Shown: piece by piece, positions 1 through 64,000 of the stretch | Numbering within the stretch: position 1 is the first letter of the stretch | Layout of the letters: every line of letters starts with the position of its first letter | DNA from: an uncultured delta proteobacterium | Lineage (GTDB): Bacteria; Desulfobacterota; RBG-13-43-22 | Length of the DNA stretch: 64,000 nucleotides | Direction: 5' to 3' | Assembly: GCA_963802945.1 (NCBI GenBank) | Contig: CAWDKY010000030.1 | Span: 224,001-288,000 of the forward strand | The notes under the pieces: model-generated | The model's input: only the letters and a program-made list of their open reading frames with translations | Told to the model about the DNA's origin: nothing | Databases searched by the model: none | Position numbers and translations under genes: made by a program

Positions 1-267
1 GACGATAATATTATCATTAATCTCAGCAATCCGTCCGTAGATCCCTCCAGTGGTGATGACCGAGTCCCCTCGTTTCAGATTGCCCAACAATTCTCGATGT
101 TGTTTGGCCTTTTTTTGTTGTGGCCGGATCAATAAAAAATAAAAAATCACGAACATCAAAACCAAGGGGATCAATCCGGTAAATCCCCCTGCTCCGGATC
201 CCCCGGATCCTCCGGATCCTCCACCCGGAAGCCCCATGGCCTCGGCAACGGCAGTGAACAGATACAT
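1..267 (-). CDS. yajC: Preprotein translocase subunit YajC (3' end runs off the window)
   Basis: Manual translation of the minus strand gives ...LVLMFVIFYFLLIRPQQKKAKQHRELLGNLKRGDSVITTGGIYG; lies downstream of tgt in the conserved queA-tgt-yajC order. Confidence 0.93.
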   Translation of the reverse strand, partial: MYLFTAVAEAMGLPGGGSGGSGGSGAGGFTGLIPLVLMFVIFYFLLIRPQQKKAKQHRELLGNLKRGDSVITTGGIYGRIAEINDNIIV

Positions 268-272
268 AAACG

Positions 273-1388
<1,116 letters not shown>

Positions 1389-1412
1389 TTAATTTTTGAC
1401 TATAAATCGCAT

Positions 1413-1542
1413 TGTACAGGCTGATCAAAAATGCACAGATGAAAGGCGCCAAAAATTCCGTGAAATGAGGCGTACACATAAGTACGCCGCAATGACGAGG
1501 GATGAAGCCAACACAGCAGAGGGGTATTTTGATCGCGCTACA
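1413..1542. mobile_element. Short non-autonomous MITE-like element
   Basis: Imperfect terminal inverted repeats (tgtacaggctgatcaaaaat / attttgatcgcgctaca) and an internal hairpin ggcgtac..gtacgcc, intergenic between tgt and queA. Confidence 0.5.
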
Positions 1543-1634
1543 TCTCGGCTCATTGCCACCTTTTCGAGCGGTGGTTAGATCTGTCTGTTAGTTTATCCTT
1601 CTGAATTCTGACTCCTGGATTCTGGATTCTTGTT

Positions 1635-2701
1635 TTATAGAATCAACATCGCATCGCCATAACTGTAGAACCGATAATTCCGCTCAATCGCCTCCTGGTA
1701 GGCTTTCAGAATTTTTTCCCGTCCGGCAAAGGCGGACACCAATAACATCAGGGTAGTCCTGGGCAAATGAAAGTTGGTGATCAACCCGTCGATCATTTGA
1801 AAAGAGAAACCCGGAGTGATGAAAAGATCACACTCTCCCTCTTCGGCCTTAACCAATCCATATTTCATGGCCTGGTATTCCAAGACCCGGGCGCTGGTGG
1901 TTCCCACGGCGATAATCCGTCCTCCCTGTTTTTTTTGTTCCTGTATCACTTGGACGGCCTGCGCCGAGACCTTGTAAACCTCAGAATGCATCTTATGCTC
2001 GGCAATCTTTTCCGTCTTGACGGGGGCAAAGGTCCCATAACCGACATGCAAGGTAAGGGGAACCCAAAATATGCCCTTGTCCTTAAGGGCCGCAATCAAA
2101 TCCAAAGAAAAATGAAGTCCGGCCGTAGGTGCCGCCACCGCCCCTGGATGTCGGGCATACACGGTTTGATAGCGTTTCCGATCCTGTTCCCAAAGACCGG
2201 CCTCACAGCCGTCTCTGCGGATATACGGCGGAAGAGGAACCCGGCCGAATTTTTTTAAAACAGAATCAAACAGCCCTTTGAAATGGAATCGAACCAGGGC
2301 CGTCCCATTTGGGGAAGGAGGCAGTATCTCACCTTCCAGACCTTCACCAAAATAAATTTGCTCCCCGGCCTAATTTTCCCTCCAGATTTAATCAGACAAG
2401 GGCTCGTATAGGTTTGTTCAATCGCCAAGGCCGGATATTTCAAGATCAGACATTCCACCCGGCCCCCGCTCCTTTTCTTCCCTTCCAAACGCGCCGGGAT
2501 CACCTGGGTATCGTTAACCACCAGTACATCCCCCGGAGACAGGTATTCGATAACTTGATTAAAGCGTTGATGTTTCCGGTCCCCTGTCTTTCGATCCAGA
2601 ACTAAAAGTCGGGAATGATCTCTCTCAGGACAAGGCTCCTGAGCTATCAAATGCGGAGGCAAAATAAAATCAAATTGGGATAAAGTTAGTAAATCATCCA
2701 T
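1635..2701 (-). CDS. queA: S-adenosylmethionine:tRNA ribosyltransferase-isomerase QueA, one frameshift near 2363-2366
   Basis: N-part (LIAQEP...SRLLVL, VNDTQVIPARL) and C-part (PLPPYI, AVAAPTAGLHF, TNFHLP, YSYGDAM) are in different frames; adding one base to the G-run joins them. Confidence 0.93.
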
Positions 2702-2997
2702 AGATTAAAAAAAGATAAAGATAATAGCCTTTAATATACTTCCGGCCTCTTGTCAAGCCAAGCTGCCAATGGCCTCCTGTCTTTAACATTTTCGGTTAGT
2801 AAGGGTCTCATAAGCATAATGAGCCCGTTTGGTTGCCGGGGGCCGAATAGCTTTTATGCTGTAACGGGGTTAATAAGGGAGCCTAGTCTATTGTTGAATC
2901 CGTTGATATTTCACTGAAGGCATCGAGGTGTCGACCAAGACCACGATGAGCGAGGTTTGAAGCTCACTAAGTTTTACATCCTAAGTTTAAAGAAATA

Positions 2998-3984
2998 TTA
3001 GAATCGAAATAAAGCCGCTCCCCAGGTAAAGCCGGCTCCAAAGGAAGCGGTCAAGACCAGATCACCCCTTCGAACTTGTCCGCTTCGAACCGCTTCATCC
3101 AGGGCCGTGGGAATGGTGCCCACCGAGGTATTGCCATATTTGTGTACGGTGACGATCACTTTTTCCATAGGAATTTTTAACTGTTTAGCCACGGACTCCA
3201 TGATCCTGATATTGGCCTGATGCGGGATAAACCAATCGATTTGGTGTGCGGTAATACCGCCGGATTTCATGGCCTTCCGAGCGGCATCGCTCATGGAGCG
3301 AACGGCATGTTTGAAGACTTCATTTCCCTGCATCTTGATATAATGAAGGCCGGCTTCGATCATAGGAATTGAAATGGGATTACGGGAACCGCCTCCGGGC
3401 ACATTGAGCAATTCCCACAGATTCCCATCGGAATGGATCTCAAGAGACAGGATTTCTCCATCTCCTTTGCCTTTGGAATGGCCCAAAACGACAGCCCCGA
3501 CCCCATCACCAAAAAGGACACAGGTAGCCCGGTCCTGATAATCAATCCGGTGGGAAATGATTTCACCACCGACGACCAGGACGTGCTGATAAGAACCGTC
3601 CTGCATAAACTTTTGGGCAACGGTCAAAGCATAGATGAACCCCGGACAGGCGGCATTGACATCAAAGGCGACCGCATTTTTTGCACCAAGTCGATATTGG
3701 AGAATACAACCCTCTGAAGGCGAAGTCATATCGGCCGTGGAGGTCCCGACAATAATCAGATCCAAATCTTTGGGAGAAAGGCCGGCCATTTCCAAAGCAT
3801 TTTCACAAGCCGGGGTGGCGATATCAGATAAGGCCTGCCCGGGCAGGACCATTCTCCGTTCCCGAATGCCGGTCCGGCTGAATATCCATTCATCGGAGGT
3901 ATCCACAATCTTTGCAAAATAGGAGTTGGGTACTATTCTTTCGGGCAAATAACAACCCGTTCCTTTAATACTTATTTTTTTCAC
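2998..3984 (-). CDS. fabH: 3-oxoacyl-ACP synthase III
   Basis: DVNAAC, LFGDG, PHQANIRI, YGNTS and FGAGFTWG motifs. Confidence 0.95.
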   Translation of the reverse strand: MKKISIKGTGCYLPERIVPNSYFAKIVDTSDEWIFSRTGIRERRMVLPGQALSDIATPACENALEMAGLSPKDLDLIIVGTSTADMTSPSEGCILQYRLGAKNAVAFDVNAACPGFIYALTVAQKFMQDGSYQHVLVVGGEIISHRIDYQDRATCVLFGDGVGAVVLGHSKGKGDGEILSLEIHSDGNLWELLNVPGGGSRNPISIPMIEAGLHYIKMQGNEVFKHAVRSMSDAARKAMKSGGITAHQIDWFIPHQANIRIMESVAKQLKIPMEKVIVTVHKYGNTSVGTIPTALDEAVRSGQVRRGDLVLTASFGAGFTWGAALFRF

Positions 3985-4053
3985 CTAACAAAAACCTTTC
4001 ACTTATTTTTTTGAACAATAAGGATTGCCGTTCACAAAGCTAAAGAGGAACTC

Positions 4054-4082
4054 TGAAGCTCCCTGAAGCAACTACGGGGAAT
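4054..4082. repeat. Degenerate copy of the tgaagctccccgcagcaagctgcggggtat palindrome
   Basis: tgaagctccctgaagcaactacggggaat resembles the reverse complement of 21318-21347. Confidence 0.4.
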
Positions 4083-4304
4083 GCGATCGTTAGGCCTTAT
4101 CAAAGAAAACCATTAAGGTTGAAGGCCATATAACATATATAAAAATATTTTTCAAAATAATTTTATCTTATTTCAGAATAAATTGGCTTTGTCTAAAAAG
4201 TATGATATAAAAATCAAGCTTTTTTAATCATCGTTCCTTCTCGAACCCTTGGATAACAGTGGAAAATATCAGAAACATCTATCCTGCCCGAATGGGATCC
4301 TTAC

Positions 4305-5075
4305 ATGTGGATTGATTCTCACGCCCATTTGGAAATGAAAGCATTTGACCCGGATCGCCCTCAGGTGATTGAGCGGGCCGCTGCCAAGGGGATAACCGGG
4401 ATCATCACCATCGGGACCGACGCGGAAAGCAGTCGCCAGGCGGTGGCTTTAGCCAAAACCTACAAAAATATTTGGGCTACGGTCGGCGTCCACCCCCATG
4501 AGGCCGCCTCTTATAAAACAGAAACCCAGCCCCAATTATCTCAATTGGCCGAAGATCCTTTAGTGGTGGCCATCGGAGAAATCGGGCTGGATTTTTATCG
4601 CAACCTTTCCCCACAAAAGCAGCAAAAAGAAACCTTTCGTCATTTGATTCATTTGGCGCGGGCCGTGAATCTTCCCATCATCATTCACGACCGGGAGGCC
4701 CATGAAGAAGTGCTGGCGATTTTAAGAGAGGAAAAGGCCGGGGAGGTCGGAGGGGTTTTCCACTGCTTTTCCGGTGATTGGGCCATGGCCAAGCAGTGTT
4801 TGGATTTGAACTTTTTTCTGTCCGTCACCGGGGCCGTTACCTACAAAAATGCCGGGGTGTTGGAAGAGGTCGTCCGCCGAGCCCCCATCGAATCCCTGCT
4901 TCTGGAAACCGATGCCCCGTTTCTTTCTCCTCATCCCTTTAGAGGTAAACGGAATGAACCGGCCTATCTGGTCCACACCGCAGAACACGTGGCCCGGATT
5001 AGTAACATCACTCTGTCTGAATTAAGTCAGGTGGTCTTGAAAAACACCTGTCGGGCCTTTAAGCTTCCGTTGTAA
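4305..5075 (+). CDS. tatD: TatD family hydrolase/DNase
   Basis: DSHAHL, GVHPH, IGEIGLD, IIHDREA, HCFSG and ETDAPF motifs. Confidence 0.93.
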   Translation: MWIDSHAHLEMKAFDPDRPQVIERAAAKGITGIITIGTDAESSRQAVALAKTYKNIWATVGVHPHEAASYKTETQPQLSQLAEDPLVVAIGEIGLDFYRNLSPQKQQKETFRHLIHLARAVNLPIIIHDREAHEEVLAILREEKAGEVGGVFHCFSGDWAMAKQCLDLNFFLSVTGAVTYKNAGVLEEVVRRAPIESLLLETDAPFLSPHPFRGKRNEPAYLVHTAEHVARISNITLSELSQVVLKNTCRAFKLPL

Positions 5076-5128
5076 AATAGGTTCATGATCCTGAACAATT
5101 AACGACAAATCATGAGATAGGAATTGCA

Positions 5129-5722
5129 ATGGAATCTCCTTTCTTCATTATCCTGGCCTCTGGTTCACCCAGAAGAAAGGCCTTGCTTGCGGATTTGGAT
5201 CTTCATCTTAAAATCGTTTCAACCGGGATTCCGGAAGAACCTGAACCCGATGAATCACCGCTGATTTTTTCCAAACGGATGGCCCGAAGGAAAACCGAGA
5301 TGGTTTCCGCCGCCTTTCCCAAACAATGGGTTTTAGGGGCCGACACTGTGGTCCATCTGGGAGAAAAAATATTGGGTAAACCTAAAAATCCCCGAGAAGC
5401 AAAAAGGTTTCTCCAGACTTTAAGCGGGAAAACTCACCGGGTGATTACCAGTTTCTGTCTAAGAAATCGAGAGATGAATCAAAACATCATCCAAAGTTCT
5501 ACTACCAGGGTAAGTTTCAAATCCTTAACCAACCAAGAGATCGACTGGTATGTCCGAACCGGAGAACCTTTGGACAAGGCCGGTGCTTATGCCATCCAGG
5601 GTAAGGGGGCTTTCTGTGTCAAGAAAATTTACGGTTCTTATACCAATGTGGTGGGCCTTCCGGTAACTGAGGTTTTGGAAGCCTTAATCCACTATGCGGG
5701 TTTTCAGTTTAGAAAACCATAG
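5129..5722 (+). CDS. maf: Maf family nucleoside triphosphate pyrophosphatase
   Basis: ILASGSPRR, GADTVV, DKAGAYAIQG and NVVGLP motifs. Confidence 0.95.
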   Translation: MESPFFIILASGSPRRKALLADLDLHLKIVSTGIPEEPEPDESPLIFSKRMARRKTEMVSAAFPKQWVLGADTVVHLGEKILGKPKNPREAKRFLQTLSGKTHRVITSFCLRNREMNQNIIQSSTTRVSFKSLTNQEIDWYVRTGEPLDKAGAYAIQGKGAFCVKKIYGSYTNVVGLPVTEVLEALIHYAGFQFRKP

Positions 5723-5847
5723 TTATTAATACTAGATAATAATCTGAACGGTTTAAGGATACATTTTCTTCCGTGGGGAGGCTCGAAGAGAACCAACCCA
5801 CTTTCAGCCTTGCGTTTTGAGCTGGCCCAGTAAAAGGATAAAAAAAG

Positions 5848-6531
5848 ATGGATAGTTTAGTTCTTTCCTTACAACAGATTCAAGAAAGGATAAAATCGGC
5901 CTGCATCAGGGCCGGGAGAAAACCCGAAGAAGTTTTACTGGTCGCAGTAACCAAGACCGTTCCGGTTGAACGGATTCAAGAAGGAATCCGGGAAGGTTTA
6001 GGCTATTTTGGAGAGAATTATATCCAGGAAGCCCAAAATAAAATTGAATATCTTAATCAAGGGACCTGGCATTTTATCGGTCATTTGCAAAAAAATAAGG
6101 CCAAGCAAGCAGTAAAGTTTTTTTCTATGATAGAAACTCTGGATAGTTTGCCTTTGGCCCGGGAATTAAATCGTCAGGCCCTTCAGGCCGGTAAAACCAT
6201 CGAAGTACTCATTCAGGTGAATGAGGCTGAAGAATCCAGCAAGTCCGGTATAACCCCCGAGCTGGTCCCTAACTTATTAAAAGAACACCTGGACTGGCCG
6301 GCCTTGCGCCTTCGGGGTTTGATGACCATCCCTCCCTATGATCCTGATCCGGAAAAATCCCGCCCCTGGTATCGCTCGCTGTCTCAGTGGCAAAAAAAAT
6401 GGCAGCAACAATTTCCTGAAATGGATCTAACCCATCTTTCCATGGGCATGTCCCATGACTTTGAGGTGGCTATTGAGGAAGGGGCGACAATCATACGGAT
6501 AGGCACGGCCATTTGGGGAGCCAGGGATTAA
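5848..6531 (+). CDS. yggS: YggS/PLPBP pyridoxal phosphate homeostasis protein
   Basis: LVAVTK, FGENY, WHFIGHLQKNK, LSMGMS and RIGTAI motifs. Confidence 0.95.
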   Translation: MDSLVLSLQQIQERIKSACIRAGRKPEEVLLVAVTKTVPVERIQEGIREGLGYFGENYIQEAQNKIEYLNQGTWHFIGHLQKNKAKQAVKFFSMIETLDSLPLARELNRQALQAGKTIEVLIQVNEAEESSKSGITPELVPNLLKEHLDWPALRLRGLMTIPPYDPDPEKSRPWYRSLSQWQKKWQQQFPEMDLTHLSMGMSHDFEVAIEEGATIIRIGTAIWGARD

Positions 6532-6818
6532 TACCTTAACTTAACTTCCATGATTAAAATGGGTACACTGCAACCTATATTAGGCTTGGGAATCGGCCTA
6601 AGCTAACCGCTTCAATTCCCGTTTGCCTTTTTTATTATTTAATGCTAATCCCATTTTAGTGCGAGAATAAAAAACAAGAATCCAGAAGCCAGGAGTCAGA
6701 ATCCAGAAGAAAGACTTTTGACTTCTTGATTCTAAATTTTATTTTTATGCTCCGTGGTACTCTGCCCATGACAAGGCATGAGGATTTATCACGAAAATAT
6801 GAATATTAAATTTTAAAT

Positions 6819-6882
6819 CATGAATGGATTGGTTTCTTATTAACTTCGACATTCAATATTCATTATTCGATATTCGACATTT
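6819..6882 (+). repeat. Dispersed repeat: catgaatggattggtttct core with ttcga-type heptamer arm
   Basis: Also at 12389-12486 and, inverted, at 22812-22890. Confidence 0.7.
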
Positions 6883-7010
6883 TTATGCTTCGTGGTCCCC
6901 TTCAAGAAGCCTGAGGGTTTAGTCTGCTCAATAGGCCTTCGAGGTAAAAATCAACCCTAAGCATCAAAATGACCTTTGTAAACACCTAAGGATTGTTAAA
7001 CAGGAGGGAT

Positions 7011-9437
7011 ATGTCAAGAAGAGCATTGGAAGGTATTAAGGTCGTGGAATATGCGACGATGGTCTCCGGTCCCTATTGCGGTAAGTTGTTGGCCGATCTG
7101 GGGGCCGACGTCATCAAAGTGGAACCGCCGGAAGGCGATCCGTCACGCCGCTGCGGGCCTTTTCCGAAAGACAGAAAACACCCGGAAAAAAGCGCCCTTT
7201 TCCTTTACGCCAACACTAGTAAACGAGGCATCACCCTGGATATTGAAAATCCGGAAGGGCTTGAGGCCTTTAAAAAACTCCTCCTCTGGGCGGATGTTTT
7301 CATCGATAATCATCCTGTGGGTTTTTTTGATAATCTGGGTCTCGGTTGGGATGACCTGCATTGCTTAAACCCGGGGCTTATCTATGCTTCCATCACCCCT
7401 TACGGCCGTACCGGCCCCAGGGCCAAGGCCAAGGGAGATGAGCTTACCCTCATCCAGGCCGGCGGCGAAGGCAATCTCATACCGGCCCGATCCTTTGACC
7501 TATCCTTTCCTCCCGTCAAGTTCGGAAGTTATCAGGTGGGCTACCACGGTGCCCTGAACGCCGCCGTGGGCATCATGGCCTTGATTTTAGGCCGAATGAA
7601 AACCGGCCAAGGACACCTTTTGGATATCTCCCTACAGGAAGTGGTCATCAACCTGCTTCATGGAACCCTGCATAACCACCGCTATGACGGCTTTACCTGG
7701 AGTCGTGTCCCTGACAGGCCCCCGGCCATGGGCCGGATGGAAACCAGCGACGGCTATATCACCCTGGGGGCCAATGACGATCACCATTTCCATGCCCTTC
7801 GGGAATTAATGGGTATGCCGGACTGGCTGGCCGACGACCGTTGGGACAACCGGGTCTATCGAGCCAACCATTTACCGGAGGTTGCCGCTAAAATGGATGC
7901 CTGGATGAAGCAGCAAAAAAGAAATGAAATCTACCATAAGTTGGCCAAGGCAGGCATCCCGGTCGGACCAATCAATTCGGCTGAGGACGTCATGAACAAT
8001 GAACAATACAAAGCCAGGCAATATTTCATTGAAGTCGAGCATCCCGTGGCCGGCAAATACTCCTATGCCGGATGGCCTTACAAAATGACCGCCTCTCCGC
8101 CGGAGGTATCCAGACCGGCCCCACTCCTGGGACAGCACAATGAAGAGGTCCGCCTGGAAATCATCGACCGGGAACCTAAAGGGCAAGCCAAACCGGGTAA
8201 AGCCTATCAAGATCTCAAGCTTCCGCTCCAGGGCATAAGGATCCTCGATTTTTCCTGGGTTTGGGCAGGTCCTTACTCTACCATGATGCTGGGCAATCTT
8301 GGGGCCGAAGTGATCAAAGTGGAAGGGCATAAAAGGACGGATATCATCCGTCGCGCCGTTATGTGGCCGCGGTGGGAACCGGAGCCCCACCAGGTACCGC
8401 CCAACCAGGGATTGAGCTACAATTCCGTCAACCGGGACAAGAAAGGCGTTACCCTCGACCTGAGCAAGCCGGAAGGCATCAAACTGGCCAAGAGGCTGGC
8501 GGCCATGAGTGATATCGTCATTGATAATATGCGGCCAGATGCCATGGCCAAAATGGGTCTGGGTTATCAGGACCTGATTAAGATCAAACCCGACCTGGTG
8601 GTGGTTTCTTCATCCGGCCGGGGTCACGGCGGCCCGGAAACGAACTATCTCGGTTTTGCCACCATTCACCAGAGCGTTTCAGGTGTGGCCTATCTATCCG
8701 GTTATCCCGAGGATCATCCCACCTTCGGGTCCTTAGGCCACACAGACATCACCAGCGCCGTCACCACCGCCTTTATCACCCTGGCCGCGCTCCATCACCG
8801 GATCAAGACGGGTGAGGGGCAGTTCGTTGATTATTCCCAGTGCGAAGGTTCAACCAATATGATCGGGGAACAACTGCTCGGCTATCTGATGACCGGCATT
8901 ATTCCCGAACGGCAGGGCAACGCCCATCCCGAATATGCCCCTCATAATATGTATAAGTGCTGGGGTGTGGACCGCTGGTTGGCCCTGGAAATCCATACGG
9001 ATGAAGAATTTCAGGCCCTGACCCGGGTTATGAACCAACCCGAATTGGCCGATGACCCGCGATTTGATAGGCAGGCCTCCCGAAAAAAAAATGAAAAGGA
9101 ACTGGATCAGATCATCGGGGAATGGACCCGACAAAGAGATCGGGACTGGATGGTCGAAGAATTCATAAAGGCCGGATTGGCCGCCGCACCCTCACGGGAC
9201 GCAGAAGATATCTATGCCGATCGCCACTTGCAGGCCCGGAATTTTTTTATCAAGGTTCAACATCCCGAATTAGGGGAACTGGAATTGGCCGGACTGCCCT
9301 GGAGGATCAGCGACATTGAATTGCCCTCCGGCCATGCCCCTTTGTTGGGTGAGCATAATCAATATGTGCTGCAGGAACTTCTGGGTTTAAGCAACGAAGA
9401 GATTGCCGAGCTTCGCACCAAGGAAATCATCATGTAG
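7011..9437 (+). CDS. Fused two-domain class III CoA transferase (CaiB/BaiF family)
   Basis: Two CaiB-type N-terminal motifs (LEGIKVVE...LADLGADVIKVE and LQGIRILD...LGAEVIKVE), each half ending APLLG(Q/E)HN; RBS ggagg before ATG 7011. Confidence 0.92.
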   Translation: MSRRALEGIKVVEYATMVSGPYCGKLLADLGADVIKVEPPEGDPSRRCGPFPKDRKHPEKSALFLYANTSKRGITLDIENPEGLEAFKKLLLWADVFIDNHPVGFFDNLGLGWDDLHCLNPGLIYASITPYGRTGPRAKAKGDELTLIQAGGEGNLIPARSFDLSFPPVKFGSYQVGYHGALNAAVGIMALILGRMKTGQGHLLDISLQEVVINLLHGTLHNHRYDGFTWSRVPDRPPAMGRMETSDGYITLGANDDHHFHALRELMGMPDWLADDRWDNRVYRANHLPEVAAKMDAWMKQQKRNEIYHKLAKAGIPVGPINSAEDVMNNEQYKARQYFIEVEHPVAGKYSYAGWPYKMTASPPEVSRPAPLLGQHNEEVRLEIIDREPKGQAKPGKAYQDLKLPLQGIRILDFSWVWAGPYSTMMLGNLGAEVIKVEGHKRTDIIRRAVMWPRWEPEPHQVPPNQGLSYNSVNRDKKGVTLDLSKPEGIKLAKRLAAMSDIVIDNMRPDAMAKMGLGYQDLIKIKPDLVVVSSSGRGHGGPETNYLGFATIHQSVSGVAYLSGYPEDHPTFGSLGHTDITSAVTTAFITLAALHHRIKTGEGQFVDYSQCEGSTNMIGEQLLGYLMTGIIPERQGNAHPEYAPHNMYKCWGVDRWLALEIHTDEEFQALTRVMNQPELADDPRFDRQASRKKNEKELDQIIGEWTRQRDRDWMVEEFIKAGLAAAPSRDAEDIYADRHLQARNFFIKVQHPELGELELAGLPWRISDIELPSGHAPLLGEHNQYVLQELLGLSNEEIAELRTKEIIM

Positions 9438-9512
9438 AAAAACATCGGAAAGGATAAAGCGAGGACGATCTTTCCCTTTTTATAATTAACCCCATAAATA
9501 GGTGTGCATATT

Positions 9513-9801
9513 GTCATTCCGGCGAAGAGACTGTGTCGCAATTATATTTTTGTCATTCCGTGCAAGCGAAGCGCGACGAGGAGCCTGCCCCGGACTCGAT
9601 CCGGGGGAATCCAGGGGGGATATAGGTCTGGTTCCCGGCTTTCGCCGGGACGACGTCTGGATGCCGGCTTTCGCCGGCATGACGGCTTTGATGGCGCTGT
9701 CCGCTATTACGACACCGTCTCGAAAGCCGGAATCCAGTGTTTGAAATTCCCTGGATGCCGGATCGGGCCTGCCCCGTACTTGATACGGGGTCCGGCATGA
9801 C
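9513..9801. repeat. Nested cluster of REP-like gtcattcc...ggaatccag / ctggat...atgac palindromes
   Basis: Several hairpins (ccccggactcgatccgggg, atgccggctttcgccggcat, ccccgtacttgatacgggg) between convergent genes. Confidence 0.8.
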
Positions 9802-9856
9802 GTTTTAGGACATGCATCTTATAAAAAATAATTTATGTCGTTTCTATAAGCTAGTT

Positions 9857-10408
9857 TTATTTTATCCGTTGGGCAATCACCTTAAAGGCCTCGGTCCCGG
9901 CCCGTTCCAGGACTTGAAACAAAACCGTCTCAGTAGTGGTGATAACGGCGCCGGCATCCCGCATCATTTCAAGACCGGACCTGAAATTGTTTTTGGTCCT
10001 TGAACAAACCGCATCCTGGGCCACCTGGACATTATAGCCTTCCTGCATCAATCCAATGCTGGTCTGTAATACACAAACGTGCGTTTCCATGCCGGTCAGA
10101 AGCCATTTTTTTCTGCCCGTGTCTGCGACCTTTTCCAGAAACCCTGCTTCCAGGCAACAATTAAACGCCGTTTTCTCAAAAGGGTTATACGCCGGGAGGG
10201 CCTCCTGGATTTCCGGAATGGTCGTCCCCAGCCCTTGGGGGTATTGTTCGGTCAGAAGAATAGGGATTTGTAGGAGCTTGGCCAGTTCAACCAGATGCAG
10301 GCAGTTGTTGACCACCTGATCCTTGTGCTTCATGACCGCAGCCAGTTTGCCCTGAATGTCGATGATCAACAGGGCCATTTCTTGCTGATTCAAGGAAAAT
10401 TTATCCAT
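9857..10408 (-). CDS. Isochorismatase family hydrolase
   Basis: LIIDIQ, TEQYPQGLG, GMETHVCVLQT and DAVCSR motifs. Confidence 0.92.
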   Translation of the reverse strand: MDKFSLNQQEMALLIIDIQGKLAAVMKHKDQVVNNCLHLVELAKLLQIPILLTEQYPQGLGTTIPEIQEALPAYNPFEKTAFNCCLEAGFLEKVADTGRKKWLLTGMETHVCVLQTSIGLMQEGYNVQVAQDAVCSRTKNNFRSGLEMMRDAGAVITTTETVLFQVLERAGTEAFKVIAQRIK

Positions 10409-10502
10409 GGGCATCCTAAAACCTAACCAAACATATTTGAAATTTTTCCCTTCAATCTGATCCGTCAAATTTAAAGGGTAGATGAGGTTCTATCGAAAGA
10501 GG

Positions 10503-10666
10503 CTGGATACAGGACCAAACTGCCGATCCTGGATACTGGATACTAGATGCTAGATACTGGATGATAGATTTTGTACTGCCTTCAACCAAGCTAAGAAATA
10601 GTATTCTAACAACTTCCAGTACCAAGGATCAAGAATCCAGTATCGGAATTTTATTTATCCAGTATC
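10503..10666. repeat. Heptamer-repeat inverted hairpin (ctggata / tatccag)
   Basis: ctggatactggatactagatgctagatactggat faces ...atccagtatc repeats. Confidence 0.65.
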
Positions 10667-10751
10667 ACTCTGTAAAACTTGTTGAACCCAAGATGATAAA
10701 AAGTTAGGGATAAATTCAAAGATTGTATAGTCTAACTAAGAACCTTTTCCT

Positions 10752-11210
10752 TTATTTCTTGGCCTGGTGTACCGTCAACACCGAACAGTCGGCCCGGCGG
10801 ACCACTTTTTCGGCAGTACTGCCCAAGAAGAAGTGGGCTATCCCGGTTAAACCATGAGTGCCCATTACCACCAGATCCACTTTTTCCTCATTGATGAAAT
10901 TCAAAATCTCACTGGCCGGATGTCCGGAAAGGACGCGGGCAGAGGTATTCGGGTGATCGCCCATTTTTTTAATATAGTTTTCCCCCATTTGCTCCATAGC
11001 CCGTTTGGCGGCATCCTCCGAAAATTTAAGATTGGCTTGTTCCGAAATGAAATCCTCCATCACCGGGGACGGAAAGACCAGGGGCGGAACCACATGAACC
11101 AGCAATAACTGGGCTTGATATTTCTGGGTCAAGTCAAAAGCCAGGTCAAAGGCCTGCTCTGCATTTTCGGAAAAATCCGTACAGAAAGCGATCTTTTTGA
11201 TGGATGCCAT
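10752..11210 (-). CDS. Universal stress protein (UspA family)
   Basis: TDFSENA, DLVVMGTHG and LGSTAEKVVR motifs. Confidence 0.93.
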   Translation of the reverse strand: MASIKKIAFCTDFSENAEQAFDLAFDLTQKYQAQLLLVHVVPPLVFPSPVMEDFISEQANLKFSEDAAKRAMEQMGENYIKKMGDHPNTSARVLSGHPASEILNFINEEKVDLVVMGTHGLTGIAHFFLGSTAEKVVRRADCSVLTVHQAKK

Positions 11211-11339
11211 AACATACCTCCCTGTTTAGATTGACGGCTTCATAGGGTACAATTTTACCTGGAATTTTTAACCTGTCAACCCATTATCTTTTTTCGCCCA
11301 CCTTTCCTTTTGACAATTTTAATGAAAGTAAAATTCGAA

Positions 11340-12320
11340 TTATGAGGGATCGAGAAGCCTTTTTTCAAAGGGAGCCTTCAAGGTAAAATCCGGTAGGTAA
11401 ACCTCAGCACTTTCCAACTCCTGGATAAAGACCTCTTCAAATCCCAACTGTCTGGTAAAGGCTACGACTTCCTCATATTCACCCGGATGTAAGGACCTGT
11501 TGATTTCAGGTACCTGATAGGCTTTAAAACAGGGACGATACTGGGCCATTAGACTGATCGGGATCTCAAGAGATATCGAGGCCAGCGTCCTAATCATTCG
11601 CAGACTATTGGCAATATTTTCAGGCAGGATCAAATGCCGCACCAAAAGACCCCGATAGCCAAGACCCTGTTCATTGATCTTCAACGGCCCAACCTGCCGG
11701 AACATCTGCTTGACGGCGGCCTGGTTATAATGGGGATAATCATCTACCTGAGACAAACTGGCTCCCGTTTTTTTCTCTCCATATTTCATATCAGGCAAAT
11801 AGATATCCACGATCCCTTCCAACAAGTCCAAGGTCATCGCGGAAAGATAGCCGTGGGTATTATAAATAATTGGCAAATGAAACCCTTGTGAAATAGCCAT
11901 CTCCAGAGCCGAAAGAATAAAAGGCAGATGAGGCGTGGGGGAGACCAGATTGAGGTTATGACAACCTTGATTTTGCAAATCCAGAAAAATGCCGGCCAGT
12001 TCTTCCGGGACCAGTTCTTCTCCGATTCCCTCCTGACTGATCTGAAAATTCTGACAGTATAAACATCTCAGGGCACAACCGGAAAAAAAGACCGTCCCGG
12101 ACCCAAGGCTCCCGGAAAGAGGGGGCTCCTCTCCAAAATGGGGTAAGGCCCCGGCCACTTTTGCCTTTGAACCTTGTCGGCAAAGGCCTTTCTCTCCATT
12201 GAGCCGGTTTACCCGACAGTTCCGAGGGCAGAGGGAACAGCAGGACAAAAGATCCCAGGCCGCCTGGATTTTTTCTCGAAGTTTTCCCGAAGACCAAAAT
12301 TTGAGATAAGAGGGATCCAT
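11340..12320 (-). CDS. Radical SAM protein, PflX-like
   Basis: CSLCPRNC, HFGEEP, CxxxCxxC (CALRCLYC), DIYLPDMKY and LVRHLILP motifs. Confidence 0.88.
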   Translation of the reverse strand: MDPSYLKFWSSGKLREKIQAAWDLLSCCSLCPRNCRVNRLNGEKGLCRQGSKAKVAGALPHFGEEPPLSGSLGSGTVFFSGCALRCLYCQNFQISQEGIGEELVPEELAGIFLDLQNQGCHNLNLVSPTPHLPFILSALEMAISQGFHLPIIYNTHGYLSAMTLDLLEGIVDIYLPDMKYGEKKTGASLSQVDDYPHYNQAAVKQMFRQVGPLKINEQGLGYRGLLVRHLILPENIANSLRMIRTLASISLEIPISLMAQYRPCFKAYQVPEINRSLHPGEYEEVVAFTRQLGFEEVFIQELESAEVYLPDFTLKAPFEKRLLDPS

Positions 12321-12388
12321 GGATTCGCCGAAAAATTTCCCCTTTTCTTTCTTCTCTCCCAACCGATGGGAAAAATTAAGTTTGAACA

Positions 12389-12486
12389 TACGAATATTGA
12401 ATTTCGAACACCGAATTTCGAATCATGAATGGATTGGTTTCTTTCTAACTTCAACTTTCAATATTCGTAATTCGATATTCGACATT
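12389..12486. repeat. Heptamer-repeat hairpin (cgaat.. / attcg..) around catgaatggattggtttct
   Basis: Inverted ttcga-type heptamer arms; same core as 6819 and 22812. Confidence 0.7.
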
Positions 12487-12628
12487 TCCATGATTCTTGC
12501 TGCTTATCCGGGATATGGGTGCTTAGTGTGAAAATAAAAATCAAGAATCTGGAATCTAAGAGTCAGAATTCAGCATACATAAAAAAACGGCCTTCCTTCG
12601 TCCTCCGAATTTTCTCTCTCTTTCTTTC

Positions 12629-13516
12629 TTAAGCGGGATGCGTTCGTATAATAAGCCCTTCCAGGTTTATTCGATCCCTCTGGGAGGTGTTGCGGTGCAG
12701 GGAAAACAGAAAAGCCCCTTCGGTTATGTCCGGCTTTAGAAAAGGAAGACAGTGCCGGCGGAATTTGTCGATGGACAGGCTGTTCAGGATATCAAAACAT
12801 TTCGGGTTTTCAGAACACCCTTTCAACCATTTTTCTTGATGAACTTCCTGATCTTTAGGGATCACCCGATCCAATAAAGGAACCACGTCCACTTTGTCCT
12901 TATCTACCGTCCCCAGAAGTTTGATGAAATTGACCTGAATAAACCGTTTTCGGCAAGGCAGTTTATAAAACATCCGGCCTTCGGAATCAAATTTAATTTC
13001 TTTATAGTTGGTCCCTAAGGCCCAGGTCAAAGAACGCACATTATGATTGATGGCTATATCCTGAAGACCTAATCGCCAGTTTTTCAGGTGAGAGAGGTTG
13101 GTTGTTCCCGCGGCCGAGTCCTTATAGTCAGGGAAATAGGGTTCCAACAACCGCCTAAGGTATCCTCGGGAGAGATTTTCATTACAGGAATTCAGGTCCA
13201 GAATCTCCCGATTTAACTGGCGGATGGTTTTTTTCCATCCTTCCCCGACCCGACGGGCATATAAATTCTGATAATGCTCAAGAGAATCCGGATCCCGGTC
13301 GTTATTCAATTTTTCAAAAGCCAAGTTGATCTCGGCCACTTTTTTAGTCCTCTGAATTTTTAAATCCTGGTCATGCAAAGGAGATCGATCCGGATGATAA
13401 ATGAGCATTAAAGCCCGATAGGAGGCCTTGATCAGAGAAAACAATTCCTCTCCTTTTAAGGCCCGAACCATGGCCGGGGTGATACCCAAAACTTCAAATG
13501 GGTTTTTATTCTTCAT
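12629..13516 (-). CDS. J-domain (DnaJ N-terminal) protein with uncharacterised C-terminal domain
   Basis: NPFEVLGI...IKASYRAL..YHPDR...EINLAFEKL. Confidence 0.75.
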   Translation of the reverse strand: MKNKNPFEVLGITPAMVRALKGEELFSLIKASYRALMLIYHPDRSPLHDQDLKIQRTKKVAEINLAFEKLNNDRDPDSLEHYQNLYARRVGEGWKKTIRQLNREILDLNSCNENLSRGYLRRLLEPYFPDYKDSAAGTTNLSHLKNWRLGLQDIAINHNVRSLTWALGTNYKEIKFDSEGRMFYKLPCRKRFIQVNFIKLLGTVDKDKVDVVPLLDRVIPKDQEVHQEKWLKGCSENPKCFDILNSLSIDKFRRHCLPFLKPDITEGAFLFSLHRNTSQRDRINLEGLIIRTHPA

Positions 13517-13776
13517 AGTTGGGGTATTATACTCAATTATAAATATTAAATCAACCCGTTGATTCCTCATGACCTGTGGCCTCCTCAAAAAGCAATCAAG
13601 GAAATTAATTTTCTGAAAAGATTATTTTTATATTGACATACGAGTTCAAATCTCCTATTTACCATGCCTAAGAAAAGCGTCTCTATCAAAGCCAATCAAG
13701 CAGTCGTGGTCATGATAGGATTTAGAAGCAACGGAAAATCGGTAGACCCTTCGAGGGTTGCCAGAAGCGATGAGGT

Positions 13777-14982
13777 ATGGATATGAATGAATTAGAAGGA
13801 TTCAGAGCATCCGTTCGGAGCTGGCTTGAAGAAAAGGCCCCCAAAGCTTTACGGGGCAAGATGGGAGATATTCTTTCGCCCTATCAGGGTGGAACCAAAA
13901 CACCCCCTCCTTTTCCCGATTCTAGGGCCTGGATGGAAATGATGGTGGAAAAAGGCTGGACTGTGCCTTCCTGGCCCAAGGAGTACGGCGGCGGCGGTCT
14001 GAGTAAAGCGGAGACCAAGGTCCTGAACGAGGAGTTGACCCGTCTAAGGTTACCGCCTCCTTTAACCGGGTTCGGGATCACCATGATCGGTCCTACGCTC
14101 CTGCAATACGGCACCGAGGAGCAGAAAAAAAAGTTTATCCCTGAAATTGTTCACGGGGAAATCCGCTGGTGTCAGGGCTATTCCGAGCCGAATGCCGGGT
14201 CGGATCTGGCCAATATCCAGACCAAGGCCGTGATTGATGGGGATGATTATATCCTTAACGGCCAAAAGATTTGGACCAGTGGTGGGAATATGGCCGATTG
14301 GATTTTTATGCTGGTCCGTACAGACCCCGGAGTCAAAAAACAGGTGGGCATTACCTTCCTGCTGGCTGATTTGAATACCAAAGGCATTGAAATCCGACCG
14401 ATCAAACTGATCAGCGGAGCCAGCATCTTCTGCGAAGTCTTTTTTGAAGATGTGCGCGTTCCTCAAAAGAACGTCCTTAGCCGGGTGAACGGGGGATGGG
14501 AAGTGGCCAAGGCCCTGCTGGGCCACGAACGAACGTCCATTGCCACCCTGGGCACCAGAAGTGTGACGGCCAAGGCCGAAAACCCCGTGGAGGCAGCGGC
14601 CAGAAAGTATATCGGCCTAAGGCATGGGAGGCTGGCCGATGAAGTTATCCGAAACAGGATGGCCCAGATCCAGATGGATGAGTCCTGTTTCCAGCTTACG
14701 GTGCAGCGTAACAGCGACAATATCAAGGCCGGCCACCGGCCCGGCCCGGAGAGCTCCATTTTCAAGGTTTACGGCACGGAGTTGAACCAGAGGCGTCAGG
14801 AGCTTTTGCTTTCCATCCTGGGCCCGGAGTGCCTGGGCTGGGAAGGAGAAGGCTTTGAAGAGGACGAACTGGAGTTGTGTCGAACCTGGCTGCGTTCCCG
14901 GGGGAACACCTTAGAGGGCGGCACCTCAGAGATCCAGTTGAACATCATTGCCAAGCAGGTGTTGGGACTTCCGGACAAATAA
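13777..14982 (+). CDS. Acyl-CoA dehydrogenase (large-subunit type)
   Basis: WPKEYGG, WCQGYSEPNAGSDLA, NGQKIWTS, LGHER and GGTSEIQ motifs. Confidence 0.93.
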   Translation: MDMNELEGFRASVRSWLEEKAPKALRGKMGDILSPYQGGTKTPPPFPDSRAWMEMMVEKGWTVPSWPKEYGGGGLSKAETKVLNEELTRLRLPPPLTGFGITMIGPTLLQYGTEEQKKKFIPEIVHGEIRWCQGYSEPNAGSDLANIQTKAVIDGDDYILNGQKIWTSGGNMADWIFMLVRTDPGVKKQVGITFLLADLNTKGIEIRPIKLISGASIFCEVFFEDVRVPQKNVLSRVNGGWEVAKALLGHERTSIATLGTRSVTAKAENPVEAAARKYIGLRHGRLADEVIRNRMAQIQMDESCFQLTVQRNSDNIKAGHRPGPESSIFKVYGTELNQRRQELLLSILGPECLGWEGEGFEEDELELCRTWLRSRGNTLEGGTSEIQLNIIAKQVLGLPDK

Positions 14983-14989
14983 TATAATA

Positions 14990-15114
14990 CAGGTGCAGGG
15001 TTTGAGGTGTAAGGTGCAAGGTAATTAAATCCTCAACCCCAAATCTTTTCAAAAGATCGGTTTTGTTTTTTGGACCTAAAACCTTTTACCTTAAACCTTG
15101 TACCTTAAACCTTT
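14990..15114. repeat. Heptamer-repeat inverted hairpin (aggtgca / taaacct)
   Basis: aggtgcagggtttgaggtgtaaggtgcaaggt faces acctaaaccttttaccttaaaccttgtaccttaaacct. Confidence 0.7.
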
Positions 15115-15135
15115 TTTTCAATAGGAGATACGATC

Positions 15136-16278
15136 ATGGAACTAGTTCTCAATGAAGAACAAACCATGCTGGCCAAGACGGCCAAGGATTTCATCAAAGA
15201 CCATTCCCCGATCACCCGCCTGCGCAAACTCAGGGACGACCAGGAACCTCTTGGTTACTCCAAAGAGATGTGGCAAAAGATGGTTGAGTTAGGATGGACC
15301 TGCATTAATTTTTCTGAAGAGGATGGCGGCATGGGGTTGGGCATGGCCGAGGTGGTCCTGGTTACCGAGGCCCTGGGAAGGGGCCTGGCCCCGGAACCCT
15401 TTCTTTCAACCATCATGCTGGCCGGACAGGCCTTATCGATCGGGGGGAGCCAAGAACTCCGTGAACAATGGCTGGGTCCGATTATCGGAGGAGAAAAGGT
15501 TCTGGCCCTGGCCTATCAGGAAAAAGGCGGGCGTTATGACCTTAACCGAATCAAAACGCAGGCCACTAAGACCTCTGAGGGCTATCGCCTGAACGGTGAA
15601 AAAATCCAGGTCCTTGACGGGTACGGCGCGGATGCGATTATCGTCTCGGCCCGCACATCAGGAAAAGATGGCGATGCCGAAGGAATAACCCTCTTTCTCG
15701 TTCCCAAGGAAACCAAGGGTATGACCGTCACCCGTCAATGGCGAGTGGATTCCAGGAATGTGGCCCTGGTCCATTTGAAAGACGTAGAAATTCCGGCCTC
15801 AAATATCGTCGGCATGATTGATCAAGGGAGACCATTGCTGGCCCAGGTCATCGACCTGGCCACAATAGCCCTGTGCGGTGAAATGCTGGGCGGCATGAGC
15901 GCCGCATTCGATCGCATGCTGGGTTATATGAAGGAACGCGTTCAATTTGACGTGGTTATCGGTTCCTTCCAGGCCCTCAAACACCGGGCCGCCAAGGTAT
16001 TTATGGAGATCGAACTTGCCCGATCAATAGTCATGGCTGCGGCCCGGGCTCTGGACACCAATGATAAGAACAAAGAAGCCCTGGTTTCTACGGCCAAAGC
16101 CCGCTGTTCGGATGCCTATATATTGGCCACCAACGAAGGGGTCCAGATACTGGGCGGGATCGGAATGACCGATGAGGAGGATATCGGCTTCTATATGAAG
16201 CGCGCCAGGGCAGCGGAAATGACCTTCGGCGACGCCACTTATCACAAGGACCGGTTAGCCACTTTGAAGGGATATTGA
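15136..16278 (+). CDS. Acyl-CoA dehydrogenase (partner subunit type)
   Basis: ERVQF..IGSFQALKH and QILGGIGMT motifs; tandem with the previous ACAD as in heterotetrameric pairs. Confidence 0.9.
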   Translation: MELVLNEEQTMLAKTAKDFIKDHSPITRLRKLRDDQEPLGYSKEMWQKMVELGWTCINFSEEDGGMGLGMAEVVLVTEALGRGLAPEPFLSTIMLAGQALSIGGSQELREQWLGPIIGGEKVLALAYQEKGGRYDLNRIKTQATKTSEGYRLNGEKIQVLDGYGADAIIVSARTSGKDGDAEGITLFLVPKETKGMTVTRQWRVDSRNVALVHLKDVEIPASNIVGMIDQGRPLLAQVIDLATIALCGEMLGGMSAAFDRMLGYMKERVQFDVVIGSFQALKHRAAKVFMEIELARSIVMAAARALDTNDKNKEALVSTAKARCSDAYILATNEGVQILGGIGMTDEEDIGFYMKRARAAEMTFGDATYHKDRLATLKGY

Positions 16279-16494
16279 TTACCTCTTGAATTCCCTCCGT
16301 TAGCTTAACAACTGTTTATTCCATCCATCTAAAATTTTGATGGTTGCGCCTTGCCCTGCGATTTGGCCCATTGGAGTCGAGATAACCGCAAAACAGTAAC
16401 TTAAAATAAAAAGCCCTGTGTCCCCGCACAGGGCTTTTTACTATCAGAAGTAAAATTGCTTTAGAAATGAGCTTTGAATACCTGTTTTGAAGGA

Positions 16495-17883
16495 TCACGG
16501 TTTCTGTGGAAAAATTTTCCCCGGATTCAGGATGTGATTGGGATCAAAGAGATCTTTAATCTTTTTCATGAGGGTCAAGGAGACCGGATCTAATTCCAGA
16601 GACAGGAATGGGGCCTTGGTCAATCCGACGCCGTGTTCTCCGGAAAGAGTGCCGCCTAATTTAAGGACTGTTTTAAATATCTCGGCTAAGGCCTTTTGGG
16701 CTTTTTCCTTTTCGCCCGTTTTATTCCCATCAAACATGATGTTGACATGAATGTTCCCATCTCCGGCATGGCCGAAACTGACGATCAATAATTCAAAATG
16801 CCGGCCGATGGCCTCAAAACGCTCGATCGCCTCTGGGATCTTTTCACGAGGGACAACGATATCTTCATTGATCTTATTGGGCCGCAAACGAAAAAGGGCC
16901 GGAGAAATGGCCCTCCGGGCTTTCCATAATTCTTCCGCTTCCGAAGGGCTGGCCGCCTTCTCCACCCCCCCTGCCCCGATTCGCCGGCAAAGGCGCTGAA
17001 TCGTTTCTCCCTGCCGGGCCACCGCTTCAAGATCACCGTCCACTTCAAATAGCAGCAGGGCCTGAGACTGAGTGGGCAATCCCAGATGGAGGAATTCCTC
17101 GACACAAGCCATGGATGAATGATCCATAAATTCAAGGGTGGAAGGGAGTATCCCGGCCTTAAAAGTTTCTATCACGGCTTGGGCGGCTAAGGTCATCCGG
17201 TCGAAAAAGGCCAGAATGGTTTGCTTGGCCTCAGGCATAGGAATCAACTTCAAGACCATTTCAGTGATGATTCCCAAGGTCCCTTCGGAACCGACCATCA
17301 AACGGGTCAGATCATAACCGACTACCCCTTTGGCCGTCTGAACCCCGGTTTTTAAAATTGCTCCAGTTGGAAGCACGACCTCCAGACCCAAGACATAATC
17401 CCTCGTTACACCGTATTTTACAGCCCGGCCTCCTCCGGCGCATTCGGCCAGGTTTCCTCCCAAAGTGGAAAAATGGGAAGAGGATGGATCCGGAGGATAG
17501 AAAAGTCCCTTGGCCTCGACAGCCTGTTGCAGATCCCGGGTAATCACTCCCGGTTCAACGACCGCCAGAAAATTATTCGAGTCGATGGTCTTGATCCGGT
17601 TCATTCGCAACAAGACCAGGACCCATCCCCCCCAGATCGGCACCGATCCTCCGCTCATACCCGATCCTGCCCCGCGGGGGACAACGGGGAATTGATAAGC
17701 GTTGGCCAGTCTTACTATTTCGCTGATCTCTTGTGTTGTTCCGGGAAAAAGCACACCATCGGGCCAGGCCTCGATCTGAGTAGCGTCATAGGCATAGCTC
17801 TGTCGATCGGTGTCCCGGTCGGTGATGTACTCTGGCCCGACGATTTTCTCCAGGGCTTTGTAAATTTTTTTATCCATTTTCAT
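16495..17883 (-). CDS. glcD: FAD-linked oxidase, GlcD/D-lactate dehydrogenase-like
   Basis: PRGAGSG, YPPDPSS, KYGVTRDYV, GSEGTLG, HAGDGNIH and GEHGVG motifs. Confidence 0.88.
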   Translation of the reverse strand: MKMDKKIYKALEKIVGPEYITDRDTDRQSYAYDATQIEAWPDGVLFPGTTQEISEIVRLANAYQFPVVPRGAGSGMSGGSVPIWGGWVLVLLRMNRIKTIDSNNFLAVVEPGVITRDLQQAVEAKGLFYPPDPSSSHFSTLGGNLAECAGGGRAVKYGVTRDYVLGLEVVLPTGAILKTGVQTAKGVVGYDLTRLMVGSEGTLGIITEMVLKLIPMPEAKQTILAFFDRMTLAAQAVIETFKAGILPSTLEFMDHSSMACVEEFLHLGLPTQSQALLLFEVDGDLEAVARQGETIQRLCRRIGAGGVEKAASPSEAEELWKARRAISPALFRLRPNKINEDIVVPREKIPEAIERFEAIGRHFELLIVSFGHAGDGNIHVNIMFDGNKTGEKEKAQKALAEIFKTVLKLGGTLSGEHGVGLTKAPFLSLELDPVSLTLMKKIKDLFDPNHILNPGKIFPQKP

Positions 17884-18173
17884 TCAAGTATACCGCAGTG
17901 TTGGAAAAACCTAACACCCCACCACTCCATTACTCCAATACTCTAGTACTCCAAGTGTTTTCCCCCTACCATCATAGAAAAGATGTTACTGCCAAGTCAA
18001 ATAAAAAGAACCGGCTAAAAATCTATTGACAAACAGACCGAATATTTATGATAGTGAACCTGATTTTTCCCTTGAACCCTGGTTTCAAAATCTTAACCCC
18101 TTGAATCCTTAGCATGCATCTTGGTGCTCCAATGGGGTATGTCTATTCTCTTAGAAAGGCGGGCCGGTTTTAG

Positions 18174-19331
18174 ATGTTCCTTCATCTTAATCAGGTGCAA
18201 AGAGAGATACAGGATCGGGTGCGGTCTTTGGTTGCTTCTGAGATCGCCCCGAATGCCGAAAATATCGATGCCCGGGATGAATTTCCTCAGACCAGTTATG
18301 AGGCCTTTAAAAAGGCCGGGCTTTTAAGGCTTTCCCTTCCCTTGGGCTATAACGGCCAGGAGGCGGATTCAACCACGCTTTGCTTAGTTATTAAAGAAAT
18401 AGCCAAGGCCTCTCCGGCTTCAGCCCTTCTGGTGTTCCCCACCCAAGCGGTGATCCGGACCATCCGGGAAGTGGGAACCAGCGAGCAAAAGGAGCGCTTT
18501 TTTTCCGATATGTCCCAAGGAGACAAGCTCTGCGGATTTTGTCTGACCGAACCGAATTATGGTTCGGATGCAGCGTCCCTGCAAACCCGAGCAGTTTTGA
18601 ATGGGCAATATTATCTGGTCAATGGAACAAAATCTTTCATTACCTTGGGACCTCATGCCCATTATTATCTGGTTTTTGTCAGGACGGATAACGGAAAACA
18701 AAGCAGAGGAGTCAGTGCCCTGATTGTTCCTCGCCATGCGCCCGGTTTGTCCTTTGGAAAAAAAGAAAAAAAAATGGGATTGGGAGGTTCGGTAACTACT
18801 GAGATGGTCTTTCAAAATGCCCAAGTGCCCAAAGACAATCTGCTCCTCGGCGAAGGAAGAGGATGGGAAATCCTGGCGCGCCATGCCAACATCATGCGGG
18901 TCTGGGGTGCGGCTTCCATGGCCTTGGGGATTGCTGAAGGGGCCTATGAAGCAGCCCTGGCCTTTGCCAAAAACCGAAGCCAGTTCAAACAAGCGACAGC
19001 CTCTTTCCAAGCCGTTGGTTTTATGCTGGCAGACATGAAAATCGCTATTGAGGCAGCCAAATCTTTGATCTTTAGAACGGCGGCCATGGTTGACGCCCGG
19101 GAAGGCTCATTTCGCGATATAGAGACCCTAGTTTCCATGTGTAAATGTTATGCCTCGGATATGGCCATGAAAATCACCATTGATGCGGTCCAGATCTTTG
19201 GTGAGGCCGGGTACATGAAAGGATCTCCAGTCGAACGGATGATGCGGGATGCCAAGGCAATCCAGATTTTCGACGGCACCAATCAGATCCAGCGGATAGT
19301 CGTCTCCAGGAATCTTTTAAGGAAAAAATAA
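18174..19331 (+). CDS. Acyl-CoA dehydrogenase
   Basis: CLTEPNYGSDA, NGTKSFIT, KKMGL and RDAKAIQIFDGTNQIQR motifs. Confidence 0.92.
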   Translation: MFLHLNQVQREIQDRVRSLVASEIAPNAENIDARDEFPQTSYEAFKKAGLLRLSLPLGYNGQEADSTTLCLVIKEIAKASPASALLVFPTQAVIRTIREVGTSEQKERFFSDMSQGDKLCGFCLTEPNYGSDAASLQTRAVLNGQYYLVNGTKSFITLGPHAHYYLVFVRTDNGKQSRGVSALIVPRHAPGLSFGKKEKKMGLGGSVTTEMVFQNAQVPKDNLLLGEGRGWEILARHANIMRVWGAASMALGIAEGAYEAALAFAKNRSQFKQATASFQAVGFMLADMKIAIEAAKSLIFRTAAMVDAREGSFRDIETLVSMCKCYASDMAMKITIDAVQIFGEAGYMKGSPVERMMRDAKAIQIFDGTNQIQRIVVSRNLLRKK

Positions 19332-19424
19332 ACATAAGACAGTTAACTTTTTACCTTTTACATTTTATATTTTGTATTTCACATTTTATTACCAATTATT
19401 ACCAATGATCAGGAGGAATAATTC

Positions 19425-21199
19425 ATGCGACCTTATTTTGAAAAGATGGACGATTTAGGTAAACCCATCAAACCCGCCCAGATAGAGAAGATGGCAGAAA
19501 ACCGGGCACAGATTGAGGCGGTAGTCAAAGAAGTGGAAGCGGAGATCGAGCGGGTCAAGAAGGCCGGACTGCCGGCTGAAAAAATCCATGAGCGGAAAGA
19601 GATGACCGTTTGGGACCGGATTGAATATCTGGTCGATCCGGGAACGTTCTGCCCTCTTCATACCTTATATAATCCAAAAGATAACGAAGAAGGGACCACC
19701 GGAGTGATCGACGGCCTGGCCCGCATCAGCGGACGGTGGTGTGTCCTGATCGGTTTTGATAATAAGGTCATGGCCGGGGCCTGGATCGCCGGACAGGCGG
19801 AAAACCAGTTGCGGGTGACGGATTTGGCCAAACGTCTTCACATCCCTCTGGTCTGGCTGGTCAACTGTTCCGGGGTCAAGCTCACCGAACAGCAGGAAGT
19901 CTATGCCGATCGACGGGGAAACGGGACCACCTTCTTCCGCCATGCCGAACTGGAAAAATTGGGCATCCCGGTCCTGGCCGGGATATATGGAACCAACCCG
20001 GCCGGCGGCGGTTATCAGGGGATCAGCCCCACCATTCTGTTGGCCCATAAGAACTGCAATATCGCCGTCGGCGGCGGCGGTATCGTCAGCGGTATGAGTC
20101 CCAAAGGGACTTTTGATGAAGAGGGTGCCGAACAGATCATTGAGGCCACCCGGCACTTCAAACAGGTCCCTCCGGGCAGTGTCAAAATCCATTATGATTC
20201 CACCGGATTTTTCCGGGCCGTCTTTGAAGAAGAAACCCAGGTCCTGGATGCCTTGAAAGAGTATATGGCCGAAATACCGGCCTATCATCCTCGGTTTTTT
20301 CGGGTGGCCAAACCGGCCGACCCCAAATATCCCCTTTCGGATCTGCCTCCATTATTGCCTTTAACCAAAAAGCGGTCTATGACTTCGATAACTTCCTGGC
20401 CCGTCTGGTGGACTCAAGCGAACACCTGGAGTTTCGTCCCGGGTATGGACCGGAGGTCTATACCGGGCTGGTCAAAGTGGATGGTTTTTTGTTGGGGGTC
20501 ATCGGTAATCGACAAGGTTTTCTTGGGGCCAATTATCCGGAATATACCAATGAATATATCGGGATCGGCGGAAAACTTTATCGCCAGGGCCTGATCAAGC
20601 TGAATGAATTCGTCACCCAATGCGGACGGGACCGGGTGCCGATCGTCTGGTTTCAGGACACCTCGGGGATCGATGTGGGGGATATTGCCGAGAAGGCCGA
20701 ACTGCTGGGTCTGGGTCAATCCCTGATCTATTCCATCGAACAGACCGATGTGCCCATGATGTTGGTGGTCTTAAGAAAAGGCACGGCTGCGGCCCATTAT
20801 ATCATGGGCGGCCCGACGGCCAACAATCACAATGCCTTCACTCTGGGCACGCCGACGACCGAGATCTATGTCATGCACGGCGAGACGGCTTCCGTGGCCT
20901 CTTTTTCCCGAAGGCTGGTCAAAGAAAAGGACAGCGGCAAACCCTTACAGCCGGTGATCGATAAGATGAATGCCCTGGCCCAGCAGTATTACGATCAATC
21001 CCGGCCCATTTATTGTGCCAAACGGGGCTTTGTGGATGAAGTGGTCCGCTATGAGGCCATTCGACTTTACCTGAAGGCCTTCGCCGGCAGTGCCTACCAG
21101 AACCCCATCTCCATCTGCCCCCATCATCACATGATGCTGCCGCGAATGATCCGTTCCCAGATCGTCAAAGGATTAGACCGACCCAAGAAGGAAGGGTAG
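19425..21199 (+). CDS. gcdA: Glutaconyl-CoA decarboxylase alpha (carboxyltransferase) subunit, frameshift near 20345
   Basis: AGAWIAGQ, NCSGVKL, GTNPAGGGY in ORF 19425; QDTSGIDVG, RKGTAAAHY, VMHGETA in overlapping ORF 20408. Confidence 0.85.
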
Positions 21200-21255
21200 A
21201 TAAGAACGTTTAACTTGCAATTCCCCACATCTTGATGGGAGGATACCTCTGAAGT

Positions 21256-21292
21256 CCTCTCCCTTGACGGGAGAGGATTTAGGTGAGGGTGA
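21256..21292. repeat. REP-like cctctccc...gggagagg palindrome
   Basis: cctctcccttgacgggagaggatttaggtgagggtg. Confidence 0.6.
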
Positions 21293-21317
21293 AACTGAAA
21301 TAATGTTTTATCCTTTG

Positions 21318-21347
21318 ATACCCCGCAGCTTGCTGCGGGGAGCTTCA
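21318..21347 (+). mobile_element. Isolated IS200/IS605-like end palindrome
   Basis: ccccgcagcttgctgcgggg followed by agcttca; no tnpA or tnpB nearby. Confidence 0.4.
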
Positions 21348-21407
21348 TTGAAACGGGCCTGAGGATTTTATTTTGGATTGGCGATAAGGAAATTTGAAAA
21401 AGAGGAT

Positions 21408-21441
21408 AAAAAAGGGAGGCTAAGCCTCCCCTTTTTATTTT
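21408..21441. terminator. Bidirectional rho-independent terminator
   Basis: aaaaagggaggctaagcctcccc-tttt between convergent genes. Confidence 0.8.
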
Positions 21442-21506
21442 AAAAAACAAGGTTGTTTTTCAAAGGACTACCAAAACCGTCAATTAAGTTGCAACTACTC
21501 TGACTT

Positions 21507-22352
21507 TCACCTTTTTTGTAGCCCTCCATGTGGGCTTGGTCCAGGCGCTCGGGATACACCGTGCTGTTGGAAACCAGGTCCGGGCCCTCCAGCATGCGGG
21601 TGTAATCCAGGTCCGGGTCCTCCAGCATGCGGGTGTAATCCAGGTCCGGGCCCTCCACCATGCGGGCGGAATCCACCGTGTCCTCCCCATCCATGGTCAT
21701 AGGGTCTCAATCCATATCCATAAGGTGGCCTCCACCCATGTCCGTGCCAACCCCCGCCATACCATCGACCACCAGGCCCCCAATACCCTGGATACCATTC
21801 ATATCCTCGAGGGTGTCGACCACGCCAGAGGCCGGGATGCCAAATTCCGCCCTCCCAAAAACCAGGAACCCAGACCATCCCAGGAGCCACTGGTCTAATT
21901 CTCGCCCAATGAGCAGGACGCCAGCGGCCCAAGTACCAGTATCCTGGAACCCATTCATATCCAGATACGGATGGTGGAGGGGCCGGCACCCATTGGCCAT
22001 TTTGCCAGACATAAGGAGCATCTGCAGGAGGGGCAGGGACCAATATCCATCCCCCCTCAGATTGAACCCATATTTGTCCAGAAGGTGGAGCAGCCAACAT
22101 CACTGGTGGTGGCGGCGGTGGAATGAACGCCAGAGGTCCTAGTGGTCCGAATCTAGGTCCGGGCCCTCGGAATCCTGGTGGCGGCGGTCGGAATCCCGGT
22201 CCGGGCGGGTGAAATACAGGTCCGGGCCCTCCAGGTCCATGCGGTCCGGGTGGCGGCGGCGGAACAGCTATTGCTAAACTGCAAAGTGAAACCAGGAAAA
22301 AGACACAAAAAAGAATTCGTACCATAGACTCTAAAAATTTTTTTCTCTTCAT
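21507..22352 (-). CDS. Secreted Pro/Gly/His-rich protein with WxxGxW repeats
   Basis: Signal-peptide-like N-terminus; WVPGYW, WVPGFW and WYPGYW repeats; 33-bp tandem repeat at 21574-21666. Confidence 0.7.
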   Translation of the reverse strand: MKRKKFLESMVRILFCVFFLVSLCSLAIAVPPPPPGPHGPGGPGPVFHPPGPGFRPPPPGFRGPGPRFGPLGPLAFIPPPPPPVMLAAPPSGQIWVQSEGGWILVPAPPADAPYVWQNGQWVPAPPPSVSGYEWVPGYWYLGRWRPAHWARIRPVAPGMVWVPGFWEGGIWHPGLWRGRHPRGYEWYPGYWGPGGRWYGGGWHGHGWRPPYGYGLRPYDHGWGGHGGFRPHGGGPGPGLHPHAGGPGPGLHPHAGGPGPGFQQHGVSRAPGPSPHGGLQKR

Positions 22353-22811
22353 CTGTCCCCCTTCTCCCTTGGCAATAACTACAAAAAAAATCGTTTAAGC
22401 TTGAATGCGTGTTTTTACATTAGACTCCTTTAAATTAGTTTAAAATTATTCCCACCTCCCTCCATAAGAAATATTTTACTGTTTAATTTCATAATGTCAA
22501 TAATATTGAAATCCCGATTACTGCCTCTCTCTTTTTGTGGTCTTATTTCTCCTTCCCCCATCTAATCCTGAATGAAGCACAACTGGTTCACAACGAAGCC
22601 TTTTGATGATCCGTTCCCTCTATTTTTCCCCTTGACCGTATCTTTTTCCTGTCCTATATTCTTTTCGTCCAATAAAAATTCCTGATGCCGGATATCGGAT
22701 TGAAGCAGGGACTACGGAAGGAAAAAATTAATCGAGGGGCCAAGGAAAGGTTTAAGGTTTAAGGCGTAAGGTCCAAAGTAAAACCTCAAACCATAGACCT
22801 TGTGCCTTTTA

Positions 22812-22890
22812 TGAATATGGAATGTCGAAGTTAGACAGAAACCAATCCATTCATAATTCGAAATTCGACATTCGAAATTCATTGTTCGTA
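22812..22890 (-). repeat. Third copy (inverted) of the catgaatggattggtttct heptamer element
   Basis: gaaaccaatccattcat flanked by ttcgaaa/ttcgaca heptamers. Confidence 0.7.
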
Positions 22891-22917
22891 TTTTTAAACT
22901 AAACCAAGGAGGTCTTT

Positions 22918-23760
22918 ATGGGAAAGTTGGATGGTAAATGCGTTATTGTAACCGGTGCCAGTCGCGGTATTGGAAAGGCGATCAGTACCCTTTTTGCCTC
23001 TGAAGGGGCAAAAGTGGTTTGTGCCGCTCGCACCCTGGAAGAAGGCGGACATGCCTTTGGGGGATCCATCAATGAAACGGTTTCCGAGATTCGAAAGGCC
23101 GGGGGCACGGCTGTGGCCGTTCAAACTGATGTGTCGTCCGAAAATAGTTGTGAGAATCTCGTCAATACGGCCCGCAAAGAGTTCGGTCCGGTAGATGTGT
23201 TAGTCAACAATGCGGCCTTGAATTATTACATTCCCATCAAGGAATATCCTGTTCACCGATGGGTTAGGGCCTTTTCAGTCAATGTGCACGGTCCTTTTAT
23301 GCTGGCTCAGAAGGTCTTGCCGGACATGATCGAGCGGGGCAAAGGGGCTATTGTGAATGTCGCATCCGGGGCGGCCATCGGTCCGGGACGCGGGCCCTAC
23401 AAAACATTCGGCACCGGGGGAACCATGTATGGGGCTTCCAAAGCGGCCATAGAGCGCTTTACCCAGGGGTTGGCCCAAGAGGTCTATCCGTACGGGATTT
23501 CAGTCACCTGTGTCTCTCCGTCCAAGGTCGTTCCGACCCCGGGTACGGTCTATCACAAGCTGGTAACGGGTTATGATGACCCTCGCGGCGAGCCGCCTAC
23601 CATGATGGCCCGAGCCATTCTACTTTTGTCTACAGAGCCCCTGGATAAGGTCACCGGTCGTGTCACTTACAGCCAGGCCATTCTCAAGGAGTTCGGCTGG
23701 ATCGAGAAGGCCGAAGGTCGCGGCATTGATATCGTCGGAACAGGCTACAGTCAGATATAA
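22918..23760 (+). CDS. Short-chain dehydrogenase/reductase
   Basis: TGASRGIG, DVLVNNA and YxxxK (YGASK) motifs. Confidence 0.93.
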   Translation: MGKLDGKCVIVTGASRGIGKAISTLFASEGAKVVCAARTLEEGGHAFGGSINETVSEIRKAGGTAVAVQTDVSSENSCENLVNTARKEFGPVDVLVNNAALNYYIPIKEYPVHRWVRAFSVNVHGPFMLAQKVLPDMIERGKGAIVNVASGAAIGPGRGPYKTFGTGGTMYGASKAAIERFTQGLAQEVYPYGISVTCVSPSKVVPTPGTVYHKLVTGYDDPRGEPPTMMARAILLLSTEPLDKVTGRVTYSQAILKEFGWIEKAEGRGIDIVGTGYSQI

Positions 23761-23887
23761 GTAAGAAGGTAGCGAAGCTTCTCGAATGCCGGGAATATCC
23801 TGGCATTCGAGAAAAGTGCTTCTTTGCGTCCTTTGCACCTCTGCGGTGAATTTCTTTATTTCACTTCCTATCGCGCAGAAATATGAA

Positions 23888-25033
23888 TTAATCCTTGGGG
23901 TCAAGCAACTCATTCGCCTTTTGGATCCATTCTGAAATAGGAATCCCCTGGGGGCACTTCTCTTCACATTCTTTGCATTCCAGACATTGACTGGCCTTTT
24001 CGCCTTCCTGAATTCGGATGGTGTAAAGAAACTGAGTCCTCTTCAAATCACCATACTTGGCCGCATCATTGTATAAGCCCAATACACCTGGGATGTTCAC
24101 ATTATTGGGGCAGGGAAGGCAATATTTGCAATTGGTACAAGGGATGGGAGACCGTTTCCTGTATTCTTCCCGGACCCTTTCAATCAAGAACAATTCTTCT
24201 GAGGTAAGCACACCAGGTCCGGAGCGATCCGCCGACTTGGCGTTTTCAATGACCTGTTCCATGGTGGTCATACCGCTGAGTACTACCGACACTTCCGGAT
24301 GGTTCCACACCCACTGCAAGGCCCATTCAGCTGGTGATCGTTTTTCCTTTGCCGATTTCCACAATTTGATTACACTCTCCGGAGGTTTTTTAGATAACAT
24401 TCCACCCCGTATGGGTTCCATAATCACCACGGCCAATCCTTTATCAGCCGCATATCGGAGTCCCTTGCTGCCGGCCTGGTATTCCGTATCCATAAAGTTG
24501 TATTGGATTTGACAGAATTCCCAGCGATCATAGTAATCGATGATCTCTTTGAAGGTTTCGAATTCATCATGAAATGAAAATCCCAGGTGGAGAAATTTCC
24601 CTTCTTTTAAGCACCCTTCCGCCCATTTAAAGATCTCCAGGTCACGGATCTTCATCCAGGTGGTTTTATTGAGTCCGTGGAGGAGATAAAAATCCAAATG
24701 ATCGGTCTGTAGCCGTTTCAATTGTTCGTTCAGAATACGATCGGAATCTGCCGGGGTTTGAACAAGTCGGGGTAATAGTTTGGTAGCTAGTTTGACTTTT
24801 TCCCGATACCCGTCTTGGAGTGCCCTTCCAACTACCCCCTCGCTGTGACCGCCGTGATAAGGCCAGGCCGTATCCACATAGTTGACACCGTGGTCAATGG
24901 CGTAACGAATCATCCTGATCGCTTCGGGTTCATTGATTCTAGTCTGATCTCCTTCAATGACCGGTAGCCGCATAGCCCCAAAACCCAGGGCCGAAACCTG
25001 AAAATCAAGTTTGCCAAAAGGTCGATATTGCAT
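23888..25033 (-). CDS. Aldo/keto reductase with C-terminal Fe-S clusters
   Basis: LGFGAMRLP, YVDTA, LATKL, CTNCKYCLPCP and CLECKECEEKCP motifs. Confidence 0.93.
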   Translation of the reverse strand: MQYRPFGKLDFQVSALGFGAMRLPVIEGDQTRINEPEAIRMIRYAIDHGVNYVDTAWPYHGGHSEGVVGRALQDGYREKVKLATKLLPRLVQTPADSDRILNEQLKRLQTDHLDFYLLHGLNKTTWMKIRDLEIFKWAEGCLKEGKFLHLGFSFHDEFETFKEIIDYYDRWEFCQIQYNFMDTEYQAGSKGLRYAADKGLAVVIMEPIRGGMLSKKPPESVIKLWKSAKEKRSPAEWALQWVWNHPEVSVVLSGMTTMEQVIENAKSADRSGPGVLTSEELFLIERVREEYRKRSPIPCTNCKYCLPCPNNVNIPGVLGLYNDAAKYGDLKRTQFLYTIRIQEGEKASQCLECKECEEKCPQGIPISEWIQKANELLDPKD

Positions 25034-25142
25034 AGCGCTGTTTTCCTCCTTTTTCTTCTTGACCCTATTGCCCCTTATCTTATATTCTTTTTATCCAAAA
25101 GCAAGCACCTATCAATTTTTCACCTATAACAAGGAGGTTGTT

Positions 25143-25958
25143 ATGCCCGAGCCTTTGGTTCTCTATGAAAAAAAAGGTCCAGTCGCCATAGTTACCATAA
25201 ACCGACCGGAGAAGATGAACACTTACAACGGAGAAGTCTGCCTGCTGCTGGGTGATGCCTTTTTGGATTTCAGAGACGATCCTGATCTCTTGGTGGCCAT
25301 TCTTACCGGGGCCGGAGATAAGGCCTTTTGCGCTGGAGCCGATATGAGAGGCATGGTTCCCCCGAAGGAAGGGGAGACTGCACCTATTCCTTTCCCCCGG
25401 GGAAGGATGTTTCATGAAGGAGATATTAAGATTTACAAACCGATTATCGCTGCTATCAACGGCTACTGTCTCTCCGGAGGATTATGCCATGCCCTGCAGT
25501 GCGATATCAGGGTAGCCGCGGAACACGCCACCTTTGCCCTGCAGCAAGTCAGGTTTGGGGCCCATTCCCCGTCTTCAACCCATCTGCTGGCTCGCAACAT
25601 CGGGATGTCCAATGCCATGTACCTAAGCTTAACCGGCAGCCGGATCGACGCCAAGGAAGCCTTGCGCATGGGCATCATCCATAAAATCGTACCGATGAAA
25701 GAACTGATGGGCGCGGCCATGGAAATGGCGGAAACCCTGATGGGTAACTGCCCGTCCCATTTAAAGGCCAGGAAAGAACATCTCCTCAGGGGCTACAACC
25801 TGCCCTATGATGAGGCCAGGGCCATGGGCGGATATCTGGAAGACCAGGTCCCTGAAGAAGAAAAAAGAGAAGGAATCTCGGCCTTCTTCGAAAAAAGAAA
25901 ACCGGACTGGAGCAAGGTCCGAAAGCCAAAACCTGGTCCGTCAAAAGGAATGCGCTGA
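25143..25958 (+). CDS. Enoyl-CoA hydratase/isomerase family protein
   Basis: INRPEKMN, AFCAGAD and KPIIAAINGYCLSGG motifs; RBS ggagg before ATG 25143. Confidence 0.9.
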   Translation: MPEPLVLYEKKGPVAIVTINRPEKMNTYNGEVCLLLGDAFLDFRDDPDLLVAILTGAGDKAFCAGADMRGMVPPKEGETAPIPFPRGRMFHEGDIKIYKPIIAAINGYCLSGGLCHALQCDIRVAAEHATFALQQVRFGAHSPSSTHLLARNIGMSNAMYLSLTGSRIDAKEALRMGIIHKIVPMKELMGAAMEMAETLMGNCPSHLKARKEHLLRGYNLPYDEARAMGGYLEDQVPEEEKREGISAFFEKRKPDWSKVRKPKPGPSKGMR

Positions 25959-25960
25959 AA

Positions 25961-27151
25961 ATGAAAAAAAATACGGCTGAAATTATTGCCATCGGCTCCG
26001 AACTTCTACTGGGTCAGATCCAGGATACCAATACACCCTATCTGGCCGGCCGATTGCAGGAGATCGGCCTGGAAACCGCTTTTCAAACTATGGTCGGTGA
26101 TGATCGAAAACGGATGAACTCCGTCATCCGCCGGGCCCTCAGTCGTTCCAAGGTCATCCTTACCACCGGGGGAATCGGTCCCACGGAAGATGATTTAACC
26201 CGAGAGGTCGTGGCCGAGGTTTGCAGAAAGAAGCTGGTCTTTCACCCCAAACTATTTAAGCTCATAAAATCCTTTTTTGACCGGGCCGGCTTGGTGATGG
26301 CCCCCAACAATCGCAAACAAGCCTATCTGCCTGCCGGGGCCCGTCTCATTCCCAATCTCCAGGGAACAGCCCCGGGATTTATTTTGGAAACAGAGGCCAA
26401 AAAAATTATTGCCGTCCTGCCGGGAGTTCCCCGGGAAATGAAAAAGATGATGCAGGACACAGTCCTGCCCTTTTTAAAAAAGAAACTGGGGCGGGATCAG
26501 GGATTGATCGAATACCAGGTCCTCAAGGTCTGCGGCCTGGGTGAGAGCCGGGTGGATGAACAGATCGGCGATCTTATCAGAGAAAGTACCAATCCGGTCA
26601 TCGGTCTGCTGGCCTCATTGGGTGAGATCCGGATTCGGATCACGGCCCACGGAAAAGATAAAAAAGAAACCCAAGCGATTATTGCCGAAATGGAGGCCAA
26701 AATTCGCGGGCGTTTGGGAACGCTGATTTTTGGTCAAGGGGAAGAGACCCTGGAAGGGGTGGTAGCCCGCCTATTGGATGAGAAAAAAACGACTCTGAGT
26801 CTGGTTGAAAACTTTACAGCCGGGAGGGTCAGTCAAAGACTCCAGACCACAGGCAGCTCCTGGTTCATGGGCGGCCTGCTGTTGGCTTCAAGACAAAAAT
26901 GGCCTTTTGCAAAACCGGCCATCGCCAAAGAGGCCATGGCTCTGTTTCTGGCTGAAAAGATCAGGGAAATGTTTTCCTCCGATCTTGGCCTTGCGGCCTG
27001 GGTGGAGGGCACAGCCGACGAACGAACCCTTTCTCTGGCCCTGGCCGGAAAAATGAAAGACGTCTTTTCATACCGAATAGGCGGTTTTGGCGACACGCTG
27101 CCCGACCGGGTGGCTGTTATGGCCTTAGATTGGCTCAGAAAGAAATTATAA
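25961..27151 (+). CDS. cinA: CinA family competence/damage-inducible protein (degenerate C-terminal domain)
   Basis: IGSELLLGQ..DTN, GGIGPTEDDLTRE, GTAPG and LPGVPREM motifs. Confidence 0.9.
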   Translation: MKKNTAEIIAIGSELLLGQIQDTNTPYLAGRLQEIGLETAFQTMVGDDRKRMNSVIRRALSRSKVILTTGGIGPTEDDLTREVVAEVCRKKLVFHPKLFKLIKSFFDRAGLVMAPNNRKQAYLPAGARLIPNLQGTAPGFILETEAKKIIAVLPGVPREMKKMMQDTVLPFLKKKLGRDQGLIEYQVLKVCGLGESRVDEQIGDLIRESTNPVIGLLASLGEIRIRITAHGKDKKETQAIIAEMEAKIRGRLGTLIFGQGEETLEGVVARLLDEKKTTLSLVENFTAGRVSQRLQTTGSSWFMGGLLLASRQKWPFAKPAIAKEAMALFLAEKIREMFSSDLGLAAWVEGTADERTLSLALAGKMKDVFSYRIGGFGDTLPDRVAVMALDWLRKKL

Positions 27152-27218
27152 TAGAATAAAACCAGGACAACAAATTCAACAACGTCCCTGGAATTCACAC
27201 AACTTACAAGGAAATAGT

Positions 27219-28420
27219 ATGCAAAGAGTACTTGAAGACATCAGAGTTCTGGATTTTGGGCGATTCATTTCATGCCCGTATTGCGGCATGATTCTGGCGG
27301 ACATGGGTGCGGAAGTTATCCGGGTTGACCGGCCCGGAGGAGAAGAAGATCGTACCCACAGCCTTATAGGGCCGGACGGCAATAACCTGTCCTTTCCAAG
27401 TTACGCCCGGAATAAAAAGGGCATTACCTTGAACCTTTCGCAAAATAAACCGGAGGCCCGGGAGATTTTAGATTCCCTGGTGAAGCAGTGTGATGTGGTG
27501 ATTCACAATTTCACACCGGCCGCTGCCGAATCCATGGGTCTGGCCTACGACCGTCTGACTGCCGTTAAACCGGATATTATTTTAACGGCCATTTCCTGTT
27601 TTGGAAGCGAAGGCCCCTATCGAAATCGAACGGGATTTGATTTCATCGCCCAGGCTATGTCCGGGGCCATGAATTGCGGAGGATTTCGCCGACAAACCGC
27701 CTGTCAGGGCCTTCTTTAATCCCATGGATTATGGAACAGCCCTGGCTGCCGCCGTCGGTACCCTTCTGGCCCTGCGCCACCGGGACAAAACAGGAGAAGG
27801 CCAGATGGTTGATCTTGGCCCTCTTAAGGACGGCCCTTTCTTTTACGGCCCCGATCATTGCCGAAAAGGAAGTGCTGGGCCGGGACCGGCCTATGATCGC
27901 CAACCGCGCCCCTTATCTGACGACCACGGATTTATTTGAATGTCAGGACGGCTATGTGTTCATCGCCTCCATCATGAACAGCATCTGGAGACGCCTGGCT
28001 AAACTTATCGGTCATGAGGAACTCATCCCTGATCCGGAGCTATATAATGACTTGAGCCGGTTTGAACATAGAGACAAAATCGATCCCCTGGTAGCGGACT
28101 GGATAAGGGTGCGCACCGTGGAGCAGGTGCTGACGGAAATGGAAGCCGCCCATATCCCCTGCAGCCCCTACTACGAACTGGGCCAGGTGTCGCAAGATCC
28201 CCATATTCAGGAAACCGGCATGCTGCCTTATATCGATATGGAAGTCCCGGGTTTGAAACCATTACCCGTCAGCCCCAATCCGATCAAGCTGTCCAAAACA
28301 CCCGGCAGGATAGAAACCCGTGCGCCTCGCCCTGGAGAACACAATTTGGAAATTTACGGCAGATTACTGGGCTACAGCAAAGAAACCCTGGACGAGTTGG
28401 TTGCCAAAGGGATCATCTGA
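27219..28420 (+). CDS. Class III CoA transferase (CaiB/BaiF), two apparent frameshifts near 27685 and 27818
   Basis: LADMGAEVIRV, RNKKGITL, then DYGTA...TGEGQMVD, then APRPGEHN, in three successive frames. Confidence 0.85.
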
Positions 28421-28529
28421 AAACAGAAGAACAAGGTCGAATATTACCATTCAAATTTTTCCGAAGAACGAAATTACGTATATGAAAAGCAATAATTCAT
28501 GTCCTGGGAAAGGAAAGAGGATCCTGTCC

Positions 28530-28598
28530 GGCTTTGATCTCAAGGAAAAGCAGGACCGATATTCCATAAAAGGTGCGAAAAGGGAGAAAAGGAAGTAA
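28530..28598 (+). pseudogene. 3' remnant of an ORF6N paralog
   Basis: Encodes GFDLKEKQDRYSIKGAKREKRK*, nearly the same as the end of 43689..44255. Confidence 0.85.
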
Positions 28599-28706
28599 CA
28601 TCATAAGGGATTGAGAAGGGTTAGGTACTCAGAAACAGTTGGAAAGATGAGGGGGAATCAGTGAATCCAGTGGACAACGCCCCTTCCATCATGAGGAGAA
28701 TTAACC

Positions 28707-29339
28707 ATGATCCAATCGACAAATCGAAGGGCAAAAAAAATTATTGTTGTGATCCTGGGGCTGGTTGCCGCCCTAGGCCTGACCTTTTGGTTGAAGTGGG
28801 TATCCGCGGAAACCAGGTCCCTCAAAAACGATAGAACTATCGAATCCAAGGGGAACCTTGATAGGGCTTTCGAAACAGTCCGAAAGGTGCTCCAGAGTCC
28901 CCGTTGTCAGAACTGTCATATCCCGGGAGATGCCCCACTCCAGGGTGATCTCGGTAAAGTCCATGTTATGGATGTTAAACGGGGGGAAGACGGTCGAGGG
29001 AAGACGGACTTGCGGTGCACCGACTGCCATCAAAGTAAAAATGGAAGCCTGCCTCATACACCGCCGGGTGCCGTTGATTGGCGTTTACCCTCCCCTTCCA
29101 CTCCCATGGTTTTTATCAAGCTGTCGGCCAATGAATTGTGCAGTAATTTGAAGAACCCCGCCAAGAATGGGGGAAAAACGCCCGGCCAATTGATAGATCA
29201 TATCTCTAAAGACCGATTGGTTCTCTGGGGATGGGCCCCCGGGCCGGGCAGGAAAAAGCCGCCTGTCTCCCATAAGGAATTTGTGGCTGCTTTTTCTAAA
29301 TGGGTGCGTGCCGGTATGCCCTGTCCAAAAAACCGTTAA
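28707..29339 (+). CDS. Exported diheme c-type cytochrome-like protein
   Basis: N-terminal hydrophobic segment; two CxxCH motifs (CQNCH, CTDCH). Confidence 0.75.
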
Positions 29340-29382
29340 CGTTTTAGGAAATGGGGTTTTTGTTTTTGGGGAAAAAAGGAAT

Positions 29383-29938
29383 ATGGATTTTGATTTAACC
29401 GTTATCCCTGCCGAGAGAATTGAGCAGGCCATTTTTCTGATTCGTGGACTTCGGGTTATGATTGACGCCGACCTAGCTATGCTTTATGGAGTGACAACGA
29501 AGGTCCTCAATCAGGCTGTCAAACGCAACAAGGATCGTTTTCGGGAGATTTCATGTTTCAACTGACTGCGGAAGAAAAAATGGAGGCGGTCACAAATTGT
29601 GACCACCTTTCCCGGCTTCGCTTTTCACCAGTCCTCCCTTATGCCTTTACCGAGCATGGCGTCCTTATGCTTGCCAATATTTTAAACTCGGACCGCGCTG
29701 CGCGGGTTAGTGTTCAATTGTCCGTACCTTGGTACGATTGCGAGAAACATTGTCCACCCATGCTGATCTGGCCAGAAAAATCACCGAGATGGAAAAGAAG
29801 TATGATGCTCAGTTCAAAGTGGTTTTTGACGCCTTGCGGGCCTTAATGGCTCCGCCACTGAAAACGAAACGAAAGATCGGCTTTGATCTCAAGGAAAAAC
29901 AGGCACGATACAGCACAAAGAAACCTTCGCGAAAATAG
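29383..29938 (+). pseudogene. ORF6N (KilA-N-like) DNA-binding protein, two frameshifts
   Basis: [32 protein letters not shown] and EKKYDAQFKVVF...KIGF spread over three frames. Confidence 0.88.
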
Positions 29939-30091
29939 GAGGTGTTGACTTTAACTGTTTGTTGTTTACCCTCGAAGTACCGCAACGTATGCAACAACGC
30001 CCCCCATGTCAACCTAATTTGGTTTTGTATCAGCATCCTCCTTTTATATTTTATGTAGACTCTTGACACAGGATACGTTATAAGGCCCGCC

Positions 30092-31039
30092 ATGAGTTTG
30101 ACGACAAAATTTATCATATTTCAGGCCATGATTATTGTGCCTTTTGTCCTTGGGTCATTGACCAAGGAACGCTTTTCCAATCAGACCGGTTTTAGCAAGA
30201 AGCTCGTCAGGATAAACCTTATCTGCATTGAGCCTTTAATCGTGCTCTGGAGCATTTGGGGAATCTCGCTCAAAAGTAATCTTGTGTTCTTACCCGTATT
30301 CGGCCTGGCTTTTGTCCTTACAGGAATGGCGATAGGGAAGATTTTTATCCCTGTTCTTGGCCTCTCAGGAAAGAAAAAAGCTACCTTTCTCATCAGTTCA
30401 TCTCTGGCTAATCACGGGTTCACCATGGGTGGTTTTCTGTGCTATCTGCTTTTGGGCGAGAAAGGGCTCGGGCTTTCTTTCATATTCATCTCCTACTTTA
30501 TGCCCTACATATTCCTGGTCATATTTCCATATGCATCACTGGCCTCGACGCCTGCCCGATATGATAGGCGATTTGTCAAAGATTTTTTTACCAACATTCA
30601 GAACATGCCATTATATGTATTTTTCTTTGCCCTGGCTCTTCAGGGGTGCGGACTTAAAAGGCCGGAAATATTTTTCCCCATTGACATCCTGCTTATGATC
30701 GCTATTGCCTTGTATCATTTTTCCCTTGGCATCAATTTTGAGTTTAAAGAAGTCCTCTCTTCCTGTAAAGAAAATACAGCACTCGGCCTGATTAAATTTT
30801 TTATCATTCCCATGATCACCTTCCTGGTATTACGATGGGTAGCCATTGATCCTCAGATAGAGGGAGTGATCATGCTTCAATCATTTATGCCTACGGCCGT
30901 TTATTCAGTGATGGCCCCTGTGCTCTATGATCTTGATGCCAAGCTGGCCTCATCTATGTTTGTGGTCAATACGCTCATTTTCCTCATGGTCGTGCTGCCG
31001 ATAGTATTCATGCTCAAAACAAGCCTATTAGGAATGTAG
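30092..31039 (+). CDS. AEC (auxin efflux carrier/MTP) family transporter
   Basis: About 10 hydrophobic segments; N.G..G and IKFFIIP...MPTAV motifs. Confidence 0.8.
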   Translation: MSLTTKFIIFQAMIIVPFVLGSLTKERFSNQTGFSKKLVRINLICIEPLIVLWSIWGISLKSNLVFLPVFGLAFVLTGMAIGKIFIPVLGLSGKKKATFLISSSLANHGFTMGGFLCYLLLGEKGLGLSFIFISYFMPYIFLVIFPYASLASTPARYDRRFVKDFFTNIQNMPLYVFFFALALQGCGLKRPEIFFPIDILLMIAIALYHFSLGINFEFKEVLSSCKENTALGLIKFFIIPMITFLVLRWVAIDPQIEGVIMLQSFMPTAVYSVMAPVLYDLDAKLASSMFVVNTLIFLMVVLPIVFMLKTSLLGM

Positions 31040-31045
31040 AGGTAA

Positions 31046-31121
31046 TTCGGAAATTCCATATGGGGATTTAAGAATCTCCATGGAAAGGAAGCGGGACTGG
31101 ATGCAAAGGGATTCACCATGA
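31046..31121 (+). pseudogene. Probable C-terminal remnant of a RelE/HigB-type toxin
   Basis: SEIPYGDLRISMERKRDWMQRDSP*, with the stop overlapping the next ATG (ATGA). Confidence 0.45.
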
Positions 31122-31453
31122 AAAGAAAGACCAATTTTGATTTATACTTGGAAGAACAATTAAGAGATAAAGCCTTTGCCGCCCGTTTTAAAAAGGCCGG
31201 TGATGCCTGGGAGGTGGCCATGAAATTGGCCTCCCTGCGCAAAAAATCAGGTTTATCCCAAAAAGAATTGGCCGAAAAAGTGGGAACATCCCAACAACAA
31301 ATCAGCCGTCTGGAATCGCCGTCTTACGAAGGCCATTCTTTAAGCATGTTGCGGCGCGTGACTGAGGCTCTGGGCGGAACGATTCATTTAGAGATTTATT
31401 ACAAAAAGCAAACAAAGCCTTTGGCAGCGGCTGAAAGGAAAACACCTTACTGA
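31118..31453 (+). CDS. XRE-family HTH protein (HigA-like antitoxin)
   Basis: LRKKSGLSQKELAEKVGTSQQQISRLE. Confidence 0.88.
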   Translation: MKRKTNFDLYLEEQLRDKAFAARFKKAGDAWEVAMKLASLRKKSGLSQKELAEKVGTSQQQISRLESPSYEGHSLSMLRRVTEALGGTIHLEIYYKKQTKPLAAAERKTPY

Positions 31454-31508
31454 AAAAGTTGAACTCCCTCCCGGACAATCAGTATAAAAGAGTCATAATC
31501 CCAAGAGG

Positions 31509-31615
31509 ATTGAAAGATTTCCGGAAAATTTTATGTTTTTCAGGCCGCCAAGGGTGAAATGGAATCTTCTTTGAAATCACAATTGGTGATTTCAAGTTAA
31601 GCAAAAGCGAAAATA
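31509..31615 (+). pseudogene. Internal plus 3'-end remnant of an ORF6N paralog
   Basis: IERFPENFMF..., palindrome encoding LKSQLVISS, then gcgaaaatag as at the ends of other paralogs. Confidence 0.75.
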
Positions 31616-31900
31616 GGAGTTGTTGACTTTAACCAATTGATATATTCTAAAGTATCCGTTCAAATGAAAGGCGAAGGAGTTTAACCCTTTGAATCCTCGA
31701 ATCCTTGGCTCTGCTCGGCTCAGCTCGCCGCAAGCCTTGAACCCTGTTTTTCTTGAGGCTGGCCTAGGAAGCAGTCCTCTAACACCCCCATTTCTTGAAA
31801 AAAGAAATGGGGGTTCGTTTTGAGGTGAATAATAAAAAGGAATAAATCAAAAATAATCGGACCATGGGAAACGATAAGTTGTTTTAGGACCAAGGTCCCC
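31616..31900 (+). repeat. Type-F leader module + shared terminator-like hairpin + tail ending aaggtcccc
   Basis: Homologous to 36400-36633 and 39842-40137. Confidence 0.85.
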
Positions 31901-31944
31901 TTCAACTATGAATTCAAAAACCATTTGGAGCAAGGAGGAAGGTA

Positions 31945-33495
31945 ATGAGTAAGCAGGCAGCTCTTAATGAGCTAAAAAGGCGTAAGGAAGTAACTCAGGC
32001 CTTAGGCGGACCAAAGGCCATTGAGAGGCACAGACAAAGAGGACATCTGACCGCCAGGGAGCGGCTTGATAAATTGCTGGATAAGGGATCATGGCGGGAG
32101 ATAGGAGAACTCGAGCAGTTTGTCGGACCGGATGGTCAGGAATATCATGTCAATAAAATTCACGGATACGGCAAAATAAACGGTCGGATTGTCATCGTTC
32201 AGACTGATGACAGTACCATTCTGGCAGGGACAGGAGCCCCTAGTGTGTCAGGCCTGTCGCGGAAGAAAGGTCTTCACGACGATTTGCTGCCGGAAAGAAA
32301 CTTCCCTTATATCAGGCTCGGTGAGAGCGGTGGTGTGCATCTACAAAGCGTCATGGGCTCCACCGGCGTGCTGGCTATAACCTACCCGGCCACGAGGTTA
32401 CTCTATCCGCGACGCGTACCCAGGGTAACCGGTATTATGGGTTTATGTTTCGGAGACCCAACCTGGCAAGCCTCCATATCCGACTTTGTGGTACAGGTTA
32501 AAGGGACCTGCATGGCTGTTTCCGGTCCACGCGTCTTGGAAGTGGCCTTAAGTGAAAAGATCTCCCCCGAAGAGCTGGGCGGCTGGAAGCTGCACGCGGA
32601 AGTGACCGGACAGGTGGATGCCTTTGCTGAGGACGATGAACACTGCCTGCAGATCATCCGGGAATATTTATCCTACATGCCCTCCCATTGCGATGAGGAG
32701 CCGCCCTACGTGACAACGGAGGATCCACCTGACCGCAAAACTGAAAAATTGATGGATATTATTCCGGATGTGTCCACCAGGGCTTATGACATGACCAGGG
32801 TAATCAAGGATATGGTGGATGACGGGAAAATTTTTATCCTGAAGCCCTTTTTCGGCAAAGCCCTTATCACCTGCCTGGCCCGCATGAACGGTCGAGTGGT
32901 AGGCATTCTGGCCAACCAGGTCCTTTATAATGTGGGTGCGGCCGGGGATCAGGAATGTGAAAAAGCCACCAGTTTTATAGTCCTTTGCGATTCCTTCAAT
33001 ATTCCGATCATCAATTTGTCGGACACCCCCGGTTTTTTAGTCGGCAAGGAAGCTGAACGCAATAAAATTCCATCTATGATCATGAATTGGATGGAGGCCC
33101 TGGCCCTGGCCACTGTGCCCAAGATCACGGTCATTATCCGTAAGGCCTACGGTATGGGTATTTCCAATATGGGCGGCCCGAACTGCGGGGCCGACTTTAT
33201 CGCCGCCTTGACCACGGCTGAAATAAGTTTCATGTCTCCGGAAGCGGCGGCCAACGTGGTTTGGGAGCGAAAAATCGCTGAGGCTGAAGATCCGGAAAGG
33301 GAAAGAAAAAGACTGATCGAAGAAATGCAATACGGGAGTGCTCCCTGGCAGGCCGCTACTGACGGTTGGCTGGACGAGGTATTGGATCCCAGAGATTTGC
33401 GGACCTGGGTAATCGAGCGGCTGGAAATCATGCACAGCCGTAAAAATGGTTTTATGAGTCAGAAGAAATTGCAGGATTGGCCAACCGGCTTTTAA
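31945..33495 (+). CDS. Acyl-CoA carboxylase beta / carboxyltransferase
   Basis: LTARERLDKLLD, EELGG..LH, LSDTPGFLVG and IIRKAYG motifs. Confidence 0.9.
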   Translation: MSKQAALNELKRRKEVTQALGGPKAIERHRQRGHLTARERLDKLLDKGSWREIGELEQFVGPDGQEYHVNKIHGYGKINGRIVIVQTDDSTILAGTGAPSVSGLSRKKGLHDDLLPERNFPYIRLGESGGVHLQSVMGSTGVLAITYPATRLLYPRRVPRVTGIMGLCFGDPTWQASISDFVVQVKGTCMAVSGPRVLEVALSEKISPEELGGWKLHAEVTGQVDAFAEDDEHCLQIIREYLSYMPSHCDEEPPYVTTEDPPDRKTEKLMDIIPDVSTRAYDMTRVIKDMVDDGKIFILKPFFGKALITCLARMNGRVVGILANQVLYNVGAAGDQECEKATSFIVLCDSFNIPIINLSDTPGFLVGKEAERNKIPSMIMNWMEALALATVPKITVIIRKAYGMGISNMGGPNCGADFIAALTTAEISFMSPEAAANVVWERKIAEAEDPERERKRLIEEMQYGSAPWQAATDGWLDEVLDPRDLRTWVIERLEIMHSRKNGFMSQKKLQDWPTGF

Positions 33496-33586
33496 ATGAA
33501 TCCGCAAAGACTGAAGTCGTCGGCGTCTGGCCGATCGATCTCAGAAGATCCAGTTAATTACACGGAATCATCGTAGGAGGAGACAC

Positions 33587-34534
33587 ATGGAAAAACGCAA
33601 ACTGGGAAATTCGGGATTGGAGATTGCCCCATTGGTTTTAGGTGGCAACGTATTCGGCTGGACTGCAGATGAATCCATGTCCTTTAAAATTATGGATGCC
33701 TTCATCGCGGCAGGATTCAACCTCATTGATACGGCGGATGTCTATTCGCTGTGGGTTCCCGGTCATAAGGGCGGGGAGTCCGAAGCCGTTATTGGCAAGT
33801 GGCTGAAACAAAGAGGGAAAAGGACGGATGTGCTCATTGCCACCAAAGTCGGGATGCCGATGGGACCCGATAAGAAAGGATTATCGAAAGCCTATATTAG
33901 ACGCGCCGTGGAAGATTCGCTCCAACGCCTGCAGACGGATTATATCGATCTCTATCAGTCGCATACCGATGACCAGGACGCCCCCCAGGAAGAAACTTTA
34001 ATTACTTATACACAACTGATCAAAGAAGGGAAGGTGAGGGCGATTGGCGCTTCGAATCACAGCGCAGAAAGGCTGGCCCGGGCACTGCAGATCAGTGAAG
34101 AGCATGGATTGGCCGCCCATCAGACTTTACAGCCTCTTTATAACCTCTATGACCGGGCCGGATTCGAAAAGGATCTCGATCCCCTCTGCCGTGAAAAAGG
34201 TCTGGGTGTGATCAGCTACTATTCATTGGCCAGCGGATTTCTCACGGGCAAGTACCGATCGGAAAAGGATTTTACGAAAAGCCCCCGGGGACAGGGGATG
34301 AAACGTTTTCTTAATGACCGGGGATACAGGATTCTGGAGGCACTGGATCAAGTGGCCGGCCAGTATGGCGCTACTCCCGCGACCGTGTCGCTGGCCTGGA
34401 TGCTCAAAAAGCCCGGCCTGACGGCCCCGATTGCCAGCGCCACTAGTCTGGAACAATTGAGCGAATTACTTAAAGCCCCTGGGCTTGATCTTGATAAGAA
34501 TTCGATTGAATTGTTGAACCAGGCCAGTTCCTGA
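33587..34534 (+). CDS. Aldo/keto reductase
   Basis: IDTADVY, LIATKVG, SLQRLQTDYIDLY and IGASN motifs. Confidence 0.93.
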   Translation: MEKRKLGNSGLEIAPLVLGGNVFGWTADESMSFKIMDAFIAAGFNLIDTADVYSLWVPGHKGGESEAVIGKWLKQRGKRTDVLIATKVGMPMGPDKKGLSKAYIRRAVEDSLQRLQTDYIDLYQSHTDDQDAPQEETLITYTQLIKEGKVRAIGASNHSAERLARALQISEEHGLAAHQTLQPLYNLYDRAGFEKDLDPLCREKGLGVISYYSLASGFLTGKYRSEKDFTKSPRGQGMKRFLNDRGYRILEALDQVAGQYGATPATVSLAWMLKKPGLTAPIASATSLEQLSELLKAPGLDLDKNSIELLNQASS

Positions 34535-34547
34535 CCTCAGGTCCCGT

Positions 34548-34580
34548 TTTGATCTCGAAGAGAAACAAGCCCGGTATGGC
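34548..34580 (+). pseudogene. 3' remnant of an ORF6N paralog
   Basis: tttgatctcgaagagaaacaagcccggtatggc = FDLEEKQARYG. Confidence 0.7.
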
Positions 34581-34694
34581 TTTTCCCTAACATCTTATCA
34601 CTGACATCTTCCTCTGCTTTTTATCCTAAGGGATATCAGTCAGTTATTCACTAACATCTTTTTACTGATATCTTCTTGCTCTTTATGCGGGGGG

Positions 34695-35048
34695 TTGACT
34701 TTAATTTTTAACAGGTTTAATAAGTTATATTACCTTAGCTTCATAACTATAAAGCGAATAGCCGTCAACAGGCCTAACCGCTGTTCGCCGAACAACGAAC
34801 GATCCGGCTTCCATTCGATCGGCTTTGCCGATCTCAGGGGGAGACTCCCTGAAGGGAGTCGGACAGGGAGCCTCTTTTGAAGCCCGGCATATCTGCTCCT
34901 AACTGGGAGCCTTTTCAAAAGCTCGACGAAGTCGAGCGGGTCCGGGCGGAACGAACTACGAACGACGAACGTTTTTAGTACCGAAAGGCGTCCATGAAGC
35001 AGTTCAACCAAACCCCATTTTTTTAAAAAAGAAATGGGGATTTTTTTT
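34695..35048 (+). ncRNA. Candidate structured leader RNA (type B) with promoter and terminator-like hairpin
   Basis: TTGACT-17 nt-TAATAA, gcttcata...aaagcgaatagcc, variable insert, ccgaaagg..ccatgaagc, ccccattt../..aaatgggg-T tract. Confidence 0.55.
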
Positions 35049-35069
35049 ACAATCTCTCATTGAGATCTT

Positions 35070-35612
35070 ATGGAATCTTTAGTGCCAGTGGAGGTTATTG
35101 AAAAGAAAATATTTTTGATTCGAGGTCAAAAAGTTTTGCTGGATAGAGATCTTGCTGATCTCTATGATGTGGAAACCAGGGCGTTGAACCAAGCGGTTCA
35201 ACGCAATATTAAGAGATTCCCGAATGATTTCATGTTTACTTTGACCAGAGAGGAGATCATGAGGATATCACAAATTGTGACATCCTCCGACATTAAATTC
35301 TCCAAACAAGTTCGTGCTTTTACGGAGCAAGGCGTGGCTATGCTTTCCGGAATCCTGAATAGCGATCGAGCGATAGAAGTGAATATTCAAATTATGCGGG
35401 CTTTTGTAAAACTCCGGGAGATGATCGCTACTAATAAAGACCTGGCCCGGCGGCTGGATAATCTGGAAAAGAAATATGACAGCCAGTTCAAAGTGGTCTT
35501 TGACGCCCTGCGGGCTTTAATGTCCCCGCCGGCCAAAACCAAACGTAAAATAGGTTTTGATTTAAAGGAGAAGCAGGCACGGTACGGCATAAAGAAATCT
35601 TCGCGAAAATAG
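35070..35612 (+). CDS. ORF6N domain (KilA-N-like) DNA-binding protein
   Basis: [42 protein letters not shown] and KRKIGF motifs. Confidence 0.92.
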   Translation: MESLVPVEVIEKKIFLIRGQKVLLDRDLADLYDVETRALNQAVQRNIKRFPNDFMFTLTREEIMRISQIVTSSDIKFSKQVRAFTEQGVAMLSGILNSDRAIEVNIQIMRAFVKLREMIATNKDLARRLDNLEKKYDSQFKVVFDALRALMSPPAKTKRKIGFDLKEKQARYGIKKSSRK

Positions 35613-35618
35613 GAGTTG

Positions 35619-35835
35619 TTGGCTTAACTGGTTAATAGGTTTATAAATAAATCACTTAAACCTGGCTTCATAAATATAAAGCGAATAGCCCTCAACAGTC
35701 AGCAGTCAGCCTAAGCCCTTTAGATTTTTCCTGACCGCCGATCGCTGATTACTGACAGCTCTAAACCAAAGGATCGTCCATGAAGCAGTCCCCCAAGACC
35801 CCATTTTTTAAAAGAGAAGATGGGGTTTTTGTTTG
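35619..35835 (+). ncRNA. Candidate type-B leader RNA copy
   Basis: ggcttcataaatataaagcgaatagcc...cagtcag heptamer stem...ccatgaagc plus hairpin. Confidence 0.55.
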
Positions 35836-35850
35836 CGGAGGAAATTCTAA

Positions 35851-36399
35851 ATGGATTCTATAATCCCAGTAGAAGTGATTGGACGAAAAATTTTATTGAT
35901 CCGCGGCCAAAAGGTGATGCTGGATGCCGATCTGGCAAAGCTTTACGGGGTGACAACCAAGAGATTGAATGAACAAGTTAGGCGGAATCAGGGACGATTT
36001 CCTGAAGATTTTATGTTCCAATTGAGCTCTGATGAAAAAGCTGAGGTGGTCGCAATTTGCGACCACCTTGCCAAACTTAGATTTTCCCCTACTCTCCCCC
36101 ATGCCTTCACTGAACATGGAGTTCTCATGGTTGCCAGTGTGCTTAATACCACAAAAGCTATTGAAATTAGCGTCTTCGTTGTACGGGCTTTCGTTAAAAT
36201 GCGGGAGATGGTTATCTCAAACAAAGAAATTGTCCGGCGGCTGGATAATCTGGAAAAGAAATATGACAGCCAGTTCAAAGTGGTCTTTGATGCCCTGCGG
36301 GCATTGATGGCCCCGCCACTGAAAACGAAACGAAAGATCGGCTTCGACCTCAAAGAAAAACAGGCACGGTACGCCATAAAGAAATCTTCGCGAAAATAG
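35851..36399 (+). CDS. ORF6N domain DNA-binding protein
   Basis: [35 protein letters not shown] and KRKIGF motifs. Confidence 0.92.
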   Translation: MDSIIPVEVIGRKILLIRGQKVMLDADLAKLYGVTTKRLNEQVRRNQGRFPEDFMFQLSSDEKAEVVAICDHLAKLRFSPTLPHAFTEHGVLMVASVLNTTKAIEISVFVVRAFVKMREMVISNKEIVRRLDNLEKKYDSQFKVVFDALRALMAPPLKTKRKIGFDLKEKQARYAIKKSSRK

Positions 36400-36633
36400 G
36401 AGTTGTTGACTTAAACTAATTGATATATTCTAAATTATCCGTTCAAATGAGACGCATAGGAGTTTAACCCTATGAATCCTCGAATCCTTGACTCTGCTCG
36501 GCTGAGCTCGCCGCAAGCCTTGAACCATATTTTTTTGAGGCTGGTCCATTTAGCAGTCCGACAAGACCCCATTTTTTGAAAAAGAAGATGGGGTTTTTAT
36601 TTGGAGGGAAGGTGACTCAGAAACAACGTCCCC
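36400..36633 (+). repeat. Type-F leader module + shared hairpin, ending aacgtcccc
   Basis: Near-identical to 39842-40045. Confidence 0.85.
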
Positions 36634-36693
36634 GCCGGCAGACTACAGAAAAAGATTGACAAAAAGATCAAATAAGTTATCATAATATTTATC

Positions 36694-36978
36694 ATGTTGA
36701 TTTCGTACAAACCGCCATCTAACAAATTTGTAAAAAAACAGGCTAGGTCGTTTCAACTGGTAATCGAAGACGAGGTCGAAGCCGTCATTCAAAATCCGTT
36801 AGCCGGAGAGACCAAGAAGGGTGATTTGACCGGTTTCAGGATTCATAAATTTTCTTTTCAGGGTCAAAAATTCCTCTTGTCTTATGTTATTCGAACCGAG
36901 GGAATCGTTTTTTTTACGATCGGCTCCCATGAAAATTTTTATCGGGAATTAAAAAAGTATTTAAAGGAGGTGGGTTAA
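36694..36978 (+). CDS. RelE/ParE-like toxin
   Basis: 94 aa; NP..GE.KKGDL.G.R.HKF and IGSHENFY motifs. Confidence 0.85.
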   Translation: MLISYKPPSNKFVKKQARSFQLVIEDEVEAVIQNPLAGETKKGDLTGFRIHKFSFQGQKFLLSYVIRTEGIVFFTIGSHENFYRELKKYLKEVG

Positions 36979-37287
36979 ATGATCACCGCCGAAAAAGTGT
37001 ATAAAGAAATTTTGGATATGCAGGTCAAGGAGAGAGAAAAACTCTTCACCGTTATTGCCAGGAAGGGTTTTGAGAAAGATTCCTATTCCCACGAAGAGGT
37101 TTTCGGCGATATACGGGAATCTCCCTTTATACTCAGAGAAGCCGCCGAATATCTGGAAGTGGCCGAAATAACCCTGAGGCGATGGGTGCAATCCGGTCTC
37201 ATTCCGTATGAAAAAGTTGGAAGGAATATCGTTTTCGATCCTGATGAACTGAGGCGGGTTAAGAAATCAAAGACGAAAAAAAGATAA
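36979..37287 (+). CDS. Excisionase/MerR-like HTH protein, probable antitoxin
   Basis: EAAEYLEVAEITLRRWVQSG.IP..KVG; directly abuts the toxin gene. Confidence 0.8.
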   Translation: MITAEKVYKEILDMQVKEREKLFTVIARKGFEKDSYSHEEVFGDIRESPFILREAAEYLEVAEITLRRWVQSGLIPYEKVGRNIVFDPDELRRVKKSKTKKR

Positions 37288-37357
37288 AAAGCCAATTATC
37301 AAAAAAAAGAAGTTATCACTTCATCCCCAATTTCTTAACAAAGCAGGCAAAACCTTA

Positions 37358-37426
37358 CCCGAAAGGCTGTCCATTAAGCAGTCCATCATGACCCCATTTT
37401 TTAAAAAAGAAGATGGGGTTTTGTTT
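37358..37426 (+). terminator. Copy of the shared hairpin module
   Basis: ccgaaaggctgtccattaagcagtcc...accccatttttt..aagatggggttttgttt. Confidence 0.8.
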
Positions 37427-37449
37427 AAATAATTTTAATTGAGGTTCCT

Positions 37450-37779
37450 ATGAATTCTTTAGTGCCGGTGGAGATTATTGAAAAGAAGATTTTTTTAATC
37501 CGTGGCCTTAAAGTGATACTGGACACTGATTTGGCAGAGCTTTATGGTGTTGAAACAAAATATCTAATTAAAGCGGTCAAGAGAAATCTTTTGCGGTTTC
37601 CTGATGATTTTATGTTCCAACTCAATAAAGAGGAATCTGAAAACTTGAGGTTCCATCTTGGCACCTCAAGTCAGTGGGGAGGACGGCGTTATTTTCCCTA
37701 TGCCTTTACCGAGCAGGGGGTGGCAATGCTTTCCAGCATCCTAAGCAGTGACCAGGCTGTCAAAGCGAATAGCCTTTAG
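37450..37779 (+). pseudogene. 3'-truncated ORF6N paralog
   Basis: ORF6N motifs run to ...SDQAVK, then the sequence switches to aaagcgaatagcc of the type-B leader. Confidence 0.88.
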
Positions 37780-37920
37780 CCTTCAGCAGTCAGCCTGAGC
37801 CCTTTAGGTTTTTCCTGACCGCCGATCGCTGATTGCTGACAGCTCTAAACCAAAGGATCGTCCATGAAGCAGTCCCCCAAAACCCCATTTTTCTAAAAAA
37901 GAAATGGGGGTTTTGTTTTG
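37762..37920 (+). repeat. 5'-truncated type-B leader + shared hairpin
   Basis: Near-identical to 35678-35835. Confidence 0.85.
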
Positions 37921-37999
37921 AAGTGGATAATAGAATGGGAGGCAGTCTTAAGATTGGGGCTTGATTTGTGATCCTATTTTGAGTACAATAGAACCCATT

Positions 38000-38596
38000 A
38001 TGAGTACGAAACAAATTCGCGATAATCTCTCCATGGCCCTTTTCGGCAAGACCAAACGAGCCTTGCTGGCCTTGTTTTTTTCCAACCCGGAGGAATCCTT
38101 TTACCTACGCCAGATTGCCAGGATAACCGCTGCCGGTCAGGGATCTGTTCAGCGAGAGTTAAAAAAATTAGCCGAGGCCGGCATCATCGAGCGTATTGAA
38201 CAGGGCCGACAGGTCTATTTCAGAGCCAAAAGTAACTGTCCCATTTTCGATGAGCTAAAGGGGCTGATATTAAAAACCGCCGGATTGGTGGAGGTGCTTC
38301 GATCCGCTTTATCGCCGGTGTCCGATAAGATCGATCTGGCTTTCGTATTTGGTAGTCAAGCCCGAGGGAAAGCCAAGGCTGCCAGTGACATTGATTTATT
38401 AATTGTCGGGAATGTCGATGAGCTTGAACTACATCGGTTGATCAGCCAGACAGAGGGGCAACTGAACCGCTCCATCAATTACACCTTTTTGACCGCTCAA
38501 GAGTTTAAAAAACGCAAAAAAGAAAAGGGGGGGTTTCTCTCAAGAGTCCTGGCAGGGGAGAAGATTTTCATTATAGGAGACGGGCATGGATCTTGA
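38000..38596 (+). CDS. Winged-HTH plus minimal nucleotidyltransferase (MNT) antitoxin
   Basis: N-terminal HTH (YLRQIARIT...VQRELKKL); FGSQARG....SDIDL = GS-x10-DxD. Confidence 0.9.
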   Translation: MSTKQIRDNLSMALFGKTKRALLALFFSNPEESFYLRQIARITAAGQGSVQRELKKLAEAGIIERIEQGRQVYFRAKSNCPIFDELKGLILKTAGLVEVLRSALSPVSDKIDLAFVFGSQARGKAKAASDIDLLIVGNVDELELHRLISQTEGQLNRSINYTFLTAQEFKKRKKEKGGFLSRVLAGEKIFIIGDGHGS

Positions 38597-39023
38597 GACA
38601 CTCCTCAAAGAGGGACGAGTTCATCAGGAAAAAATATCGTCTCAAGAGATCCATAGGGCCTTGGCTAGAGCGGAAAGGGATTTAAAAACAGCGAGAAAAA
38701 TAATGGCCGAGGACTGGGATTGGGGTTTCTCGATCACCTATAATGCCGTCCTCCAAGCTTCCCGGGCTTACATGTTTGCGCAGGGCTATCGCCCATCTCA
38801 TGGAGAAGGTCATAAAAATACTTTCGCCATCATGAAAATCTTCATGGGGAAAGAGTACGAGGACTTAATTTCCTATTTTGACCGCATGAGGAATAAACGA
38901 AATCAAGCTATTTATGATGTGGCCGGATTGATTACCGAAACGGAGGCCAGAAACCTATTTTCCAAAGCGACTGAATTTATAAAATTGATCCGCCGCAGTC
39001 TGACAGATAAAAATAGCGGCTAA
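38586..39023 (+). CDS. HEPN domain protein (toxin partner of MNT)
   Basis: AERDLKTA, YNAVLQASRA and RNQAIY; overlaps the MNT gene. Confidence 0.85.
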   Translation: MDLETLLKEGRVHQEKISSQEIHRALARAERDLKTARKIMAEDWDWGFSITYNAVLQASRAYMFAQGYRPSHGEGHKNTFAIMKIFMGKEYEDLISYFDRMRNKRNQAIYDVAGLITETEARNLFSKATEFIKLIRRSLTDKNSG

Positions 39024-39150
39024 TTTTTAGAACTTAGCTTTATTGATTCCGGCAAACTGTTAACTAAACCCTCAAACTTACTTGTTGCGGACACCACTAA
39101 TCATGAAAATAATTAATGGGGTTAACTGCCACGCCGTTCACTCCGCCTGC

Positions 39151-39270
39151 GGTCCTCGAATCCTCCTAAGCTCGTCGCAGGTCCTTGAATCCTGTTTTCC
39201 TGTTAAGACTGGTCCATGAAGCAGTCCGAAAAGCCCCCATTTTTTGAAAAAGAAGATGGGGATTTTTTAA
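39151..39270 (+). repeat. Partial type-F leader + shared hairpin
   Basis: cctcgaatcct...ctggtccatgaagcagtcc...cccccatttttt..aagatgggg. Confidence 0.8.
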
Positions 39271-39292
39271 CCAATCTCTCATTGAGGATCTT

Positions 39293-39865
39293 ATGGAATC
39301 TTTAGTGCTCGTTGAGATTATCGAGAAAAAAATTTTATTGATCCGCGGCCAAAAGGTGATGCTGGATGCCGATCTGGCAAAGCTTTACGGGGTGACAACC
39401 AAGAGATTGAATGAACAAGTTAGGCGGAATCAGGGACGATTTCCTGAAGATTTTATGTTCCAATTGAGTCTGATGAAAAAGCTGAGGTGGTCGCAATTTG
39501 CGACCACCTTGCCAAACTTAGATTTTCCCCTACTCTCCCCCATGCCTTCACTGAACATGGAGTCTCTCATGGTTGCCAGTGTGCTTAATACCACAAAAGC
39601 TATTGAAATTAGCGTCTTCGTTGTACGGGCTTTCGTTAAAATGCGGGAGATGGTTGTGTCAAACAAAGAAATTGTCCGGCGGCTGGATAATCTGGAAAAG
39701 AAATATGATTCCCAGTTTAAAGTGGTCTTTGACGCCCTGCGGGCTTTAATGTCCCAGCCAATAAAGCCTAAGCGAAAAATTGGTTTTGACTTGAAAGAGA
39801 AGCAGGCCCGATACAGCATAAAGAAATCTTCGCGAAAGGAGGAGTTGTTGACTTTAACTAATTAA
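39293..39865 (+). CDS. ORF6N protein, near-copy of 35851..36399 with two compensating indels
   Basis: -1 at gagtctg and +1 at gagtctctc shift about 30 codons. Confidence 0.85.
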   Translation: MESLVLVEIIEKKILLIRGQKVMLDADLAKLYGVTTKRLNEQVRRNQGRFPEDFMFQLSLMKKLRWSQFATTLPNLDFPLLSPMPSLNMESLMVASVLNTTKAIEISVFVVRAFVKMREMVVSNKEIVRRLDNLEKKYDSQFKVVFDALRALMSQPIKPKRKIGFDLKEKQARYSIKKSSRKEELLTLTN

Positions 39866-40195
39866 TATATTCTAAATTATCCGTTCAAATGAGATGCATA
39901 GGAGTTTAACCCCATGAATCCTCGAATCCTTGACTCTGCTCGGCTGAGCTCGCCGCAAGCCTTGAACCCTGTTTTTTTTGAGTCTGGTCCATGAAGCAGT
40001 CCCCCAAAACCCCATTTTAAAAAAAAGATGGGGGTTTTGTTTTGGCGTGGATGATAAAAGAGAGTAGAATGCTTGGGTCAAATCAAAAACAATCGGACAA
40101 ATGGGGAGAAATAAGTTGTTTTAGAACCAACGTCCCCTCTTAATGAAGCAACCGCACTAGGCCCCATTTTAAAAGAAGATAGGTTTTTGTTTTGG
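39842..40195 (+). repeat. Type-F leader + hairpin + tail to aacgtcccc, then a degenerate second hairpin
   Basis: Homologous to 31616-31900; the degenerate hairpin is at 40143-40192. Confidence 0.8.
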
Positions 40196-40258
40196 TTAAG
40201 GACAAAATTTAAACTGTTTCAGACCTGACTTCCCCCTTTACAGTTTATAATACAGGCC

Positions 40259-41089
40259 ATGATAGAAACCATCTTGGTGGGCAAGGTAGATGAATCCTTT
40301 CTTCTGGAGGTCCAAAAATGGGCGGAAGAGGTTGTTGGGAAAACCGAGCCCGGGACGGTCCCGGATCGTATTTCCGTTTACCTCTGGGAGAATGGAAACG
40401 ATTTTAAGGAATTTGATGCCCGAGAAAAAGCCGAGTTGGGGGTAGTCACCGGTGATGAATCCAACTTTCTGGCCACCCACGAGGCCTGGAGGGGTTACCC
40501 TAGGATTCATATATCCCTGGAAAAGATCCAGGGAATTCCTGAAGAAGTCATCCAGGGCGTAGTTCAACATGAGATCGGCCACGCCCTGGTCCATGGTAAG
40601 CCGGAATTTTATCAATTTCTTTTTTCCGAACTGCTTCAGGAAACCGCTAGGTCGGCGGGACTGGATCTACCCCAGCTCCAGCAGTTGGTTTATTTGCTTT
40701 CCGTGGCTCTGAAAGACGAAGAAGTGGTCAGGCTATTAAGTGAAAGGGGATTAGGAATTTACCAAAATCGGGTACTGGAATATTTAATAGAAGATACGGG
40801 GGAGGAGCAACAGACTTGGGAACTGATTAAGGATATGCCGGCTCTGAGAAAATTAGCCTGGGCCGCTTTTTCAAAAACCCTTCTGCCGATTGAAACTTTG
40901 GCCGGATTGGGCGATCCGGAATCCAGTCCTCTGATAGAGCAATGGGAGAAGGCCTATTCCTGGCTCACCAACCGGGAAAGGACCGACCTAAGGGCTTATG
41001 CGCGGTTGGTCATTGAATTGCCCTCTAAAAATTTCCAGGATCGATTGGAACAAGCCGTCTTGAGATTGATCAACAGCGCTTCACTATGA
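40259..41089 (+). CDS. Hypothetical protein with HExxH (possible zinc metallopeptidase)
   Basis: VVQHEIGHALVH with a downstream D/E cluster. Confidence 0.6.
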   Translation: MIETILVGKVDESFLLEVQKWAEEVVGKTEPGTVPDRISVYLWENGNDFKEFDAREKAELGVVTGDESNFLATHEAWRGYPRIHISLEKIQGIPEEVIQGVVQHEIGHALVHGKPEFYQFLFSELLQETARSAGLDLPQLQQLVYLLSVALKDEEVVRLLSERGLGIYQNRVLEYLIEDTGEEQQTWELIKDMPALRKLAWAAFSKTLLPIETLAGLGDPESSPLIEQWEKAYSWLTNRERTDLRAYARLVIELPSKNFQDRLEQAVLRLINSASL

Positions 41090-41208
41090 AATGAACTGGA
41101 ACTCTGTGTATATCTGAGAGTTGACCCAGGCCCGATATGGCATAAGGAAAGTACGGGGAGTTGGAAAGCGGTTGGTTTAATTAGTATAGCGTCTCCGTAC
41201 TTCCATTC

Positions 41209-41691
41209 TTAGTATCCCAATTCCTTTAATATTGAAGAAAGTCTTTGTAATCGCTCGCTGAGTAGTTCATCATCATTGCTTAACGCTTGCTGAAATAATT
41301 TTATATCCTCATCTATTTTGGGGTTGTCTGTACATACTGCTATTGTCATGGAATCGCCTTGCAGACCGACTCTGTCAATTACTGTTTTTTCAGAATCATA
41401 AAGTTTTGTATGACGATAAGCCTCTGAAGCAAAATACTGTTTTGCTCTGCAAACAAAAATTGCAAGATCAAGCACACGGTGAAGGGGTAATTCTTCAGAT
41501 TGCCTTGACCACTTTTCACCTGTATGTCTCCAAACTTTTGCTGAGATATCAACGTTCCCCCTGTCATTCCATTGAGCCAAGCCTAATGAAAGCCCCTTGG
41601 CATCGGTCTTGTAAGCATATCGGCCATCAACATTTTCGTAATTTTCAGAAACAATAACAGGTTTATGTTTTAATATTGCTGGTATTTTCAT
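41209..41691 (-). CDS. Conserved hypothetical protein (DUF6530-like)
   Basis: MKIP..LKHKPVI..NYE.VDG...GLAQWN..ISAKVWR..KWSRQSEELP recalled from memory; AT-rich. Confidence 0.65.
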   Translation of the reverse strand: MKIPAILKHKPVIVSENYENVDGRYAYKTDAKGLSLGLAQWNDRGNVDISAKVWRHTGEKWSRQSEELPLHRVLDLAIFVCRAKQYFASEAYRHTKLYDSEKTVIDRVGLQGDSMTIAVCTDNPKIDEDIKLFQQALSNDDELLSERLQRLSSILKELGY

Positions 41692-41835
41692 AATTTTAAT
41701 ATTCCTTTATGTAGTTATTTACTTGTGTAGTCAACTAATAGTTTAGTAAATAACTTATCATACTAATAACAAACCTGTCAAGCAAAAAAGTAATTGACTA
41801 TTTTTAGGTTGCTCCCAAAAACAATTCCCTTGGGG

Positions 41836-42063
41836 TTGACTTTAATTTTTAATAGGTTTAAATAAGTTATATTAACTTGGCTTCATAAACATAAAGCAAA
41901 TAGCCTTCAGTATTCAGCAATTAGCCTGGATGTTTTTAAGGTTTCTTTGAACACCGAACTCTGAACGCTGAACGCCGAACGTTCCCAGAACCGAAAGGCT
42001 AGCCCATGAAGCAGTCCCCCAAGACCCCATTTTTTTGAAAAAGGAGATGGGGTTTTTGTTTTG
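41836..42063 (+). ncRNA. Candidate type-B leader RNA copy
   Basis: TTGACT-17-TAAATA; gcttcat/atgaagc and tagcctt/aaggcta pairings; terminator-like hairpin. Confidence 0.55.
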
Positions 42064-42360
42064 GGGCGGAAGCAGGGCCATTTACTTGAATGATTTTTTA
42101 GTTGGGAAATAAGGGTTGGGGTTCGACCATAGACAGCCCTATTTTCATGTCCCGGCTTCCGATCCGCTCGGTCCGCTCGACCTGGCCGACTAGTGGTGTC
42201 AAGACCTGCCTTGTGCAGGCATACGCCCCTGGCGGGGCATGACTGTTCAAAAGGCAATTTAGTCAGCAGCGTCCGGGACAGCAAGGAATCCGGCATTTTG
42301 TTTACATTTAAGATTTGCCCCCTGGATCTATGAAAGTCAACCCAATTAAGGGAGGGAAAA

Positions 42361-42798
42361 ATGGAAAAATTGACCTTTGAATTCGTGAATCCGGGGGATG
42401 TCCTTCCTCCATTCATCCGATCCGTCAGTCAGGAAACCTTTTGGAAATACGCCGTGGCCTCTTTCGATTATAACCCTGTCCACAATGATCCTGAATGGGT
42501 CAAAACGGCCCAACCCTTTAAAATACCTTTTACGGTGGGGCATGGTATGATGACTATGTCTTTTATGACCTCTCTGGTTACCAACTGGGCCTTACCGTCC
42601 ATGCTTCAGGTTCGGAAGATTGTTTCTAAATTTACTCGGCCGGTTGAGCAGGGATGGGAAATTATCTGCACCGGAGTTGTCTCGGAAAAGCACTTTATCG
42701 CCAAAGGGAAAAACTATGTGGTGGTGGATGTCAAAGCTGAAAATCGGCAGGGTGACTTGCTGGCCCTCAGTGAAATCGAAGTGGTCTTTCCCGATTGA
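42361..42798 (+). CDS. MaoC-like (hot-dog) dehydratase
   Basis: YAVASFDYNPVHND...GHGM and F.RPV..G motifs. Confidence 0.88.
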   Translation: MEKLTFEFVNPGDVLPPFIRSVSQETFWKYAVASFDYNPVHNDPEWVKTAQPFKIPFTVGHGMMTMSFMTSLVTNWALPSMLQVRKIVSKFTRPVEQGWEIICTGVVSEKHFIAKGKNYVVVDVKAENRQGDLLALSEIEVVFPD

Positions 42799-42855
42799 GA
42801 CCGGGGGTTTTATCGATTGGATCAATTTCGAGATTCAAAGAAAGGAGAATGAACC

Positions 42856-43434
42856 ATGAGTCATGCCGATTTAGCCAAATATTTCAAAACAGAAAAGCAG
42901 CTCAAATTCAGCACCGATTTTTTTACCGATGCCGAAAACTATGAAGTTTGGGATGAAATTGATTTTTCCGATCTACAAGAAGTTGACGGTGAAAACACCT
43001 TTGAAATAAAGGCCGAAGACATCAAATTTTACGCCGAAGGAGGCCTTGACGACAACCCGCTGATGAATGACGAGGAATACGCCAAGAAATCATCCTACGG
43101 CGGGCTGGTGGCCCACCCGATTTTTATAACCTCCATCTGTTTTTGGTGTGTGGGCGTCAAGGGGAAGGGAAATTGGATCAGAACGCCCGGGGCGAGAAAC
43201 CCTGGTCAGGTTTTGGAAATCTATGAATATTTCAAAGTCGGAGAAACCATTCATGTAACAATGAAGCCCCATGACCGCTATATCAAACGGGGTAAATGTT
43301 ATCTCCAGTATCAAATGAACGCCTTTAACCAGGATAATGTTTTGAAATGCAGAATGTTTGCCACCCTGATCCTGCCTCGGACACGCCAGGATATAGGGAA
43401 ATTTCTTAAAGGCATCCGCGGTCTAAGTGATTAG
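42856..43434 (+). CDS. MaoC/FAS1-like dehydratase partner subunit
   Basis: IKFYAE..LDDNPL..DEEYAKKS.YGGLVAHP. Confidence 0.8.
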   Translation: MSHADLAKYFKTEKQLKFSTDFFTDAENYEVWDEIDFSDLQEVDGENTFEIKAEDIKFYAEGGLDDNPLMNDEEYAKKSSYGGLVAHPIFITSICFWCVGVKGKGNWIRTPGARNPGQVLEIYEYFKVGETIHVTMKPHDRYIKRGKCYLQYQMNAFNQDNVLKCRMFATLILPRTRQDIGKFLKGIRGLSD

Positions 43435-43442
43435 CCAAGAAA

Positions 43443-43508
43443 CCGGAAGGATGGTCCTTGAAGCATCCTATAATACCCTATTTTTTGAAAAAGAAGATGA
43501 GGTTTTTT
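43443..43508 (+). terminator. Degenerate copy of the shared hairpin module
   Basis: ccggaagg..gtccttgaagca...accctattttttgaaaaagaagatgaggtttttt. Confidence 0.7.
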
Positions 43509-43509
43509 A

Positions 43510-43644
43510 GTCACAATTGGATGATGAGATTCCAATTTGGAATACCAAAAACGAGCGATGAACCAGTCGCAATTTGCGACCGGTTCCAAAAATAAGATTA
43601 GCCTGGGAGTTTGAGTCTTTGAGATCACAAATTGTGATCTCAAA
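43510..43644. repeat. Intergenic cluster of ORF6N-type palindromes
   Basis: attccaatttggaat (43529), gaaccagtcgcaatttgcgaccggttc (43560), tttgagatcacaaattgtgatctcaaa (43618), plus half-site gtcacaattg (43510). Confidence 0.85.
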
Positions 43645-43688
43645 ATTAAAAGGGGATTAGTTAAAGAAGTCATTTGAAGAGGATCTTG

Positions 43689-44255
43689 ATGGAAAAAAAG
43701 GAGTTAATCCCGCAGGAAATCATTGAGGGCAAAATCTTCCTTATCAGAGGTAAAAAGGTCATGCTCGATCGGGATCTGGCTGTTCTTTATGGAGTTGAGA
43801 CAAAGGTCATAAACCAGGCGGTCAAAAGAAATTCTCAAAGGTTTCCAGAGGATTTTATGTTCCAGTTGTCCACTGAGGAGACTCAGCAATTTTTAAGGTC
43901 ACAATTTGTGACCTTAAAAAGAGGACAGCATTACAAATACTTACCTTATGTTTTTACAGAGAATGGTGTGGCCATGCTCTCCAGTGTCCTTAATACCGAG
44001 AGGGCAATCCAGGTCAATATTCAAATCATGCGAACCTTTACCCGGTTAAGGGAGATCATCGCCACTCATAAAGATTTGGCGCGGCGTCTGGATGACCTGG
44101 AGAAAAAGTACGATAGCCAGTTCAAAGTGGTCTTTGACGCCCTGCGGGCTTTAATGGCCCCTCCTGTTAAGCCAAAACGAAAAATAGGTTTTGATCTCAA
44201 GGAGAAACGGGCACGGTATTCCATAAAAGGTGTTCAACGGGAGAAAAGGAAGTAA
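43689..44255 (+). CDS. ORF6N domain DNA-binding protein
   Basis: [41 protein letters not shown] and KRKIGF motifs. Confidence 0.92.
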
Positions 44256-44312
44256 CGTTTTCTTCTGCTTTTCCACCGCCATCTTGCCACTAACACCTTT
44301 ATTCGGGAGGGA

Positions 44313-44502
44313 TTGACTTTAATTTTTAATAGGTTTAAATAAGTTATATTAACTTGGCTTCATAAAGATAAAGCGAATAGCCAACCGTTGATCGCCGAAC
44401 GACGAACTACGAACGACAAACGTTTTTAGTACCGAAAGGCCGATCCATGAAGCAACCTACCAAGACCCCATTTTTTGAAAAAGAAGATGGGGTTTTTGTT
44501 TT
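44313..44502 (+). ncRNA. Candidate type-B leader RNA copy
   Basis: Same promoter, gcttcata..aaagcgaatagcc, cgaacga heptamers, ccatgaagc and hairpin. Confidence 0.55.
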
Positions 44503-44577
44503 GGGTTTGCTGATAAAAGAGAGCATTATTTTTGTTATAAAATAAATGGGCGCTGTCCCTATTTAAAACCGAAAAAA

Positions 44578-44826
44578 ATGCCTAACGAAGGACATCCGTA
44601 TGCGAAACCAGAAATTACACATGAAGGATCTTTGTTAAAAATAATTGATGAGCTTCAAGAAAGGAATCTGGTCGTAGAAGGAGAGTCCACATTTGAACTA
44701 TCCGAAAAAGGGACCACAATAAGACAAACGGTGAAATATAAACCTCGAGAAGGGTTGGTCTCAAAGATAGTTAACAGGTTTAAGATAAATATCGATTTAA
44801 AGAGCATCTTTGGTATAGGACATTAG
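44578..44826 (+). CDS. Small hypothetical protein or gene remnant
   Basis: 82-aa ORF immediately after a gggcgctgtccc junction motif. Confidence 0.4.
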   Translation: MPNEGHPYAKPEITHEGSLLKIIDELQERNLVVEGESTFELSEKGTTIRQTVKYKPREGLVSKIVNRFKINIDLKSIFGIGH

Positions 44827-44888
44827 GGTTCAAAAAATTATCCTATTAAGAGTATCTAAACAAACACAAGAAGCCATGCCAACAATGA

Positions 44889-45887
44889 ATGTCGTTGAGC
44901 TTTAGCGTAAAGGGAAATATGTCACCCCAGTCCGACGATGAACTCGCTTCAAATCTTCTTGACAATCTCCACTACCTTTCGACCCTTATTGCGAGGAAAC
45001 CAAAGGAGTTCACCAAAAAATGGGCGACTACGGTAGATGAGGCCTTTTCACTTTATACTCGGACTAGAACAGTAAATTTAATTCTAAGTTGGAATGATGT
45101 CTTGGCCGAGCTAGGATGGCCATTTCCATCCTATCTGAATCTCCGCAAGGAAGTTGACCTCACCGGTGACTTGTTAGCGCTACGCCGACAATTCCTTCGG
45201 TTCGTTTTTACAGGCAAGAGGTTCCTACAAGGTCCACTATTCATGTTAGCTTCCCAACGAACTCCCGAGGCGCGCGAGCAAAGCGTATCAGTGTGGATGA
45301 GATTTCTTTTTTGGCGACATTCAAAGCAAATATTCCAATTCTGGCGGAACCATCACCTCCTCAGGGGTAAAGAACCTATAGTCGATAACATACGCATTAC
45401 ATATAATAAGGGATTATTTGCGGCTTGCTTGCCAACTCTGCTGGGGCTTCTCGATTTTGTAATGCGGGCCTACTTTCACACTGATCGATTAACTGTTAGT
45501 CTCCAAACATTGCGAAATGCCTTTGAAAAAGCGGCTATACTCCCAAGACACCTGAAACCTGGTTATGGTGGTGTGGAGCTCATTGAAAATCCAGAATCAA
45601 CCAAATTATTTCCATCACTTGAAGAGGATCTACGTCTCCCTGGGGTTTTTCTTTCATCTTTTGTTGAATTTGGGAGTAAATATTATGCGTGGTACTCAAC
45701 AGCAAATTCCAATCAGATCGCGGTGCTCAATCGTCATGCTATTATGCATTGCGCGACAGAATATTGGACAACTGGAAGCGCTATCAGGCTACTGACTTTT
45801 TTTGATTTGACCCTGCGACTAGAACGGGTGCTTAAGATTGTCATTCATGGACAGGCGGCCTATATAGAAGGTGAAGAAAATAAATGA
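44889..45887 (+). CDS. Hypothetical protein with C-terminal R-x4-H (HEPN-like) motif
   Basis: LNRHAIMHC near the C-terminus of a helical-looking protein. Confidence 0.55.
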   Translation: MSLSFSVKGNMSPQSDDELASNLLDNLHYLSTLIARKPKEFTKKWATTVDEAFSLYTRTRTVNLILSWNDVLAELGWPFPSYLNLRKEVDLTGDLLALRRQFLRFVFTGKRFLQGPLFMLASQRTPEAREQSVSVWMRFLFWRHSKQIFQFWRNHHLLRGKEPIVDNIRITYNKGLFAACLPTLLGLLDFVMRAYFHTDRLTVSLQTLRNAFEKAAILPRHLKPGYGGVELIENPESTKLFPSLEEDLRLPGVFLSSFVEFGSKYYAWYSTANSNQIAVLNRHAIMHCATEYWTTGSAIRLLTFFDLTLRLERVLKIVIHGQAAYIEGEENK

Positions 45888-46076
45888 ACTGATTAGGGAG
45901 ATAATTATAATGTAAATTGGGGTCGGACCACGCGAAGATTTTGATCAGACAAATTAGCAGATAACCAATCACTTCTCCACAGAGAAGAATGTTTCGTCAT
46001 AAAAATTAACATTTGATCCGGCGACTTCAAATCGTCGGCATTGATTTGAAAAGTTCTTCCTGATTAGGAGAATCAT

Positions 46077-46916
46077 ATGAAGAAATTAATTTTGCAAGGA
46101 CATTCAACGTACGACGGCGCCGGAGTTAAGTTGAAGCGTATTTTCGCGCATGACCACACAAAACTTACCGATCCGTTCCTGCTCCTCGACCATTTCGGTT
46201 CAGACAATCCCGATGATTATGTAAAAGGCTTTCCCTGGCATCCTCATCGCGGGATTGAAACAGTGACCTATATGCTCGGTGGAACGGTTGAGCATGGCGA
46301 CAATATCGGTAACGCGGGCACGATCGGGCCGGGAGATATTCAATGGATGACCGCGGGCGGCGGTGTAATTCACCAGGAGATGCCGAAACCTTCAAAAGGA
46401 ATGATGCACGGGTTGCAGCTGTGGGTAAATTTGCCTGCGAAAAATAAGATGATGGAGCCGCGCTACAGGGGTATACTCGAAGATGAAGTGCCGGTCGTCA
46501 AGATACCAGGCGGAGAAGTGCGGGTCATAGCCGGCGCTTACAAAAATGTAACCGGTCCCGTGCAGGAACTGGTAGTAGATATCGAGTACCTGGATGTCCG
46601 GTTAAAGAAGGGAATGTCTCTATCCCACACGGCTAAAAAAGGATACACCAGCTTTTGTTATCTTATCGAAGGAACAGGCGAGTTTGATGACACGAAACTG
46701 GAACAAGCACAGCTGATTCTCTTCACGGAAGCCGGTAGCATTGCCATAAAGGCGATTGAAGATATCCGTTACATATTTGTTACCGGCAAGCAGCTCAACG
46801 AACCGATTGCCTGGGGCGGCCCAATTGTTATGAATACGCAGGAAGAGCTTGAAATTGCTTTCAGAGAGCTTGACGAAGGTACGTTTATCAAGAAAAAACA
46901 GGAGACAAACGGCTAG
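46077..46916 (+). CDS. Pirin family protein
   Basis: DPFLLLDHF, HPHRGIETVTY, QWMTAG.G..HQE and GPIVMNT motifs. Confidence 0.95.
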   Translation: MKKLILQGHSTYDGAGVKLKRIFAHDHTKLTDPFLLLDHFGSDNPDDYVKGFPWHPHRGIETVTYMLGGTVEHGDNIGNAGTIGPGDIQWMTAGGGVIHQEMPKPSKGMMHGLQLWVNLPAKNKMMEPRYRGILEDEVPVVKIPGGEVRVIAGAYKNVTGPVQELVVDIEYLDVRLKKGMSLSHTAKKGYTSFCYLIEGTGEFDDTKLEQAQLILFTEAGSIAIKAIEDIRYIFVTGKQLNEPIAWGGPIVMNTQEELEIAFRELDEGTFIKKKQETNG

Positions 46917-47076
46917 AGGGTCGGGAATCAGGTCTCCGTTTGACTTATAAAAATAGCCAGGAACGCCTAACGGGATCAGGCACGTTAGGTATTTGATCCA
47001 ACAGAGCGGCAGAAAACCAATTACTTCACCAAAGAGAAGAATTTTTCGGCCTAGTATGAATGGAAGACCTGATCCC
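46917..47076. repeat. Spacer element bounded by inverted gggaatcaggtct / agacctgatccc
   Basis: Inverted termini lie between the pirin stop and the thioredoxin gene. Confidence 0.6.
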
Positions 47077-47118
47077 ATGAAGTGCTTCCCAGATAAGTAA
47101 CGCCGGAGCAGGAGGATT

Positions 47119-47463
47119 GTGATGAGTAAAATCATAGAAAGTAAATCTGATCTTGATAAGATGTTGAATGAATGCCCGCGCCTATTGGTTCTTTTTTATG
47201 CTTCCTGGTGTCCTCATTCGCGAAGGTTTCTGCCGATTTTCGAAAAATATTCCGAGAATAATGAAAATAATTTGTGTCGTGTTTTAACGGATGAAATTGA
47301 AAGTTGTGTAAAAAACTATTCTATCAAGGTAGTACCAACGGTGATTTTCTTTAAGAATGGTAAGATTGCAAAACGTTTAAATGGGATTGCTGGAATAGGA
47401 TTGAATGAAAAACAGTTGGTGGAAATGATAGATTCATGTAAGATTTCAGAAGATCTGAACTGA
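47119..47463 (+). CDS. Thioredoxin-fold protein (WCPHS)
   Basis: FYASWCPHS and VVPTVIFF motifs. Confidence 0.85.
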   Translation: MMSKIIESKSDLDKMLNECPRLLVLFYASWCPHSRRFLPIFEKYSENNENNLCRVLTDEIESCVKNYSIKVVPTVIFFKNGKIAKRLNGIAGIGLNEKQLVEMIDSCKISEDLN

Positions 47464-47516
47464 TATTTTAATTCATATGGAAATAAGGAAGATGGTGAAA
47501 AAAGATACCGAGTGAA

Positions 47517-47763
47517 TGTTGGGGTCGGACCGGGCCAAGGGATTAAATCCTCAAAGAATTATGCAAGAAATGATGGGTAAAAAAGGCCTTAAAGCCAACT
47601 TTTTACCCCCAAAAAGTAGCTTCTAAACGTAAGATTTTTTACATTTGGCGAGACATTGTTGAATGTTTGCATTGGCATTTTATGGCCCGAACAGGCCTCG
47701 AAGAAATCGAACCGTTTTGAATTCGAAGTAGGTTAAAGGCCAAACGGATAAAAGTAAGGAGGA
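47517..47763 (+). repeat. G-family spacer module (tgttggggtcggacc...aaaaag.agctt.taa)
   Basis: Homologous to 48792, 50166, 51300, 53074, 55808 and 62036. Confidence 0.85.
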
Positions 47764-48153
47764 ATGATGTCCATTCGCATTGTCAGACTCGGCTCTCCCC
47801 GGGAAGCCGGAGAAGGGATTCGTCTCGGGACGGTTCGGCGGCCACCGCGGGGGGTCCCTAAATCAGAGTATGCCAAACGCGATTTTTATGATGCCTGGCT
47901 GCCCCTTCTTTCTCCAAGCGAAGAGTTGTTAAAAGAAGGAAAGCTATCCCTTGAAGGTCGGGCCTGGGCTGTTTTTAAGAGGAAGTTCCTGGCGGAAATG
48001 AACCGACCTGATCCGCGCAAGGTCTTGGACCTTTTAGCAGCTTTTTCTCAGCAAACCCATTTTTCGTTGGGATGCTATTGCGAGAATGAACACCGCTGCC
48101 ACCGATCGATCTTGAGAGAGTTGCTTTTGGAGCGCGGAGCGAAGGTGGTTTAG
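47764..48153 (+). CDS. DUF488/YeaO-like protein
   Basis: RRPPRGVPK, W.P.LSPS.EL and C.C....CHR motifs. Confidence 0.82.
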   Translation: MMSIRIVRLGSPREAGEGIRLGTVRRPPRGVPKSEYAKRDFYDAWLPLLSPSEELLKEGKLSLEGRAWAVFKRKFLAEMNRPDPRKVLDLLAAFSQQTHFSLGCYCENEHRCHRSILRELLLERGAKVV

Positions 48154-48166
48154 TAAGTGAAAAGTC

Positions 48167-48205
48167 GGGGGCGCCGTTAACTTATCAGAATTTAACAGCG
48201 CCCCC
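48167..48205. repeat. Short palindrome gggggcgc.gttaa...ttaac.gcgccccc
   Basis: Direct reading; possible terminator or minimal junction element. Confidence 0.7.
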
Positions 48206-48319
48206 TAAAACACGATAGAATGGAAAAACAAGAATTAGAGGAAGTAGTTGACAGTTGCCCCCGATTAAGCGAGTGCTTATATTAACCATTAGAATTCTTT
48301 AGTTCGTAGGGAGGAGAAC

Positions 48320-48676
48320 ATGGTGAAATATCTGCTATACGTATTGAGATGGGTTGTTCTCGCCATACCGGGAGCGTTGTTTTTTAACAAAGCGAAAGAA
48401 TTGCTGGGTATTGATAATGTGTACATGGTTATGATAATTAGCCAGGGCGTGATGGGCGCTATGGTCTATTTTCTCGACAGGCTGATTTTTACATCTGGCG
48501 CAATACCCATACCATGGGAAATAAAACCCCGCGGCGTCTGTGCCGACTGCGGACGTGTGGGGAAATGCTACAGAGTGGCTGGAGAGAGATGCTGCGAGGT
48601 ACGTGATAAGGCAACCGAAGAAGGATTTATATGCGAAAAATGCGCTGTAAAAAAGATACAGTACATAAATGATTAA
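48320..48676 (+). CDS. Small membrane protein with Cys-rich C-terminus
   Basis: Two hydrophobic segments; CADC...CEKC; good RBS. Confidence 0.6.
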   Translation: MVKYLLYVLRWVVLAIPGALFFNKAKELLGIDNVYMVMIISQGVMGAMVYFLDRLIFTSGAIPIPWEIKPRGVCADCGRVGKCYRVAGERCCEVRDKATEEGFICEKCAVKKIQYIND

Positions 48677-48791
48677 TCGTGTTGAGGTTGGTGTCGCGTA
48701 ATGCCAAGGGCGCATAGTTCAAAGCTGATAGCTCAAAGTAAAGAATAGCTGAAGCGTCTTGGAAAGGAACCTTTTCGGCCTCTGAAGTTGA

Positions 48792-48905
48792 TGTTGGTGT
48801 CGGACCAGGCCAAGGAATTCAATTTTCCAAGAATTATAAAAGAAATGATGGGGAAAAACAGGCCTTAAACCGGTCTTTTTGGCCTCCAAAAGCAGCTTAT
48901 AAGCA
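48792..48905 (+). repeat. G-family spacer module
   Basis: tgttggtgtcggaccaggccaagg...ggccttaaaccgg...agcttataagca. Confidence 0.85.
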
Positions 48906-48989
48906 AACGCTCACCATACCGAAACCATCGAATTGTTAGACCTCGCAAGCAGCGGCCTAAAGTTGGCCTTTCGGTTTCTGCTTTTCCCC

Positions 48990-49018
48990 TTGCCCCGGTC
49001 TTTTTCTTGCCTTATACT
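48990..49018 (+). promoter_or_regulatory. Repeated sigma70-like promoter, copy 1
   Basis: TTGCCC-17 nt-TATACT. Confidence 0.75.
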
Positions 49019-49080
49019 TATTCTATCAAAAAGCAATTCTTATCAAATTTGGAAGAGGAATTGTAAAAAGGTAGGTTAGT

Positions 49081-50157
49081 ATGATGAAAATGGAACCCGG
49101 TTTCAGGACCAATTTTGAAACAGGCATGTACCGGCCGCCCAGTGAGGGAGGGAGTTATTCCCTGCTGATCCGGTTTACGCGAAACTGCCCCTGGAACCAG
49201 TGCACTTTTTGCAGTATGTATAAAAATGAAAAGTTTTCCTTTCGGTCTGCAGAGGAAATAAAGAGAGACATCGAGGCCATAAACGCCCTTTGTGCCGGTT
49301 TGATGACCATTTCTTTGGAACTTGGCTTCAAAGGAGAAATCAACAGGGCCGTGGTCATCGAGATGGTCAATAGAGACCCGGAGCTGACGAACAGCCATGG
49401 ATTTTACATGGTCTTAAATTGGATCCAGGCCGGAGGAAAAACTGCCTTTCTCCAGGATGCCAACAGCCCAACCATGCCAACCGAAACACTGGCCGGGGTA
49501 CTGAAAACCTTAAGGGAAACCTTTCCATCCCTGGAAAGAGTGACCTCTTATGCCCGGTCTAAAACCCTGGCCCGCAAAAGCTTGGATGATTTGAAAGCCA
49601 TTCGGGCAGCGGGTTTGGACCGGCTGCATGTCGGTTTGGAAACCGGAGATGATGTCCTCTTGAAAATGGTTAAAAAAGGCGTTACCAGCCAGGAGCATAT
49701 CGAAGGAGGAAGAAAGGCCATGGAAGCCGGGTTTCAACTATCCGAATACTGGATGCCGGGACTTGGAGGAAAAGCATTATGGGAAGGACACGCCCGTAAT
49801 ACGGCCCGCGTTCTCAATGCCATCAACCCCCATTACATACGATCCCGCCCTTTCGTCCCGTCCCCGGGAAGCCCCATCTGGGAGGATATTGAAAGCGGTG
49901 CTTTGCAAATCCTGACTATTGAAGAACAACTGAAAGAACTCTCAGTGATGATCGAGAAACTGGAAGTCACCTCCAATGTTTGCTTTGACCATGTCGGCAA
50001 TTACTGGCGAAATCGAAGGGGGCATCTATTGTTCACCCAGGATTATGAGGGGTATCGGTTCCCGGCAGAAAAATCCAAAGTCCTGGCCTTGATCCAGGAA
50101 GGCATCGAGGCTCAAAAAAAAGTTCCCCACAACATTGGTAAAGGCTTGTCTCTCTGA
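49081..50157 (+). CDS. Radical SAM protein
   Basis: YRPPSE, CPWNQCTFC, FLQDAN and GLETGDD motifs. Confidence 0.9.
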   Translation: MMKMEPGFRTNFETGMYRPPSEGGSYSLLIRFTRNCPWNQCTFCSMYKNEKFSFRSAEEIKRDIEAINALCAGLMTISLELGFKGEINRAVVIEMVNRDPELTNSHGFYMVLNWIQAGGKTAFLQDANSPTMPTETLAGVLKTLRETFPSLERVTSYARSKTLARKSLDDLKAIRAAGLDRLHVGLETGDDVLLKMVKKGVTSQEHIEGGRKAMEAGFQLSEYWMPGLGGKALWEGHARNTARVLNAINPHYIRSRPFVPSPGSPIWEDIESGALQILTIEEQLKELSVMIEKLEVTSNVCFDHVGNYWRNRRGHLLFTQDYEGYRFPAEKSKVLALIQEGIEAQKKVPHNIGKGLSL

Positions 50158-50165
50158 AAATCAGA

Positions 50166-50315
50166 TGTTGGGGTCGGACCTAGCCAAGGGGTTAAATTTT
50201 CAAATAATTATGCGAGAAAGGATGAGTAAAAAGGCCCTAAACCGGCCTTTTTGGCCTCAAAAAGAAGCTTATAAGCAGACAGGCCGGGGGACAGGTCTAT
50301 AATCTTGCATATTAC
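50166..50315 (+). repeat. G-family spacer module extended to ggggacaggtctataatcttgcatattac
   Basis: Homologous to 51300-51485. Confidence 0.85.
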
Positions 50316-50359
50316 TGGATAACCATTCATCTTTGCCCCGATTTAGGGAGGTAAACAAA

Positions 50360-51205
50360 ATGCTAAAAAAGTTAAAACAAAACAGTGAAAGCACAATCAC
50401 TATTTATTTAGTTTCGGATGGAAGTGGCGAAACAGCTAAAAGGATCGTTAACTCTGTACTGACACAATTTAAAAGTAAACCATTATTAGAGGTCAAGCCA
50501 AATATTATTACAACTAAAGAGGCAAGGCAAGTAGTGAATTTAGCAAAGCGGGATGGTGCGCCAATTTTCTTTACGATGGTTAAATCAGATATCAGAGCAA
50601 TTATAAAAAGTGAGACGCAAAAAAGAGGGATTATTTCTGTCGATTTGCTTGGATCTTCACTTAAGGTATTACATAAAATAATAAAGAGTGCGCCGTCTGA
50701 AACCCCCGGCTTATCTCAAGAGTTTGAAAAAGAACGTATAAGGCGAATGCGTGCCATAGACTTTACACTAGAGCATGATGATGGGAAAGATCCAAATGGT
50801 TATAAAGATGCTGATGTCGTTCTTGTAGGTGTTTCTCGTGCTTCTAAAAGTTGTACTGCATTTTATTTAGGTTATTGCGGTATAAAAGCAGCCAATGTTC
50901 CAATCCATTATGCTACACCGATCTCCCACGAATTATTGAAATTAGATAAAGAGAAGCTTGTGGCACTAACAATAACACCAAGCAGACTTGAAAGTGTTCG
51001 AACTATAAGAGCCAAGCAGTTTAAATTTGACATTAAAGATCCCTATACTGACAAACGTGAAATTGCAAAGGAGATAAGACATATTAATTTTTTAATCAAT
51101 AAATATAAGTGGAAGACGGTTGAAGTTTCTTATAAGGCAATTGAGGAGGTCGCTTGGGAAGTTGGTCGTCGCGTAGGCTTAAATGTGTCATACTTTCCTT
51201 TATAA
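50360..51205 (+). CDS. PEP synthase/PPDK regulatory kinase-pyrophosphorylase (DUF299)
   Basis: VSDGSGETA, AIDFTLEHDDG, ADVVLVGVSR.SK and KAANVP motifs; AT-rich. Confidence 0.92.
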   Translation: MLKKLKQNSESTITIYLVSDGSGETAKRIVNSVLTQFKSKPLLEVKPNIITTKEARQVVNLAKRDGAPIFFTMVKSDIRAIIKSETQKRGIISVDLLGSSLKVLHKIIKSAPSETPGLSQEFEKERIRRMRAIDFTLEHDDGKDPNGYKDADVVLVGVSRASKSCTAFYLGYCGIKAANVPIHYATPISHELLKLDKEKLVALTITPSRLESVRTIRAKQFKFDIKDPYTDKREIAKEIRHINFLINKYKWKTVEVSYKAIEEVAWEVGRRVGLNVSYFPL

Positions 51206-51299
51206 AGGTGACTGGCATTGGGGTCACCCATTAAAAGGCCCTGTCAAGAGAAATAGATTCTCCGTATGCAAGAATGGTCATTTTTTCTTGCCTTTTTAT

Positions 51300-51566
51300 G
51301 AGGTCGGACCAGGCCAAGGGGGTGTTTGGGAAATGGGTTGGACAAGCCCAACGGAATAAATTTTCAAAGAACAATATAAGAAATTATGGGCAAAAAAGGC
51401 CTTAAACCGGCCTTTTTGGCCTCAAAAAGAAGCTTTTAAGCAGACGGGCCTGAGGTCAGGTCTATCATCTTGCACATTACAGATGGAGAGACGTTGTTGA
51501 ATTAATTGAATTGGTCTGTTGGGGCCCGAATAGACCAGACAACCAACGGCCCAAAGAAGGTTTTTC
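51300..51566 (+). repeat. Longest G-family spacer module
   Basis: Contains gaggtcggacc, gaggtcaggtct..atcttgcacattac, gacgttgttgaatt and ggcccgaa..ccaacggcccaaagaagg. Confidence 0.85.
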
Positions 51567-51695
51567 CTGTGAGGAAGAAATTGGATGATCTTTAATGCCA
51601 AAGCACTTATTATCTGCCGGGTAATCCATGAATCGACAAAGATTGCCTGATTAACTATACTCACCACAAAAACTGATCGTAGAGGAGGTTATCCC

Positions 51696-52253
51696 ATGGA
51701 CAAGAACGAGAGAGACTCACGGAAGAAAAAAGTCATTGAAGTGCTGAATAAGGCGCGATCCCTGGAGTTGCGGGCCATCCACCAGTATATGGTCCAGCAC
51801 TACAACCTCGATGCCCTGGATTATGGGGAGATGGCGGTCAATCTTAAACTGATCGGCATTGACGAGATGCGCCACGCCGAGATGTTTGCCGACAGAGTCA
51901 AGCAGCTTGGTGGTGAGCCTACGACCGATCTGGCGGGAAAGGTAGAAAAAGGTCAGACCGTAGAGAAGGTGTTCTCCTTTGACGCCGCCCTCGAAGACAA
52001 TGCCATTGCAGAATACAACCGGTTTGCCGCCGTCTGTCGGGAGAATGGCGATGCCATCAGCATGAAGCTCTTTGAGACGATTATCGAGGAGGAGCAGGCA
52101 CATCTCGACTACTTCGATAACGTAACAGACCACATCAAGAATTTGGGGCAGGTTTATCTCGCCCAGATTGCGGGCACACCCTCAAGCACGGGCCTCGCAC
52201 ACCAGGGTTTCGTGATTCGTCAGGCAGGCGGGGGATCGCCGAAAGTGGTATAG
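51696..52253 (+). CDS. bfr: Bacterioferritin
   Basis: EL.AI.QY, DEMRHAE, LGGEP, E..AI..Y and EE..H ferroxidase ligands. Confidence 0.88.
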   Translation: MDKNERDSRKKKVIEVLNKARSLELRAIHQYMVQHYNLDALDYGEMAVNLKLIGIDEMRHAEMFADRVKQLGGEPTTDLAGKVEKGQTVEKVFSFDAALEDNAIAEYNRFAAVCRENGDAISMKLFETIIEEEQAHLDYFDNVTDHIKNLGQVYLAQIAGTPSSTGLAHQGFVIRQAGGGSPKVV

Positions 52254-52364
52254 GCATTAAGAAGATCGTGTTATGGATTGGCCGACGTTTATCCCGGGCA
52301 CACCATACTTATATGCTAAGCAACTAACGGCCTAAAGAAGGTTTTTCGGTTTCTGCTTTTCTCC

Positions 52365-52393
52365 TTGCCCCGGTCTTTTTCTTGCCTTATACT
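52365..52393 (+). promoter_or_regulatory. Repeated sigma70-like promoter, copy 2
   Basis: TTGCCC-17 nt-TATACT. Confidence 0.75.
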
Positions 52394-52463
52394 CTTCCCA
52401 TCAACAAGTCAATTCTTATAAAATCATCGGTTTTAAATAATAAAAGAAGGAGGGAGGGCAAGG

Positions 52464-53009
52464 ATGGGCAAATCATCACCTAAGGAGGTTTTCAAAGAAC
52501 TATTAAAGAGTGAGACAGTGTCTCTGGTCGTCGAACATAAGTTACGCGGTGTCACTCCTGAAATGCTGGACTGGTGGTGGGACAACATGGACAACGATAA
52601 TTATAAGTTATGGAATCCCAAGGACCACATTGCTCTTGAATGGCAAATCCCACCAAACCAGGTGGGACATGTCGGTGCTATTCATATGGCCTGCGAGAGC
52701 ATAAGCGACATACCCCCTCAAATCATACGTATCCGATGGGAGGACCCAAGTGCGGCGCTCATTACCCCCATTTACAGCCATGTCAATGTGGGCAGTTCCC
52801 TTGCCCCCGGCACTGACGACACCCCGCTGGGCAGTGTTGTCCACGAATATGAAGAGACATCTTACGGGACACAAATGCGCTCCACATTTATTCTTCCCGC
52901 GATTGTACCTCAATTTTTCATTGATTTTTTACGTCAGCACAACATAGCCGAAATGGGACAATTTCCCGAATTTCTGCCACAACTATATAAGCAGAAAACC
53001 GGCCCATGA
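52464..53009 (+). CDS. PhlG-like (DAPG hydrolase family) protein
   Basis: GVTPEMLDWW, YKLW.P.DH, MRS.F and H...EM..F..FLP.LY motifs. Confidence 0.8.
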   Translation: MGKSSPKEVFKELLKSETVSLVVEHKLRGVTPEMLDWWWDNMDNDNYKLWNPKDHIALEWQIPPNQVGHVGAIHMACESISDIPPQIIRIRWEDPSAALITPIYSHVNVGSSLAPGTDDTPLGSVVHEYEETSYGTQMRSTFILPAIVPQFFIDFLRQHNIAEMGQFPEFLPQLYKQKTGP

Positions 53010-53073
53010 TGAAACATGCCATTTGGCCTAAGGTAGTTACGGATCGGAATAGAAGGGCCGGTTCTCTTTTACA

Positions 53074-53320
53074 TGTTGAGGTCGGGCCTGGCCAAGGGAA
53101 TTAATCCTCAAAGAATTATCCAAGAAATGATGGGTAAAAAAGGCCTCATAGCCAACTTTTTACCCCCAAAAAGTAGCTTCTAAACATAAGATTTTTTACA
53201 TTTGGCGAGACATTGTTGAATGTTTGTATTGGCATTTTATGGCCCGAACAGGCCTCGAAGAAATCGAACCGTTTTGAATTCGAAGTAGGCTAAAGGCCAA
53301 ACGGATAAGAGTAAGGAGGA
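53074..53320 (+). repeat. G-family spacer, near-identical to 47517-47763
   Basis: Direct sequence comparison. Confidence 0.9.
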
Positions 53321-53710
53321 ATGATGTCCATTCGCATTGTCAGACTCGGCTCTCCCCGGGAAGCCGGAGAAGGGATTCGTCTCGGGACGGTTCGGCGGCC
53401 ACCGCGGGGGGTCCCTAAATCAGAGTATGCCAAACGCGATTTTTATGATGTCTGGCTGCCCCTTCTTTCTCCAAGCGAAGAGTTGTTAAAAGAAGGAAAG
53501 CTATCCCTTGAAGATCGGGCCTGGGCTGTTTTTAAGAGGAAGTTCCTGGCGGAAATGAACCGACCTGATCCGCGCAAGGTCTTGGACCTTTTAGCAGCTT
53601 TTTCTCAGCAAACCCATTTTTCGTTGGGATGCTATTGCGAGAATGAACACCGATGTCACCGATCTATCTTGAGAGAGTTGCTTTTGGAGCACGGAGCAAA
53701 GGTCGTTTAG
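53321..53710 (+). CDS. DUF488/YeaO-like protein, second copy
   Basis: Differs from 47764..48153 at three residues. Confidence 0.82.
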   Translation: MMSIRIVRLGSPREAGEGIRLGTVRRPPRGVPKSEYAKRDFYDVWLPLLSPSEELLKEGKLSLEDRAWAVFKRKFLAEMNRPDPRKVLDLLAAFSQQTHFSLGCYCENEHRCHRSILRELLLEHGAKVV

Positions 53711-53719
53711 TCGGGCATA

Positions 53720-53753
53720 GAAGCCCTGGTCCTTTGGACCAGGGCATAGTTCA
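53720..53753 (+). mobile_element. Isolated IS200/IS605-like right-end palindrome
   Basis: gaagccctggtcctttggaccagggcatagttca. Confidence 0.45.
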
Positions 53754-53776
53754 GTGAATGGGGAGGTTTAATTAAG

Positions 53777-54556
53777 ATGAAAGTTACAGATAAAGTCGTT
53801 GTTGTTACGGGTGGCGCTAATGGCATAGGCGCGGCTTTGGGCCGGCGGTTTGCTCAGGAAGGCGCTAAAAATGTTGTCGTGGCGGATATCGATGAGACTT
53901 CAGCAAAAGTCGTGGCCGATGAAATACATGGGGCGGCTTTCAAGTGCGATGTCAGCCGGGAAGAAGATGTGAAACGGTTAATCCGCTTTACGGAAGAGAA
54001 GTACGGACTTATAGATCTTTTTTGCTCGAATGCCGGTATTGGTGTTATCGGTGGCCTCGAATGTCCCAATGATCAATGGCAACGGATTTGGGAGGTCAAT
54101 GTGATGTCCCATGTGTATGTGGGACGGGCGATTATTCCAGGAATGATCAAACGGGGCGGCGGTGCGCTCATGATCACGTCTTCGGCCGCAGGGCTTCTCA
54201 GCCAGATTGGTTCGGCGCCTTATTCCGTTACCAAGCATGCGGCTGTGGGGCTGGCTGAAAATATCGCCATCACCTACGGCGACCAAGGAATCAAAGTATT
54301 CGCTCTCTGTCCCCAAGCCGTGCGCACAGCCATGGCCGGGCCAGATGGAGGCGTAGCGGCGGTTGATGGGCTGATGGAACCGGAACAACTCGCCGAAGCT
54401 GTTATCGAGGGTTTAAATAAAGAAGAGTTTCTGATTCTGCCTCACCCCGAGGTAAAAACTTACATGCAGAGAAAAACAAGCGATTATGAGCGCTGGCTTC
54501 AAGGCATGCGACGACTTCAGGCACGTTTTATTGCGGGTGAATCTCTTAAGAAATAG
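53777..54556 (+). CDS. Short-chain dehydrogenase/reductase
   Basis: [13 protein letters not shown] and YSVTK motifs. Confidence 0.93.
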
Positions 54557-54638
54557 GTTTTTGTCGCAAAGGGGGACCTTGTTGAATTCGTTGTATGAAA
54601 AATGTTGAATTCATAAGTGGGCGGAAAGGAGTGGAAAA

Positions 54639-55778
54639 ATGAATTTTGATTTAACGGAAGAACAACAAATGTTGAAAGAAATGGCCTACAAGTTTGCGGT
54701 CACCGAGTTCAAACCGGTTTCACAGGAATGCGATGAGCATGAGAAATACACGCCGGAGATCCGAAAGAAGGCGGCCGAAAACGGTCTGGTCGGTTCCTGG
54801 ATTCCGGAAGAGTACGGCGGCGCCGGGGCTGGTATTATGGGAAACTCCATCATTTCGGAAGAATTTTCCAAAATCGACATGGGAATCGGACTGAATATCG
54901 TGGCCGCCAGTTTCGGCTGCGAATCCATTCTTCAGTATGGAACGGAAGAACAAAAGAAGACCTATCTGCCCTTAGTCTGTGCAGGCGAAAAGGTCAGTGC
55001 CGGGGCTTTCACGGAACCTAATGCCGGCACCGATGTGGCGGGATACAAGACCCGGGCGGTCAAGGACGGCCGTGATTATGTGATTAACGGCAATAAAATG
55101 TTTATCACCAATGGATCGGTTTGCGATTTCATGCTGGCTCAGTGCATCACTAATCCGGAGGAAAAAAAGCACAACAGTTTCAGCCTGATCATTGTTCCTG
55201 CCGACGCTAAAGGCATTACCAGAAACAAGATCAAAGGGAAGCTGGGGATCCGCTCCAGCGATACGGCCGAGATCGCTTTCGAAGATGTAAGGGTTCCCCA
55301 GAGCAATCTGGTAGGTAAAGAAGGACGCGGTTTTATTGAATTGATGCATTTCTTCGATACTACCCGGATCATGATAGCCGCCCAGGGTCTGGGTCTCAGT
55401 GAAGCTTGTTTGGAAGCGAGTATCCGATATGTGAAAGAAAGGACCGCATTCGGCTCGACCTTGGGGTCCTTTCAACTCACCCAGAAGAAGCTTACGGAAA
55501 TGGCCATCATGATCGAAGCCCTGCGAGGTCTGGTTTATAAGTCCGCCTGGCTGATTGACGAAGGTCGTCCCGATTACTATTTAGCCGCCATGGCAAAATT
55601 CTACGGCGGTCAGACGGCGGTCTTTTGTGCCAATTATGCTGTGGAGCTTCACGGCGGCTATGGGTATATCGAAGAATATCCCGTTCAAAAGTGGTATCGC
55701 GACGCCAAGATTTTAGAGCTTTACGAAGGGACCAAGGAAGCGGAAATCATGACCATCGGCCGGAAATTACAAACCTAA
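54639..55778 (+). CDS. Acyl-CoA dehydrogenase
   Basis: FTEPNAGTD, NGNKMFIT, KLGIR and RDAKILELYEGT motifs. Confidence 0.94.
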   Translation: MNFDLTEEQQMLKEMAYKFAVTEFKPVSQECDEHEKYTPEIRKKAAENGLVGSWIPEEYGGAGAGIMGNSIISEEFSKIDMGIGLNIVAASFGCESILQYGTEEQKKTYLPLVCAGEKVSAGAFTEPNAGTDVAGYKTRAVKDGRDYVINGNKMFITNGSVCDFMLAQCITNPEEKKHNSFSLIIVPADAKGITRNKIKGKLGIRSSDTAEIAFEDVRVPQSNLVGKEGRGFIELMHFFDTTRIMIAAQGLGLSEACLEASIRYVKERTAFGSTLGSFQLTQKKLTEMAIMIEALRGLVYKSAWLIDEGRPDYYLAAMAKFYGGQTAVFCANYAVELHGGYGYIEEYPVQKWYRDAKILELYEGTKEAEIMTIGRKLQT

Positions 55779-55807
55779 AAGGATTGTTGAGTCGTGACCT
55801 GCGTTAA

Positions 55808-55965
55808 TTGGGGTCGGGCCATGCGAACGGATTGAAAGCATAAAGAAAAAGATAAAAACTGAGGGTTGAAAATGGCCTTAAAGCTACCGTTTTACCCATC
55901 AAAAAGAAGATTCTAAACGGTTCGATAAATAGTGTTAGCCAGTCGAAAGTCAGGATTGACCCCAA
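55808..55965. repeat. G-family spacer bounded by inverted ttggggtc / gaccccaa
   Basis: 8-bp inverted termini; body is a diverged G module. Confidence 0.7.
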
Positions 55966-56002
55966 CTTCATGGAGGTTTGAAGCAAAAGAAGGAGGCTGT
56001 AA

Positions 56003-57166
56003 ATGGCCGTCGAAATTACACCTATCACGGCAAAACCGTCCCGAGAAGAACTACAGTCGCGCATCAATGCCGTTCGCTCCCTGATGGCGCAGGAAAACCT
56101 CGATTACTACATCTGCACCAATACTGAAAATGTATATTACCTGACGAATTTTGCCTACATCCCCTTTGAAAGACCATTTTTCCTGATTATTCCAGCGAAC
56201 AAGAACCTCCTGATGATCGTACCTGATCTGGAAATCAGCCATGCGAAGGATCGCCTGCTGATCGATGTCGAATATCACACCTATTATGAGTACCCTGCAC
56301 CCCAGGGCAGTACTTACGTGGACACCTTAAAAAAACTGATCCCCTCTGAAAGCATCGTCGGCATTGAGTCCTCTATTTCTCTGGCGTTAAAGGAGATTCT
56401 GCCGGGCAGGTTGAAGGTCATCGATATCGTCGATGACCTCCGCCTGGTCAAAAGCGACTATGAGATCGGCCGTATCGCCCACGCCAGCAGCATTGCAGGA
56501 ACAGGGATAAAAACCGTTCTGGATATGAGTCAGCCGGGGACGCAAGAGTTCGCCATCAACTCGGAGGGAACCAGGCAGATGATGGCCAGAGTCGTCTTTG
56601 AAATACAGAACCCGAATTTACTGATGACCAGGGCTGTCTGCGCTGTATGGCCGAAAACGCTATCCAATCAGCCCCATTCCGTACCGGGCATTTTTGATTC
56701 GCTTGAGGAGGGGGGACCGAATGTCGTGATTATAACCATTCAGGCGGACGGCTACTCCGCAGAACTCGAACGGACCTACTTTATCAAATCGGTCCCGCCT
56801 GCCGCGCGCGATCCTTTTGAGGCCATGATGGAGGCCAGGGCCCTGGCTTTTCGGCTGGTGAAACCAGGGGTGCCCGCGGCCTCGGTGGACGAAGAAGTGT
56901 TGAACGTCATTAAAAGGTACGGGTATGGACCAAACATTTTGCATCGCACCGGCCATGGCTTTGGCATTACGGGACACGAACCGCCCTGGTTGGCCCTGGG
57001 CAGCGAAACGGTCCTGAAGAAGAACATGGTCATCAGTATTGAACCGGGAATCTATATCCCAGGACTGGGAGGCTTCCGGCACTCCGACACCGTCCTGGTG
57101 ACGGATGACGGCTGCGTCTCTTTGACGGACTGGCCTGCCGGTCTGGAGGATTTGACCTTGCCATAA
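56003..57166 (+). CDS. Xaa-Pro peptidase (M24B)
   Basis: LRLVKS.YEI, HRTGHGFG...HEPP and SIEPGIY..GGFRHSD motifs. Confidence 0.92.
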   Translation: MAVEITPITAKPSREELQSRINAVRSLMAQENLDYYICTNTENVYYLTNFAYIPFERPFFLIIPANKNLLMIVPDLEISHAKDRLLIDVEYHTYYEYPAPQGSTYVDTLKKLIPSESIVGIESSISLALKEILPGRLKVIDIVDDLRLVKSDYEIGRIAHASSIAGTGIKTVLDMSQPGTQEFAINSEGTRQMMARVVFEIQNPNLLMTRAVCAVWPKTLSNQPHSVPGIFDSLEEGGPNVVIITIQADGYSAELERTYFIKSVPPAARDPFEAMMEARALAFRLVKPGVPAASVDEEVLNVIKRYGYGPNILHRTGHGFGITGHEPPWLALGSETVLKKNMVISIEPGIYIPGLGGFRHSDTVLVTDDGCVSLTDWPAGLEDLTLP

Positions 57167-57450
57167 TCATCCGTACGGAAACTAGGGACAACAGCGCCCG
57201 TTTTTTTCACCAAATCAATTCGTTGGACAATTTGGGGTTCAATGATTAAAATGAATTATTATGGATAAGTCGAACCCCCGATCTTTCTTTACCAATCTTA
57301 GAGTCACCATGCTATGGCAGAAAAAAATATGGCTTCTTCTTAGAAATAATTGGATCAAAATACGGCATGTTCAATCCTGCTGCGGCTATCCGGGTGAGCC
57401 CGGCTGTTGACAAACAGAAGAGCATCAGCCTCGGTGAGGCTGAAACAGCG

Positions 57451-57546
57451 TGAGGTCGGTGATCAGGCCTATAATCTTGTACATTACAGAAGGTATGACG
57501 TTCTTAAATTAGTTGAATCGGTTTTTTATGGCCCGGAAAAACCACG
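57451..57546 (+). repeat. Partial G-family module
   Basis: gatcaggcctataatcttgtacattacaga...tatggcccg. Confidence 0.7.
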
Positions 57547-57592
57547 AAAAGGTTTTGCCTGCCTTGTATTAAAAAAAGGAGGATGAGATTCA

Positions 57593-58588
57593 ATGGGAAA
57601 GCGATTTTATGTTGTTATCTCTTTATTAGTGGCTATCACCTTTCTGACCAGCGGGTGCTTAGGGCTGAAGATCAACCTTGGGGGTGGTTCGAAAGAGCCG
57701 CTCAAGCAATTCACGCTCCAGGGCAATGAAAGAGGAAAGGTCCTCATCATTCCCATAAGGGGGTTTCTCTCCGACGTTCCCAAGAAAGGTCTCCTGGGCG
57801 ACCGGGCCAGCGTGGTCCAGGAAGTCGTCTCCCAACTCCGGCTGGCTGAAAAGGATAAAGAGGTCAAGGCAGTGCTTCTGGAAATCAACTCGCCCGGCGG
57901 CACGATTACGGCCAGTGATATCCTGTATCATGAAATCATGGACTTTAAAGAACGGACCAAAACAAAAATTGTGGCCGTTCTGATGGATGTGGCTGCCTCG
58001 GGAGGCTATTACGTCGCCCTGCCAGCCGATCGAATCGTGGCCCACCCCACCACCATCACGGGGTCTGTGGGGGTGATTTTTATGACCCCCAAGGTAACCG
58101 GGCTCATGGATAAACTCGGCTTGTCCGTGGAGGTCAATAAATCCGGCAGAGAGAAAGACATCGGCTCCTCCTTCCGCCCATCCACCCCGGAGGAACAGAA
58201 GATATTCCAGGAACTGACCGATAAGCTGGCTGGGAGATTCCTGGATCTGGTGGCCAAGCACCGCAAGATGGACCCCAAGGCCATGACCAGTATCTCCACC
58301 GCCCGCATCTACCTGGCCGAAGAGGCCTTGCAACTAAAGCTTATAGACAGCATAGGGTATTTGGATAACGCCATTTCTGAGGCCAAAGGGCTGGCGAGTC
58401 TTTCTAAAGAAGCCAAGGTCGTGATCTATCGCCGCAGCGAATATCCGAACGACAACCCCTACAACACCTCCCTCTCCTGGTCCAACGAACCAGGGCTGCC
58501 TCTAATTGATGTAAACCTACGGGAGTTCATTCCCACCCTTGCTCCCGGCTTCTACTACCTCTGGACACCAGGGACTATGGGCAATTAA
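57593..58588 (+). CDS. sppA: Signal peptide peptidase SppA (36K type, lipoprotein-like)
   Basis: LTSGC lipobox-like, INSPGG, AASGGYY and TGSVGV motifs. Confidence 0.92.
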   Translation: MGKRFYVVISLLVAITFLTSGCLGLKINLGGGSKEPLKQFTLQGNERGKVLIIPIRGFLSDVPKKGLLGDRASVVQEVVSQLRLAEKDKEVKAVLLEINSPGGTITASDILYHEIMDFKERTKTKIVAVLMDVAASGGYYVALPADRIVAHPTTITGSVGVIFMTPKVTGLMDKLGLSVEVNKSGREKDIGSSFRPSTPEEQKIFQELTDKLAGRFLDLVAKHRKMDPKAMTSISTARIYLAEEALQLKLIDSIGYLDNAISEAKGLASLSKEAKVVIYRRSEYPNDNPYNTSLSWSNEPGLPLIDVNLREFIPTLAPGFYYLWTPGTMGN

Positions 58589-58642
58589 ACTTCCTTCCCA
58601 AGCGCCAATGATACCTAAACGGGGGGCATTTAACTTAAGGAG

Positions 58643-59149
58643 ATGACAATGAAAGATTTAAATTACCTGACCATTGCTGAGGAGAACATCAAGAAAATCA
58701 AAAAAGGAGCTTTTTTAACAGTAAAAGCCGGCCAGGCGCTCAACACCATGGCCATTGGCTGGGCTACTTTCGGATTTATCTGGCAAAAACCGATCATGAT
58801 GGTAGCGGTGCGGTCTTCGAGGCATACCTTTGGTCTTATGGAAGCAGCAGAGGATTTTACCGTTACCGTACCGACGGGTGATATGGCTAAAGAAATTGCT
58901 TTTTGCGGTTCGAAATCCGGCCGGGACCTGGACAAGTTTAAAATGTGCAACCTGAAAATCATGAACGGCAGGAAGGTGGTTTCACCCCTCATCAAAACCC
59001 CAGGGCATCATTACGAGTGTAAAATAATCTACAAGTCTGCTATGAACCCGGCCTATCTGGACAAAAAGTTTGATACGACTCTTTATCCACAAAAGGATTA
59101 CCATACCCTTTACTTTGGCGAGATACTGGCCTGCTACGAAACCGGCTGA
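58643..59149 (+). CDS. Flavin reductase/flavoredoxin family protein
   Basis: NTMAIGW, VR.SRHT, CGSKSGRD.DK and YHTLYFGEI motifs. Confidence 0.88.
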   Translation: MTMKDLNYLTIAEENIKKIKKGAFLTVKAGQALNTMAIGWATFGFIWQKPIMMVAVRSSRHTFGLMEAAEDFTVTVPTGDMAKEIAFCGSKSGRDLDKFKMCNLKIMNGRKVVSPLIKTPGHHYECKIIYKSAMNPAYLDKKFDTTLYPQKDYHTLYFGEILACYETG

Positions 59150-59279
59150 TATTCAAAAGGTCACCTACGGACACATGCGCAAGGCGTGACGTTATTGGAT
59201 TAGTTGCGTAGGTATTGTATGGCCCGAATAGACTACGCCACCAACGGCCCAAAGAAAATTTCTCGATTTGCTTTTCTCC

Positions 59280-59308
59280 TTGCCCCGGTCTTTTTCTTGC
59301 CTTATACT
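59280..59308 (+). promoter_or_regulatory. Repeated sigma70-like promoter, copy 3
   Basis: TTGCCC-17 nt-TATACT, preceded by a G-family segment at 59188-59260. Confidence 0.75.
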
Positions 59309-59360
59309 CTTCCCATCAAAAAGAGAATTCTTCAAAAAATAGGACCTTGATGGAGGAAGT

Positions 59361-59954
59361 ATGGAATTTGATCAGGTAATCCAAACGCGACGAAGCATCC
59401 GAAATTTCAAGCCGGACCCGGTATCGGACAAGGCCATTCTCGATATATTGGAAGCCGCCCGCCTGGCAGCTTCCGGCTCGAATATCCAACCCTGGCGGTT
59501 CATCATCATCCGGTCTCCGGAAATGAAGGAAAAACTTAAAAAGGCTACCGTCTTCAGTTTTGCCTTAAAAGCGCCGGTCGTCATCGCCTGCTGTACCGAC
59601 CTTTCGGCTCTGGACAGCAGACCGGACCGGTCTCTCGAATTGTTACAGGCCGGCGTGTTTGACGATGTTGAAGTAGACGGCGATTATACTCCACCGGAAA
59701 GGAACCGAGAACAGGTTTTGACCTATTTGAACATGAACGTCGGGATAGCCATTACCCATATGATGCTCAAAGCGGTTGATTTAGGCTTGGGAACCTGCTG
59801 GATCGGAGGATTTGACCCTCTAAAAACAAAAGAAATCCTTGCACTGGATGATAATCTTCACGTTGTGGCCTTATTGCCCATCGGGTATCCGAAACGAATC
59901 CCGGCACAGCGTCCCAGGTTTCCCTTAGAGAGGTTGATCGTCAAGACGGTTTGA
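59361..59954 (+). CDS. Nitroreductase family protein
   Basis: RRSIRNF, A.SGSNIQPWRF and LGLGTCWIG motifs. Confidence 0.93.
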   Translation: MEFDQVIQTRRSIRNFKPDPVSDKAILDILEAARLAASGSNIQPWRFIIIRSPEMKEKLKKATVFSFALKAPVVIACCTDLSALDSRPDRSLELLQAGVFDDVEVDGDYTPPERNREQVLTYLNMNVGIAITHMMLKAVDLGLGTCWIGGFDPLKTKEILALDDNLHVVALLPIGYPKRIPAQRPRFPLERLIVKTV

Positions 59955-60158
59955 TGAGAATTTCAACAAGATGATTGATTGGGAAGAAGGTCAAAACTTC
60001 AATGTTGACATGCCTTGCAAATGATAGCTCATAGGTGATAGGGACAGATAATAGATGTTAGATATTAGATGCTGGATACTGGATACCTAATGCAAGATGA
60101 GAGATGCAAACTCAAAACTAAAATGGGATGAGGGAAAGGGGAAAAGGAGAGATTAACC

Positions 60159-61244
60159 ATGCCTGACAAGGATTATGAAGCCTTACGCGATTTCCTGCAC
60201 CAATTTCCAAGGGGCTTTCTAAAAATGGAGTCAGGGGTCGAGATAAAGATCCTGAAGAGGCTTTTTACCGAGGATGAGGCCCGGCTCACGATCCAGCTTT
60301 CAACCCTGCCCGAGGAACTCACCAAGATCGCCGAGCGCCTGGACCTGAAGGCCGATGACCTGGAAAAAAAATTGGATGCCCTGGCCCAAAAGGGCCTGAC
60401 CTTTCGTTTTAGACGTGGAGGCGTCCCCTTTTACCGGGCCGCACCCTTTATGATCGGGCTCTATGAATACTCGGTTAAGAAGATCGACCGGGAACTGGCC
60501 GCCCTCTTCAAGGAATATTATGAGGCCGCCTATATCAAGGAACTTGGGAACCATGATATCCCCGGATTCAAAGTGATTCCCATGGAGAAAAATATTGATG
60601 TCCAAAAAGTCCTCCTGCCCTATCAGCGGCTGGAGGAAAGTGTGCGCGCAGCCAGGAAGATCTCCGTAACCGATTGTGTCTGCCGCAAAGAGGCGGTCCT
60701 GCTCGGCGAGGGTTGTCATCATCCCCTGGAAACCTGTCTCAGTTTCGGTGTGGCCGCCGAATATTACATTGATTCCGGCCTGGGTCGTGAAATACAGGCC
60801 GATGAAGCCATCAGAATCCTGGAGGAGGCCGATCAATCAGGCCTGGTCCATGCCGGGGCCAACTCCATGCATCTATCGAACATCTGCAATTGCTGCCCCT
60901 GCTGCTGTGCGGCCTTAAAGGCCATAACCAAATGGGGGAGCTACCGGCAAAGGCATTTCAACGCCGTCTATGAGGCCGTGGTCGATAAGGAGGAATGTAC
61001 CGCCTGTGAAGCCTGCCTGGATCGTTGTCCGGTAGGGGCCATTCAGGTGGAGGAGAAGGCCCTAATCGATCGGGATAAGTGCCTGGGCTGTGGACTTTGC
61101 GCCACCACCTGCCCGATGGAGTCCATCACCCTCATCCTCAGGCCTGACCGGCAAGAACCTTTTGACACCGTAGGTGAATTGGGAAGCAGGGTACTTAAGG
61201 GCAAGGGCAAAGCGCCCCTTATGATTAGAATGAAAAACGACTGA
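60159..61244 (+). CDS. 4Fe-4S dicluster-binding protein
   Basis: C.CR, ICNCC.CCC and two CxxCxxCxxxCP motifs. Confidence 0.9.
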   Translation: MPDKDYEALRDFLHQFPRGFLKMESGVEIKILKRLFTEDEARLTIQLSTLPEELTKIAERLDLKADDLEKKLDALAQKGLTFRFRRGGVPFYRAAPFMIGLYEYSVKKIDRELAALFKEYYEAAYIKELGNHDIPGFKVIPMEKNIDVQKVLLPYQRLEESVRAARKISVTDCVCRKEAVLLGEGCHHPLETCLSFGVAAEYYIDSGLGREIQADEAIRILEEADQSGLVHAGANSMHLSNICNCCPCCCAALKAITKWGSYRQRHFNAVYEAVVDKEECTACEACLDRCPVGAIQVEEKALIDRDKCLGCGLCATTCPMESITLILRPDRQEPFDTVGELGSRVLKGKGKAPLMIRMKND

Positions 61245-61304
61245 TGCCTCGTTTAACAATGGATCGGGGGCAGGTCTTGAATCTGGCACCCTCTGCTTTT
61301 CTCC

Positions 61305-61333
61305 TTGCCCCGGTCTTGTTCTTGCCTTATACT
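61305..61333 (+). promoter_or_regulatory. Repeated sigma70-like promoter, copy 4
   Basis: TTGCCC-17 nt-TATACT, preceded by gggggcaggtcttgaatctggcac. Confidence 0.75.
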
Positions 61334-61428
61334 CTTTCCAGCCAAAAGAAAAGTCTTATCATGTAATATATTCTTCAAAGCTGGTCACTCCGGGGAATAT
61401 CGGTTATACTTCCTTCTGGGAAATCGCC

Positions 61429-62016
61429 ATGGACCTACTCAATCAATTCTTAATCTGCCTCATTCCCATCATGGTCGCGCTGGACGCACCGGGCGTGCTG
61501 CCGCTCTACATGGCCATGACGGAAGGAATGAAAAAAAACGAACGCAAGATCATCGTCCGGCAATCCATCCTCACGGCCTTCCTGATCACCATCGGTTTTG
61601 TGCTGATCGGCAGGGCGGTATTTACTGCCCTCGGCATCAAGGTCGAGGACTTCATGATCGCGGGTGGGATCGTGCTCATGATCATCGCGGTCCTCGATAT
61701 GGTGCGCGCAGGCGAGCCGAGGGTAACTATCAGCCCAACGCTTGGCGTGGTCCCGCTCGGCACACCGCTCATCGCGGGGCCAGCCACGCTCACAACGACC
61801 TTGGTTCTCGTCGGCAGCTACGGATATGCACCCGTCATCCAGTCACTCGTGGTGAACATTCTCCTGGCCTGGCTCATTTTTTCCCAGGCGGACCGGATCA
61901 TAAAACTCATCGGCATCAACGGATCGCGCGCCTTTGCCAAGGTCGCGTCCCTGATTCTGGCGGCCATTGCCGTGAAGATGATCAGAAGCGGTATCGTCAA
62001 GATTATTGAGGGGTGA
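61429..62016 (+). CDS. marC: MarC family membrane protein
   Basis: F.IAGGI.L, VVPLGTPLIAGP and LIL.AIAV.MI..G motifs; GC-rich. Confidence 0.92.
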   Translation: MDLLNQFLICLIPIMVALDAPGVLPLYMAMTEGMKKNERKIIVRQSILTAFLITIGFVLIGRAVFTALGIKVEDFMIAGGIVLMIIAVLDMVRAGEPRVTISPTLGVVPLGTPLIAGPATLTTTLVLVGSYGYAPVIQSLVVNILLAWLIFSQADRIIKLIGINGSRAFAKVASLILAAIAVKMIRSGIVKIIEG

Positions 62017-62035
62017 CGTCATGCAAGTTGTTGGT

Positions 62036-62100
62036 AGGGGGTCGGACCTAGCCAACGGGTTAAATTCGAGGTCGGGGGTCAGGACTTGAATCTTGCACAC
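62036..62100 (+). repeat. Internally deleted G-family module
   Basis: ggggtcggacctagccaa...ggggtcaggacttgaatcttgcaca. Confidence 0.8.
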
Positions 62101-62150
62101 TGCGGCCTATTAAAGCAGGCTTCGCACTTAAACTTAATGAAAGGGAAAAG

Positions 62151-63173
62151 ATGAATACAGCAGAAGAAAGCTCCTTGATCGGTGTCGATGGCCGGCCTCG
62201 TTTCGGCATCTACGGTAAGCCTCTGGCCTCTCTCAATCTGGACGAATTCCGTCCTTACGGCGCAAAAGACCGTGCCTCATGGACTAAGAGCTGGATTTTG
62301 AATTACCGGATCAAGCGATGGGAATACCTCGGTGTCTGCAACAAGGCCATCATCTTTGGGATGGCCGTCGTCCGACTCGGCTATATGTGCAACCTGTTCA
62401 CCTATCTCTTTGACCGTCAAAGCGGACGAATCAGCGAATATAATATTCTCACCCCTGGCGGGGGCGATGCGATCTTCAAGGGAACTTCGCTGACAGGTGA
62501 AATCCATTTCAAGAGCGGGAAAACAACGGTCCGCATGGTGTCCGATCCCGAAACCATCATGGTCAAAGGATCCATCAAGAGAGAGCTTTCCGTCAACCTT
62601 TCTTTCCATAAGGTTGAGGAACCCCTTGTCTGCCTGACCCGAGTGGGTCTGAAAGGCTTTAACTACACTCACAAGGAAGCCGGCCTCCCCGTCCGGGGGA
62701 CGATAGGCCACAAGGATGTTTCCTGGGCTATTCAAGAAGACCAAACTTTCGGTGTCCGGGACTATACGCTGGGTTACCTTGCCCGCCAAACGTTCTGGAA
62801 CTGGGCCGCCGGCGGCGGCCTAGACCAGACAGGAAACCGCATCGGCTTCAATCTTGTTCAGGGGGTCAACGAAACGGGATTTACGGAAAACGTATTCTGG
62901 GTCAATGGCCGTCTGGTCAAGACGGATGTTGTGGATTTCCGATATGACGACCTGGACCTCCTGAAGCCGTGGCGCATCGAATCGAACGACGGCCGGGTCC
63001 GGCTGCGGTTCCTGCCGGAGGGCAAACGTTCGGCGAATACTAATATCGGCCTCATCGTGAGCAAATTTCACCAGCCCTTCGGCCGGTTTGAAGGGACCCT
63101 ACGGAACGGGGGTCAGGTCTGCGAACTGCAAAATGTTTCCGGCTTTGCGGAGGAGCACTATGCCAAGTGGTAA
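62151..63173 (+). CDS. DUF2804-like protein
   Basis: K.W.Y, FNYTHK, D...GY..R.T.WNWA, TEN.FWVNG, QPFG.F.G and G..E.H.AKW motifs. Confidence 0.8.
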   Translation: MNTAEESSLIGVDGRPRFGIYGKPLASLNLDEFRPYGAKDRASWTKSWILNYRIKRWEYLGVCNKAIIFGMAVVRLGYMCNLFTYLFDRQSGRISEYNILTPGGGDAIFKGTSLTGEIHFKSGKTTVRMVSDPETIMVKGSIKRELSVNLSFHKVEEPLVCLTRVGLKGFNYTHKEAGLPVRGTIGHKDVSWAIQEDQTFGVRDYTLGYLARQTFWNWAAGGGLDQTGNRIGFNLVQGVNETGFTENVFWVNGRLVKTDVVDFRYDDLDLLKPWRIESNDGRVRLRFLPEGKRSANTNIGLIVSKFHQPFGRFEGTLRNGGQVCELQNVSGFAEEHYAKW

Positions 63174-63321
63174 TTCAAAACAGCGTTCCGTAATCTGGGG
63201 AGGCGATATTAGGGGGACATAACACCGATATTCTATGCCACCACTGGTCTAAAGAAGGCCTTTCGTTTCTTGCCTGAAGTAAGAAGACGCCCTCCTCTTC
63301 CATTCCGCCCTGCTTTTCTCC

Positions 63322-63350
63322 TTGCCCCGGTCTTTTTCTTGCCTTATACT
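63322..63350 (+). promoter_or_regulatory. Repeated sigma70-like promoter, copy 5
   Basis: TTGCCC-17 nt-TATACT. Confidence 0.75.
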
Positions 63351-63410
63351 CTTCCCAGAAAAAAGGAATTCTTATCAAGAAAATGCGTTACGAAGGAGAG
63401 TTTTTTAATA

Positions 63411-63980
63411 ATGCTTAAGATGATGGCTGTGGGACCGATTCAGGCCAATTGCTATATATTGGGTTGTAACAAAACAAGGGAGGGAACTGTCATTGACCCT
63501 GGTGGCGATGCATTTAAAATAGTCAGGGAGGTGTCTAGCGCTAGGCTTAAGGTCAAATATATACTTATTACTCATGGTCATTTTGATCATACAGGTGCGG
63601 CTAAAGAATTAAAAGGGATTATAAAGGCGCCTGTATGGATTCACAGGCTGGATTCCTCCGGGCTTGGTTTTCCGCCTGACGGGACCCTCGTTGATGGACA
63701 GGAGATTGAAGTCGGGTCATACAAGATAAAGGTAATCCATACGCCAGGGCATTCCCCAGGCGGTGTATGTTTCTATGCACCAGGCGCTGTCTTTACCGGG
63801 GACACACTCTTTGCCGGTTCTATCGGACGCACGGACTTCCCGGGAGGTGATTATCAGGGATTGATTAAGAACGTGAAGGAAAAGATATTTCCACTCGGAG
63901 ATGATTTGCGCGTTTATCCTGGCCACGGTCCTGTCTCTACCATAGGGCAAGAGAGATTGAGGAACCCTTTTTTCAGATAG
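63411..63980 (+). CDS. MBL-fold metallo-hydrolase (glyoxalase II-like)
   Basis: THGHFDH, HTPGHSPG, FTGDTLF and YPGHG motifs. Confidence 0.93.
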   Translation: MLKMMAVGPIQANCYILGCNKTREGTVIDPGGDAFKIVREVSSARLKVKYILITHGHFDHTGAAKELKGIIKAPVWIHRLDSSGLGFPPDGTLVDGQEIEVGSYKIKVIHTPGHSPGGVCFYAPGAVFTGDTLFAGSIGRTDFPGGDYQGLIKNVKEKIFPLGDDLRVYPGHGPVSTIGQERLRNPFFR

Positions 63981-64000
63981 CCCACCCCCCTTGAAGGGTA

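Follow-up and report, generated by a model that had tools for sequence, protein, structure and literature searches.

A long co-oriented gene array in the chromosome of an uncultured Syntrophales bacterium, known as a metagenome-assembled genome (MAG; G000), carries mosaics of repeated modules in its spacers. With slightly better than even confidence, we read these as REP/BIME-like repeats that are gained and lost as units and serve as recombination substrates by which the gene units are reshuffled. Within the window (the whole 64,000-nt stretch of DNA analyzed), 43 gene units were counted between 25143 and 63980. All but one lie on the + strand (42 of 43), as an earlier reading made from the sequence alone had described; the exception encodes DUF6530 (41209-41691). 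The array boundaries of that sequence-only reading had to be moved. The variable stretch begins at 27162 rather than 25143, because the ECH and CinA genes are syntenic with their left neighbors, and its right end lies beyond the window, at ~72445 in window-equivalent coordinates. The array makes up 1.1% of the genome, and the stretch takes in some 45 gene units, mostly single genes and nearly all in the same direction. Homology to contig C158 of the nearest genome, G005, stops 10 nt past the CinA stop codon, right before the 27162-27190 motif. The two halves of the CoA-transferase gene that follows match PF02515 positions 1-153 and 185-366, one per ORF, and its ortholog is located elsewhere in G005, G008, and G004. 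GC content in the array region ranges from 0.376 to 0.55 (1-kb windows).

Junctions had first been described by two hexamers, GGGGWC after stop codons and GWCCCC ahead of genes. Eight of the 13 post-stop sites named are exact (45919, 47521, 50170, 51220, 54572, 55810, 62038, and 63213) and the other five are near-matches only; of the nine pre-gene sites, four are exact (31895, 36628, 40132, and 55958) and five are near-matches. As bare words the hexamers are not enriched, with 64 sites on both strands of the window versus 89.65 ± 8.77 expected from 100 dinucleotide-preserving shuffles, all 100 of which held at least 64. Position gave a different result. On crude ORF calls, a sense GGGGWC lies within 100 nt past the stop in 9 of 42 array genes versus 209 of 3810 genes elsewhere (odds ratio [OR] 4.7, p 4e-4); the count is 10 of 26 genes in 44.5-72.5 kb (OR 10.8, p 7e-7) and 1 of 22 in window positions 1-25142. 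The corresponding figure for GWCCCC within 100 nt before the start, also on crude ORF calls, is 5 of 42 versus 150 of 3810 (OR 3.3, p 0.025, uncorrected) across the array but only 1 of 26 in 44.5-72.5 kb, and the pre-gene motifs form a heterogeneous class of terminator hairpin, K module, inverted M module, and inverted L/R. The reported reverse complementarity between the motifs at 27168 and 54572 was borne out (19 of 22 aligned columns agree). Inverted spacer ends are present at 46919/47062 and 55806/55950, while the two ends at 57234/57278 have no more than a 7-nt GGGGTTC core in common. Overall, the earlier observation is confirmed in part: the short hexamers are not the unit, and the real repeats are the junction repeats behind them.

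The L module sits 3′ of stop codons, in many cases with a hairpin and then an R module behind it, and further spacers contain M modules and promoter-like N-P modules (Table 1). All module families are concentrated in the array and a handful of other genome regions; at E ≤ 0.01 in nhmmer, the array holds 8 of 16 genome copies of L-R, 7 of 32 of L-hairpin, 5 of 13 of M, and 8 of 113 of N-P. Polarity is pronounced, as 84 of 96 intergenic N-P copies aim at the downstream gene, a same-sense gene precedes 21 of 29 intergenic L-hairpin copies, and all regex matches in the array are on the + strand (L, 9/9; R, 5/5). Elsewhere in the genome, L pairs surround unrelated genes in either orientation. Neither R nor L is a palindrome (z-scores of the folds, 0.9 to −0.9), and the L-R units (−3.8 to −11.6 kcal/mol, z 0.63 to −0.93) do not fold better than shuffled sequence. 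A TTGCCC-17-TATACT promoter-like module is present in five spacers of 44.5-64 kb, one of them at 48990-49018 within the N-P module at 48930-49033. Terminator-like sites in 44.5-64 kb do not exceed shuffles (16 versus 23.8), and signal functions of the modules are therefore putative. The array also contains a 637-nt internal duplication (47517-48153 = 53074-53710), which starts within an L-hairpin unit; the L-hairpin and M modules at 47521-47707 mark its beginning.

Table 1. Features of the array, in window coordinates
Feature	Position	Strand	Evidence or remark
Left edge of variable stretch, inverted M-type module	27162-27190	−	Motif placed at 27168 by the sequence-only reading
CoA-transferase family III gene, frameshift-split, first non-syntenic unit	27219-28420	+	Two ORFs
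Sub-region A: second repeat set, ORF6N genes, and cargo	29385-44496	+	Repeat families D1-D20, Pfam
Six ORF6N paralogs, first three	~29385-29846 (disrupted), 35070-35612, 35851-36399	+	Pfam
Six ORF6N paralogs, last three	37450-37779 (truncated), 39293-39865, 43674-44255	+	Pfam
Promoter-like module of sub-region A	34691, 35618, 41832, 44309		Repeat families
L module, 31 nt past stop of 332-aa ORF	45919-45950	+	Exact GGGGTCGGACC
Spacer with inverted R-like ends, pirin/thioredoxin	46919-47081	+	Ends pair in DNA fold and comparison
L-hairpin unit (47521-47628) and M module (47650-47707)	47521-47707	+	nhmmer
L-hairpin unit (48796-48905) and N-P module (48930-49033)	48796-49033	+	nhmmer
Complete L-hairpin-R unit behind radical SAM gene	50170-50315	+	
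Tandem L (51300, 51334), hairpin, R (51454), M (51488-51548)	51300-51548	+	
N-P promoter-like module	52306-52408	+	nhmmer 3.1e-25; promoter scan 52365-52393
L-hairpin unit and M module, second copy of internal duplication	53079-53264	+	
M-type motif between SDR and acyl-CoA dehydrogenase genes	54572-54593	+	
L-hairpin unit closed by inverted L core GACCCCAAC at 55958	55810-55966	+	
R-M unit, whole-unit presence/absence	57447-57565	+	R at 57451, M at 57497
M and N-P modules ahead of nitroreductase gene	59187-59323	+	Promoter scan 59280-59308
R then P module behind Fe-S gene; breakpoint of 11-kb difference versus G005	61262-61348	+	
Short contiguous L-R unit, ~65 nt	62038-62102	+	nhmmer 4.5e-17
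N-P module ahead of metallo-beta-lactamase-fold gene	63222-63365	+	

Sub-region A has a hairpin module of its own, whose 12 copies are interleaved with the ORF6N paralogs and cargo genes. The cargo comprises a transporter, an HTH gene, a carboxyltransferase, an aldo/keto reductase, a ParE+HTH pair, an MNT+HEPN pair, the − strand DUF6530 gene, and two MaoC genes. ORF6N of this sub-region matches PADLOC PDC-S05 at 1.7e-55, and the MNT/HEPN pair matches PDC-M05A/B. At the same nhmmer threshold (E ≤ 0.01), the array holds 12 of 41 genome copies of the hairpin module and 4 of 6 of the promoter-like module.

The R core, the 11-mer GGGTCAGGTCT, occurs 30 times in the genome versus ~2 expected and 2 for the reversed control, and its 16-mer form occurs 14 times (control, 0). 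Although crude ORFs cover 80% of the genome, 22 of the 30 copies lie outside them. A link to REP-associated Y1 transposases, which the sequence-only reading had raised, holds in this genome: inverted R-core copies flank a RAYT gene (G000:C33:35430-36284, 284 aa) that scores 84.9 bits on NCBIfam NF047646 (cut-off 80) and 48.4 bits on PF01797, and whose translation shows an HYH motif with an RYI tyrosine further on. The RAYT copy on contig C16 is likewise flanked by inverted R-core copies, and G000 has 10 PF01797 matches to Y1 enzymes. Among the 31 genomes, a 20-nt R-core pattern is present in 13 (reversed control, 0/31), and it brackets a RAYT match in six relatives (G001, G005, G010, G011, G023, and G029). 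The 3′ repeat of the RAYT gene contains a 1.6-kb repeated element, and sequences flanking the gene form no stable hairpin (−2 and 0 kcal/mol, z 0.69 and 0.88). Doublets of the R core are found at C16:314118/314254 (duplicated on C64) and C17:200064/200318; array copies are single and all on the + strand.

Most array genes are vertically inherited genes of the genus, with congener orthologs at 79-97% identity, and not foreign cargo. Relatives do not share the gene order, as the sequence-only reading anticipated, and several of the breakpoints fall at repeats. The 19.5-kb query from 44.5 to 64 kb matched 30 relatives only in pieces of ≤1.6 kb, whereas control regions were collinear in relatives over 10-16 kb (C14:60-80 kb), 7-17 kb (C15:200-220 kb), and 4-6 kb (C17:225-245 kb). 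The ortholog of the acyl-CoA dehydrogenase gene has its window neighbors alongside in 0 of 80 loci, and array genes swap neighbors unit by unit among close relatives. Breakpoints at nucleotide level come from one close relative, the nearest genome G005, which is fragmented; they fall in L, R, M, P, and bare ORF ends, so that a single crossover point is not borne out. Only three of eight G005 homology blocks end at or beside L or R. Two blocks end at 50164, just ahead of L (50170); the ferritin block starts at 51497 inside M and ends at 52371 inside an N-P module; the acyl-CoA dehydrogenase block starts at 54594, directly past the M-type motif; and the M24 peptidase block starts at 55963. Bare ORF ends that lack a repeat are found at both ends of the pirin block, which stops at 46912, and on the right side of the blocks for acyl-CoA dehydrogenase, M24, and DUF488. 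G005:C103 matches the array up to ...GCAC within R (61262-61348) and continues as the sequence behind the R copy at window-equivalent 72415; the 11-kb difference from G005 lies between these two R copies. G005 contigs are mosaics of module-rich regions of G000, and the two genomes agree at the S49-flavin reductase pair and the right flank.

Contigs assembled from three peat metagenome runs also showed module indels and alternative joints. In run X1, one contig lacks a copy of the tandem L (51319-52); a contig of run X2 skips exactly 57447-57565, the R-M unit; and a contig of run X4 joins the end of the DUF2804 gene to 54572. The equivalent of the 63222-63365 N-P module follows acyl-CoA dehydrogenase in G005 and in X2 and X4 contigs. 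Two links are shared with G008, N-P followed by nitroreductase and SDR-M. Orthologs in G008, G010, and G004, which are more distant congeners, have ordinary surroundings of mixed orientation in which L/R copies are few.

Under the reading we favor, the modules would be REP/BIME-like mosaic elements, at least R would be spread by RAYT, and the modules might supply portable terminator and promoter signals. They would also promote ectopic recombination and gene conversion, because they provide short, dispersed homology and are targets for at least one insertion element; recombination between modules could then move, delete, or duplicate the intervening units. Co-orientation is proposed to follow from module polarity together with leading-strand selection. 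Several points count against this reading. The breakpoints at bare ORF ends are not accounted for by simple homologous recombination between modules, modules of 30-150 nt that are 70-95% alike are a poor substrate for RecA-type recombination, and R and L are non-palindromic, unlike classical REPs. Because orthologs are scattered in G008, G010, and G004, the ordered array must have arisen in this lineage, and this points to a directed process.

As with REP/BIME and RAYT in Escherichia coli and the REPINs of Pseudomonas, a Y1 (HUH) homolog is flanked here by an inverted short sequence that is over-represented in the genome and mostly extragenic, and the spacers are mosaics of several motifs, as BIMEs are. 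An insertion element lies inside a repeat copy here, and insertion elements within REPs have been reported (PMC1525189). The present repeat differs in being non-palindromic, where a REP is a 20-40-nt imperfect palindrome that usually has a conserved 5′ tetranucleotide, in lacking a GTAG/CGTC-tagged hairpin, and in its low abundance of 30 core copies, compared with more than 100 for classical REPs (PMC2817692); its abundance is similar to the 12-14 occurrences given for RAYT Groups 1 and 4 (PMC5581495). Similarly, a near-identical N-P stretch upstream of many unrelated genes resembles putative mobile promoters (PMC3575422), which differ in that N-P is part of a larger mosaic with terminator-like modules and RAYT-linked modules. 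Also unlike REP systems, several RAYT copies are present here, the array copies stand alone and all face one way where REPINs form inverted doublets, and the genes between repeats are reshuffled unit by unit. In neisserial intergenic mosaic elements and minimal mobile elements, spacers are assembled from a limited set of repeat units, and homologous recombination probably swaps gene units between conserved flanks. Our array shares the limited repeat set and the exchange of gene units but differs in taxon, sequences, the many tandem co-oriented units, and the RAYT link. The R-M unit at 57447-57565 lacks terminal inverted repeats and a target duplication, as do miniature elements derived from IS200/IS605, and the genome encodes Y1 enzymes; neither subterminal hairpins nor a fixed target tetranucleotide were identified, however.

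The array is not an integron, and its first description as lacking IntI and attC was upheld, for attC by indirect tests. Across the whole assembly, TIGR02249 matched at no more than 79.6 bits, versus a cut-off of 265; the genes of 25-75 kb include no recombinase family, and neither a reverse transcriptase nor a local recombinase was found. An attC site is an imperfect palindrome of about 55-140 nt with R''/R' cores behind each cassette. Spacers contained no attC-like imperfect palindromes of 50-150 nt with AAC...GTT ends; inverted-repeat scanning of 25-64 kb returned only terminator-type hairpins, which were the longest inverted repeats, and coding palindromes. Clusters of attC sites lacking an integrase (CALINs) are likewise co-oriented small units with toxin-antitoxin pairs and no integrase nearby, and sedentary chromosomal integrons and CALINs share with this array its length, mostly single-gene units, and content and order that vary among close relatives. 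Nevertheless, a decayed integron or CALIN has a negligible probability, given the missing IntI, attC, and attI, the folding of L-R units no better than shuffles, the several junction types, the mostly vertically inherited genes, and the promoter-like modules carried by many units (five spacers in 44.5-64 kb), where integron cassettes are mostly promoterless and read from one shared promoter. It is quite improbable that this is an ordinary leading-strand cluster whose repeated spacers are regulatory signals shared under selection, with no mobility. N-P does occur 113 times, mostly aimed at genes, its link to nitroreductase and the SDR-M link persist in G008, GC skew is above 0 throughout 31-64 kb, and same-strand runs of ≥20 large ORFs are not rare (the array run of 22 is joint fourth of 829, longer runs having 26 and 23); yet likeness of 80-96% over 60-150 nt is far beyond what binding sites need, modules are gained and lost as units, synteny is lost here and kept in the co-oriented control C14:60-80 kb, and R matches the flanks of RAYT. 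That chimeric joins across repeats or strain mixing in G000 or G005 contigs produced the shuffling is very improbable, even with 6.72% contamination and 72 contigs in G000, C64 duplicating part of C16 near 314 kb, G005 broken into 3-14 kb contigs exactly in these regions, and the best public run holding ≤17% of the sampled words at 50-60 kb. Neighbors are equally lacking in independent assemblies, including G008 contigs of 0.64-2.0 Mb, and at 80 named MAG loci from many projects; repeat copies are mostly <95% alike, a level at which assemblers separate the copies or end the contig instead of making false joins; G005 equals G000 at the S49-flavin reductase pair and right flank; and the G005-type joints recur in contigs assembled from two or three different peat runs.

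An unlikely alternative to recombination between REP/BIME-like modules is the gene-capture platform first proposed, in which a RAYT-type HUH enzyme acting in trans would cut and join single strands at L/R, excising and inserting units one-way as an integron does but independently of IntI and attC. An intact RAYT and its cognate repeat are present, R and L stand at unit junctions in uniform direction, and two R copies bound the 11-kb G005 difference, with the switch right after ...GCAC. Single-gene-size co-oriented units differ between genomes that are 90-97% identical, and orthologs are dispersed in mixed orientation in G008, G010, and G004, so the array must have been put together from separate loci. 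It contains toxin-antitoxin pairs, as do large chromosomal integrons. Against capture, no more than three of the eight G005 blocks end at or beside L or R, others ending in M or P or at bare ORF ends, and L pairs in other places bracket unrelated genes in both orientations. L and R also lack a hairpin, whereas known Y1 enzymes of IS200/IS605 and RAYT recognize hairpins (PMC3479197; 10.1101/279083). We regard it as doubtful that ordinary chromosomal genes are relocated singly into co-oriented arrays at non-palindromic L/R sequences by such an enzyme; if they are, the lineage would have a gene-cassette system that needs neither IntI nor attC, with several arrays in one genome.

Between 25143 and 63980, a sequence-only reading had counted about 40 genes on one strand with a single exception, and the count was borne out: 43 gene units were found, 42 of the 43 on the + strand. 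The bulk are everyday enzymes (see table). MNT and HEPN match PADLOC candidates PDC-M05A/B, and ORF6N matches the single-gene candidate PDC-S05 at 1.7e-55. PADLOC and NCBIfam searches were empty for DUF6530 and for ORFs of 332, 276 and 118 amino acids, as was the PADLOC search for an 82-aa ORF, and no recombinase gene occurs among the genes of 25-75 kb. The source assembly (G000), in which the window occupies C30:224001-288000, comprises 4.37 Mb in 72 contigs with 47.4% G+C and 6.72% contamination, and the relatives matched with one window protein were Thermodesulfobacteriota, Syntrophales, Smithella or Syntrophaceae MAGs. Co-orientation by itself is weak evidence; the co-oriented run at 42856-70060 (22 ORFs) ranks joint fourth among 829 runs, the longer ones having 26 and 23.

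Toxin-antitoxin pairs occur in chromosomal integrons. The claimed absence of integron machinery was upheld: the best assembly-wide match to IntI reached 79.6 bits against a cut-off of 265, and an inverted-repeat scan of 25-64 kb and folding of the L-R units gave no attC-like palindromes; the array is not an integron. Rfam gave no matches at gathering thresholds across the whole window, and none at E <= 1 in 27-64 kb. A retro-copy origin of the ORF-sized units was rejected, as the assembly contains no PF00078 match (0 of 4 candidates).

The same reading had placed GGGGWC and GWCCCC hexamers at the gene junctions. As bare hexamers they are not enriched (64 window sites on both strands versus 89.65 +/- 8.77 in shuffles), and only 8 of its 13 downstream and 4 of its 9 upstream sites proved exact, the remaining five in each set being near-matches. 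Position near stops did hold, with sense GGGGWC within 100 nt 3' of the stop in 9 of 42 array-range crude ORFs versus 209 of 3810 elsewhere (odds ratio 4.7, p 4e-4), and in 10 of 26 crude ORFs at 44.5-72.5 kb; the upstream association was weak (5 of 42 versus 150 of 3810, p 0.025). From 25.1 to 45 kb, 15 motifs lie on the - strand and 1 on the +, and from 45.9 kb onward 22 lie on the + and 6 on the -. The two motif classes are thus a property of two separate sub-regions, and the hexamers are the most visible portions of longer repeats.

Spacers at 45.9-72.4 kb are mosaics built of five modules, namely L, hairpin, R, M and N-P. At two places L and R adjoin directly, forming a unit of roughly 65 nt; at other spacers the hairpin sits between them. 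At 29-44.5 kb, a second set consisting of ORF6N genes and promoter-like, conserved hairpin and K modules is interleaved with cargo.

Features of the array and of the linked repeats (bare positions are window coordinates, window-equivalent ones carry the same numbering past its end, and C numbers are contigs of the source assembly)
Feature	Position	Description
L module	12-120 nt 3' of stops	contains GGGGTCGGACC
Hairpin module	45.9-72.4 kb spacers	A/T-flanked GGCC hairpin
R module		contains GGGTCAGGTCT or close variant, then AATCTTGCAC
N-P module		TTGCCC-17-TATACT
M module	47650-47707, 51488-51548, 53207-53264, 57497-57548, 59187-59246	two direct GTTGAAT-type repeats, then conserved TATGGCCCGAA stretch
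Contiguous L-R unit	62038-62102; window-equivalent 72377-72445
Tandem L	51300-51362	L duplicated
R-M unit	57447-57565
Internal duplication	47517-48153 = 53074-53710	637 nt
Low-complexity stretch	60031-60124	94 nt of direct repeats between nitroreductase and Fe-S genes
Array-range genes	25143-63980	enoyl-CoA hydratase, CinA, carboxyltransferase, aldo/keto reductase, two MaoC, pirin, thioredoxin, two DUF488, radical SAM enzyme, kinase/pyrophosphorylase, ferritin, SDR, acyl-CoA dehydrogenase, M24 and S49 peptidases, flavin reductase, nitroreductase, Fe-S protein, MarC, DUF2804, metallo-beta-lactamase-fold protein, ParE+HTH pair, MNT+HEPN pair, six ORF6N paralogs
DUF6530	41209-41691	sole unit on - strand
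ORF6N paralogs	29385-44255	six in 15 kb, stretches up to 100% alike, two disrupted; each with a perfect palindrome encoding a conserved SQ(I/F)VT stretch
CoA-transferase family III	27219-28420	two overlapping ORFs (1-153 and 185-366 of the profile); suggests a sequencing error or a frameshifted pseudogene
210-aa ORF	28707-29339	two CxxCH motifs, haem c-type by eye; no Pfam, NCBIfam or PADLOC matches
RAYT gene	C33:35430-36284	284 aa
Longer Y1 paralogs	C16:58635-59609, C32:110202-111182	324-326 aa; DnaA C-terminal-like helix-turn-helix
REPIN-like doublet	C16:314118-314254; same sequence at C64:14862-14998	two inverted R cores 136 nt apart
Repeated element	C30:108729-110371, C17:15409-17045, C33:76049-77690	1.6 kb, own inverted ends

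Copies were counted by nhmmer over the assembly, of which the array makes up 1.1%. It holds 8 of 16 L-R, 7 of 32 L-hairpin, 5 of 13 M, 8 of 113 N-P, 12 of 41 hairpin module A and 4 of 6 promoter-like module A copies, and the remainder cluster at C17:48-55 kb, C12:19-23 kb, C27:67-77 kb, C29:59-73 kb, C53 and C15:507-513 kb. The modules show polarity, in that among intergenic copies 84 of 96 for N-P face the gene ahead and 21 of 29 for L-hairpin sit 3' of a same-sense gene. Promoter reuse is described in PMC3575422. From its layout, M could be a regulator's binding site; a covarying hairpin was ruled out, since all 13 genome copies aligned without a consensus structure (alifold -1.7). Also discarded were a sigma-54 reading of R and M, whose GG-to-GC spacing is one nt off by eye, and the idea of a dedicated gene flanked by L, since no similarity links the ORFs listed for six regions where L or R copies are paired. 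A terminator scan, which misses the A/T-flanked L-unit hairpins, gave 16 sites versus 23.8 in shuffles.

Gene order in the array is not conserved among relatives. Congeners carry DNA orthologous to 44.5-64 kb at 79-97% identity, in separate pieces of at most 1.6 kb on different contigs or far apart, whereas control regions are collinear over 4-17 kb (co-oriented C14:60-80 kb, 10-16 kb in five of five genomes; C15:200-220 kb, 7-17 kb; C17:225-245 kb, 4-6 kb in two genomes). Most of C17:250-270 kb is strain-specific. At all 80 loci with an ortholog of the acyl-CoA dehydrogenase (82-100% amino-acid identity), both window neighbours are absent; the context of this gene is conserved in other genera and lost in this genus. 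In the fragmented nearest relative (G005), array-gene contigs are mosaics of pieces located in other module-rich regions of G000, and three more distant congeners (G008, G010 and G004) have the orthologs in ordinary surroundings of mixed orientation, where L/R copies are few. The limits proposed for the array had to be moved: its left edge lies at about 27161 rather than 25143, so that the enoyl-CoA hydratase and CinA genes are part of the syntenic flank, and on the right the boundary falls on the R copy of window-equivalent 72415.

Compared with G005, the Fe-S block ends within R, after which G005 resumes as the sequence 3' of the R copy at 72415, giving an 11-kb difference between two R copies. 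For the radical SAM gene the blocks stop at 50164, immediately 5' of L; the ferritin block runs from within M to within P; that of the nitroreductase begins in P; and the M24 block has its start beyond an inverted L core. Bare ORF ends delimit the pirin block and, on the right, those of the acyl-CoA dehydrogenase and M24. The internal duplication starts inside an L-hairpin unit and runs to a stop codon. Peat metagenome contigs, to be read with care as short contigs of 90-99% likeness from three runs, include one lacking the R-M unit as a whole and others with joints repeating the G005 arrangement. One contig from run X1, whose aligned pieces mostly match the window at 99% or more, skips one tandem L copy (51319-51352), and the low-complexity stretch is missing from G005 and from contigs of two peat runs. 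The X1 contigs at least 99% alike span only 158-274 nt and bridge no junctions.

RAYTs and REPs are widespread and known chiefly from Proteobacteria (E. coli and Pseudomonas, for example); their benefit to the host is under debate. G000 has 10 Y1_Tnp matches. One protein scores 84.9 bits on the NCBIfam REP-associated tyrosine transposase (RAYT) model (cut-off 80), and its gene and the C16 copy are both bracketed by inverted R cores; the suggested link of the motifs to such transposases is therefore correct for this clade. The R-core 11-mer occurs 30 times, 22 of them outside crude ORFs, versus 2 for a reversed control. A 20-nt pattern (one mismatch allowed) was present in 13 of 31 genomes, G000 being highest with 23, versus 0 of 31 for a control pattern; six relatives have a RAYT match enclosed by an inverted pair of copies. 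PMC5581495 reports abundant 16-mers flanking RAYTs, with 12-14 occurrences for Groups 1 and 4. Classical REPs form hairpins, whereas the RAYT flanks and L-R units here do not fold above shuffles (z-scores 0.9 to -0.9). The longer Y1 paralogs score 70-72 bits, under the cut-off, and carry R-core variants in their 5' flanks. Because the R-core doublet is present on both C16 and C64, the MAG may hold redundant or strain-variant contigs. The repeated element is placed exactly within the RAYT's 3' repeat copy, adjoining a frameshifted RAYT, and a G005 copy adjoins the acyl-CoA dehydrogenase gene; REPs serve as IS targets according to PMC1525189.

The observations are best accounted for by REP/BIME-like mosaic repeats acting as recombination substrates. 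Such repeats would come and go as units, would bring polar signals resembling promoters and terminators, and would serve as recombination substrates and insertion targets, so that gene units would reshuffle among several module-rich regions. The sequence-only reading instead had a RAYT-type enzyme moving the gene units. Breakpoints at ORF edges and an ordered, co-oriented array assembled in this lineage are poorly explained by recombination and keep such capture in play; however, the breakpoints fall in varied modules, which disfavours a single site-specific crossover, and we consider capture unlikely. There is a small chance that the shuffling is an assembly artefact, since the source population is in none of the public runs (at most 0.17 of sampled words, and no RNA run with this population), but independent long-contig assemblies also lack the shared neighbours.

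Overall, uncultured Syntrophales are described here as carrying a non-palindromic repeat that is linked to a RAYT and belongs to a mosaic in which portable modules resemble promoters and terminators; literature searches of partial coverage returned no paper pairing Smithella or Syntrophus with repeat-related terms. Change of order at single-gene resolution coincides with this mosaic in genomes otherwise collinear over at least 10 kb. If the repeats merely promote recombination, they offer a clear natural case in which interspersed repeats break operon-scale order while genes are kept intact. Were the RAYT itself to move the units, integron-like gene arrays would have a second, unrelated way of arising.

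Follow-up and report, generated by a model that had tools for sequence, protein, structure and literature searches.

ORF6N genes contain a palindrome that is a predicted binding site for their own protein

Genes of the ORF6N family (PF10543) contain, at one homologous position of the coding sequence, a palindrome that, as double-stranded DNA, is probably bound by the product of that same gene. Most likely, a single gene encodes both a DNA-binding protein and its own docking site; we infer physical binding from the covariation described below. The genes were first noticed in a 64-kb stretch of DNA (64,000 nucleotides from an uncultured delta proteobacterium), referred to as the window; coordinates are counted from its first letter.

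Palindromes in the window

An inverted-repeat scan of the window (arms of at least 10, at most one mismatch, loop of at most 3) returned 24 inverted repeats. Nine of them belong to the ORF6N-site class (29584–29608, 31571–31595, 35261–35287, 36044–36068, 37643–37671, 39485–39509, 43890–43920, 43560–43586 and 43618–43644). Seven had been listed in an earlier, sequence-only reading of the window. All seven were found in their places and, as claimed there, between the motifs FMF(Q/T)L and (A/V)FTE of a PF10543 gene or gene remnant; the segment is also the most variable part of the protein (alignment A1), as that reading had stated. The two additional members, 43560–43586 and 43618–43644, are located just 5' of gene 43689 together with a shorter perfect 15-mer (43529–43543). 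Perfect 15-mers of the core pattern occur 29 times in the whole genome (4.37 Mb) vs 7 times in the reversed, non-complemented genome. By this comparison the palindrome count is above chance.

ORF6N genes and their remnants

The genome contains 11 matches to PF10543. Three intact ORF6N genes were identified in the window from the ORF list and from their matches to PF10543 and to PDC-S05, a PADLOC label for a candidate single-gene phage defence. All three proteins match the three models of PDC-S05 (E from 1e-38 to 1e-61), with E-values of 1e-61, 2e-55 and 3e-54 to PDLC04856. PF10543 scores (cut-off 27.8 bits) are 103.8–120 for the intact genes, 113.5 for a shortened one and 56.5 and 77.1 for two broken copies. 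All genes and remnants described here are on the plus strand, and their sites were located by the repeat scan.

Gene 43689 (43689–44255; PF10543 E 5e-35, PDC-S05 E 1e-61) encodes 188 amino acids from the ATG at 43689, within an ORF open from a TTG at 43674. Its predicted DNA-reading helix in the AF2 model (residues 38–47, codons 43800–43829) is of class K39/V40/Q43/A44. The site is a perfect 31-bp palindrome (43890–43920, 15+1+15, central 15-mer GTCACAATTTGTGAC) and encodes F68 to K77. Gene 35070 (35070–35612, 180 amino acids, helix codons 35175–35204) is of class R39/A40/Q43/A44 in the numbering of gene 43689. Its site (35261–35287, 13-bp arms, one mismatch) has the half-sites ATCACAA and GTCACAA and is asymmetric at base 7. 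Gene 35851 (35851–36399, 182 amino acids, helix codons 35956–35985) is of class K39/R40/E43/Q44, and its perfect 12+1+12 site (36044–36068, central 15-mer GTCGCAATTTGCGAC) is read in a second frame (EVVAICDHL).

The shortened gene (37450–37779, 109 amino acids; ORF list, PF10543) comprises the N-terminal domain only; its 3' half is deleted and the downstream flank is joined directly at 37762. It is of class K39/Y40/K43, and its site (37643–37671) has 13-bp arms, a 3-nt centre and one mismatch, with half-sites GTTCCA and GTGCCA. The ORF list and sequence comparison revealed a recent copy of gene 35851 at 39293–39865 (88.7% identity over 839 nt), whose site (39485–39509) has the same sequence as 36044–36068. 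This site is flanked by a deletion and an insertion of 1 nt each, with 95 nt between them, so that about 33 residues are in the other frame and the AFTEHG strand is lost; the copy is a probable pseudogene. A further pseudogene (29383–29938), made up of three overlapping ORF pieces and giving a PF10543 match with an internal stop, contains two frameshifts and is of the second-frame type (EAVTNCDHL). Its helix is K39/V40/Q43 and its site (29584–29608) has 12-bp arms, one mismatch and the central 15-mer GTCACAAATTGTGAC. Six-frame translation uncovered a remnant (31503–31640) consisting of about 12 codons (KRIERFPENFMF), the palindrome (31571–31595, 12-bp arms, one mismatch) and, immediately after it, the final codons of the gene; the gene body is deleted at both ends, with the 3'-end homology back at 31607. 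Finally, 28530–28599 is the orphan 3' end of a further copy, 84% identical to 44187–44256 (sequence comparison and ORF translation).

Constraint on the DNA of the site

The site spans 27 bp, with 13-bp arms, one central base and the core T-N-N-C-A-A-W-T-T-G-N-N-A; its centre falls about 215 nt from the gene start. Across 86 anchored palindromes, the proportion of Watson-Crick pairs is 76% at base 1, 95–100% at bases 2–6, 78% at base 7, 92–100% at bases 8–12 and 85% at base 13, followed by 40, 56, 17 and 23% at the next four positions. Several compensated pair types were found at each of bases 4, 5, 7, 8, 10 and 11, which bears out the earlier statement that the arms differ between paralogs yet stay complementary. 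Some of the compensated changes alter amino acids.

The symmetry exceeds what the amino acid sequence demands, as judged against the synonymous-shuffled controls that the sequence-only reading had proposed. The best palindrome score in the segment averaged 12.2 for the real sequences vs 4.9 after synonymous resampling (84 gene rows; overlapping flanks made paralog 35851 appear in two of them; of the 80 loci, four that lacked the motif, L004, L045, L050 and L079, were left out). The real score was reached by none of 200 resamples in 75 of the 84 rows and by at most two in 79; the five exceptions have no clear palindrome (L047, L048, L062, L072 and L080). Two reading frames run through one and the same DNA core, giving R-S-Q-(I/F)-V-T or V-(T/A)-(N/I)-C-D, and the window itself provides a natural −1/+1 indel pair around a site (copy 39293). 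The resampling, the amino-acid-altering compensated changes and the two frames together confirm that the constraint acts on the nucleic acid.

The 1032 pairs at bases 2–13 include 13 G·T and 20 A·C; hence, wobble pairs are not in excess. Asymmetry at base 7 depends on residue 39: the affected sites number 1 of 44 for K39, 11 of 33 for R39, 8 of 13 for G39 and 4 of 6 for S39. A mismatch is tolerated only where the reading residue is permissive. Both observations favour double-stranded DNA read by a dimer over an RNA or DNA hairpin.

Covariation of helix and site

Helix residues 39, 40, 43 and 44 covary with site bases 7, 5 and 4. One rule connects residue 43 with base 4 (Q with A, E with G, K or R with C, L with T), and these pairings agree with known side-chain preferences for bases. 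The rule holds on both half-sites in 77 of the 78 genes with a site in the cleaned genome set of 80 genes (the exception is L011). In a held-out viral set, in which 80 loci yielded 73 with the motif, 30 of them distinct and 27 of these with a site, it holds in 27 of 27. Second-frame genes keep the code as well, with E (L049, L060, 35851), Q (L027, C27) or R (L069) at residue 43. With K39, base 7 is G in 70 of 70 half-sites of the genome set and in 17 of 18 of the viral set; R39 takes A or G.

Six plasmid genes fetched from cultured bacteria (37–53% identity) all have the palindrome at the homologous place. Five of the six obey the base-4 rule on both half-sites, two of these five with newly compensated base-3 variants; in the Butyrivibrio plasmid gene one half-site departs from the rule. 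Overall, the palindrome is kept in about ten phyla, in viral contigs and in plasmids of cultured bacteria. We found no paper describing an in-gene palindrome of ORF6N genes.

Base 4 has 1.50 bits, of which Q43 shares 1.31, V40 1.09 and A44 0.67 (corrected mutual information); none of the scored variable columns that separate the helix from the site (residues 46–70) exceeds 0.09 bit. On a tree built from the rest of the protein, the helix/site classes are dispersed (31 changes vs a shuffled mean of 32.0). The near-zero signal at residues 46–70 and the scattered classes argue against block inheritance. In an underpowered tree-aware test, with one to four independent pairs per trait on well-supported branches (sign test, p at least 0.25), all changing pairs go in the expected direction. 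We observe a two-fold symmetric site whose bases covary with residues of the predicted recognition helix, as expected of a dimeric helix-turn-helix repressor and its operator.

Structure model

The AF2 model of the 43689 protein (pLDDT 83.5) contains helix 38–47 and long C-terminal helices (residues 104–187). When the palindromic segment is mapped on this model, as had been proposed, the site codons correspond to the end of helix 62–72 and the start of a low-confidence loop (block 71–80, pLDDT 57). A profile search of the PDB gave no sequence relatives at E-values up to 1. The fold weakly resembles MerR-like and partition-protein DNA-binding domains (8csh, Z 5.0; 5i41, Z 4.3). MerR-like winged-helix structures (pSK1 Par 8csh, RacA 5i41, MerR 3gpv) and the KilA-N/APSES structure of Mbp1 (1bm8) align with model residues 23–105. 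In these superpositions helix 38–47 appears to take the place of the second helix of the HTH motif, at Z of only 4.0–5.0, values which the search tool itself calls common.

Proposed mechanism

Based on the covariation and the model we propose the following mechanism. The protein has a winged-helix-like domain at the N-terminus, together with long C-terminal helices, and in all likelihood contacts the DNA as a symmetric dimer. Helix 38–47 of each subunit would enter the major groove of one 13-bp half-site, and there residues 39, 40, 43 and 44 (i, i+1, i+4 and i+5, all on the same side of the helix) would recognize bases 7 to 4. The site lies over codons 68–77, a segment in which nearly any sequence, extra site copies and even a shift of frame are tolerated by the protein. 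As the role of binding, our first choice, though with less confidence, is self-limiting repression: some 215 nt from the gene start the bound protein would form a roadblock, and this would function in whatever DNA the gene ends up. The second choice, by analogy, is that the site may serve as a mark of 'self', like aba of BstA (see below). Site and reader are part of one 0.55-kb gene and therefore remain a matched pair when the gene is transferred horizontally, and the paralogs of one genome keep different helix/site classes.

The sequence-only reading had offered an intragenic operator, a hairpin recombination substrate or a swappable cassette. The covariation of residues 39/40/43/44 with bases 7/5/4 supports the operator and neither of the others. 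The rider that the site also encodes the specificity residues finds no support for the inner bases, whose readers are encoded about 30 codons upstream of the site.

For the outer bases 8–13, the best covariation is with residues 70–84, and a mutual-information scan found no residue outside the variable segment that accounts for these symmetric yet varying bases. Conceivably, though we think it doubtful, a loop formed from or just after the palindrome (residues 68–84) might read the outer bases, so that the site would encode part of its own reader. Adjacency and shared descent could give the same signal. If such a loop did exist, one compensated change in the two arms would modify the site together with its reader and thereby form a self-referential specificity switch.

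Alternative explanations

The best of the alternatives, which we nevertheless regard as improbable, is a DNA stem-loop or extruded cruciform, e.g. in single-stranded DNA during replication or transfer, with one ORF6N subunit reading the stem while the outer arms only pair. A stem requirement would be the simpler explanation for outer bases that vary freely and are still paired to 85–100%, with no distant protein column covarying with them, and the reader-site code is compatible with it, as the helix would still read a duplex in the stem. However, base pairs 1–3 by the centre are complementary in both frames (76%, 98% and 100%), a pairing that the loop of a hairpin would not allow. Nearly all base-7 mismatches go with a permissive residue 39, whereas wear of a stem would produce them at random; the arm length stops sharply at 13, and the long C-terminal helices suggest an oligomer. 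A hairpin as recombination substrate found no support, given that wobble pairs are not enriched and the reading residue sets the tolerance for mismatches.

It is very unlikely that the palindrome acts as an mRNA hairpin in the coding region that governs translation, stability or RNase III cleavage. The stem is long, has compensated changes and lies in a transcribed region. RNA stems, however, normally contain many G·U and few A·C pairs, and the 13 G·T vs 20 A·C among the 1032 pairs do not show the G·U tolerance of structured RNA. Moreover, copies of the same class occur in non-coding DNA upstream and downstream of genes, Rfam gave no match at E-values up to 0.1 in 28000–46000, and the prediction of bases by helix residues 39/40/43/44 would be left unexplained.

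We give slightly less credence still to a point of recombination or cassette exchange that shuffles the N- and C-terminal halves of the gene. The scatter of helix/site classes on the rest-of-protein tree would fit, as would the paralogs of this genome, which are about 80–85% identical in their 3' parts and different in their 5' parts, and the deletion joint of remnant 31503–31640, about 11 nt past the palindrome. This joint is the only one, however, and the high-identity blocks start about 170 nt or more past the palindrome (e.g. 44082–44227 vs the site at 43890–43920), so the swappable cassette received no direct support. No recombinase is linked to the genes, whose neighbours are toxin-antitoxin and metabolic genes.

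Least credible of all is a functionless quasi-palindrome kept by replication template switching, by which one arm's change is copied to the other: template switching does perfect quasi-palindromes, and the pseudogenes and the remnant of the window still hold good palindromes, but the coupling to residues encoded about 90 nt upstream, the constant 13-bp arms across about ten phyla, the core kept in two frames and the extra copies clustered by ORF6N genes would all remain unexplained.

Relation to known systems

Binding sites inside the gene of their own binder are known from the iterons of the lambda origin within gene O and from parS within parB/spo0J. As in these cases, the ORF6N site is a cis site inside the coding sequence of its predicted binder, in a permissive part of the protein. 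The gene O iterons and parS serve replication or partition of a replicon, whereas ORF6N is a stand-alone chromosomal, viral or plasmid gene. In addition, its site is one 27-bp palindrome, sometimes two or three in tandem, that tracks the reading helix over many specificity classes. The Rickettsia palindromic elements, mobile repeats inserted in frame into unrelated genes, are similar in that palindromic DNA is tolerated in coding sequence, and some ORF6N genes have tandem extra copies. Unlike these elements, the ORF6N palindrome belongs to a single family, occupies one homologous place in its genes and corresponds to the helix of the encoded protein.

BstA is a prophage-borne anti-phage protein of 307 residues with a KilA-N-like N-terminal DNA-binding domain and a second domain (Owen et al. 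2021, PMC8585504). Its aba element covers 63 bp at the gene start (29 bp upstream and 34 bp coding) with terminal direct CCCGCC repeats; binding of aba by BstA is not demonstrated in the available portion of that paper. According to the same portion, aba is a short element that overlaps its own gene and acts as DNA, and each BstA homolog has its own cognate element, in both of which it resembles the ORF6N site. In contrast to the direct repeats of aba at the gene start, the ORF6N element has palindromic symmetry, and its centre lies about 215 nt inside the gene. As for the proteins, those of the ORF6N genes have 180–193 residues (vs ~307) and long C-terminal helices, and PADLOC assigned them to PDC-S05 only.

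With one PDC-S05 representative in E. coli B, the plating of phages T7 and T5 dropped about 1000-fold (preprint 10.1101/2024.09.26.614923). This representative has a RhuM domain according to the accessible part of the preprint, whereas the window proteins have no Pfam RhuM match. No palindrome is mentioned for PDC-S05 in the accessible parts of PADLOC and of the preprint.

Sites outside the genes

Three extragenic sites precede gene 43689. The 27-bp site at 43618–43644 (central 15-mer ATCACAAATTGTGAT), 45 nt 5' of the ATG, is of the type expected for the R39/Q43 paralog 35070 and overlaps the lone sigma-70-like match in 43380–43720, a weak consensus match only. The 27-bp site at 43560–43586 shares its central 15-mer, GTCGCAATTTGCGAC, with the site inside gene 35851, a K39/E43 paralog. 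The perfect 15-mer at 43529–43543 (ATTCCAATTTGGAAT), found by the genome-wide core-pattern search, is of the K43-class type, like the paralog at 82923 on contig C53. All three match the classes of other paralogs and not that of gene 43689 itself. This mismatch in sequence class suggests that the paralogs may be subject to cross-control. Three ORF6N genes of this genome have sites upstream.

The 80 loci (257.7 kb) contain 72 palindromes within genes and another 29 of this class that were listed outside genes, some of which fall in neighbouring ORF6N copies or in loci without a called gene, vs 23 palindromes with all other centres. By our reading of these loci, nine sites lie at most 160 nt upstream of seven called genes, and most genes have an internal site only. 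Also by our reading, five of 11 extragenic sites near a gene are of the same or a compatible class and six differ from the gene's own site. That extragenic sites often differ in class from the own site of the adjoining gene counts against the binding-site explanation. Tandem extra copies of the site are present inside some ORF6N genes (87032 and 87066 on C53; L040, L051, L057 and L064).

ORF6N genes in the window

The window covers positions 224001–288000 of contig C30 in an assembly of 4.37 Mb (72 contigs, 47% G+C). ORF6N (PF10543) pieces at 28.5–44.3 kb of the window comprise three intact genes (35070–35612, 35851–36399 and 43689–44255), one gene cut off after the N-terminal domain (37450–37779), two broken copies (29383–29938, with two frameshifts, and 39293–39865), a short remnant (31503–31640) and an orphan 3' end (28530–28599). 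Four further ORF6N genes are located outside the window on contigs C12, C27 and C53 of the assembly. Between paralogs the 3' gene parts are approximately 80–85% identical and the 5' parts approximately 70%, with identity reaching 92% in the flanking DNA.

The neighbors of the ORF6N genes include a ParE-like/HTH pair, a nucleotidyltransferase/HEPN pair, an HTH_3 gene and DUF6530, together with metabolic genes for a carboxyl transferase, an aldo-keto reductase, MaoC and a CoA-transferase. A ParE-like toxin with its HTH_17 partner and the nucleotidyltransferase/HEPN pair are situated between ORF6N copies (36694–37287 and 37961–39023), in what resembles an accessory or defence islet. The gene for a family III CoA-transferase (27219–28420) seems to be divided between two overlapping open reading frames, 27219–27719 and 27674–28420. 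Its Pfam match spans only profile positions 185–366, in the second frame, and the split may be a frameshift.

The intragenic palindrome

All seven palindromes that the sequence-only reading had reported within ORF6N genes, between the motifs FMF(Q/T)L and (A/V)FTE, were recovered in place. Its proposal that the constraint acts on the nucleic acid was borne out as well: the palindromes exceed synonymously resampled controls, changes are compensated across the arms and the core is kept in two reading frames. The palindrome is a real feature of these genes and is constrained at the DNA level.

For the family-wide comparison one genome per species was scanned, which returned 597 relatives, and we used the best 80 (49–71% identical). 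These best 80 of 597 span Nitrospirota, Chloroflexota, Planctomycetota, Omnitrophota, Acidobacteriota, Verrucomicrobiota, Patescibacteria and Bacteroidota together with a number of proteobacterial groups and a single archaeal bin. Cultured carriers of the family include Sulfuricurvum kujiense DSM 16994 (pSULKU03) and Butyrivibrio proteoclasticus B316. The mean best palindrome score of the FMF-to-FTE segment was 12.2 over 84 gene rows and dropped to 4.9 in synonymously resampled sequences. For 75 of the 84 rows the real value was reached by none of 200 resamples; in five rows the palindrome did not stand out.

Pairing was analyzed in 86 centre-anchored palindromes, with base 1 next to the centre and numbering outward. 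Bases 2–6 pair in 95–100% of cases, base 7 in 78%, bases 8–12 in 92–100% and base 13 in 85%. Because pairing falls to background beyond base 13, the unit is defined as 13+1+13 = 27 bp. Bases 1–3 and 6 are near-invariant (T..CAA-W-TTG..A), and bases 4, 5 and 7–13 vary with compensation. This compensation works across the genetic code: the synonymous choice between AGG and AGA for an arginine pairs with threonine (ACC) or isoleucine (ATC) encoded on the opposite arm. Tandem sets of two or three non-identical palindromes occur in some genes, for example on contig C53 at 87032 and 87066 and at loci L040 and L051 of the relatives.

No second conserved palindrome was observed elsewhere in the gene. 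Eighteen others with a score of at least 8 were found in the 80 genes; their positions are scattered, and therefore none of them is conserved. The 35070 gene has two extra palindromes with arms of 10–11 (35143–35165 and 35181–35204), the latter covering its reading-helix codons (ALNQAVQR). Neither is conserved in the relatives; both are probably due to chance.

Two frames are used to translate the same DNA core, one giving ..RSQ(I/F)VT.. and the other ..V(T/A)(N/I)CD... How the frame can switch is shown by the broken copy at 39293, a recent duplicate of the 35851 gene (88.7% identity over 839 nt). Around the site the two differ solely by two single-nucleotide indels, one deletion and one insertion, which are separated by 95 nt, flank the intact palindrome and re-frame 33 codons across it. 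On the minus strand the palindromes at 36044–36068 and 39485–39509 are followed by a T-run, are terminator-like by a simple scan and could stop antisense transcripts.

Predicted reading helix and its match to the site

An AlphaFold2 model of the 43689 gene product (pLDDT 83.5), whose residue numbers are used throughout, contains helices 27–34 and 38–47, a strand 57–59, a helix 62–72, a strand 87–90 and long C-terminal helices; loop 73–86 is of low confidence. Mapped onto this model, as the sequence-only reading had suggested, the palindrome segment encodes residues 68–77, which cover a helix end and run into the floppy loop. A two-copy (dimer) prediction with alignment A3 scored 0.24, below the mark of 0.42, and is taken neither for nor against a dimer.

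Residue 43, in helix 38–47, sorts the sites nearly perfectly: Q goes with TCACAA, E with TCGCAA, K with TTCCAA, R with T(G/A/T)CCAA and L with TTTCAA. In the cleaned set of 80 genes, 77 of the 78 having a site obey this correspondence between residue 43 and base 4 on both half-sites, and it is valid in both reading frames. A held-out set of 80 viral-contig loci, 73 of them with the motif and 30 distinct, followed it in 27 of 27 distinct genes having a site. Within the Q class a second pair was found: K39 is accompanied by G at base 7 in all 70 half-sites of the genome set and in 17 of 18 of the viral set, and R39 by A or G. In two distant members, L164 (Treponema saccharophilum pTS1) and L166 (a 4.1-kb plasmid of Segatella copri), the near-fixed base 3 is changed with compensation (TCGAAA/TTTCGA and TCAAAA/TTTTGA), and E43 and Q43 still fit base 4.

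Of the 1.50 bits at base 4, residue 43 shares 1.31, residue 40 1.09 and residue 44 0.67 as mutual information, versus at most 0.09 in every variable column scored between helix and site (residues 46–70). Placed on a tree built from the remaining protein columns, the classes require 31 changes versus 32.0 for shuffled labels, i.e. they are equally scattered. Since helix and site lie approximately 90 nt apart and are matched while the intervening and surrounding sequence carries no such signal, we read the matching as selection on a protein-DNA contact. A tree-aware independent-pairs test of helix-site co-change gave p ≥ 0.25, with too few supported branches. The best reading, which we consider likely, is that the palindrome is the predicted cognate binding site of the protein encoded by the same gene.

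Linear duplex or hairpin

Alternatively, the palindrome might form a stem-loop read by one subunit, a simpler account of why the outer bases must pair. We regard this as quite improbable. Among 1032 pairs there are 13 G·T and 20 A·C pairs; G·T is thus no commoner than A·C, which is evidence against an RNA stem, and a search of 28000–46000 yielded no Rfam match. Asymmetry at base 7 depends on residue 39 (K39, 1 of 44 sites; R39, 11 of 33; G39, 8 of 13; S39, 4 of 6), so a mismatch is tolerated where the reader is permissive. Such a pattern would not be predicted from stem stability and argues for two half-sites on a linear duplex.

Sites outside the genes and paralog classes

Classified by residues 39, 40 and 43, the genome contributes at least five specificity classes to the family: K/V/Q, R/A/Q, K/R/E, K/Y/K or G/N/K, and G/N/R. 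Three palindromes of the same kind are located in the non-coding 160 nt ahead of the 43689 gene (43529–43543, 43560–43586 and 43618–43644). They differ from the class of that gene (GTCACAA), and their central 15-mers match the own sites of other paralogs. The one at 43560–43586 is identical to the own site of the 35851 gene, GTCGCAATTTGCGAC; the one at 43618–43644 agrees in 14 of 15 bases with that of the 35070 gene, ATCACAAATTGTGA; and the one at 43529–43543 is the own-site type of a K-class gene on C53, ATTCCAA.TTGGAAT. The C12 gene has a site of the 35851 type approximately 75 nt upstream, and the second C53 gene a site approximately 120 nt upstream. From their sequences, the other-class sites upstream of the 43689 and C12 genes look like wiring between paralogs, and the stacking of non-self sites ahead of one gene hints at a paralog network. 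In the 80 loci, extra sites near genes were own-class in five cases versus other-class in six, by our reading.

Orphan sites are present on contigs C12 and C14. Orphan or unmatched sites were located at C14 31353–31381, C17 328887–328901 and C53 86749–86763, one of them a hybrid of the half-sites GTCGCAA and GTCACAA. The other two, of classes ATTGCAA and ATCGCAA, have no matching paralog in the assembly.

Relation to known systems

Lambda O and ParB are known examples of proteins whose binding sites lie within their own genes. Among described systems BstA/aba comes closest: BstA is a KilA-N-like defence protein, and its cognate element aba is DNA-based and overlaps the gene for BstA. The ORF6N palindrome differs from aba in place and form and does not qualify as a BstA-aba element. 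The ORF6N proteins match the PADLOC candidate phage-defence family PDC-S05 at E-values of 1e-54 to 1e-61. Strong phage protection by one PDC-S05 representative, of RhuM type, is reported in a preprint (10.1101/2024.09.26.614923); none of the ORF6N proteins studied here has a Pfam RhuM match. A literature search judged from abstracts, with subscription journals and bioRxiv supplements outside its range, returned no published account of a palindrome inside ORF6N genes.

A sequence-profile search of the PDB gave no hits for the ORF6N protein, and Foldseek gave nothing in the PDB at E ≤ 0.001, the best being Ski/Dachshund domains (E ~0.1). The best Z of a wide VIA-align fold search was 6.5, in the range that the tool calls common. 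Among sequencing runs the highest share of sampled words recovered was 0.19, with 0.04 in the single RNA run, and none came up to half.

If the predicted binding is true, the family would provide a natural collection of reading helices, each matched to its 27-bp site, across many phyla; the simple correspondence that they follow (residue 43 with base 4, residue 39 with base 7) could be tested by single substitutions. It would also be a clear case of a DNA site that overrides protein-coding constraint, forces amino-acid changes and outlasts a change of frame. Binding within the gene would possibly be a general answer to how a lone, horizontally mobile gene retains a site for its control or self-recognition at every new location. 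As the family also ranks as an anti-phage candidate, the site may be key to distinguishing self from invader.

The flanking repeat

A repeat of approximately 60 nt brackets each ORF6N gene, co-oriented with it, and ends in a hairpin and a T-run (consensus ..GGTCCATGAAGCAGTCC..CCCCATTTTTTGAAAAAGAAGATGGGGTTTTT). The genome contains 20 copies, 12 of them at most 400 nt from an ORF6N gene. In the window, copies are located at 31768–31840, 34984–35048, 35768–35834, 36538–36602, 37362–37426, 37852–37918, 39205–39266, 39987–40042, 41995–42061, 43442–43507 and 44436–44501. The repeat may be the terminator and promoter region of the unit, or a recombination handle. An integron cassette array with the repeats as attC was dropped as an explanation, though not disproved; the repeats look like intrinsic terminators. 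Their hairpin has G·U pairs on the plus strand only, followed by the T-run.

Follow-up and report, generated by a model that had tools for sequence, protein, structure and literature searches.

Between positions 34,695 and 44,502 of the window (the whole stretch of DNA analysed, 64,000 nucleotides long) a promoter-like box, a potential closing stem, a variable interior and a terminator-like hairpin recur in the same order. The question raised by this repeat, here called type B, is whether it is a leader controlling the gene behind it, a small-RNA gene in its own right or a repeat that matters as DNA.

Type-B copies and their neighbours

The preliminary description had placed five type-B copies here and all of them are present on the + strand. 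TTGACT or TTGGCT begins at 34695, 35619, 41836 and 44313, the fifth, 5'-truncated copy begins at 37760-37762, and the claimed layout of TTGACT, 17 nt and then TAATAA, TAAATA or TATAAA is confirmed. Searching the window for ATAAAGCRAATAGCC with up to two mismatches gave six matches against 0.36 expected; five of the six are the type-B element and the remaining one, at 2715, is unrelated. The repeat search of the window recovered the type-B 5' block as 53-74 nt in three to four copies (families D9 and D10). Copy 1 (34695..35048, + strand) is the long form, in which promoter-like TTGACT-17-TAATAA (34695-34723) is followed by a body with extra GC-rich hairpins (34738-35001) and by the 3' module and terminator (34993-35048). 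The promoter of copy 2 (35619..35830, + strand) has diverged to TTGGCT-17-TATAAA and begins at the stop codon of ORF6N 35070-35612, and the interior of this copy is a heptamer hairpin (CAGTCAG / CTGAYNN). The 5'-truncated copy (37760..37914, + strand), 90% identical to copy 2 (family D7), meets the broken ORF6N gene 37450-37779 at AAAGCGAATAGCC. Copy 3 (41836..42057, + strand) carries TTGACT-17-TAAATA and is followed by about 300 nt of non-coding DNA and then by MaoC genes, and copy 4 (44313..44497, + strand), the shortest form, lies 57 nt past ORF6N 43674-44255.

Conservation of the type-B unit extends from 4-6 nt upstream of TTGACT to about 20 nt past the U tract, so the conserved unit spans a transcription unit. 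On the + strand the copies fold with MFE z-scores from -2.0 to -5.6 (-5.6, -2.9, -2.0 and -3.9 for copies 1 to 4); the minus strand, too, is more stable than its shuffles (z -1.6 to -2.9), as expected of any inverted repeat. A sigma-70 promoter rule called none of the four type-B promoter sites because their -10 hexamer ends in A, and promoter-like sites are not enriched in the region (16 versus 19.3±4.7).

The copies are flanked by ORF6N antirepressor-like, toxin-antitoxin and restriction genes. ORF6N 35070..35612 (+ strand; PF10543, E 1.2e-30; phrog_4792, E 1.8e-32) starts 21 nt past the copy 1 terminator and ends at the copy 2 promoter, ORF6N 35851..36399 (+ strand) starts 20 nt past the copy 2 terminator and overlaps a type-A promoter with its stop, and ORF6N 43674..44255 (+ strand) lies upstream of copy 4. 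Seven out of 15 type-B copies begin where an ORF6N gene or fragment ends, and six out of 15 have ORF6N downstream. Taken together the downstream genes are heterogeneous (ORF6N, MNT/HEPN, MaoC, hsdM, an 82-aa ORF, HigB-like and small ORFs). In 12 of the 23 cases in which a 3' module is followed by an ORF6N gene, the U tract is separated from the ORF6N start by 20-32 nt, which leaves no room for a promoter, and read-through must therefore matter there. We also observed that many ORF6N copies are broken and that the loci bear rearrangement scars: a deletion has joined ORF6N 37450 to type B, loci L016 and L043 retain 3' fragments of ORF6N, and at L041 a promoter has been replaced.

A 3' module common to several bodies

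The type-B repeat is a mosaic and not a single unit. The 3' block (ccatgaagc plus hairpin), which had been described as part of type B, proved not to be specific to it, since it also closes type A, C and D bodies and ordinary cassettes. It is a separate module, GAAAGGCTGGTCCATGAAGCA-N11-terminator, present about 12 times in the window and about 20 times in the whole genome. The repeat search of the window gave 10-11 copies (families D3 and D6), and ACCCCATTTTTT with up to one mismatch had 11 matches against 1.5 expected, nine of them within 35.0-44.5 kb. Seven modules, one of them at 40143 and the other six, all on the + strand, described below, close other bodies or lie directly 3' of genes. 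Type-A bodies are closed by the variant AGGAAGCAG with its terminator at 31766..31815 (body 31607-31800; families D5 and D6), by the CATTTAGCAG variant at 36547..36598 (body 36390-36597) and by the module at 39990..40038 (body 39832-40040), which is followed by a type-C junction with promoter-like TTGGCG-17-TAGAAT (40042-40070). The module at 37372..37422 (CATTAAGCAG) stands directly 3' of a ParE-like/HTH pair, with ORF6N 37450 beginning 27 nt on; that at 39215..39268 stands 3' of an MNT/HEPN pair, with ORF6N 39293 beginning 24 nt on; and a degenerate copy at 43457..43508 (CTTGAAGCAT, CCCTAT/ATGAGG) is directly 3' of two MaoC genes. Within the module GAAAGG is followed, after 7 nt, by AUGAAGCAG, together forming a motif that resembles a Shine-Dalgarno sequence and a start codon. 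Which of the 3' variants CATGAAG and CATTTAG a copy carries does not depend on its 5' block.

The terminator-like hairpin is by its sequence a genuine intrinsic terminator, a GC-rich stem-loop with a U tract on the transcribed strand, and its stem has undergone compensatory changes in diverged copies. Its stem is 91-96% paired, five pairs are changed on both sides (for example CCGCAU/AUGCGG and CCCCGU/ACGGGG), and its U·G pairs are possible on the + strand only. A terminator scan called eight of the window's 3' modules, among 36 sites versus 16.6±4.0 expected.

Stems, interior and known families

The proposed GCTTCAT/ATGAAGC closing stem can pair in every copy of the window, but it shows no two-sided change; in 6 of the 26 copies compared it is disrupted (two central pairs mismatched) with no compensating change, and the diverged B2 relatives lack it. 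The second proposed pairing, tagcc/ggcta, is available in some copies but impossible where GGAC or GGAT replaces GGCT. For true type-B copies alone the covariation score (0.091) equals the shuffle mean, with 246 out of 500 shuffles at least as high; with B2 added (16 B and 8 B2 sequences) eight pairs are changed on both sides versus 4.1±1.2 in shuffles (3/500 reach eight), a comparison to be read knowing that related sequences can exceed shuffles without any structure. Some compensatory change is found in the inner helix, A(A/G)AGC with GCU(U/C)U, whose covarying position, one of these eight pairs, is AU in 9, GC in 5, GU in 2 and a non-pair in 8 of 24 sequences. Covariation between copies is also seen in an optional hairpin of the interior (GCUCGAC/GUCGAGC, GCUCGGC/GCCGAGC, GCCCGGC/GCCGGGC).

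As had been noted, the interior consists of heptamers that differ among copies; over the 26 copies its length ranges from about 35 to 215 nt and its content varies. Tandem period-7 units are abundant genome-wide: 546 out of 1996 arrays in the tandem-repeat (TRF) count have period 7, versus 88 with period 6, and the unit families include AACGACG and AACGCTG. The enclosed region is a swap-in zone for genome-wide heptamer repeats and optional palindromes, not a conserved aptamer. The STRR-type B copies are chimeras in which a B 5' end is followed by a B2-like body, and their inner helix is left with an A·C mismatch. Like cyanobacterial STRRs, the arrays are period-7 tandems, mostly intergenic, of variable number and arranged as hairpin arms. 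The bacterial heptamer repeats treated by Rehm et al. (2015, PMC4692102) share these traits; in contrast to G-rich GGGNATC units, the type-B units are (C/U)GAACNN and CUGAYNN, and their arrays are embedded between conserved non-repeat end blocks.

An Rfam 15 search of the whole window gave no match at gathering score, in line with the earlier failure to place the element in a known family. At E<=5 there were seven weak matches within 31500-44700, all far below gathering and none of them a T-box, riboswitch, C4 or IsrK. These searches support the view that the element is undescribed. Earlier it had been proposed as an undescribed attenuator or riboswitch-like leader, or an sRNA, that controls read-through: its novelty, promoter-like box, terminator and ORF6N gaps bear this out in part, but the ligand-sensing reading is not supported. 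A riboswitch or ligand-sensing attenuator is unlikely, given an interior with no conserved aptamer core, a closing stem that lacks covariation, a mixed set of downstream genes and a terminator half that other elements also carry.

Other known systems were also compared with the element. Integron cassette arrays likewise consist of small accessory and toxin-antitoxin cassettes on one strand, with a similar repeat of about 60-150 bp, able to form a hairpin, behind each of them; in contrast to attC, the repeat here has the G·U pairs and the U tract of a terminator, and promoter-like boxes are present on the cassettes themselves. The integron integrase is absent from the genome (best TIGR02249 match 79.6 bits versus a cut-off of 265) and no R'' (RYYYAAC) or R' (GTTRRRY) boxes were seen by eye, and an attC array was rejected. 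A MITE was rejected as well: the sole inverted ends measure 7 nt and are internal to the conserved unit, and conservation reaches the promoter block and beyond the U tract. Type III toxin-antitoxin loci have tandem repeats of about 34-50 nt, a terminator and then an endoribonuclease toxin gene; type-B repeats have 7-nt units and the downstream protein is of the ORF6N DNA-binding type, which does not fit a ToxI-like system. With P1/P7 c4 and Gifsy-1 IsrK the element shares the order of promoter, structured RNA and same-orientation ORF6N or antirepressor-like gene, and a logic of antirepressor silencing would fit. Unlike those leaders, which act through translational or Rho control in phages, type B has an intrinsic terminator, is not in a prophage setting and also precedes toxin-antitoxin, hsdM and metabolic genes.

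A proposed small-RNA cassette and its alternatives

We tentatively favour the reading that type B is a self-contained small-RNA gene with a terminator that also insulates the gene behind it. Type B is one body type in a modular family of small promoter-to-terminator cassettes, located at junctions of accessory genes (ORF6N, toxin-antitoxin pairs, restriction-modification genes). Its product would be a non-coding RNA of about 140-320 nt, starting a few bases 3' of the TAAATA box and ending at the shared intrinsic terminator. In this RNA an inner helix of AAAGCG with CGCUUU would enclose the freely exchangeable hairpin region, and an extra 30 nt at the 5' end, present in no subtype but type B, would supply a GCUUCAU able to clamp the AUGAAGC of the 3' module. 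The strong terminator would insulate the next gene. Where that gene, often ORF6N, begins 20-32 nt on, it would be expressed by read-through only, and there the element would serve as an sRNA gene and, at once, as a leader that is constitutive and leaky. Multi-copy sRNA families, including those embedded in 3'-UTRs with an internal promoter, offer a close likeness: a promoter-like box, a 140-320-nt non-coding body, a stem with a U tract, and several paralogous copies per genome, here often beginning at the stop codon of an upstream ORF6N. Unlike them, the present bodies (A, B, B2, C and D) have a common conserved 3' module of about 65 nt and exchangeable repeat-hairpin interiors and sit at cassette junctions of accessory islands.

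End blocks of high nucleotide identity beside very variable interiors could equally be produced by recombination or by gene conversion at the DNA level. It is conceivable, if somewhat unlikely, that the conserved end blocks (promoter block, 3' module and type-C block) are portable homology or sites for shuffling ORF6N, toxin-antitoxin and restriction-modification cassettes, the hairpins being palindromic DNA and any RNA having no function of its own. The use of one 3' module to close four or more kinds of body as well as plain gene cassettes, the frequent chimeras such as the STRR-type copies, the independent assortment of the 3' variants, the scars and broken ORF6N copies and the likeness to TA-rich cassette arrays all point that way. 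Against it stand the missing integrase and boxes, the absence of a recombinase among the window ORFs scanned (25-53 kb), terminator G·U pairs and two-sided stem changes that fit selection at the RNA level, and conservation that follows the promoter-to-terminator unit, not terminal inverted repeats with target duplications.

A regulated cis-acting leader, in which a protein, ribosome, metabolite or RNA sets read-through of the terminator into ORF6N or cargo genes, is distinctly unlikely. Phage antirepressor genes are classically silenced by leader RNAs (P1 c4, P22 sar), ORF6N 35070, 35851, 37450 and 39293 begin 20-27 nt past a U tract, too close for a promoter, and GCUUCAU could mask the SD-and-start-like motif of the 3' module. 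The masking strand is nevertheless missing from the B2 relatives, the unconserved interior leaves no aptamer, neither inspection nor MFE folds revealed an alternative terminator/antiterminator pairing, and the downstream genes are diverse, several having their own promoter-like type-C block. A version based on an upstream ORF is opposed by the missing AUG in 6 of 23 modules, by T-run indels that shift the frame, and by ends overlapping the ORF6N start in only 5 of 23 such ORFs. We consider highly improbable a trans-acting antisense RNA of the c4/IsrK kind whose targets would be ORF6N mRNAs, or the AUGAAGC in about 20 other 3' modules, and which would thereby silence antirepressor-like paralogues. 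The match of ORF6N to phage antirepressor families (phrog_4792), a 26-nt 5' block of type B that hardly varies between species, as expected of a seed, and a GCUUCAU that complements a motif of every 3' module speak for such an RNA. That complementarity is just 7 nt long, however, Rfam gave no C4 or IsrK match, and the 26-mer has no further antisense match in the genome (all six matches are the element itself). Repeated leader or RBS sites complementary to the RNA loops were not found either: three type-B bodies paired with five ORF6N start regions no better than shuffles (z -2.7 to +1.1; 15 pairs, 15 shuffles each).

Returning to the small-RNA cassette, if it is transcribed it would represent a lineage-specific sRNA family of unusual modular build, with one common 3' handle and terminator and many swappable bodies, and would offer a handle on the insulation and shuffling of accessory islands and on the role of chromosomal ORF6N paralogues. 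To our knowledge almost no regulatory RNAs are known from uncultured Thermodesulfobacteriota, in which the element marks junctions of defence, toxin-antitoxin and antirepressor-like cassettes. If it is a recombination repeat only, it would still be a useful marker of cassette boundaries, otherwise ordinary. A far broader view, very unlikely in our estimation, would make the portable promoter-sRNA-terminator junctions (3' module, type-C block and A/B/B2/D bodies) an undescribed genus-wide cassette-junction system that needs no integrase to assemble defence, toxin-antitoxin and ORF6N genes into integron-like arrays and to insulate them, with ORF6N proteins and adjacent RNAs as cognate protein-RNA control pairs.

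The cassette family is restricted to a single genus-level group among uncultured Thermodesulfobacteriota-type MAGs. The viral contigs searched gave no real matches to the element. Twelve of 13 further genomes of the genus carry the 3' module in several copies, a covariance model has matches in 18 of 21 family genomes, and the type-B 5' block is rarer than the 3' module (4/21 family genomes). Among the matches listed in the contig search (80 loci; 99 stretches matched) a full 3' module is present in 24, and by their titles 23 of these are delta-proteobacterial or Thermodesulfobacteriota and one is a Pseudomonadota-labelled MAG.

Type B as a repeated element with a shared 3' module

A repeated element, type B, had been described in the window, and TTGACT (or TTGGCT) indeed begins at 34695, 35619, 41836 and 44313 (copies 1 to 4). 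The 5'-truncated copy was also found again; it begins at 37760, within a broken gene of the antirepressor-like ORF6N family. A search with the 15-nt core ATAAAGCRAATAGCC, allowing up to 2 mismatches, gave 6 matches versus 0.36 expected, 5 of the 6 being the element, and the terminator arm ACCCCATTTTTT gave 11 versus 1.5 expected. Repeat searching picked up both ends of the element, the 5' block 3-4 times and the 3' block 10-11 times. The layout proposed for type B holds as a repeat but not as a single unit, as the element is a mosaic whose 3' part is common to other bodies. This 3' module consists of (C)CGAAAGGCTGGTCCATGAAGCA, 11 nt, and CCCCATTTTTT-loop-AAGATGGGGTTTTT. It also ends the type A bodies beginning at 31607, 36390 and 39832 and the short type D body, and it lies directly behind ParE/HTH, MNT/HEPN and MaoC genes too.

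The genome from which the window derives contains 23 pattern matches to the 3' module, a few weak ones of which are likely due to chance, versus none in a reversed-pattern control. The module was found in 12 of the 13 other genomes of the genus and in 16 of 20 other family genomes. Of 40 genomes sampled beyond the family, 6 had only single matches with 1-2 mismatches each, which is about the control level. A scan of one genome per species matched 99 stretches; the full module with its hairpin was present in 24 among the 80 matches listed, of which 23 were titled as delta-proteobacterial or Thermodesulfobacteriota MAGs and one carried a Pseudomonadota label. A small peptide encoded by the module was rejected, as the frame is shifted by T-run and loop indels and contains stops in some copies. 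Less common is the type-B 5' block, GCTTCATAANNATAAAGCRAATAGCC, with 6 copies in the window's own genome; it was found in 4 of 21 family genomes and at 27 metagenome loci, 3 of them false (L055, L060 and L066). All sources together supplied 26 distinct type-B copies of full length, 135-318 nt long.

As the preliminary description had noted, the region enclosed by the end blocks is variable. The fillings comprise runs of (C/U)GAACNN heptads, hairpins with complementary heptad arms (CAGNNUCAG versus CUGAYNN), a small GACCCTGCCCCTCGCAGGC hairpin, sets of GC-rich hairpins and an AT-rich insert of 150 nt. One optional interior hairpin covaries between copies (GCUCGAC/GUCGAGC, GCUCGGC/GCCGAGC and GCCCGGC/GCCGGGC). 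The heptamers are not special to type B. In the 4.37-Mb genome TRF detected 1996 tandem arrays, period 7 accounting for 546 of them, period 6 for 88 and period 8 for 300, and the period-7 arrays are often complementary arms around a spacer. The pattern recalls the cyanobacterial STRR; the papers listed for STRR and heptanucleotide repeats included nothing relevant.

Promoter-like box, terminator and base pairing

The proposed promoter fits a conserved block that starts 4-6 nt upstream of TTGACT, but none of the four sites was called in a consensus scan. The -10 hexamers TAAATA, TAATAA and TATAAA all have A as last base. The region holds no excess of promoter-like sites (16 versus 19.3±4.7 expected). 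The terminator-like hairpin was confirmed, with 36 terminator-like sites in the region versus 16.6±4.0, 8 of which are 3' modules. The 3' end of an ORF6N remnant (..QARYGIRKVRG..) at 41120-41195 adjoins the DUF6530 gene. At a locus of another genome (L041, G005:C171) a homologous remnant has taken the place of the promoter and runs straight into a type-B copy at the AAGTTATATTAACTT palindrome; this junction is a scar of recombination, lying at or close to the point where transcription is predicted to begin.

Covariation was measured as pair counts against shuffles. Taken together, the outer stem GCUUCAU/AUGAAGC (P1), a 9-bp candidate helix and the terminator were 90.7% paired across the 26 copies of type B, and covariation was 0.091 versus 0.091 in shuffles, 246 out of 500 shuffles being at least as high. 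The outer stem, suggested earlier as the closing stem, displayed no two-sided change in these copies, and the CATTTAGCAG 3' variant of 6 of the 26 breaks its two central pairs without compensation on the 5' side. The suggested second stem, tagcc/ggcta, was recognized by eye in GGCT-bearing copies but not in the others, and the inner helix AAAGCG/CGCUUU was adopted in its place.

A covariance model built from 10 type-B copies had matches in 18 of 21 family genomes. These include diverged relatives, B2, in G001, G004, G008, G009, G010 and G011, a set that leans towards the type-B model with which it was found. B2 sequences retain A(G)AGCAAATAGCC, the heptamer hairpin, GCTGACAGCTCT and the 3' module and lack the 30-nt stretch AAGTTATATTAACTTGGCTTCATAAACATA, indicating that the outer stem is a subtype feature and not a family feature. 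A helix pairing 5' A(A/G)AGC(G) with 3' (C)GCU(U/C)U fits both B and B2. Across 16 B and 8 B2 sequences, 8 pairs changed on both sides versus 4.1±1.2 in shuffles (reached by 3 out of 500), bearing in mind that related sequences may beat shuffles without any structure. In the same set the terminator has five compensated pairs (e.g. CCGCAU/AUGCGG and CCCCGU/ACGGGG), and the key inner-helix pair is AU in 9, GC in 5, GU in 2 and a non-pair in 8. The non-pairs are mostly copies in which a B2-type body follows the 5' end of a B copy, chimeras that point to recombination between modules. MFE z-scores were -2.9, -2.0, -3.9 and -5.6 on the + strand and -2.9, -1.9 and -1.6 on the minus strand. These comparisons lend modest overall support to a structured type-B RNA. 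The relatives are all MAGs, and the aligned copies are close and recombining.

ORF6N genes and the possible role of type B

Pfam domains identified ORF6N genes at 35070-35612, 35851-36399 and 43674-44255, a truncated one at 37450-37779, a partial match at 39293-39865 and a pair at 29281-29846 that is apparently one gene split in two. A 1-nt change relative to the near-twin at 35851 (gagtctg versus gagctctg) puts the 39293-39865 gene out of frame. The stretch further contains a ParE-like/HTH pair, an MNT/HEPN pair, two MaoC genes and DUF6530. A family III CoA-transferase at 27219-28420 is apparently broken into two overlapping ORFs. For the ORF6N proteins, matches to phage antirepressor families were obtained (phrog_4792, E 1.8e-32); a PDB sequence search gave no match below E = 0.17, and titles and opening abstract lines of the ORF6N papers listed mention no associated RNA. 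Perfect palindromes of the GGTCGCAATTTGCGACC or GATCACAAATTGTGATC type occur at 36040-36075, 39481-39509, 43556-43585, 43618-43645 and 43890-43915. Within ORF6N genes they encode the SQ(F/I)(A/V)T motif, and they are also found in intergenic ORF6N-like remnants upstream of the gene at 43674; two scored as minus-strand terminator-like sites.

Among the first 15 type-B copies examined, 7 begin immediately where an ORF6N gene or ORF6N 3' fragment ends, and 6 are followed by an ORF6N gene. Over all sequence compared, ORF6N lies within 200 nt downstream of 23 out of 92 distinct 3' modules, with a gap of 20-32 nt in 12 of the 23 cases. In the window's own genome the next gene is ORF6N after 7 of 21 modules, the others including HigB-like, MazEF-like, ParE, MNT, two hsdM-like, hsdR-like, AAA ATPase and MaoC genes (named from N-terminal sequences except where Pfam was run). 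Genomes carry 0-12 ORF6N copies, many with internal stops, and their number roughly parallels that of the modules; the exceptions are G002 (7 modules, no ORF6N) and G016 (2 modules, 11 ORF6N). In other genera of the family the ORF6N flanks are quite different, and ORF6N therefore does not need the element.

The conserved unit extends from a box resembling a promoter as far as a genuine terminator, which is most simply read as a small RNA gene, and we tentatively regard type B as a putative sRNA gene whose terminator also insulates the next gene, at somewhat less than an even chance. Its terminator would also have to limit transcription into whatever gene comes next, and an ORF6N gene 20-32 nt behind it would depend on read-through. 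To that extent the earlier idea of a leader controlling read-through survives, but its riboswitch part does not, as there is no conserved aptamer or covarying P1, no antiterminator was found and the downstream genes are mixed. The strongest rival, which we consider less probable, is a junction acting at the DNA level: cassettes would be exchanged at the end blocks, which would be conserved as portable homology. The numerous chimeras and scars agree with such a junction; the RNA-type pairing in the terminator and the absence of an integron integrase speak against a purely DNA-based role. No integrase scored above cut-off, and an integron was rejected as well.

Other candidates were tried and dropped. 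Translational coupling through an upstream ORF (GAAAGG, 7 nt, AUGAAGCAG, reading through the terminator) was rejected because 6 of 23 modules lack the AUG and the stop overlaps the ORF6N start in only 5 of 23, the stops of the others lying 7-175 nt before it. Duplexes of type B, as an antisense RNA, with the start regions of ORF6N were no better than those in shuffles, and membership of the c4/IsrK class was dropped since Rfam gave no match. A REP/RAYT reading was dropped too: the genome has Y1 transposases, but none lies near the arrays and no link was found. For a phage origin, one viral-contig match was by chance and without the hairpin, and the 5' block had none. For the aldo/keto reductase beside copy 1, no orthologue reached E<=1e-60 in 13 other genomes of the genus, and it thus provided no empty site.

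Other bodies and small units

Type A (31607-31800, 36390-36597 and 39832-40040) has its promoter style and 3' module in common with type B. Its start coincides with the ORF6N stop codon, and inside it are short repeats of the GAATCCT type and a small ORF (AGGAG-N8-ATG, MNPRILDSARLSSPQAL...) whose C-terminus varies between copies with T-run length. Type C is a conserved block directly behind the terminator (40040-40140 and 31815-31905) with five copies in the genome, the others being at C53:84938, C53:83463 and C15:347158 (minus strand). Its promoter-like TTGGSG-17-TAGAAT, which the scan called at 40042-40070, is followed by a AATCAAAAACAATCGGACAAATGGGGG..AAGTTGTTTTAGAACCAACGYCCCC hairpin and a cargo gene (hsdM-like, hsdR-like, ATPase or carboxyl transferase). 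An unrelated multi-copy small unit, of which 13 copies were inspected, occurs for example at C28:52149, C33:122182, C27:16955 and C15:175121 (L103-L106) and had no Rfam match at E<=0.1. It comprises TTGACT-type promoter-like boxes, GTTTTCTTGTTGGCAACCTTTTACCAAGGGAGTGTCGATGGAAGAATAATAGA and a CCCCATTTCTC..GAGGTGGGGTTTTT terminator, and has GGGAG followed by a mini-ORF of 2-4 codons (MEE*).
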